Origin: Octopus sinensis
Lineage: Eukaryota
DNA length: 64,000 bases
Direction: 5' to 3'
Assembly (NCBI RefSeq): GCF_006345805.1
Contig: NC_043006.1
Span: forward strand, 48,360,001 to 48,424,000
The notes under the pieces were generated by a model that was not told the DNA's origin, searched no databases, and worked only from the letters and a program-made list of their open reading frames with translations. Made by a program: the position numbers and the translations under genes. Below, piece by piece: positions 1-64,000 of the stretch (position 1 is its first letter; the number at the start of each line of letters is the position of its first letter).

Positions 1-83
1 AATTGTTGATGATAATATTCTAAATGTTCTGTTTTAATTTTGTATGACAGTGTGTTTGTCTGTATGTGTGTGTGTGTGTGTGT

Positions 84-246
84 GTGTGTTTCCCACCACC
101 TCCGCCATTTGACAACCGATGTTGATGTGTTTGCGTCCCCGTATTTTAGCGCTTTTGAAAAAGCGGCCGATAGAATAAGTAGCAAGGCGGTTCCCCAGCA
201 TGGCCACAGTCTAATGACTGAAACAAGTAAAAGATAAAAGATAAAA
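84..246 (+). mobile_element. SINE family A, 3' half
   Basis: ttgacaaccgatg..gtgtttgcgtccccgt..ccgatagaataagt..ggcggttccccagcatggccacagtc..tgactgaaacaagtaaaaga matches the 3' half of the full copy at 28596-29012. Confidence 0.85.
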
Positions 247-397
247 TACGTATGTATAATATATATATGTGGATATATATACAGAGAGAGAGAGACAGAT
301 AGACTGAAAAAGTGATAGATAGATAGCGAATTAGATATACACAATGTTGCATTTATATATTTGCATATGCATACACACTCAAACGTACAGATATAGT

Positions 398-466
<69 letters not shown>

Positions 467-470
467 ATAT

Positions 471-754
471 CACTGTGATCACCGTGACCGACCAGGCTAT
501 CAGATGTTGTAACACATCGCTGGTCACAATGCGCTTCGCATTGTTTTAGCCTTCAAATGACACCACCCCGTTGGCTAAGCGAGTAGAAAGAGTGAGAGAA
601 AGTTGTGGCGAAAGAGTACAGCAGGGATCGCCACCTCCATAGTGGAGCTTTAGGTGTTTTTGCTCAATAAGCACTCACAACGCCCGGTCTGGGAATCGAA
701 AACGTGATCCTACGACCGCTAGTCCGCTGCCCTAACCACTGGGTCATTGCGCCT

Positions 755-757
<3 letters not shown>
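471..757 (-). mobile_element. SINE family C (tRNA-Arg-like head), internally deleted, in a TA/CA microsatellite
   Basis: Reverse complement starts gtggaggcgcaatgacccagtggttagggcagcggact..gtttcgattccc (A and B boxes); same head as 51478 and 42568. Confidence 0.85.
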
Positions 758-808
<51 letters not shown>

Positions 809-927
809 TGGTCTGCTCACTTAGCCAGCGGGGTGGCGTCATTCGAAGGCTAAAACAATGTGAACGCATTGTGACCAGCGATGTGTAACTACATCTGATG
901 GACTGGTCGGTCACGTGACCATGGTGA
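809..927 (+). mobile_element. SINE family C 3' tail fragment
   Basis: Inverted homolog of 471-585 (cattgtgaccagcgatgtgt..acatctgat..ctggtcggtcacg), flanked by (TA)n. Confidence 0.75.
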
Positions 928-1090
928 GATATATATATATATACATATATACATTTACATATAGATGCATGTATATATATGCACATTTATATGTATATTT
1001 ATACACATATATACGTATATATGTATATATGATACATGTATATATGTGTGTATATATAGTGTATATTATATATATATATATATATATAAT

Positions 1091-1127
<37 letters not shown>

Positions 1128-2313
1128 GCGTGTGTGTGTGTGTATGTGGCAGGCATACACGCATATAGACTGTAGAATTAATTGCCTCTGTATATGTGAG
1201 TCTGTGTCTGCGTATTCCTAGTTCTCAAATGACTTACGCCATATCTGCTGCATATTCATTTCTCTACCCCCACTTTTCTCTCCCTCTCCTTCTTACTCTC
1301 CCCCCTCTCTCTCTCTCTCTCTCCCTGTATTTTTTTTATATTTCATCATCTCCTACTACAGATAAATCTCCTGATATATATTTGACTCTATATTTGCATG
1401 AATAAGTTCATTCTTTTCAAAAAAAATTTTTCCGATATGCATGTTTGTATATACCATTAATGTTTTCCGCTGGAACAGACAGTCTACTCAGCCTCATTAT
1501 TATTATTATATATTTATTTAATTTCCTCCTCTTTTTTTTTTTTTTTTTTTTTGCTCCCTTCACTGACTGAAAAAAAATTCCCACCATGTTCAATCCCTGA
1601 AGGTGTACAAGGAACGCCTTGCATATTTAGAATTTAGGTGATCAGTTTATCATAAAGATTTCAGAAAGGGTTAATACATTCCCAGTTGATACTGACAGCC
1701 AATAATTTCCTTTAGCTTCGCTCTACATACCTTCAGCTATCATGCATTATTTTGTTTTGGGGATTTTTTTTTCTCTGAGCCTCATACAGTTTCTGGCTTT
1801 GTAGCCAAAGATAATTTTTTTCTTTGTGTTCAGTGGAAAGAAAAAGAAAGAAAAAAAAACAGAATAATAACTTGTCAATAATATGTGATTGAGTTATCAT
1901 ATGGCTGCAAATTTAATTCATGCTTTTAAGCAATTCAGTTCGTTTGAGGCGGCTGACATTGTTCATTTGCAAATGTCAACAAGTGTTCCTGAATTAACAG
2001 AGCAAAATAATGTAATAATTCTTGCTTAAAATGCATTTAAATGTTAGTCTGAAGGCGTGGTTGGTTGACTAACTGGCAATGGCTGTTGTTTTTGATGTTG
2101 CTGGTTATGGTAGTAGAAGTGGCGGTAGTGACGGTGGTGGTAGTGGTGGTGGTGGTGATGGCGTGTTTAGAGACATTGCTGTGGTACAAGGAAATCCAGA
2201 CGCCCAGTCTTCAAGGTGGCGTCATTGGTAACAGTGATTATTTAAGCATTGCAATTCGTTGACATGTAGACATAATACATGCAAGCGTACACAAATACAT
2301 GTGTGTGAGATTG

Positions 2314-2374
<61 letters not shown>

Positions 2375-2394
2375 CGGCGTGTGTGCGAGTGTAT

Positions 2395-2606
2395 GTTTGT
2401 ATGTCTGTGTTTGTCGCCCCAACATCGCTTGACAACCGTTATTGGTGTGTTTACGTCCCCGTAACTTAGCGGTTCGGCTGAACAGACTTATAGAATAAGT
2501 ACTGGGCTTACAAAGAATAAGTCTTGGGGTCGATTTCTTCGACTAAAGGCAGTACCCCAGCATGGCCGCAGTCAAATGACTGAAACAAATAAAAGAGTAA
2601 AAGAAA
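2395..2606 (+). mobile_element. SINE family A, 3' half
   Basis: caacatcgcttgacaacc..cccgtaacttagcggttcggc..gactaaaggc..cagcatggccgcagtcaaatgactgaaac. Confidence 0.85.
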
Positions 2607-2637
2607 GATGCCTTTGAACTTTTAGACATTCCATGTC

Positions 2638-2804
2638 CACTAGCGTAGCTAGGGCGGAGCGGTAGGGGCCGTCCACACCGGGCAGCACTTTTAAAGGGGC
2701 GGCACTTTTGGATCTGCTGTAGGCGATATGTGTTTTTTGTCGGGTGCGAGGGCCGGCAAACGGAAGGGCCACTCCGAGTGGCACACATTCTAGCAATGCT
2801 AATG
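2638..2804. mobile_element. hAT-type MITE
   Basis: Imperfect TIRs cactagcgtagctag / ctagcaatgctaatg; 8-bp TSD tccatgtc / cccatgtc; GC-rich body. Confidence 0.7.
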
Positions 2805-2918
2805 CCCATGTCCAAACTGGAGTAATTTTGACAACCTTCGTCGTGTAAAATAGTTGTTTGTAAAAGAGACCTTAAGGATTAAAAGATATTGTACGATAAA
2901 TTTAATTTCCTTCTTGAT

Positions 2919-3198
2919 TAGTGTTTCTTAACCTATTTTCCCCAGGCCCCACTATATCTTTCCATAAAAATGTATGCTCCACCGGATGTTGGAAAAATAA
3001 AAGAGAAACAATCTTATTTTTTTAATGATATTTCACAATTATTTAATACAAAATAATCTACCGGTTACTCTTTTATTAAAGTACTGAATAAAAAAGAAAA
3101 GTACAATATTGATTAAGAAATTCAAATCTTGTGCGTGGCGACTACGACAACAGCCTCCAGCACAATTTTCCCAGGTCCCATTGATGGGAAAATCACTG
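2919..3198. mobile_element. hAT-Charlie-like MITE
   Basis: Ends tagtgtttcttaacc ... gggaaaatcactg; flanks ttcttgat / gtctagat fit the Charlie NTCTAGAN target. Confidence 0.6.
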
Positions 3199-3255
3199 GT
3201 CTAGATGGTCTGAGATTTCATCAAGTAATTTATTAAGCAACAACTCTGTATCTCC

Positions 3256-3611
<356 letters not shown>

Positions 3612-4738
3612 TGTGTATCCCTGCTTGCTTTTGCCTTACTCTGTTCATTCGGTTTTTTGTTGTGCTCAATCTCAGCCGCGTTTTAAATATTTTGTACGTG
3701 CGCGTGTGTGTTCGTGTGTATATGTGTGCCTTTATTTTAGCAAACTGTATATGTATATTTTTAAGAATGAAACTGCTTAAATGTCTTGTTTGAGATAAAT
3801 TATGTAGTAGTGATGATATCGTAAATAAGCCGCTAACAATATAAGCACTACTAACACAACGCCCAACACGTAGGATTGTCCATGCATTAAATATCAAAAT
3901 AGACGAGTGTGGAGTATATAAACGTACATACAATTTTAAACTGCAATTTGAGAACGTATTTTCTAAATTCTTCAAACTACTCTTTGAAAACAAACTGTTT
4001 TGATAAGAACAATTATTGAATTACTAAACGAGAACCACACAGTTCGACAACAAAACGAGAAAAATGATAGCAGCGTTCTGTGTAGGATTGGCCGTTTAGA
4101 TAGCATTATAACGTATAAAAGGAATCGTATGCCAAATGGTCTGCAAATGTATTTGATGACGAGTTGTTTTAAACATAGGGGGATACTAGAGATCAAATTT
4201 TTGAGAAGAAATTGATAATCTTGAAACGGTGATACAAGTGGCTGTGTGAGAAACTTACTGAAAATGATGACAACAACCACTAACTGTCAAGTTAGCTTTG
4301 ATTTAGCAAGCTATATACTGAAGAATGAAAAAATACCCTACATTACTAAAAGAGCCAATTTCACAAATCTTAAAACCGAGGTCTAAAATTTGGAATAAAA
4401 TTCATGGTTTCCTATAATGTATTGTGTCTGAATATTATTAGGAATGTATATGTACAAAAGTCAATGGCTGAATATGTTTATAACATAAAATAATGCGTGA
4501 GCATTAAAAGTAATAGATGCACTTTCAAATTTAAATTATTTTCTTATGGTATTGCGAGATACTTATATAAAGGCACCTCAAAAAGTAAATGTTGGCTACT
4601 AGCACTCAAGATGTAGATGCTGTGCAGCCCACATGTTCGTACATTAAGTAAAACACATAAATACATGTAAATAGAACTTACAAATAACAAATTTTAAACC
4701 AAGAATATATATGCGTCTGTGTGTGTGTGGGAGGGGGT

Positions 4739-4989
4739 GTATTGTTGTATTTCGGAACGGTCATTCTGTTTTGCCATTTAAGCACATGCACTATATATAT
4801 TCTTTTTACCTCGTTTATTACTGTTCTTATTTTATTATGTTAACTCATGTCCATTGTGCGGAAACATTTCGTCACACGTCTGTGACCTCTTCAGCGACAC
4901 TTTTCGTTTTCATGTGTGACGAAAGATTTCCAGACAATTGACAAGCGTTAAAATAATAAAGTAAGAACAGCCATAATCGAATGAAGAAA

Positions 4990-5049
<60 letters not shown>

Positions 5050-5101
5050 CGCGTGTGTTTATTTGGCAAGAAAAAAAGACCGTACCGAAATACAACAATA
5101 T
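4739..5101. mobile_element. Foldback Penelope-like/retrozyme-like element
   Basis: 4739-4877 is an imperfect inverted repeat of 4914-5101; contains a hammerhead motif. Confidence 0.6.
4856..4900 (-). ncRNA. Type I hammerhead ribozyme motif (partly decayed)
   Basis: rc: gtgtcg CTGAAGA g gtcaca-gacg-tgtgac GAAA tgtt TC cgcac. Confidence 0.6.
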
Positions 5102-5514
5102 CTGTTTCAAAACACAATTTCACATCAGGAATCTTGCAAAACGAATTGCTATATATATATGTGTGTGTAGTTGGAATTTACAGAAAAACAAAGACGAAAA
5201 CAGATGTCAACTTGGTTCATCAAGTCTTAATTTCATATTTTTCATTTCACAACAGATTTTCACTGAAGCTTTTATCTCCTCTGAACAGTGTCCTAACCAC
5301 GTACCTGTAGATGATCTTTATTCATTCTGTCCAGCTTTTGTCTGTATTTAGCAGATACTCTGCTAGGAATGTTTCGCCAATAACATTTTTATTGGAATGT
5401 ATACATATCCTAAATTTCACTTAGTTGTTTCACGCTTAGCCTAGGGCTGTTCTTTTTACAATTGCAAAGTATATTTGTTATTACAAAATCTTAAAACCGC
5501 AAAGTCCAATAATA

Positions 5515-5997
5515 TATTGGTTTCAAATTTTGGCACAAGGACAGCATGTTTGATGGTAGGGGAAAAGTCAAATGACTCTTCCAGCTGGCCATCTTAAATA
5601 TCGGATAATATATTGAGTTCAAATTTAGGCAGAAGGCCAGTGTTCAATTGGTACTTATCTTATCGACCCCCAAAGGATGAAAAGCAAACTTAAACTTGGC
5701 GAAATTTGAGCCCCGGCGTAAAGACGGACAAGCATTTGCCCGATGCGCTAACGAAACTTCCAGCTGGCCATCTCAAAAGTCGGATGATATATTGATTTCA
5801 AATTTAGGCACAAAGCCAGCAAATTCTGAGGTGAAATCTAATCGATTACATCGATCCCGTGCTCATCTGATACTTATTTTATCAACCTCGAAAGGATGAA
5901 AGATAAAGTCGACCACGGCGGAATTTGAACTCAGAACGAAGCGACGGACGAAACACCCCTAAGCTTTTCGCCCGGCGTGGTAACGATTCTGCCTGCC
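5515..5997 (-). mobile_element. Cluster of diverged SINE family B copies
   Basis: Repeated ggtacttat..tatcgacccc..aaaggatgaaa..aaagtcgac..ggcggaatttgaactcagaac. Confidence 0.75.
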
Positions 5998-6789
5998 GTA
6001 CAATCACAAAACAAATTGATTGCATTTTGTGGCATCTCCTGTAAAAGAACATCACATAATTGGTATCTTGTAGCTACCGCTTGTTGTGGTGTTGCGAAAG
6101 CTTTCACTGTAACGGTTAATTACGAGAGAGGTTACACTTCCTGCTAATGTTGGATTAAAGAACTAATTTATAATATTTCGTAGTTATGCAAACTATTTGC
6201 TCTCTAGTTCTCCGTTTAATAGTTCTGGTGCTGCATAAGCAATGATCAAGCACTTTGATTCCAGAAAAGATCACTCACGCTTCACAAAACATTTTTTTCT
6301 CCTACATAACACTTAATTGGTGGATTTGAGTTTGCTGTTGTTATTAACAAGTATCATTTAAGTGATACCATTTAACGCTTAAAGGTTGCTAAGAGTGGCT
6401 TGCATCTTTTTTTTTCTAATATTTCTTTTCTGCTTTTCATTCTGAGACAGCGTTTATTAATATTGTTGTTTTAAAAGCTTCCAAATGAAATCATTTGGAA
6501 TGATGTCAATCCAAATGACTTCAATACAGGAAGTTTTCCTGCTCTCAGTTATAAAATCTGTTCAAATTTAATAGCTGAGCACAGGAAAAAACATTGATAA
6601 TAAAATCTGATTGCTTTTTATAATGGTGCTTGTTTTTTTCTCTCGCTTTTTAACGTTGATCTTTAGGTTGTCAGTAAAAGAATTAATATATTCTTTTGTT
6701 ATGGGTGTAGTACACTCTAATTCACGTGACTTTTATATGTCTTGGCAGTGGATTGTGTGTCAAGATAAACAACAGAGATAGAGAGGGGG

Positions 6790-7172
6790 AAATACCTATT
6801 TCTCTACTACCCACAAGCACAGAGAGGACAAACAAGGACAGACAAACGGTTTAAGACGATTAGATCGACCCCAGTGCATAACTGGTACTTATTGAATCGA
6901 TCCCGAAAGGATGAAAGGCAAAGTCAGCCTTGGCGGAATTTGAAACCAGAACGCAACGGCAGACAAAATACCTATTTCTTTACTACCCACAAGGGACTAA
7001 ACACAGAGAGGACAAACAAGGACAGACAAACGGATTAAGTGCATAACATCGACCCCAGTACGTAACTGGTACTTAATTTATCGACCCTGAAAGGATGAAA
7101 GGCAAATGCGACCTCCTCGGAATTTGAACTCAGAACGTAACGGCAGACGAACTACGGCTACGCATTTCGCTG
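6790..7172 (-). mobile_element. SINE family B tandem (head-core-tailA-core-tailA)
   Basis: Two cores and two ctacccacaaggg..ggacaaacaaggacagacaaacgg tails joined at aaatacc. Confidence 0.85.
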
Positions 7173-7575
7173 CCGTACACACATCTTGTATATGTGTCAT
7201 TGTATTGGCGGATGTGTTTGTATATGCGTGACAGTGAGTCATGTTTGCTTCTGATTGTTACTGGTTTCTGGCATTGCGGACCAGTTCCTTTCTCGTAGTC
7301 TGTGCGTGTTCATGCTTTCATAAATTTGGGTGCAGGCAACTGCCAACCAAAGCGATATTTCTCAGGTTTCTAGTTTGGTGGGGCTCCGACAATTTCAACA
7401 TGCATATGATATATTTTCAGCATCGCTTCAATTAACTACTATTTTCTTTATCCTCATTTTTTTTTTAATCTCTGAGAACGTATTAACATTTACTTCTGTT
7501 TATCATGAGTTTGGTTTTGACGCATCCCTTTTTATGAAGCACGAATCTGTTTCAGTACTGAAACGAAGAAGAAAA

Positions 7576-7969
7576 AGTGGCTGTGTGGTAAGTAGCTTGC
7601 TCACCAACCACATGTATCCGCGTTCAGTCCCACTGCGTAGCACTTTGAGCAAGAGTCTTCTACTATAGCCTCGGGCCGACCAAAGCCTTGTGAGTGGATT
7701 TGGTAGACGGAAACTGAAAGAAGCCCGTCGTATATATGAATTATATATATATATAAATATGTATGTTTGTGTGTCTGTGTTTGTCCCCCCAACATCACTT
7801 GACAACCGATGCTGGTGTGTTTACGTACCCGTAACTTAGCGGTTCGGCTAAAGAAAACGGTAGAATAAGTAATAGGCTTACAAAGAATAAGACCTGGGGT
7901 CGATTTGCCCGACTAAAGGCGGTGCTCCAGCATGGCCACAGTCACATGACTGAAGCAAGTAAAAGAGTA
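7576..7969 (+). mobile_element. SINE family A, full length
   Basis: Head agtggctgtgtggtaagtagcttgc..gttcagtcccactgcg; internal (TA)n; tail ..tgactgaagcaagtaaaagagta. Confidence 0.9.
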
Positions 7970-8104
7970 TTAGTTATTAGTTGGAAACTGGTTAATTTTT
8001 GCTGTTCAGAATCTAGCAATAATCCATGTTCAATTCCATTTTCCTTGTTTGCCTATACAGGGAAGGGGGAAAAAGCCTTCACTACCAATTATATTGAATA
8101 TACC

Positions 8105-9940
8105 TTTCTATACTAGGAACAAGGCCCGAAATTATGGGGAAGTAGGGCAATTGATTAGATCGACCCCAATACGTAAATGGTACTTAATTTCTCCACCACG
8201 AAAGGATAAAAGGGGGAAAGTCGACCTCGGCGGAATTTGAACTCAGCGTGTAGAGACAGACGAAATACTGCTAAGCATTTCGCCGAGCGTGCTACCGTTT
8301 CTGCAACCTTGCTTAAAGACTAATATTAAATTAAATACGATCTAAAGCTGCAAATTAAGCAAATTTTGCATGGTGGTAGAGTTACGAAAATATACAAGAC
8401 TTTCCTAAAAGTTTAGAATATAGGACGATATATTTGTCATAAAATTGCGATTGTGGGATTGTAGTAATTAGTTGAAAAACCAATCCTGAACTTTGGAAGG
8501 TAAATTCGGAGAAATATTCTTTCCTACTCAAGGTACAAGGCCAGAAATTTGGTGGGGGCAGTCGATTAGAACGATGCCAGTACGGAACTGGTACTTAATT
8601 TGTTGACCCCGAGAGGATGAAAGGCAAAACCGACCTTGGCGGAATTTGAACTCAGAACATAAAGACACAAAATACAGCTACGCATTTCGTCCGGCGTGCC
8701 AACGCTTCATATTTCTTTATTGCCCACAGGGGGCTAAACACAAACGGGACACACAAGGACAGACAAAGGAACTAAGTCGATTATATCGATCCCAGTGTGT
8801 GACTGTTGCTTATCTAATCGACTCCGACAGGATGAAAGGCAAAGTCGACCTCGGCGGAATTTGAACTCAGAACGTAAAGACAGATAACATGCCACTAGGC
8901 ATTTAGCCTAGCGTGCAAACGTTTCTTATTTCTTTACTGCCCACAAGGGGCTACCCATAGAGGGGACAAACAAGAACAAACAAACGGATAAACTCAATTA
9001 TATCTACTTCAGTATGTAACTGGTACTTATTAAATCGACACCGAAAGGACAAAAGGCAGCAAAGTCGACCTTGGCAGAATTTGAATTCAGCACGTAAAGA
9101 CAGACGAAATAGTGCTAAGTATTTTACCCGGCATACTAACGTTTCTACCAGCTCGCCGCCTTACTTGAGGAATGACATTAATTCAAATAATAATGCAAAT
9201 TAAGCAAATTTTACATGGTGGTGGAGTTATGAGAATATACAGGACTTTCCTAAAAGTTTAGAATATAGGACGATATATTTGCTTTAAAATCACGATTGTA
9301 GGATTGTAGTAATTAGTTGAAAACCAATCCTAAACTTTAAAAGACAAATTCGGAGACATAATGCTTTCTACTCTAGGAACAAGGCTAAAAAATCGTGGGG
9401 AGGGGCTAGTCGATTAGATCGACCCCAGTACGTAACTGGTACTTAATTTATCGAACGCGAAAGGTTGGAAAGCAAAGTCGACATCGGCGGAATTTGAACT
9501 CAGAACATAGTCAGACAAAAATACCTATTTATTTACTACCCACAAGGGGCTAAACACAATCATGACAAACAAGGACAGACATACGGATTAAGTCGATTAA
9601 ACCGACCCCAGTGCATAACTGGTACTTATTTAATCGACCCCGAAAGGATGAAAGGCAAAGTCGACCTCGGCGGAATTTGAACTCAGAACGTAATGGCAGA
9701 CGAAATACCTACTTCTTTACTACTGACAAGGGGCTAAACACAGAGAGGACAAACAAGGACAGACAAACGGATTAAGTCGATTACATCGACTCCAGTGCCT
9801 AACTGGTACTTATTTAATCGATCTCGAAAGGATGAAAGGTAAATGCGACTTCGGCGGAATTTGAACACAGAACGTAACGGCAGACGAAATACGGCTACGC
9901 ATTTCGCCCGGCGTGCTAACGATTCAGCCAGCTCGCTGCC
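8105..9940 (-). mobile_element. Dense array of SINE family B copies
   Basis: At least seven cores (cgaaaggatgaaaggcaaagtcgacctcggcggaatttgaactcag) with tail A and tail B variants. Confidence 0.85.
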
Positions 9941-10339
9941 GTACACACACCTTGTATATGTGTCATTGTATTGGCGGGTGTGTTTGTATATGCGTGAGAG
10001 TGAGTCATGTTTGCTTCTGATTGTTACTGGTTTCTGGCATTGCGGACCAGTTCCTTTCTCGTAGTCTGTGCGTTTTCATGCTTTCATAATTTTGGGTGCG
10101 GGCAACCGCCAACCAAAGTGATATTTCTCAGGTTTCTAGTTTGGTGGGGCTCCGACAATTTCTACATGCATTTGATATATTTTCGGCATCTCTTCAATTA
10201 ACTACTATTTTCTTTACCCTCATTGTTTTTTCTCTGAGACCGGATTAACATTTACTTCTCTTTATTATGTGTTTGATTTTGACGCATCCCTATTTATGAA
10301 GTACGAATTTCTTTCGGTACTGAAACGAAGAAAAGAAAA

Positions 10340-10712
10340 AGTGGCTGTGTGGTAAGTAGCTTGCTTACCAACCACATGAATCTGGGTTCAGTCTCACTGC
10401 GTAGCACTTTGAGCAAGAGTCTTCTATAATAGCCTCGGACCGACCAGTTTTGTGAGTGGATTTGTTAGACGGAAACTGAAAGTCCATCGTATATATGTAT
10501 GTATGTATATGTATGTTTGTGTGTCTGTATTTGTCCCCCAACCTCACTTGACAACCGATGCTGGTGTGTTTACGTCTCCGTAACTTAGCGGTTCGGCAAA
10601 ATAAAACGGTAGAATAAGTAATAGGCTTACAAAGAATAAGGTCTGGGGTCGATTTGCCCGACTAAAGGTGGTGCTCCAGCATGGCCACAGTCACATGACT
10701 GAAACAAGTAAA
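10340..10712 (+). mobile_element. SINE family A (duplicate of 7576)
   Basis: Same element and flanks as 7576-7969. Confidence 0.9.
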
Positions 10713-10854
10713 TGCATATTAGTTATTAGTCGGAAACTGGTAAATTTTTGCTGTTCAGAATCTAGCAATAATCCATTTTCAATTCCCTTTTCCTCGTGTA
10801 CCAATACAGTGAGGGGAAAAAAAGCCATCGTTACCAATTATATTGAATATACTT

Positions 10855-11670
10855 TTCTACTCTAGGCACAAGGCCCGAAATTATGGGGAAGTAGGGCAAT
10901 CGTTTAGATCGACCCCAATACGTAAATGGTACATAATTTATCCACCCGGAAAGGATAAAAGGCAAAGTCGACCCCGGCGAAATTTGAACTCAGCACGTAA
11001 AGACAGACGAAATACCTATTTCTTGACTACCCAGAAGGGGCTAGACACAGAGAGGACAAACAAGGACAGACAAACGGATTAAGTCGATTACATCGATCCC
11101 AGTGCGTAACTGGTACTTAATTTATCGACCTCGAAAGGATGAAAGGCAAAGTCGACCTCGGCGGAATTTGAGCTCAGAACGTAGCGGCGGACGATATACT
11201 GCTAAGCATTTCGCCCGGCGTGCTACCGTTTCTGCCACCTTGCTTAAATACTAATATTAAATCAAATACGATCTAAAGCTGTACATTAAGCAAATTTTGC
11301 ATGGTGGTGGAGTTACGAAAATATACATGTCTTTTCCTAAAAGTTTAGAATGTAGGACGATATATTTGTTATAAAATTACGATAGTGGGATTGTAGCAAT
11401 TAGTTGAAAACCAATCCTAAAATTTGGTAGGTAAATTCGGAGAAATATTCTTTTTTACTCTAGGCACAAGGCCCGAAATTTTTGGTGAGGTGGGGGCCAG
11501 TCGATTAGAACGAACCAAGTACGCAACTGGTACTTAATTTATCGAACGCGAAAGGATGAAAGGCAAAGTCAACCTCGGCGGAATTTGAACTCAGAACGTA
11601 AAGACAGACAAAAATACTGCAAAGTATTTCGCCTGGCGTGCTTAACGTTTCTGCCAGGTCGTCGACTTTA
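10855..11670 (-). mobile_element. SINE family B copies
   Basis: Cores at ~10950, ~11130 and ~11550. Confidence 0.85.
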
Positions 11671-12161
11671 TCCGTTTGAATATTGAAGCCTCTTAACCTC
11701 AACAACAAATCATTTTCTGCTCTTTTACTAGATACCTCTTGACGCTATTTTCTTATCATCTGATATTTGTGGACGGTTAGTATACAATTCAACAAACATT
11801 TCTATGTTTAAACCTGATACAAGCTATACAAAATCCTCCTTTTAATTGAGTTAAGTGCTTCAGCACTTTATTTACTCATTAATAATCGCATTCTCTAATG
11901 GTATAGTCCTTCATCTGTTCCATGTGAATAAGTGCTTTTCCATCTTTCAATCTGACCCCATCCAATCCACTTAACCCTGTCTCAATAATAGCACAGGTAT
12001 CTAAATTACATTCGTCAAAATCTGCGGCATATGTATGGCTTGTGTTTATGTATGTTATGTATATACACACATATATATGTGTGTGTATGGGTGGGTGTCC
12101 GTGTGTATGTTCGTGCGTGTGTTTTCGTGTGTGTTCCTGTATACAAATATATATGCGTATA

Positions 12162-12208
<47 letters not shown>

Positions 12209-12265
12209 ATAGATGGACAGATAAATATACACAAACACACACATATATATATTTTATGTATATGC

Positions 12266-12315
<50 letters not shown>

Positions 12316-12542
12316 GCATACATATATATGTATATATAATGATAAACTTACTTGGAAATGGGTGCGTGGAGTTCAATCAATAATGTAGATATATACATAT
12401 ATATATATATAGTTATTGAAGTAGATAAATGAATTATCTTATTACGGATAATTCCGTATATATATGTATATATATATATATATTATATATATATTATATA
12501 TATATTATATATATATTATATATATATATATGTATGTATGTA

Positions 12543-12578
<36 letters not shown>

Positions 12579-12849
12579 TGTATGTATGTATGTATACAGA
12601 TATAGATATATAGATAGATATATATACATATATACAAATACATATACACATATACATATATACATATATATGCATATATATATTATTTATCTTATTATAT
12701 ATAATATATATTTGTATATAGATATATGTGTATATTAGTGTGTGTGTGTGTGTGTATACATAGATATATATGTATATTTATATATATATGTGTGGTGTTT
12801 CTGTCTGTGTATATATATATATATATATAATATATATAATATATATATA

Positions 12850-12891
<42 letters not shown>

Positions 12892-13621
12892 GTATGTATG
12901 TATATGAATATATGTGTGTGAGTGTGTGAATGTGTGTGTGTGTGTTTGTGTGAATGTGTGTGTGTGTGTGTGTGTGTATGCGTGTGGTTTAGATAACCAT
13001 TACAGCGCAAGTCGTAGAGGATTAACCTCAAAGTATATAGAACGGTTTAGGCATTTACCTTACGATTTAATATTGCGGCACTAAAACGCCTCTTTCAAAA
13101 GAGAAGATAAATTCTTAGTTTTGATCTGCTCAAATATATGTGTGGGAATTGGGATATGTGACAAACGTTGCGCTGATCTTCTCGGCTTCATTAGTAGCTA
13201 ATTAGCTTTACACAGATCTTGTATCTTGCTGCTTAAGTGATGAAATTTGTATTAATTAAATCCGTATATGAACAACGGACGTGATTTGCGTGATGCTAAT
13301 TGGATAATATAGTCCTACCAAACTGCGCATGTCACAAACCAACTTTCTTCACTCGCGCCTATCGATACTGATCAGGTCTAACTTTTAATAAAGGTTTTTT
13401 TAAAGCTGAAATACTGATGTATAAAGTGAAACTCTAAGCCGTTGATTTTATTTGGCTTCTGTTTCCTTCTGATTATTTCTTGTAGTAGCTTCCTAAAACA
13501 CCGTTTTAGTAGCAGCTTTCTAAAGTGCTTGTAGTAGCTTCCTAAAACACCTTTGACTCAACTCCATGTAGTTACATATAAATTATACTACACAAATATA
13601 CGTACAGAAATAGAGATATAT

Positions 13622-14052
13622 TCTTTTCTGTTCGAGGCACAAGGCCCGGAATTTTGCGGGAGGCGGTCTGTCGATTAGATCGACCCCGGTACGTAACTGG
13701 TACTTAATTTATCGACTCCTAAAGGATGAAAGGCAAAGTCGACCTCGGCGGAATTTGAACTCACACCACTAAGCACTTCGCCCGGTGTGCTAACGTTTCT
13801 ACTCTAGGCAGAAGGTCCGATATTTTGGGGAAAAAGGCCAGTCGATTAGATCGACTCCAGTGTGCAACCGGTACTTAAGTTATCGACCGCGAAAGGATGA
13901 AAGGTAAAGTCGACGTCAGCGAAATTTGAACTCAGAACGTAACGGCAGCCGAAAAAACGCTAAGCATTCCGCCCGGACAACGATTCTGCCAGCTCGCCGC
14001 CTTTTAAGCATTTCGCTCGGTATGGTAACGATTCTGCCAGCTCACCACCTTA
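13622..14052 (-). mobile_element. SINE family B tandem (tail B type)
   Basis: aggcacaaggcccg..gtcgattagatcgacccc..ctggtacttaatttatcgac.. occurs twice. Confidence 0.85.
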
Positions 14053-14486
14053 ATACAGTGATAAATAATAGCTTATAATTCATTGGGTTAAAACTCAGAA
14101 GGTTAGAACCAAAGGGTGAGAACAGCCTTACAAACTCGAATCACACCTCTTTTGTAATCCTTTACAAACGTGCTACTAATTACACCAAACCAACCTTCCG
14201 AATTCGAACAACCCAAATTCGATGCATTAATCTTACTAACGAGAAAGTTTATTCTTTTATGTATTTTCTTCATGTGTTTTTGTTTTGTCTTGTTTTGTTT
14301 TTCCTCTGACGTTTCCGAATCATGATCTCACTCAATTAATGCTGTTAAAATGTATTGTAAATCATTCGATGAATTGACGACTTGCAACTATGTGATGTGA
14401 CGCCGCTAATTACGCCTCAGTTGCTATTAAGACGGCACTTTATGCTGCTATACAAACGGCTTCTTGCATACAATTTTTTTTGTCGC

Positions 14487-14740
14487 TTATCTTTTAACTG
14501 CTTCATTCGTTAAACTGCGGCCATGCTGGGGCACCGCCGTGAAGAACTTTTAGTTGAATGAATCGAAGCCCAAACAGTTTATTTGTTTATTTTTTAAAGT
14601 CTGGTACTTATTCTATCGATCTCCTTGCTGGACTCTAAGTTACAGGGACGTAAACATACCAACACGGTGATTGGGGGACAAACACAAACACAAAGACACA
14701 CACATGAATATATACATATGTATATGTACATGTGTGTGTA
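14487..14740 (-). mobile_element. SINE family A-related 3' half
   Basis: ctgcggccatgctggggcaccgcc..gtacttattctatcg..ggacgtaaac. Confidence 0.7.
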
Positions 14741-14742
14741 TG

Positions 14743-14905
14743 TGTGAGGACGCATGGCCTGTTGGTTAGGGTGTTGCACTCGCGGTCTAGTGACCGTGAG
14801 TTCAATTCCTAGAACTGGTGGTTCGTTGTGTCCTTGAGCAAAACACTTTATCTCACGTTGCTCTACGATCGTTTCGACACCTGATGTGTGATACACCGTG
14901 TAACT
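14743..14905 (+). mobile_element. SINE family C-related 5' part
   Basis: ggacgcatggcctgttggttagggtgttgcactcgcg..gagttcaattcc..tgtgtccttgagcaaaacacttta. Confidence 0.7.
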
Positions 14906-15849
14906 GTTAAGGAAACGTTGAATATATAGAAAGGTGAGCAAATACGCAGCACGAACATGGCCTCCCTCCCCCTTTTAGTGTTGATAAAAATACACCAGAC
15001 CCGGACTTTGGATTAGCCTAACTTCATTAACATCGGATCAAACGCCTTGCAGTAGTCACGGTTGTTTGCGACCTGCGTTCAAACTCCGGCACGCCCTATT
15101 TGGTGAGCAAATTTAATAACATGGAACCCTGATTAACTTTAGCGGAGTGCATGCTGTAACAAACATTCGGGTCGCCGATGTGAGGATATCTTCCACCCTC
15201 CTAAAAGTCACGCAGCCCCTCTTAAAGAAACAGACAACACAGCCATATCTACTAACTAAAAAAATTTTAAAGTAACATCCATTTTCTCCTCAAGGTTAAT
15301 ATCTATATTATTTACACAACAAAAAATTCAACTTCTTGAATTTTTAATTTATTTCATTTCATTTACTTTTTTTGTGTATTTTATTTCGTTTATTTCTTAT
15401 ATATTTTATCTTATTTATTTTTCATATATTCTATTTCATTTATCTTTTATTCATTTATTTCTTTTAGTTTCCTTTCCCGAAATAAGAGCGATATTTTAAT
15501 TCTTCAAGAATGTTTGGAGTTTCTCATATCACCATATCATTTTTTTTATCCGGCTTATGTGGGCTCAAGCCATTGGCCTACTTCAGTTATTTCCGTCAGC
15601 TTAATTTATGTATATATGATCCTTTGTGTGTGAATACGCGTGAGTAACATATGTATGTATGTATTTATATGTATATGCATATCTATATAGGCAGTGGCTC
15701 GCAGTGAAATTCCGATCGGGTGATCATCATACTAACAATCAAGGAAAAAGAAAACGAACTCGCTGATTCAGTGAAAACATATCTGCTTTACCTATTGTTT
15801 GCAGTATTGCCATATTGTAAGGAAACAATGAAACGTATGTGTGTATATG

Positions 15850-15902
<53 letters not shown>

Positions 15903-15975
15903 GATGCATAAGTACATAGATTTGTATGTATGCAGGCATATGTGCACTTATGTGTATGTAATGTTATATACACAC

Positions 15976-16006
<31 letters not shown>

Positions 16007-16009
16007 CAC

Positions 16010-16080
<71 letters not shown>

Positions 16081-16295
16081 TATATATATACATATATATA
16101 TATATATGTATATATTATATATATCTTTATATACATATATCCATACGTAAATACACGCATAATATATTTATGCAAGTGTATGTATGCATGTACTCTATAT
16201 ATATTTATGAATGCATGCATGTGTGTGTACATATACATATACTTACGTGTATATACTTACATAAGTATATACACATAGACGCACACATACATACA

Positions 16296-16327
<32 letters not shown>

Positions 16328-17580
16328 CACATACATACATACATACATGCATACATACATATACACATGAACTGATACACGTGTGTAATTGCATCCGCCA
16401 CCCACCCCCGCAGACAAACCGCTCCCACAGTTTGACAGCAGAACCATTGTAATAACTGTTATGCGTCTACAAGATCTACAATCTACATGGAATGTGAGAC
16501 AATAAAATATTCTGATGCCATGACAATCAATCACTTATACGACCCCGTCAGCGACGTGGCCAGCTACTATCTATGAGGTTCTGAGTTCAATTTCCGCTTA
16601 ACTAATTGTATCGCCTGAAAAAAAATTCGCCTTTCTTTTAATTTTTTTTCTTACACTTTTTTTTTTTTTTTTTTTTTTGCATTTGCTTATATATTGTCTT
16701 GGTTAAGTTTTCTGAATTCCTTTCCTGAAGAAAAAGAAAGCACGTAAAAAAAAAAGGGCTGATGTTAAAGTTTGGGGAATCGGGATCATACTTGACATGT
16801 TTATTCTATAAAACGAAATAAGAAAAAAATGGGCCAAAAAATAAAGGAAGAAAGAACATTAATAATTGTGATTGGTTGAGCCGGCTGACCCCTCTCACTT
16901 GCAATGTCATGATTAAATTCCTGAAGAAACCATGCCAAAGACAACTGCTTTTATTCCTCTCGAAACATAAAGACGGTAAGAGGAAATTTTAAGGAGAATT
17001 GACAGGGCGATAGTGTTATCAATAATGTCACATAAAGCAATCCCAAGCCATGGTATTCGGCAATGTAACAATATTAAAGCAATGGAGTTTATCAGATAAT
17101 CAGCATGGTTTATCTTGGTGGTTTCAGTCATTAGAATGTGGCCATACAAAAAGAAACACGCCTAGTATTCACGCAAATAATTATGTCAGTCTTGGTACAT
17201 ATCGATATTTATATATCGAATCGCTACATCGTGCTTGTGACGTAAGGAGACACAATATAATATGTCTGTTTCCACTCCTAAGCATAAACACTGACACGAA
17301 CATCAATACGAACATGCGCATACATACTACACACACACAAACGGGTACGCATACACGTATACACATGCGCATGTGTGCACGACTATCTATATTTATTTGT
17401 ATAATATGCATATATATATAGTCGCAGGCGTAGCTATATGGTAAGAAGCTTGCCTCCCAATCACATGGTTCCGGGTTCAGTCCCACTGCGTGGCAAGTGT
17501 CATCTTCTGTAGCCTCGGGCCGACCAGAACCTTGTGAGTGGATTTGGCAGACGGTAACTGGAAGAAGCCCGGCGTATATA

Positions 17581-18363
17581 GCTAACTTAAGGCGATGGCC
17601 TCATGGAGCTAATAAGCAGTCAGCTTTATTCTTATTTTTTAAGAATGCCATATTAGTATAGCGATAACTAATATATATATATATATATATTAGTTATCGC
17701 CATACTAATATGGCATTCTTATAAAAATAAGAATAAAGCTGACCGCTTATTAGATATATATATACATATATTCTTTTATTCTTTTACACGTTTCAGTTAT
17801 TTGATTGCGGCCATGATTTATTAGCTCCATGAGGCCATCGCCTTAAGTTAGCTAACTTAAGGCGATGGCCTCATGGAGCTAATAAGCGGTCAGCTTTATT
17901 CTTTTTTTATAAGAATGCCATATTAGTATGGCGATAACTAATATTTCCAGGAACGCTGCCGTTGTTCTCTTTTAGAGAGACTTAGTAATTTTAATATTTC
18001 TATTATTGAAAACAAGTGGATGTATTCCACCGAAGCTAGGTAAATAAAACCTTTGAACAGAGATTGTCGGAAGCGACACCTACTGGTTTGGCTACGCTGC
18101 ATTGAAAAGGGGCAATACCCCGAAACGCGTCTGTAGCTGCCGGCCAAGTAGTGTGGAGCGACTGACCTCCCTTGTTCAAAGGTTATATGGATACAGTTTG
18201 TGTATCAAATAGCTAACTTAAGGCGATGGCCTCATGGAGCTAATAAGCAGTCAGCTTTATTCTTATTTTTATAAGAATGCCATATTAGTATGGCGATAAC
18301 TAATATTTTCCGGGAACGCTGCCGTTGTTCTCTTTTAGAGAGACTTAGTAATTTTAATATTTC

Positions 18364-18370
<7 letters not shown>
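17581..18370 (+). mobile_element. Retrozyme/Penelope pLTR-like element, 361-bp unit with direct and inverted partial copies
   Basis: gctaacttaaggcgatggcctcatggagc starts at 17581, 17851 and 18212; inverted pieces at 17691-17753 and 17818-17851; hammerhead inside. Confidence 0.7.
18096..18137 (+). ncRNA. Minimal type I hammerhead ribozyme, U3-A8 core variant
   Basis: gctgca TTGAAAA gggg-caata-cccc GAAA cgcg TC tgtagc: stem I 6 bp, stem II 4 bp, palindromic stem III, GUC site. Confidence 0.75.
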
Positions 18371-18409
<39 letters not shown>

Positions 18410-18727
18410 GTGTTGTGTTTGTCACTCCACAATCTCTTGACAACTGATGTTGGTGAGTTTAAGTCCACATAACTTAGCGGTTCGCCAAAAACAACCGATA
18501 GAATAAGTACTAGACTTACAAAGAATAAGTCCTCGGGTCGATTTGTTCGACTAAAGACGCTGCTCTATCATGGCCGCAATCAAATAACTGAAACGTGTAA
18601 AAGAATAAAAGAATATATGTATATATATATATATATATATACATACACAACTGTATGTAAGTGTACAAAACGTGTGTATGAGGGTATATTTAGGTACACA
18701 AGGCAAATTCATTATTAAGATACTGAC

Positions 18728-18823
18728 TTTATCGTGTCTGGGGAGAGTCATTCTCTTTTAGTGTCTTAATGTGTTAAATTAATGAGACATTAAAAGAGAA
18801 TGACTCTCCCCAGACACAATAAA
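18728..18823. repeat. ~42-bp inverted repeat (hairpin)
   Basis: tttatcgtgtctggggagagtcattctcttttagtgtct / agacattaaaagagaatgactctccccagacacaataaa. Confidence 0.85.
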
Positions 18824-18909
18824 ATATGCTTCAACACACAAATTCGCATAAAGAATCTTGCAAACCAAATACAAGAACGAAAGATTGATAGTTTTGAGAA
18901 GAAAAACAA

Positions 18910-19012
18910 TGCTGATGATGCCGATGATGGCGACGACGACGACGACGACGACGATGGTGGTGATGGTGATGATGATGAAGATGACGATATTAATGATGAC
19001 GACGACGACGAC

Positions 19013-19063
<51 letters not shown>

Positions 19064-19088
19064 CCCCTTTTCATCATCTTCATCACAC

Positions 19089-19133
<45 letters not shown>

Positions 19134-19186
19134 TATCATATCATCATCATCATCACCATAATTATCATCGCCATCATCGTCGTCGC
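18910..19186. repeat. (GAT/GAC)n followed by (CAT)n triplet repeats
   Basis: Direct inspection. Confidence 0.95.
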
Positions 19187-19564
19187 TGTTTTTAAAAGCA
19201 ACATGCTTTTCAAGAACTCGCATTTCCCGGAATGTTTTCTTTTAATTTCTTGACAGAAAAGAAGAATGTGGGTGGAGCATGCCCATATCCACTTTTTGTA
19301 TCGCCACCCGTCAAACTACTTCTTTCTTATACACAAGGAAAGTACATGGAGGTATTTAGTTAACCGTATGTTAATTAAAAAGGACTTTGTAAAAGAATGC
19401 AGAAGAAATATATCACCGAACATAGTTACGTTTCTTGTAGTGTGAATGATAAATTGTCAGAACATATATAAATACACGTGCACGTACTTATTCATACATA
19501 CATACAAACATACATACTTACATAAATATATATATTCATGCATTTATATATGTATAAATATATA

Positions 19565-19622
<58 letters not shown>

Positions 19623-19704
19623 ACATACATACTTCATAAATATATACATTCATGCATTTATATATGTATAAATATATATATATATATATAATCTATATAT
19701 ATAT

Positions 19705-19741
<37 letters not shown>

Positions 19742-19749
19742 TATGTATG

Positions 19750-19782
<33 letters not shown>

Positions 19783-20000
19783 CATATATATATATATACA
19801 TATATATATATTATATATATATATATGTATATAATTATATATATAGAACACACACGTATACCTGCCTATGTATACAGCAGACAAGATACATACTTACACA
19901 CACACATATATGCGTGCGTGTGTCTGGACGTTGTGCATGTGTGCACGCGTGTGTGTATGCATTTATATATGTATATATATATGTATATGTATATATAGGT

Positions 20001-20041
<41 letters not shown>

Positions 20042-20067
20042 TATATATATGCATATATATATATATA

Positions 20068-20125
<58 letters not shown>

Positions 20126-20189
20126 TCAAGTATTTGCTCAGAGAGAAGGAAGCAGACAGAAAGGTAGAGAGGGATATATAGGCAGAGTA

Positions 20190-20419
20190 TAGGCCGAGCT
20201 GGCAGAAACGTTAGCATGCCGGGCGAAATGCTTAGCGGTATTTCATCTGCCGTTACGTTGTGAGTTCAAATTCTGCCGAGGTCGACTTTGCCTTCCATCC
20301 TTTCGGGTTCGATAAATAAAGTACCAGTTACGTACTGGGGTCGGTGTAATCAACTTAATACCTTTGTCCGTCCTTGTTTGTCCCTTCTATGTTTAGCCCC
20401 TTGTGGGCAATAAAGAAAT
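20190..20419 (+). mobile_element. SINE family B, tail A, full length
   Basis: cgagctggcagaaacgttagc..gagttcaaattc..core..tttagccccttgtgggcaataaagaaat. Confidence 0.9.
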
Positions 20420-21062
20420 GGGTATATGGAAGGAAAGCTTACGCACGAGATTGGTAGATACATAGATGCATAGCATAGTGCACATCTTTTCGGGCGCGCG
20501 TATGTCTGCTTATGTGTGTGCGTTTGCGTGTGAATGTGTAGGTGTGTGTGTGTATGTCCTTTAAGTTCGTTTATGAGAAACGTTTTGAATATCCATATAT
20601 AATAAGCTCCTATTCTATTATGCCGGCTACATCCCCAATGATGCCAAATGGCGATACTCGCTTTTAGGGTGTTGTACCGAGGTGTACATATACAATGTAG
20701 GATAAATATTATAATAACAATACCAATCCTTAGAAGAGATTTATAAATATTTTAAAGCATCGCTACGCGTGTTTCCTCAAATTACGAATCTTCATATCAT
20801 AATCCGTATTCCTAGGATGATTACAGCGCAATTTGTCGTATCCATGGACTTCGGGTAGATCATGTCCATGCAGCCATTTCATTAGGGCGATATAGCATTA
20901 ACGCCTTTTAACAAAGGGTCGTTTACCAAATTTGACCAATGAGAAGGTTGACTGGGTTATGTGGGCCATTTTCTATGTATTTGGCGGGGAGGGGTGGAAG
21001 GTGATGGAATGGAAGCGATGGTAGTTATACGGAGGTGGAGGTGTGTGGTATATATATATATA

Positions 21063-21293
21063 AGGCGGCGAGCTGGCAGAAACGTTAGCACGTCGGGCGA
21101 AATGCTTAGCGGTATTTCGTCTTCTGTTACGTTGTGAGTTCAAATTCCGCCGAGGTCGACTTTACCTTTCATCCTTTCGGGGTCGATAAATTAAGTACCA
21201 GTCACGCACTGGGGTCGATGTAATCGACTTAATACCTATGTCTGTCCTTGTTTGTCCCTTCTATATTTAGCCCCTTGTGGGTAATAAAGAAAT
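21063..21293 (+). mobile_element. SINE family B, tail A, full length
   Basis: aggcggcgagctggcagaaacgttagc..; probable TSD ggtatatatata on both sides. Confidence 0.9.
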
Positions 21294-21403
21294 GGGTATA
21301 TATATAATAGAGAGAGAGAGAGATAGATAGATAAATAGATAGATAGACTATACATACATATATATATGTATGTATACATGCATATATACATATATATATA
21401 TAC

Positions 21404-21448
<45 letters not shown>

Positions 21449-21879
21449 CATATATATATATAACATATATAAATAAATATATATATATATATAATTAAAG
21501 TCAAAATGAGGATATTTATGTAAGTAAAATTACATAATTTTTTAACGGTAAAATAATTGTATGGGGTTAATCTTTATTTTCGTTATTTTTCATTTGTCCT
21601 GCTCGCTTACGTTCTTGGTGTGTTGAATTATTTCTTGAGAACAATTCTTAGTGGTTGAGTCCCTTTGCGGATCTATATCTAGCGTAAGAGCGTCCATATA
21701 GTGGATTCTCTCTCATAGTTGTATATATATATATATATATATAGATCAATAAATGGTGGGGTTGTGTTGACCGCACGTGGAGAAATGATAAGCAAGGAAA
21801 AATTGTAAAAATGCAGAATGCTAGATTGAAAGAAAATTTTAATGAAATGAGAAATTGAAAAAATATATAAATATATATT

Positions 21880-21921
21880 TATTCAAACCGGTTTTCGTCA
21901 TAGTGTGACTTATCAAGAATA
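21880..21921 (-). ncRNA. Minimal type I hammerhead, U3-A8 variant (left arm)
   Basis: Exact reverse complement of 22007-22048. Confidence 0.65.
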
Positions 21922-22006
21922 GTTATTTATAATTATTCTTTTGCAAAAAACAATGCAACTTTCTTTTTTCCCCTTTCTCATTTAAAAAAAACTTTTGTTA
22001 CATAAC

Positions 22007-22048
22007 TATTCTTGATAAGTCACACTATGACGAAAACCGGTTTGAATA
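22007..22048 (+). ncRNA. Minimal type I hammerhead, U3-A8 variant (right arm)
   Basis: tattc TTGATAA gtca-cacta-tgac GAAA accggt TT gaata. Confidence 0.65.
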
Positions 22049-23039
22049 AATATCTATTTATATATTTTTTCAATTTCTCATTTCATTAAAATTTTCAATC
22101 TAGCATTCTGCATTTTTACAATTTTTCCTTGCTATATATATATATATATATCCATATGTATTATCTAATGTACATAGTATAAAAATACGAGCTATTAATA
22201 GCTTCTTTCGTTGGAGATATGGGATGGGAACCTATTGTCAGCAAAGTAGTTTGGTGTAATGTGAAATGAAGAGAATAAAAGTCTTGCTCAAGGATATAAT
22301 GCACACCACCTTGACGAGGAATCGAAACAGTGACTTATGATGATGAGTCCAACACTCTCACTACTTGGTCAAATGATTACGTAAATGACGCAAAATACAA
22401 GGAAAAAAGAATATCCGAAGATAAGAAGCAACATCGTATTGAAAAGATCCAGCACATGCTTTTTCTATTTCATTTAGTTAGAGACTGTGTTATGTCCTGA
22501 AAACCTACTCTAATTGCAACACGTATCTAATTAGAATATACGTCCCGAATTAACAATTTAAATGGTTGATTGATCAATTGTTGCTTTCTGGAAACGAGAT
22601 AAGCCACGATGTTCATATTTTCCAATGATTATACCTGTTAATAGGAAATTCGATATACGTACTAATGCAACTAGCATTTGTTTCACGTGTTTTCCGTTTA
22701 GCTCATGTGATTAACACTTGTCCCTGTAGGCCCCAAATAGGTTGCAATTGCGGGCGATAGATAAATTTTAATTCGTTCAATTTGTGGTCTCCACTTACGG
22801 TTAACATTTCACTGAAGGCTGGAATTATTCTGTTCTTATCTCGAGTTAATACTTTCAGACTTTTAATTATAACATATTCGAATAGTGACTATTAGCCAAA
22901 AGGAAGAATTAATTTCTTTTAATTGCAAATTTTTGTATCAATACTTTTAATTGCAAATTATTATGTAAATTTTTTTTAATAGTAGCATTCATTACTGTAG
23001 TTGCTGTTGTTGTTATTATTATTATTATTATTATTGAAA

Positions 23040-23253
23040 GGAATCGAGCTGGCAAAATAGTTAGCACGCCGGACAAAATGCTTAGCAGCGTTTCGTCCGT
23101 CTTTACGTACGTTCTGAGTTAAAATTCCGCCGAGGTCGGCTTTGCCTTTCATCCTTTCGGGGTCGATAAATTAAGTACCAGTGAAACACTGGTGTCAATG
23201 TAATTGACTAGTAACCTCACCCCAAATTTGAGACCTTGTGCCTCCAGTAGAAA

Positions 23254-23255
<2 letters not shown>
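23040..23255 (+). mobile_element. SINE family B, tail B
   Basis: Head, core and ccttgtgcctccagtagaaaga followed by (AAT)n. Confidence 0.85.
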
Positions 23256-23317
<62 letters not shown>

Positions 23318-23373
23318 TAATAATAATATTTTCGTTATTTTTCATTTGTCCTGCTCGCTTACGTTCTTGGTGT

Positions 23374-23438
<65 letters not shown>

Positions 23439-23509
23439 TATTATTATTATTATATTATTCATATTATTATTAGTATTATTATTATTATTATCATTATTAT
23501 TATTATTAA

Positions 23510-23587
23510 TGTTTGACTTTTGCTTTATGTCTGTACAAGTGGCTCCAAGTCTCACCCAGAGACCTCAAGAGACAACAGGTTGGAAGT
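23510..23587 (-). mobile_element. Probable 3' terminus of a Dong/R4-type LINE in (TAA)n
   Basis: rc ..gaggtctctgggtgagacttggagcc..aaagcaaaagtcaaacat(taa)n embedded in a TAA tract; family assignment is inference. Confidence 0.4.
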
Positions 23588-23630
23588 ATTATTATTATTA
23601 TTATTATTATTGTTGTTGTTGTTGTTGTTT

Positions 23631-23677
<47 letters not shown>

Positions 23678-23689
23678 ATTATTATTTAA

Positions 23690-23928
23690 AGGAACCGAGC
23701 TGGCAAAATGGTTAGCACGTCGGGCAAAATGGTTAGCACGTCGGGCAAAATGCTTAGCGGTATTTCGTCCGTCTTTACGTACGTTCTGAGTTCAAATTCC
23801 GCCAAAGTCGAATCTGCCTTTCATCCTTTCGGGGTCGATAAAGTAATTACCATTGAAACAATGGGGTCTATGTAATCGACTAGTCCCCCACCCCAAATTT
23901 GACGCCTTGTGCCTCCAGTAGAAAAGAT
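23690..23928 (+). mobile_element. SINE family B, tail B, with a 21-bp internal duplication in the head
   Basis: ggcaaaatggttagcacgtcg occurs twice; core; ccttgtgcctccagtagaaaaga. Confidence 0.85.
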
Positions 23929-23945
23929 CATTATTATTATTATTA

Positions 23946-23991
<46 letters not shown>

Positions 23992-24078
23992 GAACAGAGA
24001 AAAATAGTATGCGAGGAAAACGGAAAGAATTAATATATTTAACAGCACGAAATAAAAGATTATGCAGTTTAGGACAAC

Positions 24079-24132
24079 CACACACCCGGGTTTCGGCTTT
24101 TGGATATTTAATCCTTGAGGCTCTTCAATGTG
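24079..24132 (-). ncRNA. Decayed hammerhead-like motif
   Basis: rc: caca TTGAAGA gcc..ggat-taaat-atcc..gcc GAAA cccggg TG tgtg; cleavage site and stem II mutated. Confidence 0.45.
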
Positions 24133-24700
24133 AACTACCCTGTTAGAATTTACGACCGTCACGTTAAACTCTGACAGTGCAACTGGTTTTGTTTTGCGCA
24201 CCAAAAACTAGATCACATGGTGAAGAAAAATTATAAGCAAAACATTCAATCACTAAGATTTGAAATAAGATATAGATATATATCAAGTCAAATCCTTTTT
24301 ATTTGTATCACTATCTCCATATCAGCTCGCCTGGATTTCTTTTATAGGTAGGGTTGACACCGTGGGCCTCTTCCTCAATAAAGACATGTTTTCTATATTG
24401 AGCATTTTCAGATCTCCCCTGTTGACTATATACGTGTGTGTGTGAGAGAGAAAGAGAGAGAGAGTGTGTGTGTGTGCGTCTGCTGTTATGTGTGTGTAAG
24501 AGAGTGTTGTGTGCGTGCGTGTTTGAGTGTGAGAGAGTACGTGTGTGCGTAAGTGTGTGAGCACGCGCGCGTGTGTATGTATGTGTTTCTGAGTGAGAGT
24601 GTGTGTATTTGTGCGCGCGTTTGTGTATATGTATGTGTGAGAGAGAGTGTGCGTTTGTGTGCATTTGAGGGTATGTTTGTGCGTGTGTGTGTATGTTTGT

Positions 24701-24745
<45 letters not shown>

Positions 24746-25361
24746 GTGTGTATTTGTGTGTGTGTGTGTATGTTTGTGTGTTTGTGCGTGTACTTAGTTT
24801 ATGAAGACGGATCCAGTGGTCTGTTACTTTCCGCTCCTCCCTGGTTTCTGCTAGGTACACACATGCACACACACACACACACACAGACATCAACGACAAC
24901 AACACCATGGAAACTCCTTTGCAGTCACCATATACCCAAATACGGTCAGTACACCCATGACAACCCATGTCCACCCATCAGTGTTATCATTTTCATTATC
25001 ACCCTCATCATTAACGGTGATGTTTAAACACTTTTTCTCATTCACCGCTGGCAATTTATTTCAAACTATTGCCATCTAACGGTCAACAAACTCACAGCTG
25101 CAGCACCACATATATGCGTGATGTCTGACAAACTGTTATGGCCCCAGGGTGAAGATTTCTCTGTCATTTTTATATCCTTGAACTGCACGTGAACCCTTCA
25201 CTGTCACGGTTATTTCCTATTCTTCTCTCTTCTCCTAAGTAAATTTGTTTCCCTCTTCATCTATTATTTCTCTCTCTTCTGATAGTCCACCTTTTTTGCT
25301 CATTCCCCTGCTTCTACTTAATTCGCTTCATTTTATGTTTAATAAAACATTTTCTTACGAC

Positions 25362-25681
25362 GTCTATCCATCCATCCATCCATCCATCTATCCATCCATC
25401 TATCTATCCATCTATCTATCTTTCAATTAAACCATCTAGCCATCCGTCCATTCATCCCCCCATCTATCTATTTTTCTATCATTATTTCTATCAATCAATC
25501 TATTTGTCCATCTACCCATTTATCTATCTATTCATCTTTCTATCTATCTGTCCATCTATCTATTTATCTGGCTATGTCTCTATATATCTACCTATCTATC
25601 AATCTATCTATCTATTCGTCCATCTATTTATCAGTTTATTTATCTTTCTATCTTTCTATCAATCTATTTATCCATCTGTCA

Positions 25682-25771
<90 letters not shown>

Positions 25772-25788
25772 TCGTTTGTTTGTTTGTT

Positions 25789-25819
<31 letters not shown>

Positions 25820-25820
25820 T
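25362..25820. repeat. (CTAT)n/(CCAT)n microsatellite
   Basis: Direct inspection. Confidence 0.9.
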
Positions 25821-26425
25821 TTTCTATATATAAACGTGTAAAAACACGAACATACTTACATATACATACTCATAAACAGTTTAAACTGCTTTTTCATCAT
25901 GAATAATGTTATCAAAACGTTATTGTTAAAGAAAAGAGTTTGCCTAAGAACAGCTTGAAATTGGAGTTACAAGAAAGTCATAGGTAAGCAATTGTTGTAA
26001 GTATTGAGTTCTCTAACTTCATTCGTTTGAAAAAAACAGCGCTGGTGCATACTATTCTCTGTGCATGTACACTCACAACACACGTACATATATATATATA
26101 TATATATTATATATTATATATATATATATAATTATTTATATTACGGAAGACTTTGGATTTGAGACAAATTGCTGGGTTATCAGTAAAATTTCAATCCATT
26201 AATACTTCATAAAAATATATATTTTGATATGAAATGCAAACATAGGCATTGAAACAAAACATGTTCAGCGATATTCTAATCATATGAATTTGTACATACG
26301 CATCATAGGCGCAATTATTAAAACTCACAAGAGTATATGGAATGGTGATACACCGTATAATCTGCCTATTCATTATATATATAATATATAATATATCTAT
26401 ATATATATATATATAAACGTATATC

Positions 26426-26460
<35 letters not shown>

Positions 26461-26865
26461 TACAAATAAGAAAATGGGAGAGAAATACATCTAAATCAAT
26501 TATCAACTACCAGATGATACCCAATCACATACTTTATTAAACCACTACATATGAACATTAAGGTCACACATAATAATATAGAACAAAACAATGTACATGA
26601 GGGAGTAATATGATACAATAAGTACAATATGTATATGAGAATATAAATAAATATAAATAAATATAAATATAAATATAAACTATACATCTTACAGCTGTTT
26701 TGGCCATGCAGATATGGGTGTCTCATTTTACTTATATTAGCCATGTGTGATAGGTCAATATGTATATAAGTATATTCCTTTCGAGCGTTAAACTAATACA
26801 CCTGCTTGCTATTCCTACACCTGTCTTATTTTGTCTTCTGTAAATTTGAACAATATGTGTATATA

Positions 26866-27270
26866 CACAGACATGCAGTAAGTAAATAGACACCTTTAAT
26901 TTTCAAAATTTCTGATCTAAGCGTCTTAATGTTTTCAGCAGTGTAGAATTTACAATGTAGTTATTCTTTTTTCATTCCAGGTGCCATTATATTAAACATT
27001 TGCGAAGAGAAACCGTGACACGCACAAAATAATTCAGCAGAACTGTCAGATTTTCAAAGATCGTATTATTTGGCAATCTGAAGCTGGTCTTAGCCAGCGA
27101 AAAATTGCCGAAAATCTTCAAATTCCTCTTGCTACTGTTAATAGAATGAAAGTGCAATTCAAAAGCGAGAAACTGGCCTTATGCCGCTTACGAAGCAATG
27201 TGAACTAACTAAAACAACAGATAGCACCTGGGTGGAAGACTATTGAAGCTTTTCAAAAATACCGGCTAGA
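26866..27270 (+). pseudogene. Tc1-like transposon 5' relic (transposase N-terminal HTH)
   Basis: Manual translation across a frameshift: SAELSDFQR/RIIWQSEAGLSQRKIAENLQIPLATVNRMKVQF. Confidence 0.7.
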
Positions 27271-27870
27271 CTTGAAGTGATGCAATGTCAGTCATTCAAC
27301 TGTAGAAGGTTTGTTAATGCACTCTTTATTTAGTAGGTTTCGCCCTTGCAATAAAATTGGACATATGAAGAGACATAATGAGTATGAGCAGAAGAAGCAA
27401 AGAAAGAGGTACTCAAACAGATTAATACTTGGCTTCTCTAATCAAAGCTACATTTCAAGGATTGGAATATAGAATCATCAAAGACTCGGCAAATGAAAAT
27501 ATTCGTCATAAGATTTACTGGACATCAACACGCGTCTGTCTATGTGCGGTCATGTCTTTGTGTGTATGTGTGTGTGGGGCGGTGTTTGTAAATGCGTATA
27601 TGTGTATACATATATCTATATGCGTACACATATATGTTTCAATGTGCGTTAATATCCGTGGGTGTGCATATGTATGTCTATCAATGTATATGTGTATTTT
27701 AACAGCCTTTATATGCTTGCGTATCTAAGTGTGTTATATGTGCATAACGGAGATCTTACACGTACCTGTTGTACGAGTAATATGCATACACACACATATA
27801 CACACATATACATACATATGCGTGTGTGTGTACATATGCATGCATGTATATCTATGTTTGTATATGTATG

Positions 27871-27954
<84 letters not shown>

Positions 27955-28274
27955 GTATTATATATATATATGTATGTATATATGCATATATGTATGCTCG
28001 TATATATGTACATACACGTTATATATGCATCTGTACATATGCATACATATGAGTGTGTGCTTGTGTTTATGTGCAAATATGTGAGCGTCTGTATTTTACT
28101 TCCTGGGGCGGGGAACCAGACATTAATTCCGAAATGTCTCTTTTGACATTTCAGTGTAAAATAGAAAAATTGAGAATTAATTTGATGTCTTTGACGGGCG
28201 ATGGCGGGATGGAGGTGAGTGTGGGAGCTAGTGGGGCGTATATCGTTCAGTCGTTGTTGTGGTGATATCATGAC

Positions 28275-28323
<49 letters not shown>

Positions 28324-28595
28324 ATGGTGGTGGTGGTGGTGGTGGTGGTTGTTGTTGTTGTATGTCCTGCAGCTATCATCTTGCAGGTTTCCAAGAACTA
28401 GTAATCACATCGAACTTGGTCAAATGATAAATGTATTAGGTCTCAATGGTTTTAGTGAGAGTTTTTATTGTCGTTGTTGTTGTTGTTATTGCAGTTATTA
28501 TTGCTTCTGATGCTGCTGTTGCGCGAGGATTATTAAAATAATTATCAATATTAAAATGGAGGCGGCGAGCTGGCAGAAACGTTAAGCATCAACGG

Positions 28596-29012
28596 GCGTA
28601 GGAGTGGCTGTGTGGTAAGTAGCTTGCTTACCAACCACATGGTTCTGGGTTCAGTCCCACTGAGTGGCACCTTGGGGAAGTGTCTTTTACTATAGCCTCG
28701 GGCCGATCAAAGCCTTGTGAGTGGATTTGGTAGACGGAAACTGAAAGAAGCCCGTCGTATATATGTATATATGTATATGCATGTGTGTGTGTGTATATGT
28801 TTGTGCGTCTGTGTTTGTCCCCCCAACATCGCTTGACAACCGATGGTGGTGTATTTACTTCCCCGTAACTTAGTGGTTCGGCAAGAGAGACCGATAGAGT
28901 AAGTACTAGGCTTACAAAGAATAAGTCCTGGGGTGGATTTGCTCGACTAAAGGCGGTGCTCCAACATGGCCACAGTCAAATGACTGAAACAAGTAAAAGA
29001 GTAAAAGAGTAA
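28596..29012 (+). mobile_element. SINE family A, full length, inserted into the head of a family B SINE
   Basis: Complete head, microsatellite and tail; family B head at 28561-28590 resumes at ~29014. Confidence 0.9.
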
Positions 29013-29013
29013 A

Positions 29014-29600
29014 CTATTTAACAGGATTTCGCCTGTCTTTATGTTCTGAGTTCAAAGTTCAGTCGAGGTCAACTATGCCTTTCATTTTTTTCAGGGTCAG
29101 CTTAATAAGTATCAGTCGAGCACCGGGGTCGGTGTAATCGACTTATCATCTCTCTGGAAATTGCTGGCCTTGTGCCAGAATTTGAAATCAATATTGGCAG
29201 CGGTGAGCTGGCAGAAACGTTAGCACGCCGTGCGAAATGCTTAGCGGTATTTCGTCTGCCGCTACGTTCAAATTCAGCCGCGGTCGACTTTGCTTTCATA
29301 AGTACCACTTACGCACTGGGGTCGGTATAATGGACTTAATCCGTTTGTCTGTCCTTGTATGCCCCCTCTGTGTGTAGCCCGTTGTCGGCAGTAAAGAAAA
29401 ATGAAACGTTAGCAACACCGCACAAAACGCTTAGCGAGATTTCGTCCGTTTTCTCATTCTGAGTTCAAATTCCACTGTGATCGACATTGCATTTCATTTT
29501 TTTCTGGGTCGATAAAATAAATACAGTTGAGCGTTGGGATCGATACAATTGTCTAATGCCCTCCCAAAATTGCTGGTCTTTACCAAAATTTTGAACCAAT
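29014..29600 (+). mobile_element. Three SINE family B copies
   Basis: Cores and tails A and B. Confidence 0.8.
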
Positions 29601-30934
29601 ATTAAGATCTTAGACTCGTGATTAAAAGATTGTTGGTTCGATTCGTGTACCGGGCGACACATTGGGCTCTTTAGCAAAGCACTTCACTCTATGTTGCTTC
29701 ATCGATTCACTCATTTCTACAAAGTAAACATCTATCCAACTGTTTCCAAATCATTTCTACCATGCAATTCCATCATTATCGATCTTGACAATAGAATAAC
29801 AGACACTATCATGTTGCCATTATACGAAGATGACTTATACAGAAAAACGGTGACTATCTGTTCGACATGTGGATGGGGAAATGGCTGACATATTTTCCTG
29901 GCTTCTAGCACACTTTGTGGGTACCTAGGATACCTTCAGAAAGAGTGTCTACTGAAATTCAGGATTGTGTAGGGATGACAGCTTAACAATCAGGTATAAC
30001 GGGAAAGGTTATGTGTAAGATATATTTTAAAAGGACATGATAGAAATATATCACTATGTAACTTTTTATACATAACATTATACTTATATACATACTTGTA
30101 CTACCCTACAAAAATACGAACGAGTAAACGGTATATATACACAGGAATTCCAATGAACGTCCAACTACAATGAAAAATCATACAGCAGGCATGTGCAGGG
30201 GAGTTCCTCATCTGTCTTCAGACGAGACATTTCCATCAGTATTGCCTCCTTTCAAATACGCTTTCTCTATAACATGTATTAACGTAATAGAGAAATTCAC
30301 ACAGCAGGAGAACTGGGAAGCGGGAAGTAATCTGGTTTTATCAGCCTCACAATATAAATGTGGCCTTGTTCTTTAGTAAGACAAAATTTCTTTTACCTAT
30401 GTACAAACACAACAATTTTTTAACACTAATAATATGAATGTCAACTATTCTTACCTAGATAAAGTTACTCTATAGCTATCATGCAACTACTTAAATTATA
30501 TACATAGGTAAATTCTATAAACAACAACCAAACAGAACCTCCTGGCCTTAAAGCCTTAGTGGATTGTATCCTTCCAATGTGGAGATGTATAGAGCAACCA
30601 TAGCAGCATCTCGTGATATCGTTCAATTAGTCGTCAAATTTACTGCTAAAAGGCAATTAACTAACGACCGTATTATTCATAAATTGTAATACAAATATAA
30701 TTGAATTTAAACTATATCGAAAGAAACTAACCTTAGAAGCTGGTATACCAGCCTGGCCGTACTCTTGTGACTGAAATCAATATAAGAATAATTGAATGAA
30801 AGAACACACAAATAAAATAATACAGTTATATACTACAAAATAAAAAAAAATATATCAAATACCTATGTACAACAAAAAACTCAGTTCCATACATAGATCA
30901 TGTACTCTTATACATACTTCAACAATCTATGCAA

Positions 30935-30969
<35 letters not shown>

Positions 30970-31152
30970 CATATACATACATAAAATACATACATGCATT
31001 CAAACATTCATACATACATATGAATATGTCTATGAATACGTATAACTTGTGTGTACGTTTTCTGTAGACACTAGGCACTATGGCTGACAACCCAACCTGT
31101 GTACATGTCTAGATACACATACAGAATTATATATACATGTATATATGTATGC

Positions 31153-31246
<94 letters not shown>

Positions 31247-33354
31247 AGATACATATATAAACATATATACATATATGTAAACAGTTGGATATATATACAT
31301 GTATTCGGAAATATATGTGTATATACATACATACATACATACATACATGCATACATACATACATGCATGTGTGTATATACGTATGCATGTATGTAAAAAC
31401 CCATAAATATTAGTTGAAAGCCTGCAAGCAACATGCCTGATAACAGCAACATGTCTATTTAGTTGCAAAGAAAACAGACTCCCATTGATGAAACTATAAT
31501 TTCGTGTAGATGCACCATTATTTATTTCCACCTCTTTACAAGCAATTCTTTGATCGCATCTGAAGATCTGCTGACAAGGAAATTGCAGCATATCGAATTA
31601 AATCACGTGAACTGCAGGTCAGGCTTTCAATATTCTTGAAGAAACTTCCACAGCTATTGGCCTTTATTTTCTATTGTCGGCATAGCAACAAAATTACTTC
31701 TAAATCTAAAATTCTTAAAGATCAAAAGAGATACCTCAGTGACATTTGTGTGTGTCTGTGTATGTATCTGTTGTAGGAATATTTTAAAGCGCTTGCATAT
31801 GTACTTGCGTATTTGCGTATGTGTACATTTGTGTATACGTCTCTGTTTCAATGTCTATATGTGTTTCTTTTGGCGTGTTTATTTATTTGCCTTGTGTGTG
31901 CATTTATGTGTGTATATGCATATATGCGTTTATGTATCCTTTACATTTTTAAATCTTTATAGTTTCATCATACCTTGGTGAATGTAATCCACTGGTTACA
32001 GTGCTCGTATAAAGCCAGGCTGTACGTGGCATTGCCCAGTGGACAGTGGCAATCAGTTGCAGCCAGTTAGCTTGACAGCAAGTAGAAGCCATATCTCCCG
32101 CCACCGAAATTATTATTTTGATTTAGTGTGAGTCAGTCTGCTGCCACTGGACACTGGACTTACCAATTTTATAATGAACAGTGGCAATCACTTGCAGGCC
32201 GTTGGTTTGACAGCATGTGACGCGTGGTCATTGTGATTTACAGTATGTATACTGACCAGTGGACACTGGAATCACCAATGGACATTGTGTGGGTGTGAGA
32301 AGAGGAGCGTGTTGTATGACCTGGATTTTTTTCTTTTTTATAATATTGTTGATAGTTGGTCAGTGGTAAACCCAATGTCCAGTATTATTGCCAGTCTGTC
32401 TGGACTGGAGGCTTGAACTAATAAATCTAGTGGAGATAATAGAAATATGAAGACGAAAGGTTAACACTGTCTCTGGGGAATGTGTGAAGGGATCAGTACA
32501 GATGAAAAGGAAGTTGGTCAATGACCTTGTGAGCAAATCATTAACCTTGGGCTAATATAAACCTAAGGTGCATTGCATTGTGGTTGATGCTTAGTAATAG
32601 GTCATCAGTCAAACAATACTCGGATATAAGACCAAAAGTGTTCCATTCGTGACCGTCTTTTTCCTGGGTATTTTAATGTTCAAACTAGTAACTCTGATAT
32701 ATTACGCATCATAATCACAGATGTTGATAAGAGCTTATGTAGTCTTGATCTTTAAGACACACGTCCGTAAATACACGAGGAGAGACTTTCAGGTGAAGAA
32801 ACATTTATTGTAGTGCTTTTCATAGAAAAGGTGCGCGGTAGCCCCGACCCTGACTCTAGAAATGGCCTGCTGAGATCGAAAAAGGATTAGACAAATTGCC
32901 TTGTTTAATGAAATGAAGGTACTAATTCAGATGTTTGGGAGAGCTTATGTAATAATGATATCAAAAGAAGACACAAGTCTATAAGTATTAATGGGAGTTT
33001 AGTTAGTACGGATTTCAAAATAGGATGCTACTTCACAGATATAGAAGAGGGTTTATATAATGCCCATATCTAGCATACTAGCACTCAGATGCTGGAGAGG
33101 GTTTGATCCTCTGGATCGTCAACAGTATTTTTTTCGATAATACAGTTCATATATTAACTGCAGAATCTGCTTCTATACGACTTCTCCATCATGTCTGATC
33201 CTCGCAAAACTCGTTCTAAACGCCTTCCTCAATTCTACTTCCCATAATCTTAACCCTTCTCGACATGTTCTATATGGCATAGTGGTTAAGAGCGCGGGCT
33301 ACTAACCCCAAGATTCCGAGTTTGATTCCAGGCAGTGACCTGAATAATAATAAT

Positions 33355-33730
33355 AAGATCAGTAAATATAAAGACTTGCTAATAGAAATTGAAAAAATGT
33401 GGCATCTCAAGGCGATTACAGTACCAGTGATCGTAGGAGCTCTAGGAATGATAAGAAAAGGTACTGAAACCTATTTGAAAATGATACCAGGCTTACTATC
33501 CCTACAGGAAGTGCAAAAAATTGTGTTAACTGGAACGGCGTGTACTAAGAAGAGCATTATCGCTGTGAAAACAACATCCATTTATGAATTTATTTATTAA
33601 TTTTTTAAATACATATTTTACCTGTGAATTTGCGTGTGTAAACTGGGAATGCATACCATTAGCTTCCCTGCCCTAGGTGTAAGGAAAACACTCGGCGAGA
33701 AACGGAAGAAAATTTGAAGAAAGAAGGAAA
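33355..33730 (+). mobile_element. 5'-truncated Dong/R4-clade LINE (restriction-like endonuclease C-terminus + 3' UTR) in (AAT)n
   Basis: ORF 33322-33600 KISKYKDLLIEIEKMWHLKAITVPVIVGALGMI..LQEVQKIVLTGT fits the RLE KxxKY..VPVVIGALG motif; AAT repeats on both sides. Confidence 0.85.
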
Positions 33731-33823
<93 letters not shown>

Positions 33824-33887
33824 TAATAATAATAATAACATTGAAAATTACCTTAGGAATGAGAACCCAGGTTCAAAATTTCCCCAA

Positions 33888-33933
33888 GACACCTGATGAA
33901 GGCTAGGCGGTATATTAGCCGAAACATTGTGTT
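33888..33933 (+). ncRNA. Minimal type I hammerhead ribozyme motif
   Basis: gacac CTGATGA a ggcta-ggcggtatat-tagcc GAAA ca TT gtgtt; stem III ca is probably CpG-decayed cg. Confidence 0.7.
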
Positions 33934-34414
33934 TACAACAAACAAGATGAGGAAAAATATCCGTCAAAGGTAAATAATGTAAATAAAGTATTTTCCGAAT
34001 AATTTATTTTATTCACCCTTTGAAGGACGAAAAATAAAGATGATCCAACATTAATGAAATTACAATTTTAACGGATGTAACTAAATACTGCCCTCCATTG
34101 TTCCTTTTATCTTGCTGTATTCTACCATACAAAGTGAAACTGTGCAGGAGAAGCGTTAATGAAGAAAGCAGAATATGTCGTGAAGGGTTAAGGTTATGGG
34201 AAGTAGAACTGAGGAAAGCGTTTAGAACGAGTTTTGTGAGGATCAGACATAATGGAGAAGTTGTAAGGAAGCAGATTCATTTTGCAATGAACTGCAAACT
34301 TAAAGGCACCTTAGGGGCAGCTCGTGGAGTTATAACGAGAGACGGATTAAGTCTACGACCCAAATTAAATCTACCATCCAAATTATTTTAAAGTAGCTGT
34401 TACATGTTATAACA

Positions 34415-34870
34415 TATTGGTTTCAAATTTGGACATAAGGTCAGCAATTCCGGGGGAGGGAGCAAATCGATTACATCGTCCCTAATATATAACTGGTACT
34501 TAGGTGATCGACACCGAAAGGAAGAAAGGCAAAGTTCACCTCTGTGGAATTTGAACTCAGAACCTAATGACAGAGAAAATGTCGCTAAGCATTTTGCCAA
34601 GCGTGCCAACGCTTCTGCCAGCTGACCGCCTTTACATGTTATAGCGTATTATTACACATTTTGCGAGGCGGCGATCTGGCAGAATCGTTAGCACGCCGAG
34701 CGAAATGCTAAGCGATATTTCGTCTGTCTTTACGTTCTGAGTTCAAATGCCGACGAGGTCGACTTTGCCTTTCATTCTTTTGTGGTCGATCAAATTAGTA
34801 CCATTATACGTACTGGGATCGACTTAAACGCTTTCCCTAAATTATATTCTTTGTGCCTATAAGAGAAAAA
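34415..34870. mobile_element. Two head-to-head SINE family B copies
   Basis: Minus copy 34415-34632; plus copy 34665-34870. Confidence 0.8.
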
Positions 34871-36668
34871 GATTATTACACATTTTGATAAGGCTTTGAT
34901 GTCAGAATTTTTTGGAAAGTAGTTCCACCGGGATGAAGTTATGTTGGTGAAAAGGTGAACAGGGAAGATAAAAACCAAGGCGAAAAAGTAGGGGTTACTC
35001 ATAGTAGGGTCAATTCGAAGAACAGAAACACATATGCATTTGACTGGCTTCGATGGAAATTGTCCAAAACGCAATACCTTGGTGAAGTAGTATAATGTTT
35101 ATAGTAACACTAGAAGAGCTGAGGGAAGGATACACTGTGACGATGGACAAAATGTTGCAGAACGTTGTAAAGCGAACGGTTTTCCAATCAGACAGATGTA
35201 TTACATCAGTGTGGCATTAAATTCGTGTAATGTTTATAAAAAACAACGACAGCCGGTTATGTATAACGTTGGGTGTGAATGACAACTAGTCGTAAGAGAA
35301 GACGTTCTGTCAATGAAGTGTTTCAAATGTTTTGTGATATGATCAATGTGTGACAGTTTACCATAAACAAAGTCGGAGAATATTTCATTTTCTGTAAAAT
35401 AATCTTCAATTTAATGATTGCAGTAATTCACACAAACAGTAACAGCAACAACACCGACGACAAAACGGCAACAACAACGAGATTTCACAAAAAAAAGATT
35501 GGAAATTAAACAAATACAGCTCTTGACATTAAACAATATTTCAAGTTAATTTATTTTTCTAAAGTGTTCAGTTAGCAATTCTTTTATCGTTCCAGGTCAA
35601 GCTATAAATGCCACGAGAAAATCTCGCTCTATAAAAGGGTTAAAGAATAAAACGAAAGCATTGAATCACTAATTGAGATGGACAACACGTGGACGTATGA
35701 CAGCAATCTAGATATTTTCTCAATTTATCTTCCTTATACTTTACTGAATATTTCCTTTCTCTAATAAATTTATCTCTCGCAAACACACTATTTCTAGCGT
35801 CAACACCTCATTTCATTTCTTTCATCTTTTTCAGATCGATAAAATGATCAATCAATCAATTATATGAGAGAAGATGATGATTGTCTCTTCACTGATCAAT
35901 CATTGTTGATCAATAAATACGTCAGCCTCAGCTTTGAAAAGCTTAAATCGATTTATCACATATCTCCTTTCCTTACCCCACCCCCACTCCTGACCCACCA
36001 ATGGCCCGCCTCACACTTCAGTGATATTAGCCATAGTTTATCTTGTTTTATACTATAAATCCATTACTTTCCATTCCGTAGTTAATCACCGTAATCGTAA
36101 TCTTTGAATATAATCACCCACAATCCCCACCATCATCATCATCATCATCATCATCATAACAGTCCACGTTGTCGTCGTCACCATCATAACCATCATCATC
36201 ATCATCGTCGTTGACGTCTTTGTAACTATATTTAAAGATGATTCCGGGACAGAAAATGGAGACGCGTGGCCCAATGGTTAGAGTATTGGGCACACAATCA
36301 TACGGGCGTACGTTCGAGCCTTAGACTGGGTAGTGTGTGTTCCCCAGAAAAAAAAAAAACATTTCTTGCCACGTTGCTCCAATTCTCGATATTCAACTGA
36401 ACCAACGGAGGGCCGAGTGGGGTTCTATATCTCTTGAAGACTGTATAGGCTTCGAGAAAAATCAACAAAAAAAAAACATTGTCAATGCAATCAGGTTAAG
36501 CTCACATGCGAATGACGTCCATATTAGCGCAAAAACAAAGCATTAAAGAAACAACACCTAATTTAGCCGACACCATTATATTTTCAGTTCAACTACAGCC
36601 AGTATCAAATTAAGCTTTTGTAATTTACTTCGTCACTAAACCTTTAATCTATCCTTCTACATATTAAG

Positions 36669-36915
36669 GTGGAGGCGCGTGGCTTAGTGGTTAGGGTGTT
36701 GAACTCATGATCGTAAGATTGTGGTTTCGATTCCTGGACCGCGCGATGCGTTGTGTTCTTGAGCAAAAACATTTCATTTCACGTTGCTCCAGTCCACTCA
36801 ACTGGCAAAAATGAGTAACGCTGCGATGGACTGGCGTCCCGTCCACCTGGGGAACACATACGCCATTGAAACCGGGACCATGAGCCTGGCTAGGCTTTAA
36901 AAGGGCGCATTTATT
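36669..36915 (+). mobile_element. SINE family C
   Basis: gtggaggcgcgtggcttagtggttagggtg..ggtttcgattcc..ctggctaggctttaaaagggcgcatttattt. Confidence 0.85.
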
Positions 36916-36939
36916 TAATTTTTTTATTCTACGTATTAA

Positions 36940-37152
36940 GTCGGCGAGCTGGCAGAAATGTTAGCACGCCGGGTGAAATGCTTAGCGATATTTCGTCTAT
37001 CTTTATGTTCTGAGTTCAAATTCCGCCGAGGTCGACTTTGCCTTTCATCCTTTCGGGGTCGATAAATTAAATACCAGTTGCGCACTGGGGTCGATCTAAT
37101 TGACTGCCACCTCCCCCAAAACTTTCAGGTCTAGTACCTTGAGTAGAAAAAA
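36940..37152 (+). mobile_element. SINE family B, tail B
   Basis: Full head and core. Confidence 0.85.
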
Positions 37153-37489
37153 TTCTTCTACATATTCGAAATAGAAAGCAAACATCATTCGAACCTCGCC
37201 TTACTATCCGAAAACTTCAAAGGATACGTTGGTTAGTGTACTTTTAAAAAATAAACGAGGTAGTCAACGTTGGAACGTCTATCATAATCGAATTGCTTGA
37301 TCATGTTGACTTAAGGTGTCAGACAACAATAATAATTATTAAAAAGGTAATATTTATCCCTGCTTAAAAGTAGATGCTGTGTTAGAACATAGGATACTGC
37401 ATTATTTACCATGTGTGGCCTAGTGGTGCATATAGGCACTCGAGTATACATTGCTAGTGGGAAATAATCGTGCGCTACCTCCGCCGGAA

Positions 37490-37536
37490 CTACCAGATCG
37501 GGTGATTTCGGCCTTCCTTTGCTTTCTCAATCGTAG
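37490..37536 (-). ncRNA. Type I hammerhead motif, U3-A8 variant
   Basis: rc: ctacga TTGAGAA agc-aaaggaag-gcc GAAA tc-accc-ga TC tggtag; one mismatch in stem I and one in stem II. Confidence 0.55.
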
Positions 37537-38130
37537 ATGTCCGCGGCTAGAGATAAGAGAGATTTCTCCGTTAGCGATATATGCGTAGAATCTCAGTGTC
37601 TATTCAGACATTAGTGACGGAAATAGCCAGTGGCGATAAACATTATCTTTTGTTATTAATCCTGCTCCTGTCACTATTAATTATTAATAATAATAATCAC
37701 TTTTAATTTCATCGAAACAACAGAAATTTTGTTGGGTGGTGTATATAATCAGTTGAAATGAACCTAGAACTTGGCTGGTACTTAATTTTATTAATCTCGA
37801 AAGGATGAAAGGCAAAGCTGAGACCGGCGAGATTTGAACTCAGAGTGGGAAGACCCTTAAGAAATACCTTCAGGCATTTTTTTCCAACGCTCTAGTGATT
37901 CGCCCAGCTGAGACAAACAGCCACAGCGTTTTTTCTCCATCTATATCAAAATAAGAAATCATTACGTAAGCAATCTGTCAGTTTTGAGGGCTATCATCAC
38001 GTGAAGAAGAAACGGTAAACTTTCCTGACCTTTACTCTCTTAGTTCAAATCCCGCTGAGGTCAACTTTATCTCTCAACGCTTAGGGGTACTTAAATTACG
38101 GGTTCAACACTGAGGAGCCGATTCTACATT

Positions 38131-38212
<82 letters not shown>

Positions 38213-38438
38213 CTATCTATCCATCTATCTATTTATCTATCTCTCCCTCACCCTCTCACACACATACTTTTTCTTTTTCTCCTTCTTCCCTCGTTTCTCT
38301 TCTTTTTAGAAAAAAACTGCCTGCGTTCATAGCCAAGGCGAGATTAGGTTCCACCAGTTTTAAGTGCCCTAAATGCATCATTTCTAACGACGTTGTCCAA
38401 AGTTCAGGGCTAAATAAAATATATATATATTTATATAT

Positions 38439-38530
<92 letters not shown>

Positions 38531-38544
38531 GATGTTTATATATA

Positions 38545-38753
38545 TATTCTTTATTTGTTTCAGTCATTTGACTGCGACCATGCTGCAGTACCACCTTTAG
38601 TCAAGCAAATCGAACCCGGGACTTCTTTGTAACCTATTAGTTATTCTATCGGTCTCTTTTCAAAACCCGGTAAGTTACGGGGACGTAAACGCACCATCAT
38701 CGGTTGTCAAGTGATGTTGTGTGTGTGGGGGGCAAACACAAACGCACACACAT

Positions 38754-38793
<40 letters not shown>

Positions 38794-38955
38794 GACTGGC
38801 TTATTTCAGTTTCCGTCTACCAAATCCACTCACAAGGCTTTGGTCGGCCTTAGGCTATAGTAGAAGACACTTGCTGAAGGTGCCACGTAGTGGAACTGAA
38901 CCCGGAACCATGTAGTTTGTGAGCAAGCTACGTACCACACAGCCACTCCTGCGCA
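38545..38955 (-). mobile_element. SINE family A, full length
   Basis: Reverse complement of the family A consensus. Confidence 0.9.
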
Positions 38956-39294
38956 TATACAGGGATTTCCAAAAACACAATGCGTATATCAGCAATTAGC
39001 GTATATGTTTTATTATTGACTCCTTTTGTCTATATGCATTAAATAATATCGCTCTAAACGAGATTTATTAAGCAGTTTTGCTTAATTCCTCCTTTAAATT
39101 ATGTGTCTGGTGAATTTTGTAAATTCTATTTTATAGCTCAGAATAAATATAAATCTCTTACTTTTAATGCATTCAGAGACTTACCTGTGCCGAAACCTAT
39201 TAAATATAATCACCTATATTTAATGCAATGTAGTAGAAAATGTATACATTACTTCGAAAAATCGAAATTCTGTAATGTTTTAACGAAATAATCC

Positions 39295-39690
39295 TTTCTG
39301 TTATAGGCACTGGGCCAGAAATTTGGGGGAGAGAGGCCAGTCGATTAGATCGACCCCAGAACGCAACTGGTACTTAATTTATCGACTCCAAAAGGATGAA
39401 AGGCAAAGTCAACCTCAGCGGAATTTGAACTTAGAACGCAGCGGCAGACGAAATACCTATTTCTTTACTATCCACAAGTGGCTAAAAGCAGAGAGGACAA
39501 GCAAGGACAGACAAACGGATTAAGTCGATTATATTGACCCCAGTTCGCAACTGGTACTTAATTTATCGACCCCGAAAGGATGAAAGGCAAAGTCGACCTC
39601 GGCGGAATTTGAACTCAGAACGTAACGGCAAACGAAATACGGTTATACATTTCGCCCGGCGTGCTAACGTTTCTGCCAGCTCACTGCCTT
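39295..39690 (-). mobile_element. SINE family B composite (head-core-tailA-GGTAT-core-tailB)
   Basis: Junction gacgaaatacc|tatttcttt at ~39455. Confidence 0.85.
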
Positions 39691-39904
39691 TGTTTTAACG
39701 AAATAATTACACCTTTGTCCACACCGCCTTGTTCGTTAGAGTGTGGACGCGTATGTATGAGCGTGTATATATGTGTGTATATGTGTTTGTGAATGTGTGT
39801 GTATGTCTTTGTGTGTGTGTGTGCCTTGAATGGTTTTCTGTTTAAACATTGTTGATCGAAAACTTTGCAAAATTTCTGTTGACAATATGTGCATGACTTG
39901 ATTT

Positions 39905-40049
39905 TGTGCGGTAAGGAACTTACTTTTCAACCACATGGTTCCAGGTTCAATCCCACTGCGTAGCACCTTAAGCAAGTGTCTTCTATAAGTCTTGGGCTGG
40001 CAAAACCCTTCTGAGAGGATTTGGTCGACAGAAACTGAAAGAAGCCCGT

Positions 40050-40102
<53 letters not shown>

Positions 40103-40265
40103 TTACGTGTGTGTCTTAGTGCTCGTGTTTGTTACCCCCCCCCATACACACACACAGAACCACCACCGCTTGACAACCGATGTCGATGTGTTTATTTCTC
40201 AGTAACGTTGCAGTTCGGCAAAAGAAACCGATAGAATAAGTACTAGGCTTTAAAAGAATAAGTAC
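39905..40265 (+). mobile_element. SINE family A, 3'-truncated
   Basis: Head, internal (TA)n, partial 3' half. Confidence 0.8.
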
Positions 40266-40844
40266 ACGCACACGCACACAAATACACATACATACACGCA
40301 AACATACACACTCACACACACCGCATACACATGCACACACACACACACTCTCGCACACGCAGCACACACACATGCACATGCACACACACGCACACACACA
40401 ACACACACACACACACTCACACGCAACATACACGTATTCACACACACACACATGCACACTCATACATACACACATACGACACATGTGCATGCACATTCAC
40501 ACGCATATGCACATCCACACGCACATATACACACACATGCACTCACATACACATGCACGCTCACATACATATTCAACACACACATGCACCCTCACACATA
40601 CACACATAAAACACACACACATGTACAATCACATATACGCTCACATCCACGCACGCACACACACACTCACTACACACGCGTACGTAAAAACTAATAATTT
40701 ACTCTTGTGTCCATCTAAATTTTCCACTGCATATGTTCCCTGTATCACAACTACTATCTCTACTCATAGACTAACCACAATACTGGAAGCTGACTGGATA
40801 TTGGATAATCTACGTGCAGCTGCTGGATATACAATATGTATGTA

Positions 40845-40962
40845 TGTTACGGCCATATCACGCTGAAAGCACCGGTTCTCCTACGATCACCGAAGGTAAG
40901 CAACGTCGAGCATAGTTAGCACTTAGATGGGTGACCGATTGAGAAACTTAGGTGCTGTAAGC
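40845..40962 (+). pseudogene. 5S rRNA: Orphan 5S rRNA copy (probable pseudogene)
   Basis: ttacggccatatcacgctgaaagcaccggttctc..cgatcaccgaag.taagcaacgtcgagc..gttag.actt.gatgggtgaccg..ggtgctgtaagc; ~118 nt, several substitutions, T-run at 40971. Confidence 0.9.
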
Positions 40963-40997
40963 GTCACATATTTTTTTGATATTTGTTTAATGTTATT

Positions 40998-41167
40998 TGC
41001 AGGAGTGGCTGTGTGGTACGAAGCTTGCTTACCAACCACATGGTTCCAGGTTCAGTCCTACTGCGTGGCACCTTGGGCAAGTGTCTTCTACTATAGCCTC
41101 GGGCTGACCAAAGCCTTGTGAGTGGATTTGGTAGACGGAAACTGAAAGAAGCCCGTCGTATATATAT

Positions 41168-41222
<55 letters not shown>

Positions 41223-41416
41223 TCCCTCCAACATCGCTTGACAACCGATGCTGATGTGTTTGCGTCCCCGTAACTTACCAGGTTTTGAAAAGAGACCGAT
41301 AGAATAGGTACTAGGCTTACAAAGAATAAGTTCTGAGGTCGATTTGCTCGACTAAAGGCGGTGCTCCAGCATGGCCGCAGTTAAATGACTGAAACAAGTA
41401 AAAGAGTAAAAGAGTA
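40998..41416 (+). mobile_element. SINE family A, full length
   Basis: gcaggagtggctgtgtgg..(TG)n..aaacaagtaaaagagtaaaagagta. Confidence 0.9.
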
Positions 41417-42319
41417 TGTATGTATGTATGTATGTATGTGCCTCTTCTATTTTTTAATTCCTACAAATGCTCCACTGAGGAATGAGCCGTTTCCAACAAA
41501 GATCTTTGGGATGTGGTAAACAGAGACAAATTTGTATTTGGAATTTGAGAAAAGTGTTGCATATTTTTACTGTTCCACTCACAGATTGCACTTGTAATGT
41601 ACGAATAAGCCGGTCGATTTCTTTTTCTTAAAATCCCAGTTTATCCAGATTCTCCTTTAAACATTTACAAACAAAACCTAGTATGTATATATGTACGTAT
41701 ATATGTATATGTGTATATATGCTCATACGCAAATACAAGCTGATAAGGATTGAATGATTAATGTACAATCGTACGTAAACGAAAGAAATGTGTGTGGAGG
41801 AAAACTCAGCGCGATTAGTTAAAAGTTTAATATTTATTTTTGAAAGGCAAGTGTTGACATTAATTCGAAACTTTACTGTAGACTGCCTTCGTCACACTAT
41901 TTGACGATACTTTGAAGTCAATATTCAAACTTTTTCTTGCAAATATGTGTGAATTTCATTTAAAAGATGGAAGTAGAGAGGATAAAAGGAGATATTTAAA
42001 GGCGACAAGACTGAACATACAAAGAGCAAAAGATAGATATTGAAATATCTTTTTTTTAATCAGCATCGAAAAATAATTGTAAGATTGAGTCTGGTACAAT
42101 TTTTGAGAGACTTCGTATCTTTAATATCAAGCTTCCTCCATGCAGCAAACTTGCAGAATGATTAGAACACCGGACAAAATGCTTAGTTGCATTTCATTGG
42201 TCTTTACGCTCTGAGTTCAAATTCTGCCGGGATCGACTTTGCTTTTCATTCTTTCAGGACTTACAAACAATAAGTCTTGGGGTCCATTTCTGCGACTAAA
42301 ATCCGTTAAGGTTGAGATT

Positions 42320-42568
42320 CATCGTGACACAGAGTGTGACAAGGCTGGCCCTTTGAAATACAGGTACAACAGAAACAGGAAGAAAGAGTGAGAGAAAGCG
42401 TTGGTGAAAGAGTACAGCAGGGGTCACCACTACCCCCTGCCGGATCCTCGTGGCGCTTTTAGGTGTTTTCGCTCAATAAACACTCACAACGCCCGGTCTG
42501 GGAATCGAAACTGCGATCCTACGACTGCGAGTCCGATGCCCTAACCACTGGGCCATTGCGCCTCCACA
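42320..42568 (-). mobile_element. SINE family C (different 3' tail: tcacactctgtgtcacga)
   Basis: rc head gtggaggcgcaatggcccagtggttagggc.. Confidence 0.85.
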
Positions 42569-43568
42569 CTAAGTAAATAAGGTACTAAACTATCACGCCT
42601 TTCCATAAAGACCAAACAAAACCCTAAATTTATTTTCAAAAGAGGAATATTATTACAGGGTTTCTCGTAATGGGAGCCAGGACACCTCCTGGAGTTGACT
42701 GTGAGAATAGAAAAGAGATCGCAAAAACTGTTATGTTTAATAAAATTATAAAGTTTCCCAGTTTTTTTATCTTGTTAAATGCTAAATTGAAAGAAAGCAA
42801 AGGATCCAAATTCCATTTTGTCATCTCATTAATCAAAAGGGAGGAAATGTCAAAGGTGACGGAATCATTACATCGTCATAAAAATATAATTTATATATCA
42901 GTTCCAACTGCTTAGCATCTAAGTTCAAATCTCGCTGAGGTCAACTTTGCCTTTCATCTTTTCGAGATCGATAAAATAAAGTACCAGTCAAATACTGGGG
43001 TTGATAGTACTGGCTAATCTCTACACCTCCAAATGCATGCCACGGAATCAGAATTAGAAACAATCTAGAGAGAGAGAGAGTGGGAGAGAGTATTTTTGAG
43101 GGACCTGTCGATTGTCACTTTGAGACCTGACCCATGATTATAACGCCTTCGGTTTTCGATATGAGAAACGAGTCTCCTACAGCAGGATTTGAACTTAGAA
43201 CGTAACATAATACCATATGTCTAACAAGCTTTACCTATCATTTAACTTCACAAGGTTATTTAAGTGCAGCTCTCAGAATAGTTTAAGTGCACATGAACTG
43301 GTGTGGGAATGAGGGTGGGGACATCTTGGTGTAAAGGCCCCAATGATTTCTTTGTTTACAATTCAGGGAGTTCAAAGGATATAAAATGGGGATATACGGT
43401 AAGTGATCTCATCGGTAGTAAATGAATGGCGCTAGTTATTGATGTGTTTTAGAAGTAGCAACTGCGTTGTTATTTTTGTCCATTTTGGGGCGGGGGGATG
43501 AGGAGGGTGGACTTCTTTTAATGTTATCTACTAACCTGCATCGATATTGCTTACAAACTGCCTCGACT

Positions 43569-43600
<32 letters not shown>

Positions 43601-44202
43601 TTATAATGATGATGATGATGATGATGATTCTGTTTTTTCTATAAAATGGAAATAGAAAAGACATTAAAAAAAATATAGCTAAATGGTCCAGAGTTCGGTT
43701 GGTTCCGATCCGGAAATGACACGAAATCATGTAAGTTGATTTCAAACGATAGAAATTAAAAGGTAATATGTAATTTTATATCACCGACATGCAAAAGTAA
43801 AAGAAGTACCATTACACACACACACACACACACATACAAACACACACACACATACATACATACATACATACATACATACAACATACATACATACATACAT
43901 ACATACATACATACATACATACATACATCTTGCTATAGTATGTGAAACTGAGGGATGCATAATAAATCAGCAATTCCACTATTGAATGCTACGTATAGCA
44001 TTTTGGTTCGTTTTATTATTCAAATCAGCCCATAAAATTATAAAGTGTTCAGTCGAATGCATCGAACCGTTACCGGTTAATGCAAAGGGCTTAGTAACTC
44101 TATATCTCACAGAACCCTTATTTTTTTTGATTTTCCTTTTAATATTGTTGTTTTACATATACATATATATATACACATATACAGATATATATACATATAT
44201 AC

Positions 44203-44263
<61 letters not shown>

Positions 44264-45749
44264 GTTATAGTTCCCAATCAATTGAACATATGATCAAGGA
44301 AGGGATCGATACAGCAGCGTTCGTGTGAGGAAACGAGAAAACGCCTCGTTGTGATTCATCAATTTCATTGTCCTTCCCTCTGTCCCCATCTTAGGACATC
44401 CTAATACATACATCACACATACATACACACACACACACACGCAGTTACATATTCACACACACACTCTCTCTCTCTCTCTCCCTTTCTCATATATATATAT
44501 ATATATATCATTATTTCTCAGTACAGGTGTTTATGATCTCAACGAAATTATTCTGTTAGAGAGTTTACTAGATAATATTACAGCAGATTACTCACCTATT
44601 CTGGGTATTGATGAGAAATATGTTCAAATTATCATCTCCTATTCCTCCTTCCATTCACAAACGATAGATGCAAACGATGATAAGCAGATGATAAGCGTTT
44701 TGGCTTTTTTATATCTTATTTTTTATTTTTCTTTATTCTGTAAAAAGTACCATTGACCACCTAGTAACATTTCAGCTGAATTATGGATTCCATAAACTAC
44801 TCAGTCTATGAAAAAACCGTTGCTTAGAAACAGTATTTAGAAGGAGGAATCCTCCAATGAACGTTTCATTGTGACAAATCTAAAATTAATCGCAGTTTTG
44901 GGGGTGTTTTTTTACACTGCTGTGCTTTCTATTCTTCTCAATGAATGTCACGTCCAAAATGGAGAAGTTTTCCCCAGGTCTGCAATAACTAGAGTGAAGA
45001 GATTAATGAGGAATTAATGAGATTTTTCGAATAAGACTCAAGGCAAAAATCTTCCATATTCATCCCATGTTTTATAACATGTTTTTCTTAATACACCTAC
45101 TTTAAAAAATGACCTAATCTCACAAGAATTGGTTCGATGTTTTAATCTATTTCCTGTATTGTGCTATTGATCTGGAAAGAAATCAATAGTGTAGTTGGGA
45201 CTACTAAACATTTCTGTATCGGATAAATCTATTAACCCCGTTTCAGCCATAGATTTTGATATACATGCTAAGTACGTTGATTCTCAGGCATTTACAATCG
45301 CGACTCCTTTTGGCGATTCAATAATTTTCATTGATCTTTTTGTCCATTATTTCATCGGGGTGTACTTAACATTTGAAGCTTTCTAGCGGAAATATTCCTC
45401 AGGCTTTTATTTATTTATTTATTTATTTATTTTTAAGTAAATTTGCAGGAGGTCTTTAGCGCTTTGCATCATCAGGACCACTTTGTTGCATATGGAAAAT
45501 TACAGGCTTGGAAGATGTTGATTTCTTAATCTTTTCAGAATTCTACTTTGACCCAATTTGTGTTACCCCCTGTAGGATATGATTCGCAGACTTACAAAAC
45601 ATCTTTCACTTTCAAGAACTCAGATACAAGATATTTCTCTGAATTCTTAATAATAAACAACTTCTTTTTAGTTTCTGGTTCTGGAGAAAGGAGCAGTGTC
45701 CATTGATCTTCGCAAAGCCTTCCGAGAGAAATGAACTTGATTCAGTTAA

Positions 45750-46010
45750 TGATGAGTTTAGACAATTGTTGCAGGTGAAAATCTAGAGAAAAGACGAGTA
45801 GAGTGAATATTCCAGGGGGTTGATGTTCTGGTGGGGAAAGGCAAAACGTAATGGTTAGCGTGGGGTCGGGAATTGACATAACAATAGGGATGCGATTGGG
45901 AGAGACGGGGTTTCGGCAGTACCAGAGTGTTAGAGATAAGTGCATTTTCAGCTCCGGGGAGCAGATGCCATTATAGTAACGATAGAAAAGATACAGAGAG
46001 AAAACTAAAC
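45750..46010 (-). mobile_element. CR1-group LINE ORF2 C-terminal relic
   Basis: ORF 45742-46014 contains SLYLFYRYYNGICSPEL, typical of the post-RT C-terminus of invertebrate CR1-like LINEs. Confidence 0.65.
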
Positions 46011-46339
46011 ACATTTTTGTTTGAGGCAGGAGTGTGTCCGTAGTGACCGACTACTTCTCAGTTGAGTGGGCCCTCTCTGGACGGGATCCAGGATGACTGT
46101 GTCATAGCAGAACTGATATCTCGACGTGAGAGCAATACACCATCGTGGGACCCGATAATTTATAAAATATGAAGAAATCAAACACCGTTCAATCGAAATA
46201 TTCATGGAAGATTCACGCATTTACGTTGAACCCGTATGTTTTTCTTTAATTACTCAAGCCGAAACAATTTAAATTCATTAAAATATCAACATCCTGTTTG
46301 GTCATTGGATCATGTTTGGTCAATCGCTAACGTGAATTA

Positions 46340-46560
46340 TTGGGTTGTCCGGAAAGTTCGTTCCGATTTATAGTAGCTTACCTTTAGACTTATTTTAGAA
46401 CATGGTTGAGTCCATAAAATAAGATTTGACTACATTTCCATTTAGAGCACAGTTTAAGCTATCTTTTCGTGGAAGAAGGTTTATGTTCCTATAACCTGTG
46501 TTAATTCTGTAACACTTTAAAATGGAAGTTAAGAAAGTTCATTTTCGGCACTTGATGCTT
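46340..46560 (+). mobile_element. mariner 5' end (TIR + transposase start)
   Basis: TA|ttgggttgtccggaaagttcgttccgattt TIR; ATG at 46522 encodes MEVKKVHFRHLML. Confidence 0.75.
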
Positions 46561-48055
46561 TAGAAACCAGACAAAATTTGCTGCAGCTCGGCTGGGGTGT
46601 GCTACCCCACCCTCCGTATTCACCAGATATAAACGTGCCAAAGAGAAGGGGAGCAAAGAGAGGAAGAGAGAGTAAGAGAACTGTGACCGCAGGTTAATAG
46701 GGGAAAGTGAACATTGATTCAAGAGGAGCCAAAGGATACGACTCGGTGCAAGAATAAATAGCCAAATACGAATAGGAAGGATGTGGTATAAATTTTTCGG
46801 AGTGTTTAGGGGGAATGTTTTTGTTTGTGGTTATTTTTATTCTTTGAGCGCACAGGAATTGGATGTCCCCTTCAATTCTCTTCTATCAGGTAGCGTGCTA
46901 CTATTGAGGTTGATCAAGGGAAATACTTGAAAACCTTCCGACGGACTTCCCACGCATATATCACTGTTTGTTCGCTTTTTTTTTTCTGGCATTCACATGA
47001 GGCAGAGGTTTAAGCCAGAACCAACAAAGACGAAGCTGATATCACAAAGCATGTCTTTCGGCTCTCTAACTTCCTGCCAATCCACGCTCCTGCTAGGGAT
47101 ACATTATTTATTTCTGGATATAGAAAGAACGAAAGGCTAAATGAATCCAGGCGTGATTTGAACTCAGAATATTGAAAGCATGTGCCAAATACAGCCAATC
47201 TATCTAACTCTGCTAAATAGACATCATGTCGAATACAAAACAAAATAAAAAAAAAATGGAAACTACTCGAGCGTGAATTGAACCAGAGTTACAGAGTTGC
47301 TTTATCAGGATGATTATTGTTAGTTAGCGGTGATAGCGGCGCTAATTCCATTTGACTCTGTCGAAAGGTGACATCAAACATAATTTGATTTATAAGAATG
47401 ACATTTCGTCTTCTATTTTCCTGTTAGCAGCTTTCATGTTTTTGCGTCGATGGTTTTTGTCATTAGTTATCATAGAATACATGCTTATAATGGAGGTCTA
47501 CTCCATATTGTTGTCGTTGTTTTCATTTTCGTTGACAGTGTTGTTATTACTGTTTTTTTTTGTTTTTTTTTATTTTGTTGTTACTGCTGTTTTTTTGTGA
47601 AAATCTTGCCGCAATTGTTGATGTCAACGTGTTTGTAATGTTTTTGGTTATGTAGTTCTTAATATAATGATAATAATATTGTCAAAATCTTGTTGTTTGT
47701 TGTTAACGTCTTTCAGTTGCTATTAATGTCTTTCTGTTTTGGATGTTGTTGTTGTTGTTGTTGCTATTGCTGCCAGTGATGTCTCTATGGTAACAACAAG
47801 CAGTCATGATCTTGAGTTAGGCTTTTAGTATAGAGAAAGCAAATTTGGTTGAAGCAAATGACCAAAAGTGAAATAATGAACAGAGTATAAGCGGAGGGGA
47901 CGGAGAGGCAGAGAAAGAGTAATGATAGAGAGAGAGGGTGAGGTAGTGATAGACAGAGTGTGTAAAGAGATAATCTGAACAATAACAGAAGTAATGAGAT
48001 CGTGTGGGCGTATAAGAGAAAAGAAGAGGAAAAGTAACAAAAAGCGGGGCGTGTC

Positions 48056-48670
48056 AAAGAGAAGAAGGGGAGCGAGAGAGAAAGAGAGAGTAAGAGAACT
48101 GTGACCGCAGGTTAATAGGGGAAAGTGAAAGACTAAGAATGATGCAAAATAGAAGAGAAGGAAAAGGAGTGAGCGGGAGGGAGGAAGGGAGGGAGGAAGG
48201 GAGGGAGGGAGGGAGGAGGAAGGGAGGGAGGAGGAAGGGAGGGAGGGAGAGAGATAAAAATGAATGATAAATGTGATAACGATTAGAGAAATGGGTAAAG
48301 TGAAAGTGGTTGCGAAATGGGATAAGTATATGAAGAAAGGATTGAGTAGGAGTAAGAGGAAGAGACAGAGAGAGAGGAGGAAGAGAAAGAGAGAGGGGAT
48401 AGAAAGAGTAGAAAAGAGTGAGAAAGAGATAGGGAGAGGAGAGAGAAAAAGGGATAGGGAAGAGAAAGAGAGACGGAAGAGAGAGACGGAAGAGAAAGAG
48501 AAAGAGAGAGAGAGAGAGAAAAAGAAACGATATAGAATTGGGGGTAATTACTTTGGTATGAAAACTAAAATCAATATCCAAGAGAGAGAGAGAGAGAGAG
48601 AGAAGAGAGGAAGAGAGATTGAGAGCGCTAGAAAGCGTTATAGAGAGGGTAAAAGAGAAAGAAGACAGCA
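48056..48670. repeat. GA-rich polypurine low-complexity tract
   Basis: Direct inspection; (GGGA/GGA)n core at 48175-48250. Confidence 0.9.
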
Positions 48671-48708
48671 GTGAAAGCCAACTTCTTCTTGACAAGCAAC
48701 AGCAGTAA

Positions 48709-48920
48709 TTTTATTCAGCTGAATACACGTCATTGATTGGTTGAAATTACCGAAGTATGACAACTTTAACGTGAAATAACTTCGTAAATATAAGTTTTTT
48801 CTCAAAAATGCTAAGAGTAAAAGATGTTTTATATGACACATTCTACCAGCGTCCGAAGTTTGAAAGTGTTTAGTTACAAAAAATTATTTTTTAAATCTGT
48901 AGGTCAAAAGGTAAAGACCC
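48709..48920 (+). mobile_element. Partial copy of the MITE at 56257
   Basis: tttattcagctgaatacacgtc..ttggttgaaattaccgaa..tgacacattctaccag.gtccgaagtttgaaagtgtttagttac shared. Confidence 0.8.
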
Positions 48921-49559
48921 CTGATTTCTATATTTTGTAATTAACCAATTCTCGTTTTTATAAGTTTAGTATGATGAACTTTTGATACTATAATTATTTC
49001 AAGGATATTTATACTGGACGTCCTGACATTTGGCATCCTGTGTCGTACAAATAATCTAAGGGAATAGAATCGTTTTTCGAATATGATTTTGAATTTTCCA
49101 TCTCGAAATATGTTCTTTATAGACAGTGAAGTGTGTTTGTTAATTTACCTCAGTACATGCTGAAATAATTTGATTATAAAATGTTTGTAATTTACTTGTG
49201 TGATCAGAAAACAGTGACGCGATGCAATAACATCATTTTCTATTTTCATGAAGAATTTTAAATGACATATATTTAATTCAATAAATATTTTAAAACCAAC
49301 AAAATTTTAAGAATTTTAACTTTCAGGTTATTTTAAAATCTAAATCCCTATAAATATAAATTCGTCGTTACTAATATCACTAAATTATTGTTTTAAGTTG
49401 AATTTTACAGTTATTTTCAAAGTAATACTTTCGGGGTTCTTTTGTGGGGTAAGGGACTTTTTTTGCTGAAAATATTACCGCCTTATAGATACATAGCTAG
49501 ATCTGTCAAAGAACTTGAAAGGAATCATTGCGGCGATAACACTTCCTGAATGCAATGAC

Positions 49560-50880
49560 GTGTGTCGAAAAATGAATGAAACTATAGAAGATGAGCAATC
49601 CTCTAAAACAGCAAAACACAGGAAGTGCAACAAGACTTTTTTTATGTCAATATCGACTAACTATTGCTCTTAGGTACGGAGAGCGCCGTCCTGTCTGCTT
49701 AGTTGGCACCAAATAGTTTGGGAATTAATGCATGAAACTCGCTAATTTTTTTTTAATTCTTCACTTTTTAGACATGCTAGCTATGCTGACAAATCTTTAC
49801 CATTTATATTTTATTTCATCTATTTGTTTTATTTATTTGGTTTGAAAATGTTTTCTTTATATTTGAAAGTCCAAGGTAACATTAAAAAGAAAAGAACACA
49901 TTGGTTCAAGAAAATTATTAAAAGCATCATACGAAGGAGAAAGTCCTTTAAATGGACGGACTCTAATGTGATATCTGTGTTTAAGTACTGATGGTGCGAT
50001 TTCAATGATGGTAAGAAAGTAGGGTTTCAAGCTATTGTTAAATCTGGGAGCTAATCACCTACTACATGCATCAAAGGACCAGACTAATATAATTTCAAGA
50101 CGCCAGTTAAAATTACCCTCTTCAGAAGAAGTCACGCAGTTAATAACCGTCTGCTCACATATTTAAGGCAAAACATTAGATTTGATTTCATCACGCCTTT
50201 ACTGTATTCAGAAGCGTAATGGATGTCAATGAGACAAGCTTTGTTGTCTAGTAAACTTGAAAAAAGAAGTATTGTTGGTTATATCAAAAATCTTGTAGAA
50301 CCTTTTCATAATGTGCATTAGGTTTGCAAATTATGCTGTTAGTCATAAATATTTGAGAAGATTAATGGCCTTTATATGTCCCTACAAAGGGAGAAAACAA
50401 GCATTTTTACTTTGAAAAGTAAAATAGAAGTGTTCATAAACAAAATAAACTTACAGAAACAAACAATAGAAAATAAATAATTTAAAATGGTTTATGCATT
50501 GATAATACTGTCTTTGAAAATAATTTGACTCTAAATTCATTTAAGCAGAACGAAATCGAGCACTTTGTACATATGCATTAATAGTTCCGCAAATATTTTC
50601 CGCTACACATCGACAATTGTATTCTATATTGGATCCAGGAGGTATTCATAGTGGTAACAGAACAAGCATTGTTTTGGTTGAATGTGGAATCAAGACTTCC
50701 ATTACTATCTGAATTAACAATGGCAGTTCTTCCAACATTTTCATCTATATTTATGAGAATCTCCATTTTCAGTTTAACGACAATAAAGACAAAATGGCGC
50801 TTAACTATTAAGAACGTAAAAATTCCCTTAAGAATCTCAGACAAATATCAAGCCACATTTTAATGTTTTGATCTGAAACA
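49560..50880 (+). pseudogene. Decayed hAT Charlie/Buster-type transposase
   Basis: 5' ERRPVCLV..GN.CMK (BED-finger region); 3' ORF FWLNVESRLPLLSELTMAVLPTFSS..IKTKWRLTIKNV..LR (hAT dimerisation domain). Confidence 0.65.
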
Positions 50881-51381
50881 AGCACACCCATCCAACTAAT
50901 GATATTCGTATAATAAATTTTTGTTATTTAGTAATATTTTTAGATTTATATTTTCTTAGCTTTTGGTTGTTATAAGTAGTTCTGTTTAATGCATAACACA
51001 CAGGTTATAAATACTCGTTGTTCATTTCTACCTTTTGAATTTTATAATAGTTTAGTATTATAAGAGAATTGCGAGAAAATTCGTCTGGAAAATGTAGTCG
51101 CGAGGGAAATAAGTTTCAGTAACAATGATGTAAATGACAAGAGAAAAAATAATAGAGAGAGAGAGAGAGACTGATTGTTCATTATAGAAGAGGGACACAT
51201 GGGTATTCTGAATAACTGACAGGTTGACACAGAAACAAGCTGAAAGACACATATTAACAATCGAAATATCGAAATGGCAGACGATACGCACACAGACTGT
51301 CAGACAAAGAGCCAGACAAATAGAAAGGTCAACAGAGATAGCTAAAGTGACACGAACGCACGCACACACACACACACACAC

Positions 51382-51458
<77 letters not shown>

Positions 51459-51477
51459 CGTAAGTATAAGCATATAC

Positions 51478-51786
51478 GTGGAGGCGCAATGGCCCAGTGG
51501 TTAGGGCAGCGGACTCACGGCCGGAGGATCGCGGTTTCGATTCACAGACCGGGCGTTGTGTGTGTTTATTGAGCGAAAACCCCTAAAGCCCACGAGGCTC
51601 CGTCAGTGGGGGGGTGACCCCTGTTGTACTCTGTCACCCCAACTTTTTCACACTCTTTCTTCCTGTTTCTTGAGTAACGCTGCGATGGACTGGCGTCCAG
51701 CTGGGAGGAACACATACGCCATAGAAACCGGGAAACCGGGCCTATGAGCCTGGCTAGGCTTGAAAAGGGCGCATAGATAAATAAAT
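51478..51786 (+). mobile_element. SINE family C, full length
   Basis: gtggaggcgcaatggcccagtggttagggcagcggactc..ggtttcgattc..aaaagggcgcatagataaataaa. Confidence 0.9.
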
Positions 51787-52592
51787 AAAAATATACACAT
51801 AATAAATATATATATACATATACGTATGTATATATATATATGTATGTATTTGTGTGTGCCTGAGTGTGTGTGTGTAACTAATCGGTTTGGCGAGAGAGAC
51901 CGCTAAAATAAGTACCAAATTTAAAAAAGTAATTACTGGGGTTATTTCATTCAACTAAAAGTTCTTCAGGGCGGTGACTGAAACAGGTAAAATATGAAAG
52001 CTAAAAGATATCCGTTTAATATTAACTGTAAAAAAAAGTACTCAATACCAAAGCAGGGGTTAATAATATATTCTATTTTGGTCTCACGTGAGTTTCTTAC
52101 TACTTTGAGTTTTGTCCGCGGCTGCACTGGGTCTTTAGGTAAGTTATGACTTATGTGGAACATCTTATATGGTATACGTGGGTTAAGACGTTGCACACTC
52201 GTATCTTGCTTGAAGACTTTGTGACCCAAAGGCGAAACTCGGAGTAGTAAAACACTAACTAGACAACATATATAATTACGTCTCTCTAGTCTACCTCACT
52301 TTTTTTTCTTTTTTTATGATACTCCCTCGTTCTCTTCTCAAGAACAAATCATTCTGACTTCTGAGATACAACATCATTCCTTAGCTGCGTCACACGAACT
52401 GAACATCGCTGACACAACGAGCAAAAGAAACAGTTGTAATCCTGTAAGCGAACATACACCACGATTCGCTCCTGCTGTAAAACGCATCACCAGCTCTCGA
52501 GAAACCATTTCTGGGTGGTATGGGTATTCAGTCTCCAGCTTAACATCGCTACACTGAACATAGAAGACTTTAGATGACCTAAATTTATTTCA

Positions 52593-52850
52593 GTGGAGGC
52601 ACATGGCCTAGTGGTTAGAGCAGCGGACTCGCGGTCGAGGGATCGCGGGTTTGAATCTCGGGCGATGTGTGTATTTACGAGCGAAACACCTAAGCTCCAC
52701 ACGGGTCCGGCAGAAGGTAATGGCGAACTTCTGCAAACTCTTTCGCCACAGCTTTCTCTCACTCTTTTCTCTTGCATCTTGCAGCTTACCTGCGACGGAC
52801 CGGCACAGGAAACCGGAAAACCGGCCCTTACGAGCCACGGATAGCTCAAG
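52593..52850 (+). mobile_element. SINE family C subfamily
   Basis: gtggaggcacatggcctagtggttagagcagcggactcgcg (TCG anticodon-like)..gggtttgaatctc. Confidence 0.85.
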
Positions 52851-53247
52851 AATGACAAACAAATTTATTTCAAGTATTAAGTCCAAGTCACTGAGTGAGG
52901 AAAACCCACTTCAGCCTACTTTCTTAACACTACTATTACAAAGGAGCCAGTGAGGGAGCCTCTATGTGATCAGTTCTTAAAAGCAGCAACCAAGTTTCCT
53001 CAAATCAAATTGTGGTGACTTAGGAACATCATGATGGATAAAATATGTGCCTGGTTTCCCTGCAAATAAGAAAATGAACGGTCACAAAATGACTACCTTT
53101 GATTATACATCTATTTGATCAAGATTCATATGACATTGAATAATAACAATACGTTCGCTTCAAAAAAGTTTCTTTGGAATTGTTCTTCCTCCTATGCTAT
53201 CCATGAGAAAGTTGTCACCATTTATTCCCTTACAACCATTTCGAATA

Positions 53248-54197
53248 CTGTGATACCTCGCAGTACGAATTTAATTCATTCCATGACCGAGCTCGTATTG
53301 CGATGTAATCGTTTTACAAATCAATTTTTCCTCATAACTAAAATATAATTAATCCGTTCCAGCGCCCCAAAACCGCTCGAAAATAATTCTTTATGGGGTT
53401 TCAAACAGAACAGATGTAGTTACAAGTGAAATGAAAAGTATAAAAGAGAGGATACAAAAGGAATATGTAAACTGGTTTTACTCTTTTACTCTTGCTCTTT
53501 TATTTGTTTAGTCATTTGACTGCGGCCATGCTGGAGCACCACCTTTAGTCGAGCAATCGGCCCCAGGACTTATTCTTTGTAAGCCTAGTACTTATTCTAT
53601 CGGTCTTTTTTGTCGAACCGCTAAGATACGGGGACGTATACACACCAGCATCGGTTGTCAAGCGATGTTGGGAGGACAAACACAGAGATGCAAACATATA
53701 TACACACATACATACACACACACACACACATATATATATTCATATATATATATATAATATATATCTATATTATATATATATATAATATATATATATATAT
53801 AATATATATATATATATAAAATATTATTGAGACAAAATATGATATGACAGCGGATGATATTCCCTAATATTTATTATTATATATATATATATATATATAT
53901 ACGACGGGCTTCTTTCAGTTTTCGTCTACCAAATCCACTCACAAGGCTTTGGTCGGCCCGAGGCTATAATAGTAGAAGACACTTGCCCAAAGTTCCACAC
54001 AGTGGGACTGAACCCGCCAGCTACTTACTACACAGCCACTCCTGCGCCTATAGCCACTCTTGAATTACCTTAAAGATGGGACGATTTGTGCGCTCGTACT
54101 GTGGATTTCCGCTCTTCAAGACAAAAATTCGCACGAGTCTCGGCTCGTACAGCAAACTACTCGTACAATGGAGCATTCGTACTGCGAGGTTCTACTG
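53248..54197. mobile_element. pogo/Tigger-type non-autonomous transposon interrupted by SINE A
   Basis: TA|ctgtgatacctcgcagtacgaat ... attcgtactgcgaggttctactg|TA: TIRs with TA TSD. Confidence 0.75.
53476..54048 (-). mobile_element. SINE family A with expanded and invaded internal (TA)n
   Basis: Both halves present; non-repeat insert at 53820-53872. Confidence 0.85.
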
Positions 54198-54722
54198 TAT
54201 ACACAAAATAATCGTAAACATAAAATCACTACATTTATGATAGAATGTTAGCGCTGGTATCTGTGCGGGAGTGGTTGCGTCTGTGCGTATTTGTTTGAGC
54301 ATGTGTATTTGTTGCATGCTTGTACTAATGGGGATTGTATTTACGACTTGCTTCACTTACAATTTCTCCTCTTTCCCGTCACCTCGCCGGCACCACAATC
54401 AGTCTCCTGTCATCCTTATCCATGCCTCTCTACAGACGCTCACCGTTCATCAACAGTCGCTGTCATCATCCGCTGTCATTCACCCTCACCCTACATTGCT
54501 TGCCAGATATCGCGTTAACAGTCATTACTAGTTCGTCTATGGCCGTCATTGATCGTTACTTTCCGTTACCACTTGATATAGCATTGCCATCGGTTCTTGG
54601 CTGCCGCCACATGCAATCAGTAGTGTTGTTACTTATACGTATATCGGAGCAGAAACATATAACGATAGGGAACGTAAATTTCTGTGTGCGTGTGTGTGTG
54701 TGTATGCGTGTGTGTGTGTGTG

Positions 54723-54766
<44 letters not shown>

Positions 54767-54948
54767 TGTGTGTGTGTGTGAAAGAGAGAGAGAGACAGTC
54801 AAGGAGAGGAGGAAGAGTAGTGGTTGTAGTTATAGATATTTTCGAAGCCAAAGTAAAAAGGCAATGGAGGATAGTGTGTAAGAGATTGAGAGAGAGGGAG
54901 AGAGAGAGAGGAAAAATGGAAAAAGAGAAAGAAAGAAAGAATGAAAAA

Positions 54949-54980
<32 letters not shown>

Positions 54981-55174
54981 GAAAGAGTGGTACAGACAGA
55001 GAGACACAAGCAGAGACAGGGAGATAGTGATAGGTTTAGAAAAGAGGAAGAACGTTAATAAATTTAATAAATGGGTAAGACTATAGTGTGAATGGTAGAT
55101 AGAAGTGAAGGGGATAAACGAGTGACAATAGATAGGTGAGATATATAAGGTGAATGAGATTTCGAATAAGTGAC

Positions 55175-55215
<41 letters not shown>

Positions 55216-56256
55216 AAAAGTAAGCGGTGAAGAGAAAGAGTAAGAGTGATAAGTTACCAGAGACAGAGCGGAGTAGTGATACACAGGTAAAGAAATAAAA
55301 AAAAACTAAGAATAAAAAAAACACGCAGGGAAACATTTAAAGGGGAAAAAACTAAAAAGAAAAGGGGAGAGGAGGAGGGATAAAATGTGAGGAGGAAGAG
55401 AGCAACAGTGGATAAAGAAGAACGAAAAAAATAACATATCAAGAGAATGTCGGCTGCTAACGATAAAAGGGAAAAAATATATAATGTCAGACATTTTGAG
55501 ACATTTGGCGATAATACAGCGAATTTGGAGGAAGGTGTGTCGAGAAATCTTTACAAGGAATCACAGAATGACACAGTAAACGGTCAGAATCAGCTATATC
55601 TTTCCTTGGAAGGGTGGAAATGCGACGAACTTTAAGAGATTTATTCCTCTATGAAGAAAGTAGAGAGATGTCTTGTGCAATGATAAAACGTGACTAAATT
55701 CTGTCGGTTCTATGATAGTTTCTGATTATGTGTGTGAGAGTGCTTCTATGTATGTATGGATGGACGGCTGTATTTTTTTAGGTTTTCAATTACTTGAATT
55801 CTTCTAAAGAAAGAGTCGCACTCTCACAAAAAACACAGATCCATCGCTGAAATTTGGACGACAAAATCACTAGTTTTAACATACATGTTAAACTTCAAAG
55901 AAGTTTTTCATAGTTTTTCTGTTCCGCTACCGAGTTGTATTTGTAAAGTATGTATCAGCTGGTCTTTTAGTATGTATGTTTAGGTTTGTGCATGTATCTG
56001 TGAATGTATTTAAATATCTATGTACAAAAGCAAAATTACGTTTGAATATATATATATCACATATGTGGTTATGACGATCGCTTTGCTATCATTAGGTAAC
56101 GAGTGCGATTTTCATCCATAGTATTTCATACTGTGCCTTCTGAAAGGACTGCAAAGGACAGAGACTGAATGAGACCCATTCAGTGAAAACTTAATTAGGA
56201 TAAGATTGTAATTAATTTACACGTAAAATTAAAAAGTAGTGACATAATGGTGTTTA

Positions 56257-56547
56257 GGATCTTTACCCTTTGAACGGCAGATCGAGAAATTAATTTAATG
56301 TAACTAAACATTTTCAAACTTCGGACACTGGTAGAACTTTATTCAGCTGAATACACGTCGTTGATTGGTTGAAATTACCGAAATACGACAATTTTAACAC
56401 GAAAAAACTTAGAACATATAAATTTTTCTGAACAACACTAAGAGTAAAAGATATTTTATATGACACATTCTACCAGTGTCCGAAGTTTGAAAGTGTTTAG
56501 TTACAAAAAACTAATTTCTCAATCAGCCGTTCAAAGGGAAAAGATCC
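56257..56547. mobile_element. MITE with ~80-bp TIRs and 8-bp TSD
   Basis: ggtgttta|ggatctttaccctttgaacggc ... gccgttcaaagggaaaagatcc|ggtgttta. Confidence 0.85.
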
Positions 56548-56589
56548 GGTGTTTATTTTGTTTTTACCTTTTCTATTTTCATTTACAAG

Positions 56590-57160
56590 GTTAAGTGTGG
56601 TCACCGCAGAGTGTCAAATTGGAGACGGAACACGTAGCAATCCAGCGCCACTACACAAAGATTGACTCGGTGCAATAGATGAGCTACTGGGAGAGTCTAA
56701 AAGAACTGAAGATGTAGTCCCAACAAGAAAGACGAGAAATACATACAGTGATATTCGTACGGAAAATCCTGGAAGGTCTAACTCTCAACCGTGGAACTGA
56801 AAATTCTACCAGCCCCCGAACTGAGCGACACAAACAGTCCAAAAGATTTACTTTTCTCTCTCTGGAATAAGGACCCAGTGCTGTAACAACATGGGCTTCA
56901 AGAACCCATGACTATTCAACTTTCTACCAAAACAATCTCTGAGATCTGAAAGGTGTAGATGTGGAGGTGTTCAGGGAACGCTCGGACAAATTCTTCTCTG
57001 AGATAACAGATGAGCCCACATCGCCACAAGGGACAGAAAGGAGAGCAGTTCCATCCAACTCGCTACTTCTCCAGACACAATACAGGAGAGAAGACCAATC
57101 ACATTAAAAGGCGATGACCCAGAATGGCCTCAGGTTCTGGCTGAAAGTAGTGAAGAAATA
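56590..57160 (+). mobile_element. CR1-group LINE 3' fragment (ORF2 C-terminus + 3' tail)
   Basis: Manual translation WSPQSVK..IQRHYTK..MSYWESLKELKM..ERRE..KILEGL resembles YWERLK.LKLYSL.RRRER; tail aaggcgatgacccagaatggcctcag..ggctgaaa. Confidence 0.75.
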
Positions 57161-57289
57161 ATTTTTTTAAATGTTTTTTTCTTTAATATTTAAATTTGAA
57201 AGGTTATTATATATTAGATATCTACAAAAATATATTCGTCGTGACTAAAGTTAGTTATCCTTTTAGTTTTTTTTACAATTATTTTTTAA

Positions 57290-57354
<65 letters not shown>

Positions 57355-57477
57355 AATTAGAAAAAAAATCACCTTTTATCAATTCATTATATTTTGTGAA
57401 ATTTGACTTAGTATTTCTAATTGAATTTTTCCCTGTAAGTTTGGAATAATAGTCCCTCATATTATATATATATATAT

Positions 57478-57512
<35 letters not shown>

Positions 57513-57689
57513 GTCTCCATAGAATAGAAAAAAAACCTCCTTATAAAACATAGTTAAATCGGTTAAAAAATCTCAACCATAAACATTGCTGCAGTAATAA
57601 TTTCCGGAGGACCTGGATGGGGGTAACATACAACGGAAAATTGGCGAAACTCTAGAAGCTGAGTAATTCTGTAAAAAGAAAAAGAAAAA

Positions 57690-58118
57690 AAGAGGAAGCG
57701 AAAGGAGTCTCTTTTTTTTTAGCACTATCGATTGCTCTAAGGTATGAACCGTGCTTTCCTGTCTGCTTATTTAGCAAGCGAATATTTTGGAAATGAATGC
57801 ACGAAACCTGCCAAATTATAAAGACTTCATACTTTTAGACATTATTCCTATACAAGTAAACCTTTAGCATTTTTATTTTTGCTTTATTTTTACTCTTTTA
57901 CTCTTTTCTTGTTTCAGTCATTTGACTGTGGCCATGCTGGAGCACCACCTTTAGTCGAGCAAATCGACCGCAGGACTTATTCTTTGTAAGGCTAGTACTT
58001 ATTCTATCGGTCTCTTTTTGCTGAACCGCTAAGTTACGGGGACGTAAACACACAAGCATCGGTTGCCAAGCGATGTTGGGGAGACAACACTGACACGCAA
58101 ACATATACACACACACAC

Positions 58119-58175
<57 letters not shown>

Positions 58176-58460
58176 TATATACGAGGGTCTTCTTTCAGTT
58201 TCCGTCTACCAAATCCATTCACAAGGCATTGGTCGGCCCAAGGCTATAGTAGAAGACACTTGGCCAAGGTGCCACGCAGTGGAACTGAACGCTGATACAT
58301 GTGGTTGGTGAGCAAGCTACTTACTACACAGCCACTCCTACGCCTATATTTATTCATTTTGAAAATATTTCTAGCATATTTCAAAGTCCGTGAAAATTTA
58401 AAAAAAAACAAAACAGCCATTGGTTCCAGAAAAATACTTCCGAGCATCGTATGAAGCTTT
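57690..58460 (+). pseudogene. Second Charlie/Buster transposase N-terminal relic, split by SINE A
   Basis: FPVCLF..GNECTKPAKL.R..H....KPLAF (with frameshifts), homologous to 49650-49950. Confidence 0.55.
57885..58345 (-). mobile_element. SINE family A, full length
   Basis: Reverse complement of the consensus with internal (TA)n. Confidence 0.9.
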
Positions 58461-58650
58461 ATATAATTAATTCAAAAATACACAATATATCTAACAGAAT
58501 TGGCGAAAAATCTGTAATGCTAGCGACACCGAAAAGATAACAAAATCATATGCGGAGAAAGCAATGCGAAAGAAAGAAGAAAAATTTCGATGTCAAATGT
58601 TATAATAATGAATTGTAGCGAATTTCATACTGAATCTCGTAACATATAAT

Positions 58651-58708
58651 GGCGGTGCCCCAGCATGGCCACAGCTCGTGAGCCGAAACTAGATAAAATG
58701 AAAATGAA
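58651..58708 (+). mobile_element. Tail-only LINE/SINE fragment
   Basis: ggcggtgccccagcatggccacagctcgtgagccgaaactagataaaatgaaaatgaa; atataa on both sides. Confidence 0.6.
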
Positions 58709-59841
58709 TATAAGGCACCCTTTGTCTATAATAGCCAAAGATGAAGCGAATCTTTGTAATATGTAAAAAGATTTGATGGGCAAAAGATTTGCAGGATCTA
58801 CGTCTGACTGAGGATATTTTGAAGGCTAGAAGTACGGAACACTCAACAATGATTATTCAAAAATTAGGACAACAACTGGAATGCTCATTGTCACAATCGA
58901 CGGAGATCCATTTAACTAACAAGTTTGGTAAATTTTTTGGTGTATGTGTGTGTGTCTGAGTGTGTGTGCATACATGCTGCATACAGACACACGCACTCAC
59001 TCTCTCGCGCTCAATCTCTCTCTCCCACACACACGCACACACACACACACATATATATATATAATCCTTCCTTCTATAGCCACAAGGCCCGAGTTTTTAA
59101 TGCAACCAACACAAGTAAGCTTCTTCTGTACTTCTCGTATGATTTATGTCACACTCTCTTGAAGATAAAAATAATAGTCGCATCTCTGGCGTCCTGATAA
59201 GCGGGAACAGTGAATGGAGTTTTGTCAGTATTTCGGTTCAAGTTTATATACATCAGTTAGAGTAACAGCGGAGACGGTTGCTCCACTAGTTTTAGCGCAC
59301 AGATTAATATTTGTGGTTTGCGTAATGTCAGAAGGTACAAATAAGTTATTCTACGTTGGCCTCGTTCGCTGCACAGTGCTAAGAATGTATGCAGAACATC
59401 GTTTTCATTAGTTGTTGAGAATTGTCTCATTCCACTATAAGTTTTTTTTACCCTCTGTAGATTTAAGGCGTGGGCAGCTTCGACCTGTTGTACCACAACC
59501 AAATATTACTTTAGCCGTGATGAAGAAACAACTTGTGCCATGCATGTCAGATATTTTCTGTATTTCAAGTATTTTGGCCTGCTACCAATAACTTTTGTTT
59601 TTTATTGTGTGTCTTTTTTATTCTCGACTGATACTTAAGAGTACACGAACACCTGTTGCGAAGCACTAAGTTACATTCCTGATTTAACTCTTTCGAAATA
59701 ACCTGTTAGTACGTAATAAATATTTGCTGAAATTCTTTCTTCGCATTCAGATTTCTATATGAACAAAACATTTCTTTCTTTAGCACACACACTCTTTATT
59801 TATTTTTTTTTTTCTATATATCTCCATTTATAACCCCTCTC

Positions 59842-59886
<45 letters not shown>

Positions 59887-60143
59887 AACACGCAATGAGT
59901 CGAAACAGGGGCAGCTGAAGAAGGGGAATGTTCCTTGTGTTGTTTGTCTTGTACTCTGTTTTTTTCGTTGTTAAAAAAAGTCCGTTTCCTCCCCTGGTTT
60001 TTTATGTTTTCGTTTCTCGTTGTTTCTACGTTTATTTGTGGTGTCCTGTACTCATATATGCATGTATATATACATATAGATGTAGGTATCTACATATATG
60101 TATGTATGCATATGTTTATTATAAATTATTATATTATATATAT

Positions 60144-60180
<37 letters not shown>

Positions 60181-60181
60181 C

Positions 60182-60224
<43 letters not shown>

Positions 60225-60299
60225 ATGTATACGTTCGTATATGTAAGTATTCGTATGTTGTATGTACATATGTGTGTATTTATGTTACTTTCTGCGTAT

Positions 60300-60357
60300 A
60301 TTCCACTGATGAGGCAAAGCATTTCTAAATGCAAGCCAGAAATCCGGGATCTGGAAT
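60300..60357 (+). ncRNA. Type I hammerhead ribozyme motif
   Basis: attcca CTGATGA ggc-aaa-gcattt-ct-aaatgc-aa-gcc a GAAA tccggga TC tggaat. Confidence 0.75.
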
Positions 60358-60613
60358 TATCCAGTAAATTTTGGTACTTTTATTTTGTCTTTTTGTCTTC
60401 TCTCCTTGTGCTGTATGAACATTTAATGTCGTTTTAGAGTTAGGTTCTGGCTGCTATTTCCAGCATGGCGGTATCTCGTAGATACTCTAAATTATAATTT
60501 TAATAATAATTATTACCTTTGAAGGTTTTTATTTCCATGCTGGCCATTTGATAAGATCGTTATTTAATTTAAATTAACCATCTTATCCTTATATATATAT
60601 ATATATATTATAT

Positions 60614-60770
<157 letters not shown>

Positions 60771-60775
60771 CTGTC

Positions 60776-61072
60776 TGTGAAGGCGCATGGCTGAGTGGAA
60801 AGAGCGTCGAGCAGTGGAAAAAGCGTCGATCGTGAGATTATGAGCTCGAATCCCGGACCAGGCTGCGTGTTGTGTTCTTGAGCAAGACACTTAATTTCAT
60901 GTTGCTCCAGTTCACTCAGCTGTAGAAATGAGTTGCGACGTCTCAGGTGCCAAGCTGTATCGGCCTTTGCCTTTCACCTGGATAACACTGGAGGCGTGGA
61001 GAGGGGAGGCCGGTATGCATGGGCGACTGCTGGTCTTCCATAAACAACCTTGCTTGGACTTGTGCATGGGAA
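60776..61072 (+). mobile_element. SINE family C-related
   Basis: gtgaaggcgcatggctgagtgg..gagctcgaatccc..tgtgttcttgagcaagacactt..gttgctccagttcactcagctg. Confidence 0.8.
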
Positions 61073-61101
61073 GGTATATATATATCTGTCTATCTAGCTC
61101 G

Positions 61102-61150
<49 letters not shown>

Positions 61151-62339
61151 CACACACATGCATATATACACGTACACACTCACATATTAAGGGAAAGAGA
61201 GCATATATGTGTGGTATATATATATAGGATGAATGCATCTACGCTAATATGGCAGAGTTTATTGTAGCAATACATGATACAATCTCTAAGATACACCACG
61301 AAAAATTTCGTTATATTGCGTTACATTTGTGTAATACTCTTCAACATTTAGTAAACCTGCAACAGGAGATTTAAATCCTTAATCCGAGGGATAATTTGAG
61401 TATTGTTAATGTCGACAGCAATTAGTCTATAGAAGAGCAGATGATTCCAATAAGTTCATTGTTTATAATTAATGAGGAATGGCAATGTTCTCTTCCATAC
61501 CTCCAAGATTGTTTGGAAAAAGAAAGAAATATAGCCAGAACCTGGAGACCTAAAACTTGTTTTGAACCCTTGTGATACAGTCAGTTCTGTTAGATGCTAA
61601 TGGACTTGTTATAAAGCCAACCCCACAAAATGTTAACAGTTCCTCTCTTGGTTTTCTACACAATTCCTGCCAAGCAAAATGTCAGGAAAAAGTCTTTGAT
61701 CAACACGACGCTATAGTGGAAGACTCTTTCTTAAGGTACCGCACAGTACGATCGAACCCGAAACCATGTTGTCCCGAAACGAATTTCACTAACAACATCA
61801 CCGTGCTTCAATGAAGAATATAACATTTTGAGTCTGCAGATAAACTGTTGTCGATAAAAGCTATTACAAGTTACCCAGAGTTCCGAATTTTAGCCTGGTT
61901 GTAAGTAAAATAATTACAGCTTGCGATGTTAGCTTCATGAGTCTGAATGGTTGGTGGGTGGCTAGATGGGTGGGTGGTTAATAAGATTTGGCGTTCATAT
62001 CGTAAACTGTGGAGATCGTCAGAATATCTTCGAGCGTCCAAGTTTTTTTAATTTATGCGTTTAAATATAAATTTACATGAAAGGGTAATTATGGACCGTA
62101 AGAACTAGCAACTGAGTCATGATTTCTTTACTGTCTTTCCTCTTATTATTCCACAACTTCATGGTCTGGAAGGTATTAATAATAGTTTGTAACGGATATA
62201 AAGTAAAATATCAATTATACGATAATATTCTTGAAGTGAAAAACAATTACAATAATATTACGCATTTCTTTTTTTTTTTATACCTTGTTTATTTTCAATT
62301 AAATTTACGATGAAACCAGTCAGCATTTGTCGGAATTTA

Positions 62340-62800
62340 TCTTAACTCTTCTTATTCCTGGAAGCACATTCTGCAGCAATTCCAATCAGATTTATTTTGT
62401 CTGTTGTCTGTTCTTTGTGATACGGAAGTATAGACAAATAATTTAATCTCCTTATATCATTCTTGACCGAAGACATTTCTTTAAACATTTTGTGAAAGAA
62501 AAATTTTCTTTGAGAAATAACAGATGTCGAAGAATTCACCAGTAAAAGTTAGCAACTTGTAGGATCCTCGATATTACGTACACGCTAAAGGCTGCATTTT
62601 TTTCATTCAGATACTCTGTAATGACAGTTACGCAACAAACAGAGGTATATCTCGCAGAAACTTCAAATACTGGAAATTGAACAATCAAAGAATTAACGTC
62701 AACGTCTTTGGAATATGCAATCTTAATAACATTAATATCTAATGATGTATATTCTTTGATGATCACCGTAAGTAGCAATGTCTCTTGCCTTGAATATATC
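62340..62800 (-). pseudogene. hAT (ZMYM1/THAP12-like) transposase C-terminal relic
   Basis: ORF RRLNYLSILPYHKEQTTDKINLIGIAAECASRN matches the hAT dimerisation domain end; frameshifted. Confidence 0.65.
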
Positions 62801-62942
62801 TTATAACTCGTCTAATCAAAACACTGGTCAACAGAAGACATTATAGTATCGATCCCCTCAAGATACGCATGCGTCACACGCGACGCTCTCTTCTATGTCA
62901 ATGGAATGTAAATTAAATCAGTTCCTATTCCCATCTTTTTTC

Positions 62943-62997
<55 letters not shown>

Positions 62998-63112
62998 GTC
63001 CTTCGCTTTCTTGGTAATACAGGTTCTGAGAAATGGCGTGTCACTCTCTGTGTTCCGCAAAATATCAACGTAGAGAAGATCAAAAGATCTTCATTTCACA
63101 TATTTTTCAAAA

Positions 63113-63176
<64 letters not shown>

Positions 63177-63349
63177 AATCTATCTCTCTCTCTCCATCTC
63201 TTGGCAATATTTTAGCTATGCGACTACAAAAGCTAGGTTGAGATTTCATCCAAAGAGAAAATGAAAATTTTCAAAGCCTAGCATCTAAATACACGACCCT
63301 AAACTTCAGCATCCACTTGCGACTGCAAACATTCAAACTAACAATTGAA

Positions 63350-63726
63350 TACTCTTTTACTTGTTTCAGTGATTTGACTGCGGCCATGCAGGAGCACCGC
63401 CTTTAGTCAAGCAAATCGGCCCCAGGACTTATTCTTTGTGAGCCTAGTACTTATCCTATCGGTCTCTTTTGCCGAACCGCTAAGTTACGGGGGCGTAAAC
63501 ACACCACCATCGGTTGTCAACCAAAAATTTACATACACATACATGTATATATATACATATATACTTCGGGATTCCTTCAGTTTCCGTCTACCAAATCCAC
63601 TCACAAGGCTTTGGTCGGCCCGAGGCTATAGTATCAGACACTTGCCCAAGGTGCCACGCAGTGGGAATGAACCTGGAACCATGTGGTTGGTTAGCAAGCT
63701 ACTTACAACACAGCCTCTTCTGCGTC
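63350..63726 (-). mobile_element. SINE family A
   Basis: Reverse complement of the consensus. Confidence 0.9.
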
Positions 63727-63729
63727 TAT

Positions 63730-63832
63730 AAAAATGAAAGGAAGATTTGACCTCGGCCGAATTTGTACTCAGAACGTAAAGACGGACGAAACGCCGTTCT
63801 TCATTGTTCCTGGCGTGTTAACGATTCGGCCA
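63730..63832 (-). mobile_element. SINE family B 5' fragment
   Basis: gacctcggccgaatttgtactcagaacgtaaagacggacgaaac. Confidence 0.7.
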
Positions 63833-64000
63833 TTATTATTATGAAAATAGGTCATTATTATTATGAAAATTTCCTTGAAAGTGAGCAGCAGATATTTAAG
63901 TTGCACATAGAGTTAAAATACCACCAGACATCATCAATTTACTCTCAGACTCTTCCATATTTTCTTTCTTCAAATCACCAAGTACATTTTCCCTCTTTGG

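What the first reader, a model, noticed from the sequence alone, without database searches (positions are those of the whole stretch)
18096..37536. Recurrent U3-A8 covariant hammerhead core (UUGANAA) in three unrelated elements
Seen: 18096 (TTGAAAA), 21880/22007 (TTGATAA) and 37490 (TTGAGAA) all have type I stems, GAAA and a UH site, but CUGANGA is replaced by UUGANAA. Their stems share no sequence. Established: C3 and G8 form a Watson-Crick pair in the active hammerhead, so U3-A8 is a compensatory swap rather than decay. Inference: octopus may host many hammerhead families that standard CUGANGA-based searches miss. The 24079 motif (UUGAAGA, U3-G8) looks like an intermediate.
Basis: partly seen in the sequence, partly recalled or inferred. 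Interest (0 to 1): 0.75.

Follow-up and report, generated by a model that had tools for sequence, protein, structure and literature searches.

The report
U-A core hammerheads in Penelope-type repeats
The flagged sites are two intact and two worn copies of small hammerhead ribozyme motifs carried by Penelope-type jumping-gene repeats; three of the four families have a U-A pair where the textbook core has C-G, a swap already described in other animals, and they are predicted to cut their RNA as dimers.

Summary
All four flagged sites are hammerhead-derived. The motifs at 18096-18137 (+) and 22007-22048 (+), with its mirror at 21880-21921 (-), are intact type I motifs. They have a U3-A8 core, a 4-bp helix II and a 1-bp helix III capped by a palindrome. 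A strict descriptor found none in 200 shuffles of the window.

The 37490 site is a worn copy of an old family in which 23 of 28 copies have U3-A8. The 24079 site belongs to a family in which 23 of 28 copies have C3-G8; its U3.G8 comes with G17, so it is more likely decay than a working intermediate.

All four families are non-coding repeats with the Penelope-like insertion pattern: partial tandems, inverted 5'-truncated partners, tails and (TA)n targets. Family A is a 361-bp retrozyme-like tandem unit with over 1000 identical motif copies. Its diverged sub-families keep U3-A8 while N7 and the helices covary. An RT plus GIY-YIG element elsewhere in the genome also carries a U3-A8 hammerhead.

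Natural U3-A8 covariation is already published (Perreault 2011; Cervera and de la Pena 2014), so these are new members of a known kind. Cleavage was not tested.

A G3-C8 family with 1395 copies was found in passing. This scan has noted Penelope-type hammerheads in at least 9 other genomes.

The parts
18096..18137 (+). Family A hammerhead motif. Helix I 18096-18101 / 18132-18137; core UUGAAAA 18102-18108 (U3 18102, N7 18106, A8 18107); helix II hairpin 18109-18121; GAAA 18122-18125; palindrome CGCG 18126-18129; U16.1 C17 18130-18131. Predicted cleavage after 18131.
   Evidence: Sequence. Descriptor hit. 0 strict hits in 200 shuffles. 1016 exact matches of the 34-nt pattern in the genome, control 0. 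Covariation across sub-families. Helices I and II appear in the MFE fold, and the dimer cofold forms ACGCGU helix III.
17849..18209 (+). One full 361-bp unit of family A (41% G+C), a retrozyme-like tandem unit.
   Evidence: Tandem spacing of 360-363 bp at many loci. Contigs of 4 of 4 runs join 18209 back to 17849. Circular fold -116 kcal/mol, z = -5.4.
18210..18369 (+). Partial next unit of family A (unit positions 1-158). It ends at the family's common 3' end, directly next to (TA)n.
   Evidence: blastn of the unit on the window and on arrays; sequence.
22007..22048 (+). Family B hammerhead motif. Helix I 22007-22011 / 22044-22048; core UUGAUAA 22012-22018; helix II hairpin 22019-22031; GAAA 22032-22035; palindrome ACCGGU 22036-22041; U16.1 U17 22042-22043.
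   Evidence: 21 exact genome matches, all with U3 and A8; N7 is T in 19, C in 1 and A in 1. In contigs of three other organisms only N7 and loop 2 vary at 5% or more.
21880..21921 (-). Mirror copy of the family B hammerhead motif in the other arm of the inverted repeat.
21744..22133 (.). Family B insertion: two inverted 5'-truncated copies. The left arm carries the 48-nt tail. The insertion sits inside a (TA)n microsatellite (21724-21743 and 22134-22151).
37490..37536 (-). Worn copy of the family C hammerhead (core UUGAGAA 37530-37524). Helix II is degraded and helix I has a G.G mismatch. The repeat copy spans about 37414-37610.
   Evidence: Among 28 family copies positions 3-8 read UA in 23 and CG in 2. 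Intact copy: L186.
24076..24135 (-). Family D hammerhead copy with U3.G8 (core UUGAAGA 24128-24122), palindrome CCCGGG, U16.1 at 24084 and G17 at 24083. The repeat copy spans about 23994-24175.
   Evidence: Among 28 family copies positions 3-8 read CG in 23 and UG in 3; position 17 reads A in 21, G in 5 and T in 2.
33888..33935 (+). Context: a copy of the genome's commonest canonical C3-G8 minimal hammerhead family (F1). Positions 15.2-16.2 read CA.
   Evidence: The family was seen 6 times in the 1.2-Mb sample.

Best explanation
The motifs at 18096 and at 22007/21880 are intact type I hammerhead motifs with a U3-A8 core, and those at 37490 and 24079 are worn copies of two older hammerhead families. 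All four sit in non-coding repeats that show the insertion pattern of Penelope-like retroelements, and they likely self-cleave the repeat transcripts as dimers.

Shown:
- The sequence anatomy of each motif.
- Their excess over chance.
- Fixation of U3-A8 within families while N7 and the helices vary.
- The structure of the insertions: partial tandems, inverted 5'-truncated partners, a common 3' end, an optional tail, and (TA)n targets.
- An RT plus GIY-YIG element in the same genome that carries its own U3-A8 hammerhead about 565 nt behind its ORF.

Inferred:
- Two copies on one tandem or inverted transcript, or on two RNAs, pair through the palindrome (ACGCGU in A, AACCGGUU in B) to build a full helix III.
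- Each core then cuts 3' of position 17 (after 18131 in A).
- For the 361-nt unit of family A, the unit-length RNA may be ligated into a highly paired circle and copied by the Penelope-like reverse transcriptase, as proposed for animal non-LTR retrozymes.
- U3-A8 keeps the Watson-Crick 3-8 pair of the active core. It probably arose from C3-G8 by two GC-to-AT transitions in this AT-rich genome.
For: Anatomy and chance.

Family A.
- 988 first-look candidates. The 40 scored gave 45 listed matches: 41 full-length at 100% identity and 4 partial at 99-100%.
- 1016 exact motif matches, control 0.
- Sub-families A2 (51 matches, N7 is G in 25 and T in 26, palindrome CATG in 50 of 51) and A3 (25 matches, N7 is C, helix I CATGCG/CGTATG, helix II GAGG/CCTC, palindrome CCGG). 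Both are homologous to A over the whole unit.
- On the 7-sequence alignment 94.7% of cells pair, against 83.9% in shuffles (0 of 500). 16 of 42 pairs changed on both sides, against 8.2 (0 of 500). These include 3 of 6 helix I pairs, 1 of 4 helix II pairs and the middle pair of the palindrome. Positions 3-8 read UA in 7 of 7.
- A roughly 85%-identical contig from another organism changes only four sites in the motif: 18096, 18099 (GU to AU), 18106 (N7) and 18118 (GC to GU).

Family B.
- Variable 5' truncation, a common 3' end, a 48-nt tail present or absent, and (TA)n flanks.
- In three other organisms only N7 and three loop-2 sites vary at 5% or more.

Family C: 23 of 28 copies UA and 2 of 28 CG, Fisher p=0.009. 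Rfam Hammerhead_HH9 scores 24.9 bits (E=0.004) and 22.9 bits.

Penelope-like link: array structure. PF01541 gave 5029 candidates, and 147 of 150 scored were over the cut-off. 5 of 30 loci carry a U3-A8 motif on the endonuclease strand. L246 has RVT_1 plus GIY-YIG. Its motif has 148 exact copies.

Folding: the dimer is -31.9 kcal/mol against 2 x -12.9, and helix III forms. The circular unit has z = -5.4.

Literature (passages read): U3-A8 covaries in nature and such cores are active in vitro (PMC3088659). U3-A8 occurs in S. mansoni Penelope-like element hammerheads, with about 1300 hits (PMC4209133).
Against: - No cleavage or RNA-end data exist here. All runs laid were contigs, none is on record as RNA, and no start or end pile-ups were reported.
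- No hammerhead model of Rfam reaches its gathering score on any copy.
- Copies within families A, A2, A3 and B are near-identical, so within-family conservation says nothing about selection. The covariation rests on only three A lineages in seven sequences, and part of the tested structure was derived from the same alignment.
- In old family C the global covariation control is not significant: 79.6% paired against 79.2%, and 131 of 500 shuffles reach the observed score.
- Published Penelope-like element hammerheads cleave poorly in vitro (PMC4209133).
- In the Anolis element PAc, hammerhead mutants do not affect insertion in vitro, and no RNA-seq reads end at the cut site (PMC11167929).
- The common 3' ends of A and B lie about 140-240 nt behind the predicted cut, so cleavage does not define the element's end.
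Confidence: 0.8

Rival explanations
1. The motifs are true descendants of hammerheads but no longer work as ribozymes. They ride along in the 3' part of Penelope-type repeats that spread whether or not the RNA is cut. U3-A8 is then a tolerated drift state under GC-to-AT mutation pressure.
For: Hammerhead-dead mutants of the Anolis element PAc insert normally in vitro, and no reads end at its cut site (PMC11167929, passages). Penelope-like element minimal hammerheads cleave weakly in vitro (PMC4209133). Naiad elements thrive without hammerheads (PMC8557442). The genome is AT-rich: 36% G+C in the window.
Against: Drift would not keep U3 and A8 paired across the lineages A, A2 and A3 while N7 takes A, G, T and C, helices I, II and III change by compensating pairs, and positions 3 and 8 switch together in family C. 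Of the 25 palindromic-class motifs in the 1.2-Mb sample, 22 have a Watson-Crick or G.U 3-8 pair where 38% is expected from base composition (copies of one family are not independent).
Confidence: 0.15
2. The conserved fold serves another purpose in the retroelement RNA, such as a binding or start signal for the reverse transcriptase or a promoter element. The hammerhead-like core is kept for that reason, not for cleavage.
For: In PAc, reverse transcription starts at internal RNA sites, and the hammerhead cleaves only when the protein is added (PMC11167929, passages). In every family here the motif lies a fixed 65-240 nt from the 3' end.
Against: The conserved letters are exactly the catalytic ones (U4 G5 A6 A9 G12 A13 A14 A15.1 U16.1 H17) in families whose stems share no sequence. 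A protein-binding site would not be expected to leave N7 as the only free core position in each of them.
Confidence: 0.04
3. The matches are chance look-alikes that an AT-rich genome throws up for the loose word UUGANAA...GAAA.
For: UUGANAA is commoner than CUGANGA in 36% G+C DNA. Relaxed descriptors give about 3 rows per shuffled window. The window copies at 37490 and 24079 fail the descriptor on their own.
Against: 0 strict hits in 200 shuffles against 2 independent motifs observed. In 1.2 Mb there were 25 palindromic-class motifs against 0.6 expected. Reverse-pattern controls gave 0 against 1016, 21, 51, 25, 148 and 1395 matches. There is also covariation and sub-threshold Rfam hammerhead hits.
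Confidence: 0.01

Closest known systems
Natural U3-A8 covariants of the hammerhead core (Perreault et al. 2011, PMC3088659; passages read)
   Same: C3-G8 is replaced by U3-A8 with the rest of the core intact. The paper states that such cores had been proven active in vitro and were seen in 'several' natural examples.
   Different: Here the variant is the fixed state of at least five repeat families in one animal genome (A superfamily, B, C, the RT-EN element, and L177). One of these families has over 1000 identical copies.
Hammerheads of Penelope-like elements, including the U3-A8 variant of the S. mansoni Cercyon element (Cervera and de la Pena 2014, PMC4209133; passages read)
   Same: Type I motif near the 3' end or pLTR of Penelope-like elements. 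Very short helix III with a palindromic loop, so a dimeric active form is predicted. G10.1-C11.1 pair. Pairs of motifs on opposite strands 100-700 bp apart. A U3-A8 descriptor retrieved about 1300 hits in the fluke.
   Different: A and B lack the extra nucleotide between A9 and 10.1 and the long helix II of the 'min-HHR'. With helix I of 5-6 bp and helix II of 4 bp they look like that paper's 'canonical metazoan type I' form. The host is a cephalopod-type genome. No paper I found describes hammerheads there: search, and 0 occurrences of 'hammerhead' or 'retrozyme' in PMC13282606.
Animal non-LTR retrozymes (Cervera and de la Pena 2020, PMC7229834, passages read; Li, Clavereau and Pollet 2026 preprint, abstract only)
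   Same: Family A is a 361-bp tandem unit of 41% G+C with one type I hammerhead per unit. It occurs from dimers up to at least 8 consecutive units at 359-363-bp spacing. Its RNA is predicted to be highly self-paired, and it co-occurs with Penelope-like elements.
   Different: Circular RNA and expression are not shown here. The core is U3-A8. The arrays carry the Penelope-like signature of inverted 5'-truncated partners and a fixed 3' end at unit position about 158 (or 96).
Rfam Hammerhead_HH9 (RF02275) and Hammerhead_3 (RF00008)
   Same: Family C copies align end to end with the HH9 model, including the outer part of helix I.
   Different: Scores are 16.9-24.9 bits against a gathering score of 52, and 17.5-18.1 against 48.5 for D copies. 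No hit at E<=10 covers A or B in a 7-kb search.
Engineered C3G/G8C double mutant (Martick and Scott 2006, as cited in PMC11167929; also PMC3884650; passages read)
   Same: It has the same G3-C8 core as the 1395-copy family found in passing. Single mutants are dead and the double mutant partly recovers.
   Different: Those are laboratory constructs. The family here is natural. I found no report of a natural G3-C8 hammerhead with the searches.

Membership tests
Hammerhead ribozyme (type I) | Invariant core letters U4 G5 A6 A9, G12 A13 A14, A15.1-U16.1, and H (not G) at position 17 | tested here: met
   All are present in A and B. In family C (28 copies): U4 28, G5 25, A6 25, A9 26, C17 24. The window's D copy fails at position 17 (G), while 21 of 28 family D copies have A.
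Hammerhead ribozyme (type I) | Positions 3 and 8 form a Watson-Crick pair (C-G in the consensus) | tested here: met
   The pair is kept as U-A, not C-G, in A, A2, A3, B, C and the RT-EN element. The window's D copy has the wobble U.G.
Hammerhead ribozyme (type I) | Helices I and II flank the core and are supported by compensating changes | tested here: met
   In the A superfamily 3 of 6 helix I pairs and 1 of 4 helix II pairs changed on both sides. Only three lineages are involved. In family C the third pair of helix I reads AU in 13 and GC in 7.
Hammerhead ribozyme (type I) | A stable helix III within one molecule | tested here: not met
   Only A15.1-U16.1 (plus one A-U pair in B) closes a 4-nt palindrome. 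A full helix III forms only in the dimer cofold. This is the known state of most animal type I hammerheads (PMC4209133).
Hammerhead ribozyme (type I) | Reaches the curated score of an Rfam hammerhead model | tested here: not met
   The best score is 24.9 bits against a gathering score of 52.
Hammerhead ribozyme (type I) | Site-specific self-cleavage 3' of position 17 | not testable with these tools
   No RNA holder was listed. Contigs cannot show RNA ends.
Hammerhead ribozyme (type I) | Tertiary contact between loop 2 and a loop or bulge in helix I | not tested
   Loop 2 is similar in A, A2, A3 and B (CAAUA, CAACAA, CAAUAA, CACUA), and helix I of A is followed by an internal loop. No contact was modelled.
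Penelope-like-element hammerheads (min-HHR / small dimeric variants) | Short helix III with palindromic 15.2-16.2 positions or loop 3 | tested here: met
   The palindromes are CGCG, CATG, CCGG, ACCGGT, CCCGGG and ATAT. In the A superfamily the middle pair changes by compensation.
Penelope-like-element hammerheads (min-HHR / small dimeric variants) | Extra nucleotide between A9 and 10.1 and a long helix II | tested here: not met
   Absent in A, B and C. Present in F1 (window 33888), F2 and the G3-C8 family.
Penelope-like-element hammerheads (min-HHR / small dimeric variants) | Lies in the terminal repeat or 3' part of a Penelope-like element | tested here: met
   Direct for the RT plus GIY-YIG element L246. 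For A, B, C and D it is inferred from the insertion signature, not from a linked ORF.
Animal non-LTR retrozymes | Tandem repeats of 150-450 bp, G+C under 45%, one type I hammerhead per unit | tested here: met
   Family A: 361 bp, 41% G+C, arrays at 360-363-bp spacing.
Animal non-LTR retrozymes | Expressed as small, highly self-paired circular RNA | not testable with these tools
   Only a prediction is available: the circular fold is -116 kcal/mol, 63% paired, z = -5.4. The 18209->17849 joint seen in contigs fits tandem DNA equally well.
Penelope-like retroelement insertion unit | Partial tandem, adjacent inverted 5'-truncated copy, optional 30-40-bp tail, microsatellite target | tested here: met
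   A. B: 48-nt tail, (TA)n on both sides. G family: a tail of about 55 nt, (TA)n. Definition taken from PMC8557442 and PMC11167929 (passages read).
Penelope-like retroelement insertion unit | ORF with reverse transcriptase and GIY-YIG endonuclease | tested here: not met
   A (361 bp), B (about 985 bp), C and D are too short and non-coding. They would be non-autonomous. The ORF is present elsewhere in the genome. No sequence is shared between that element's 3' part and A, B, C or D.

The most novel reading that the evidence does not exclude
In this genome the hammerheads of Penelope-type elements use the 3-8 position as a freely covarying Watson-Crick pair. C-G, U-A and G-C each characterise separate, abundant families. 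The G3-C8 family (GUGAACA core) has 1395 exact copies and would be the first natural hammerhead with the 'swapped' pair so far known only from laboratory double mutants. If these variants cleave, then descriptor and covariance-model searches that fix CUGANGA undercount animal hammerheads by more than half here: 16 of the 25 motifs in a 1.2-Mb sample were not C-G.
Probability: 0.4. Interest if true: 0.55.

Novelty: new member of a known kind. Interest (0 to 1): 0.4.

Why it matters
It adds a cephalopod-type genome to the animals whose Penelope-type repeats carry hammerheads. It also shows that the U3-A8 core is not a rare curiosity there. It is the fixed state of several families, including a very young 361-bp retrozyme-like repeat with over 1000 identical motif copies and an element with an open RT-endonuclease frame.

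For annotation, the result means hammerhead searches in such genomes should treat 3-8 as a pair and should allow a 1-bp helix III. Rfam at curated thresholds reports none of them.

For ribozyme biology, it offers natural test material for the 3-8 pair: U-A, a possible U.G state, and a G-C family.

Tried and rejected
- RNA evidence. The look-up of sequencing runs listed no RNA holder. Both read-laying runs used contigs only and reported no start or end pile-ups. Nothing can be said on expression, cleavage ends or circles. Run X7 laid nothing on family B.
- Rfam. Gathering threshold on the whole window gave only 5S rRNA. E<=10 on 17500-24500 gave 127 rows, none a hammerhead, mostly microsatellite hairpins scored as miRNA.
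- Relaxed descriptor for the 37490 and 24079 copies. Neither passes. My first reading of them as chance look-alikes was overturned by the family alignments.
- A 'C3-G8 relative of family A' at L150 was rejected. Only about 20 nt behind helix II match family A, and the upstream half is (TA)n-rich unrelated DNA.
- Exact pattern built from the majority letters of family C: 0 matches, because the family is too worn. Pattern for the U.G motif of L051: only itself, so that family's state stays unknown.
- Global covariation in family C is not significant.
- Shared 3' ends between the RT-EN element and A, B, C, D or G: none found, so the partner of each non-autonomous family is not identified.
- L202 and L208, the two C3-G8 copies of family C, are 73% identical against a family mean of 68% (sd 5). 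That is not a clear sub-family.
- Lunse, Weinberg and Breaker 2017 (PMC5785218) is not held. It may list core variants that I could not see. Supplements of the cited papers were not opened.
- Earlier notes of this scan: none on this genome or on this sequence.

Full report
**What is at the four sites.** On the + strand, 18096-18137 reads helix I GCTGCA, core TTGAAAA, hairpin GGGG-CAATA-CCCC, GAAA, CGCG, TC, helix I TGTAGC. At 22007-22048 the order is the same: TATTC, TTGATAA, GTCA-CACTA-TGAC, GAAA, ACCGGT, TT, GAATA. An identical mirror copy lies at 21880-21921 on the minus strand, inside an inverted repeat with 116-nt arms. On the minus strand, 37536->37490 has TTGAGAA, GAAA and TC, but helix II is nearly gone and helix I has a G.G mismatch. 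On the minus strand, 24135->24076 has TTGAAGA and the palindrome CCCGGG, but G follows U16.1. Its description fits two sites fully and two in part.

**Chance.** I wrote a descriptor that leaves positions 3, 7 and 8 free. It asks for helix I of at least 4 bp, helix II of at least 3 bp, GAAA, and A15.1..U16.1 closing either a palindrome or a stem, followed by H17. The window gives 3 hits: the 18096 motif and the two mirror copies of the 22007 motif, all U3-A8. Two hundred dinucleotide shuffles gave a mean of 0.225 hits, and none gave 3. A stricter form gave 0 hits in 200 shuffles. The copies at 37490 and 24079 fail even a relaxed form that yields about 3 rows per shuffled window. On their own they would count as noise.

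**Family A (18096).**
- The 156 bases around the motif have 988 first-look candidates in the 2.72-Gb genome. The 40 scored gave 45 listed matches: 41 full-length at 100% identity and 4 partial at 99-100%.
- A 34-nt pattern with N at positions 3, 7 and 8 has 1016 matches, with 0 for the reversed control. The 100 matches listed all read TTGAAAA.
- The unit is 361 bp (17849-18209) with 41% G+C. It forms partial tandem arrays, often with an inverted partner that breaks off at a variable 5' point. The arrays end at unit position about 158, or about 96, next to (TA)n.
- Two diverged sub-families are homologous over the whole unit. A2 has 51 matches; N7 is G in 25 and T in 26, loop 2 is CAACAA, and the palindrome is CATG in 50 of 51. 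A3 has 25 matches; N7 is C, helix I is CATGCG/CGTATG, helix II is GAGG/CCTC, and the palindrome is CCGG. U3 and A8 are present in all 51 and all 25.
- A contig of another organism, about 85% identical, changes only four sites in the motif: the outermost pair of helix I, a GU-to-AU change, N7 (to C), and a GC-to-GU change.
- On a 7-sequence alignment, 94.7% of cells pair against 83.9% in shuffles (0 of 500). 16 of 42 pairs changed on both sides, against 8.2 in shuffles (0 of 500). Slid controls pair in 32-42% of cells.
- Caveats: the alignment holds only three lineages, and part of the tested structure was predicted from the same alignment.
- The 156-nt region folds into a long rod (-64 kcal/mol) with helices I and II at its tip. 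Two motifs cofold into the dimer with helix III ACGCGU (-31.9 against 2 x -12.9). The circular 361-mer folds at -116 kcal/mol with z = -5.4.

**Family B (22007/21880).**
- A 35-nt pattern has 21 matches, all with U3 and A8. N7 is T in 19, C in 1 and A in 1.
- Full copies are about 985 bp. Many are cut short at variable 5' points and share one 3' end. A 48-nt tail is present or absent, and the flanks are (TA)n.
- The window's insertion (21744-22133) is two such truncated copies head to head inside a (TA)n tract.
- In contigs of three other organisms the only differences at 5% or more within the motif are N7 (C is the major letter there) and three loop-2 positions. A one-base loss in the U run occurs in part of two runs.

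**Family C (37490).** The repeat is old: other genome matches are 70-80% identical to the window copy, and the 28 copies average 68% pairwise identity.
- In 28 copies, positions 3-8 read UA in 23, CG in 2, CA in 1, and other in 2. N7 is C in 20.
- The association between positions 3 and 8 has Fisher p=0.009. The third pair of helix I reads AU in 13-14 copies and GC in 7, p=0.009.
- One copy, L186, passes the descriptor intact.
- The overall shuffle control is not significant, as expected for copies that decay after insertion.
- Rfam's HH9 model aligns end to end with copies at 24.9, 22.9 and 16.9 bits, below the gathering score of 52.

**Family D (24079).** In 28 copies, positions 3-8 read CG in 23 and UG in 3. 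The three UG copies are the window copy and one inverted pair elsewhere. Position 17 reads A in 21 and G in 5. The window copy is therefore a minority state of a canonical family, and it carries G17. I read it as decay or a dead sub-lineage, not as a working intermediate. U.G remains the obvious mutational path from C-G to U-A.

**Link to Penelope-like elements.**
- The insertion pattern seen here (partial tandems, inverted 5'-truncated partner, optional tail, microsatellite target) is the one described for these elements (PMC8557442, PMC11167929, passages read).
- The genome holds many GIY-YIG matches: 5029 candidates, and 147 of 150 scored were over the cut-off, with open frames up to 883 aa.
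- In 5 of 30 loci a motif lies on the endonuclease strand, 446-844 nt behind the match: ATTT, TTGATAA, GGTTC...GAACC, GAAA, CATG, TA, AAAT. This is again U3-A8.
- L246 has RVT_1 plus GIY-YIG in one frame and ends at (TA)n.
- This motif has 148 exact copies. Of the 100 listed, U3 is in 100 and A8 in 98.
- No sequence is shared between this element's 3' part and families A, B, C, D or G. The partner of each non-coding family is therefore unknown.

**Genome sample.**
- In 120 stretches of 10 kb taken at fixed 10-Mb steps, the descriptor found 35 motifs against a mean of 9.1 in ten shuffles. In the palindromic class it found 25 against 0.6.
- The 3-8 letters of those 25 are CG 9, UG 4, GC 4, UA 4, AU 1, UU 1, AC 1 and GA 1.
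- So 22 of 25 pair, where base composition predicts 38%. Copies of one family are not independent.
- The GC class is one family with core GTGAACA, helix I TTTGTCA/TGACAAA, a bulged G, helix II GTCGC/GCGAC, and ATAT, TT. It has 1395 exact matches. Of the 100 listed, G3 is in 100 and C8 in 97. It shows the same tail and (TA)n signature.

**What is known.**
- Perreault et al. 2011 state that C3 and G8 covary to U3 and A8 in several natural hammerheads, and that such cores are active in vitro (PMC3088659).
- Cervera and de la Pena 2014 found U3-A8 in the Cercyon element of S. mansoni, with about 1300 hits. They describe the short palindromic helix III and the dimer model (PMC4209133).
- Animal non-LTR retrozymes are tandem units of 150-450 bp and low G+C, each with a type I hammerhead (PMC7229834). 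A 2026 preprint derives them from Penelope-like elements (abstract only).
- The finding is therefore a new member of a known kind.
- I found no paper on hammerheads in cephalopods and no report of a natural G3-C8 core. Lunse et al. 2017 was not available.

**Mechanism and limits.** Shown here: anatomy, abundance, covariation and element type. Inferred: dimer formation through the palindrome, cleavage after position 17, and for family A circularisation and copying by the element's reverse transcriptase. Three points weigh against a required role. Penelope-like element hammerheads cleave weakly in vitro (PMC4209133). Hammerhead-dead PAc RNA still inserts in vitro (PMC11167929). The elements' 3' ends do not coincide with the predicted cut. 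No RNA data could be had.

Noticed in passing
L107:1497-1546 (G000:C1, about 7323032-7323081); also L062, L078, L121, L103-L112: A high-copy hammerhead family with a G3-C8 core: GTGAACA, bulged G, helix II GTCGC/GCGAC, palindrome ATAT, U17, 7-bp helix I. It has 1395 exact matches of a 35-nt pattern. Of the 100 listed, G3 is in 100 and C8 in 97. Many copies occur as inverted pairs 58-100 bp apart, with a tail of about 55 nt and (TA)n ends. I found no report of a natural G3-C8 hammerhead.
   Followed up: partly
L246:1-2465 (G000:C6:82398301-82400765): A Penelope-like element copy with RVT_1 and GIY-YIG in one open frame (597 aa within the locus; the tool reports 780 aa). A U3-A8 hammerhead motif lies at 2358-2403, and the 3' end sits at (TA)n. 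The motif has 148 exact copies in the genome.
   Followed up: partly
window 33888-33935 (+): A copy of the genome's commonest canonical C3-G8 minimal hammerhead family. It has a bulged A after A9 and a 5-bp helix II, and positions 15.2-16.2 read CA, probably a decayed CG. Rfam at gathering score does not report it.
   Followed up: partly
window 40845-40963 (+): 5S ribosomal RNA gene, 82.2 bits, full model length. This was the only Rfam match at gathering score in the window.
   Followed up: no
window 17579-17854: Upstream of the full family A unit lie three fragments of the unit's first 96 bases in both orientations (17579-17674 +, 17687-17753 -, 17818-17854 -). This is a nested or rearranged insertion of the same family.
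   Followed up: partly
window 18890-19200 and 19450-20120, 21330-21500: Long (GAT)n/(ATC)n and (TA)n/(CA)n microsatellite blocks form perfect hairpins. They account for most of the sub-threshold 'miRNA' rows in the Rfam E-value scan and are not genes.
   Followed up: no
window 22008-22075 as laid on run X16: In one other organism the summed contig depth over the family B hammerhead and its 3' side is 10-40 times that of the part upstream (about 100,000-230,000 against 5,000-19,000). The motif-bearing end may therefore be shared with a much larger family there.
   Followed up: no
L167:2529 (+) and 2137 (-); L177:9200 (+): Two further U3-A8 motifs from the random sample. A3 is a distant relative of family A, present as an inverted pair, with 25 exact copies. 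The second is a separate minimal form (TTGAAC, TTGACAA, bulged A, GACAG...CTGTT, GAAA, TA, TC, GTTCAA) whose family was not studied.
   Followed up: partly

What the first reader, a model, noticed from the sequence alone, without database searches (positions are those of the whole stretch)
33275..33990. Candidate ribozyme-SINE: Pol III tRNA head + (AAT)n spacer + hammerhead tail
Seen: a perfect A box (TGGCATAGTGG), a B-box-like GAGTTTGATTCC, then (AAT)n, then a ~150-bp tail containing a minimal type I hammerhead (33888-33933). With the nested Dong fragment removed, the unit is about 340 bp. Established: SINE tails normally come from LINE 3' ends, whereas minimal hammerheads of this form belong to Penelope-like element pLTRs and retrozymes. 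Inference: this may be a tRNA-promoter SINE that captured a Penelope pLTR and could be self-cleaved and mobilised by a Penelope RT rather than a LINE. I am not aware of that pairing as a standard SINE class.
Basis: partly seen in the sequence, partly recalled or inferred. Interest (0 to 1): 0.8.

Follow-up and report, generated by a model that had tools for sequence, protein, structure and literature searches.

The report
Penelope retrotransposon with built-in tRNA promoter
The flagged 'ribozyme-SINE' is the detached end repeat of a protein-coding Penelope-type retrotransposon that carries a tRNA-derived promoter-like head, and the whole element is likely transcribed by RNA polymerase III, which a retrotransposon that must make its own protein is not expected to use.

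Summary
The parts are real and linked genome-wide (about 20,000 copies, rough estimate), but the unit is not a SINE that captured a pLTR. It is the solo pLTR of an autonomous Poseidon-clade Penelope-like element (PLE). In long copies the tRNA head starts 29 nt after the stop codon of an RT + GIY-YIG ORF. The 'tail' is the 5' UTR plus the first ~55 codons of the same ORF (ATG at 33859), with the hammerhead inside the coding frame. Short and ORF-linked copies share age and variants, so there is no separate SINE lineage. Copies show PLE marks: two 3' ends 34 nt apart, head-to-head inversions, mostly no target duplication. What is unusual is the tRNA head inside the pLTR (0 of 21 relatives have one). 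Copy 5' ends pile up 6-7 nt before it, and the 2.5-kb ORF has no TTTT run (controls 2.9 per kb). Both point to Pol III transcription of a protein-coding retrotransposon. This is inferred; a local hairpin could also explain the pile-up. The window copy is decayed in both the B box and the ribozyme.

The parts
33272..33342 (+). tRNA-derived head of the pLTR; this copy starts at about base 5 of the head. A box 33275-33285, B box 33318-33329 (decayed by one C>T).
   Evidence: Sequence; aligns to genomic tRNAs at score 55.5 against 21.5 +/- 4.9 for shuffles; lies 29 nt after the PLE stop codon in long copies.
33343..33356 (+). (AAT)n spacer of the pLTR, first part
   Evidence: median spacer 37 nt in 162 uninterrupted copies.
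33357..33730 (+). Later insertion into the AAT tract: 3' end of a probable Dong/R4-type LINE (last ~70 codons plus 3' UTR). Not part of the element.
   Evidence: Absent from all 29 other tail-picked loci. Sister insertions sit in the same tract in L240 and L191. The Dong/R4 label rests on a recalled motif; Pfam and PDB searches gave no hit.
33731..33838 (+). (AAT)n spacer, second part
33839..33858 (+). Short 5' UTR of the PLE ORF
33859..33990 (+). First ~44 codons of the PLE RT-endonuclease ORF (ATG 33859-33861; a stop has arisen in this copy), ending at the first of the family's two 3' end points.
   Evidence: Natural open frames from this ATG in L233/L441 (391 aa) and L425; 92% identical to the family majority; the closest foreign relative P0001 keeps the same frame; end points.
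33888..33933 (+). Minimal type I hammerhead inside the coding frame; predicted cut after 33928; position 16.2 (33926) is mutated in this copy.
   Evidence: the same motif follows the ORF in 21 related loci from other organisms; architecture as in PMC4209133.

Best explanation
The unit is the solo pLTR of a Poseidon-clade Penelope-like element whose pLTR contains a tRNA-derived A/B-box head that likely drives RNA polymerase III transcription through the element's ORF, and the short copies likely arise when the element's reverse transcriptase starts inside the first 165 nt of that ORF and copies back to the RNA's 5' end. Shown: the order ORF stop, 29 nt, tRNA head, (AAT)n, 20-nt UTR, ATG, hammerhead, two end points, rest of the ORF; tandem junctions; shared variants and age. 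Inferred: (1) transcription starts mainly at the G 6 nt before the head; (2) the polymerase is Pol III and reads through because the sense strand lacks TTTT; (3) RT-endonuclease cuts AT-rich DNA and primes at one of two sites 34 nt apart, as the anole element PAc does in vitro; (4) priming at the first pLTR-ORF junction of the RNA gives the ~300-nt SINE-like copy, while priming at a downstream junction gives ORF-bearing copies; (5) priming from both DNA ends, cDNA fold-back and template jumps give the head-to-head pairs; (6) solo copies are mostly dead ends; (7) the hammerhead would cut only as a dimer or with protein help, separating the ATG from the ORF. That it is a PLE pLTR: about 0.95. 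That Pol III drives it: about 0.55.
For: ORF linkage on both sides; one 832-codon RT + GIY-YIG frame in the column majority. Relatives carry RT (PF00078); the majority protein is 56.5% identical to P0001 and 36.9% to anole P0020. 5' ends: of 112 heads that reach base 14, 65 start at -12..+2 and 10 reach -40 or further, with peaks at -7/-6 (21), 0 (14) and -2 (9). Genome-wide 20-mers: head 4938, 3' UTR just before it 1073, ORF just after the tail 104. 357 exact fold-back junctions match a cDNA ending at -6. TTTT runs: 0 in the 2496-nt majority ORF (shuffle P 0.007 and 0.024) and 0.38 per kb in 57 natural segments, against 9, 9 and 10 in three intact ORFs of other PLE families in this genome and 201 in 70 kb of 44 related loci of like T content. 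Perfect A and B boxes in the majority head. 3' ends cluster in two groups, 42 and 44 of 90, sharply 34 nt apart in reads. Inverted arm adjacent in 46 of 90. No diagnostic sites between 124 solo and 30 ORF-linked copies; divergence 4.0% and 4.8%.
Against: No direct transcription evidence: three RNA runs gave near-equal depth on both strands and no start or end peak. The strongest local hairpin in about 870 nt scanned sits at the 5' pile-up, so stalling or fold-back could make the boundary without an RNA end. The TTTT test rests on one lineage; control rates vary widely (0 to 12 per kb), 1 of 44 controls also has none, and the codon-shuffle P is only 0.024. An uncapped Pol III RNA has to be translated, which is unexplained, and Kojima 2024 argues that autonomous LTR elements must use Pol II. 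No intact full-length copy was found among 40 loci checked. The known PLE promoter is a LINE-like internal promoter (PMC2377424).
Confidence: 0.55

Rival explanations
1. Passenger head. A tRNA-derived SINE once inserted into the PLE's 3' UTR and is carried along; Pol II makes the RNA from further upstream, and the pile-up of 5' ends comes from reverse transcriptase stalling or folding back at the hairpin around the head's start.
For: The strongest local hairpin lies there; 32 of 112 heads start at +3..+13, on the near side of it; RNA reads show no start.
Against: It does not explain the missing TTTT runs. The main peak is at the far side of the hairpin, where the -6 base is joined straight to unrelated ORF sequence in L212, L418, L438 and L414, as a run-off and jump would give. 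Hairpins nearly as strong in the hammerhead are passed by most copies.
Confidence: 0.22
2. The RNA starts at the head, but Pol II makes it from an internal promoter in the pLTR, as in Drosophila Penelope; the tRNA boxes help or are relics.
For: PLE transcripts start inside the pLTR from an internal promoter (PMC2377424; PMC8557442). A capped RNA solves translation. The start bases fit either polymerase.
Against: The start lies 13 nt before a perfect A box with a perfect B box behind it, and the sense strand lacks TTTT.
Confidence: 0.13
3. True self-propagating SINE: solo pLTRs are transcribed by Pol III at their new sites and are re-mobilised in trans by the PLE protein, so part of the family is a Penelope-dependent SINE born from its own partner.
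For: Head 20-mers outnumber the adjoining 3' UTR 20-mer 4.6 to 1; solo copies keep A and B boxes and have no internal TTTT.
Against: No diagnostic site separates solo from ORF-linked copies, and the one non-CpG variant is at equal frequency (8 of 29 against 31 of 120). Solo copies stop at the priming sites, whereas PAc needs about 55 nt of ORF beyond them (PMC11167929).
Confidence: 0.1

Closest known systems
Penelope/Poseidon PLEs, e.g. PAc of Anolis carolinensis (PMC11167929, parts 1-2 of 4 read)
   Same: Single RT + C-terminal GIY-YIG ORF; pLTR; minimal hammerhead overlapping the ORF start; two 3' end points 30-40 nt apart; AT-rich flanks; tandem and inverted copies.
   Different: Here the pLTR holds a tRNA-derived A/B-box head and an (AAT)n tract (0 of 21 relatives), the ORF lacks TTTT, and solo pLTRs with a sharp 5' end far outnumber ORF-bearing copies.
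Cassandra, Helenus and Ajax ('TRIMp3'; PMC10886601, passages read)
   Same: A small-RNA-derived Pol III promoter placed inside the terminal repeat of a retroelement, proposed to come from a SINE insertion.
   Different: Those are short non-coding LTR elements of 311-1263 bp. This one is a PLE that encodes its own ~840-aa protein.
Schistosome Sm-alpha / Sj-alpha SINE-like elements (passages in PMC2770079 and PMC6765202; original papers not seen)
   Same: tRNA-derived Pol III unit combined with a hammerhead; tens of thousands of copies.
   Different: Described as non-coding, tandem and self-cleaving. No link to a PLE ORF in the passages read. Here the ribozyme is the minimal PLE form inside a coding frame.
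Animal non-LTR retrozymes (bioRxiv 10.64898/2026.07.22.740005; part 1 of 5 and passages read)
   Same: Non-coding type I hammerhead units derived from PLE pLTRs.
   Different: Defined as head-to-tail tandem arrays; the text has 0 occurrences of 'tRNA' or 'Pol III'. The copies here are single or head-to-head.
Octopus tRNA-derived SINEs of Ohshima and Okada 1994 (paper not held; citation seen in PMC4758252)
   Different: Could not be compared. The short unit may already be catalogued as a SINE there or in Repbase/Dfam.

Membership tests
Penelope/Poseidon PLE | Single ORF with RT followed by GIY-YIG endonuclease | tested here: met
   832-codon frame in the column majority; natural pieces up to 401 aa; relatives carry PF00078.
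Penelope/Poseidon PLE | Protein groups with Poseidon elements, apart from the other PLE families of this genome | tested here: met
   Quick tree only (careful search unfinished): sister to P0001, inside a group holding anole P0020 (36.9% identity), apart from two other PLE ORFs of this genome (28-29%). That P0020 is PAc itself is my inference.
Penelope/Poseidon PLE | pLTR formed by tandem ORF-end / ORF-start junctions | tested here: met
   L225, L227, L228.
Penelope/Poseidon PLE | Minimal hammerhead in the pLTR | tested here: met
   Majority of 81 tails intact; 51 of 169 copies not picked on the ribozyme keep the full core.
Penelope/Poseidon PLE | Optional 30-40 bp 'tail' and inverted 5' copies | tested here: met
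   Two end points 34 nt apart; inverted arm in 46 of 90.
Penelope/Poseidon PLE | Ribozyme cleavage and RT/endonuclease activity | not testable with these tools
   No cut-site peak in RNA reads. A dimer fold with the palindromic stem III is predicted.
tRNA-derived SINE | tRNA-derived head with A and B boxes | tested here: met
   The source tRNA is unresolved: the best of 27 sampled was Arg(TCT), and most isotypes were not in the sample.
tRNA-derived SINE | Independent non-autonomous lineage that amplifies from its own copies | tested here: not met
   No diagnostic sites and the same age in 124 solo and 30 ORF-linked copies.
tRNA-derived SINE | LINE-derived or simple-repeat 3' tail with target site duplications | tested here: not met
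   The tail is the PLE ORF start. 27 of 32 non-inverted copies share under 8 nt between flanks; 5 of 32 share 8 or more (control 2%), one a clear 13-mer.
tRNA-derived SINE | Pol III transcription | tested here: inconclusive
   Indirect support; RNA reads uninformative.
Non-LTR retrozyme | Head-to-tail tandem arrays of hammerhead units | tested here: not met
   The 90 hammerhead-picked copies were classed by what lies upstream: an inverted arm, unrelated sequence or ORF end. Arrays were not sought genome-wide.
TRIMp3 (Cassandra/Helenus) | Non-coding element with two LTRs, PBS and PPT | tested here: not met
   The repeat is a PLE pLTR flanking a coding ORF.

The most novel reading that the evidence does not exclude
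An autonomous, protein-coding Penelope retrotransposon replaced its promoter with a captured tRNA gene, purged Pol III terminators from its 2.5-kb reading frame, is transcribed end to end by Pol III and translated without a cap, and by internal priming throws off about 20,000 SINE-like copies of its own promoter repeat: a route to SINE birth from inside the partner element.
Probability: 0.45. Interest if true: 0.85.

Novelty: new variant of a known kind. Interest (0 to 1): 0.66.

Why it matters
Pol III promoters are known in non-coding retroelements (SINEs, Cassandra, Helenus), and a recent paper states that the autonomous partners of such LTR elements must use Pol II. A coding PLE driven by a tRNA-type promoter would be an exception, and it is directly testable with a 300-bp reporter. 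It also shows how internal priming, so far shown in vitro for one PLE, can fill a genome with solo pLTRs that look like a SINE family, which matters for repeat annotation in genomes reported as SINE-rich. If Pol III fails, it remains a Poseidon element with an odd pLTR.

Tried and rejected
Chance juxtaposition at an AAT tract: rejected (26 of 29 linked). Partner search through the Pfam GIY-YIG model: 150 of 5029 candidates were scored, and none of the 50 regions examined carried the tail; the partner was found by walking upstream of the head. Rfam and ARAGORN did not call the head or the ribozyme; relaxed ARAGORN on relatives gave noise. Pfam on a natural 391-aa N-terminal piece gave no real hit. 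Run search: no RNA holder listed. RNA lay: both strands alike, no start or end peaks. The first target-duplication test had only 7 copies and was redone with 32. Loose A/B-like matches in L352 and L371 are in the wrong order. The contig look-up tool for homologous proteins was closed, so the DNA of the closest relative P0001 was not seen. Earlier scan findings: none. Ten literature searches listed no paper that, by title or passages read, describes a PLE with a tRNA head in its pLTR. The library lacks most subscription journals and Repbase/Dfam entries; Ohshima and Okada 1994 and Ferbeyre 1998 were not held, and no supplements were read, so an existing catalogue entry is possible.

Full report
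Observation. Head and tail are both high-copy (1160 and 1845 candidates, 40 scored each) and linked: 26 of 29 head-picked loci have the tail within 320 nt. The majority of 81 tails has an intact core with the palindromic GAAACGTT, in the form described for metazoan PLEs (PMC4209133, parts 1-2 of 4 read). One exact 35-mer occurs 1523 times. It is present in 13 of 169 copies not picked on it, which gives roughly 20,000 copies. The window copy has one change in the B box and one in the ribozyme and is probably dead.

What it belongs to. Some copies continue upstream of the head with shared sequence. A search with that sequence led into the end of a GIY-YIG ORF and on into an RT domain. Other copies continue past the tail into the start of the same ORF. 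The frame opens at an ATG inside the 'tail' (33859 in the window) and runs through the hammerhead; natural open frames of 391 and 401 aa start there. The closest foreign protein, P0001, keeps the same frame across the ribozyme. The column majority gives one 832-codon ORF (about 6 codons short, from a deletion in the seed copy), a stop, 29 nt, then the head. It is 56.5% identical to P0001, 36.9% to an anole protein and 28-29% to two other PLE ORFs of this genome; a quick tree places it among Poseidon-type proteins. Junctions reading ORF end, head, AAT, tail, ORF start exist (L225, L227, L228). The flagged unit is therefore the pLTR.

How copies were made. In 90 copies picked only by the hammerhead, 3' ends fall in two groups (42 and 44; 4 elsewhere) and none runs on into the ORF. 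Read and contig loose ends place the two points 34 nt apart. This is the PLE 'tail', which PMC11167929 (parts 1-2 of 4) ties to two internal priming sites near the ORF start. An inverted arm adjoins 46 of 90 copies, and both arms often carry the 3' end, which fits priming from both strands of a cut as PAc does in vitro. Target duplications are mostly absent (27 of 32 under 8 nt; one clear 13-mer). Solo (124) and ORF-linked (30) copies differ at no diagnostic site and have 4.0% and 4.8% non-CpG divergence; 2 of 22 variable columns reached p<0.05, one a CpG and one at the copy end. I infer that short copies were shed by the same masters and not amplified as a separate SINE.

Evidence on the promoter. 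5' ends stop abruptly at the head. Of 46 forward heads in the unbiased set, 28 start at -17..+12, 13 inside the head and 5 further up. With finer mapping of 112 heads, the peaks are -7/-6 (21), 0 (14) and -2 (9), and 10 reach -40 or beyond. Genome-wide, CpG-free 20-mers drop from 4938 in the head to 1073 about 65 nt upstream; 104 lie just past the tail. A cDNA ending at -6 ends in a 4-bp hairpin, and 357 exact fold-back junctions of that form exist. The -6 base is 13 nt before a perfect A box. The majority ORF has no run of four T on the sense strand, against 4.3 (base shuffle, P 0.007) or 2.9 (codon shuffle, P 0.024) expected; natural segments have 19 in 50 kb; three intact ORFs of other PLE families here have 9, 9 and 10. 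Of 80 related metagenome loci I measured 71 and dropped 9 as short or duplicate; the 44 with like T content have 201 runs in 70 kb, and 1 has none. None of 21 relatives with the stop-to-hammerhead interval in view has an A box followed by a B box. That runs of four or more T end animal Pol III transcription is established knowledge, not a call.

Against. Three RNA runs show both strands at near-equal depth and no start, end or cut-site peak, as expected if most reads come from copies inside host transcripts. The strongest local hairpin of the region lies at the boundary, so stalling or fold-back remains a live rival. The T-run result is one lineage. Translation of an uncapped RNA is unexplained. 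No intact full-length copy turned up in 40 loci. The source tRNA is unresolved (27 sampled); a likeness to tRNA-Arg(ACG) is recalled only.

Comparison. It works like a Poseidon PLE and meets the tested features of that group. It looks like a SINE but fails the lineage and tail tests. The nearest precedents for the promoter are Cassandra, Helenus and Ajax, all non-coding; that paper argues autonomous partners must use Pol II (PMC10886601, passages). Sm-alpha and Sj-alpha already pair Pol III with a hammerhead (passages). The one PLE promoter mapped by reporter that I read about is LINE-like (PMC2377424, passages). Two cephalopod repeat surveys list Penelope, Dong-R4 and SINEs without such an element in the passages seen. 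Ten searches found no description, but databases and supplements were out of view.

Verdict. A real feature, reinterpreted: the solo pLTR of a Poseidon element with a tRNA-derived head (about 0.95), probably Pol III-driven (about 0.55). New variant of a known kind; interest 0.66.

Noticed in passing
AAT tract of many copies, e.g. L007, L042, L157, L160, L191, L240, L119, L165, L198: The pLTR's (AAT)n tract is a landing site for at least three other repeats: two Dong/R4-like 3' ends and one short unidentified repeat.
   Followed up: partly
L408-L447: Many fragments holding the ORF start end about 250-310 nt into the element and are joined directly to a head, suggesting template jumps or a third entry zone. 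The sample was anchored nearby, so this may be bias.
   Followed up: partly
L121, L130-L133 and other hits: Other PLE families in this genome have long open frames (762-883 aa) and different hammerheads; some look young.
   Followed up: partly
window 52594-52900: A second, unrelated tRNA-like head with A/B-like boxes followed by a different body; probably another SINE family.
   Followed up: partly
window 6818-7155, 8577-9104, 9408-9892 and about 34480-34820: Tandem and single copies of another abundant repeat of about 184-217 bp that resembles a conserved-domain SINE (resemblance recalled).
   Followed up: no
L299: A related ORF region whose hammerhead lies inside the matched span, perhaps a rearranged or nested copy.
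   Followed up: no
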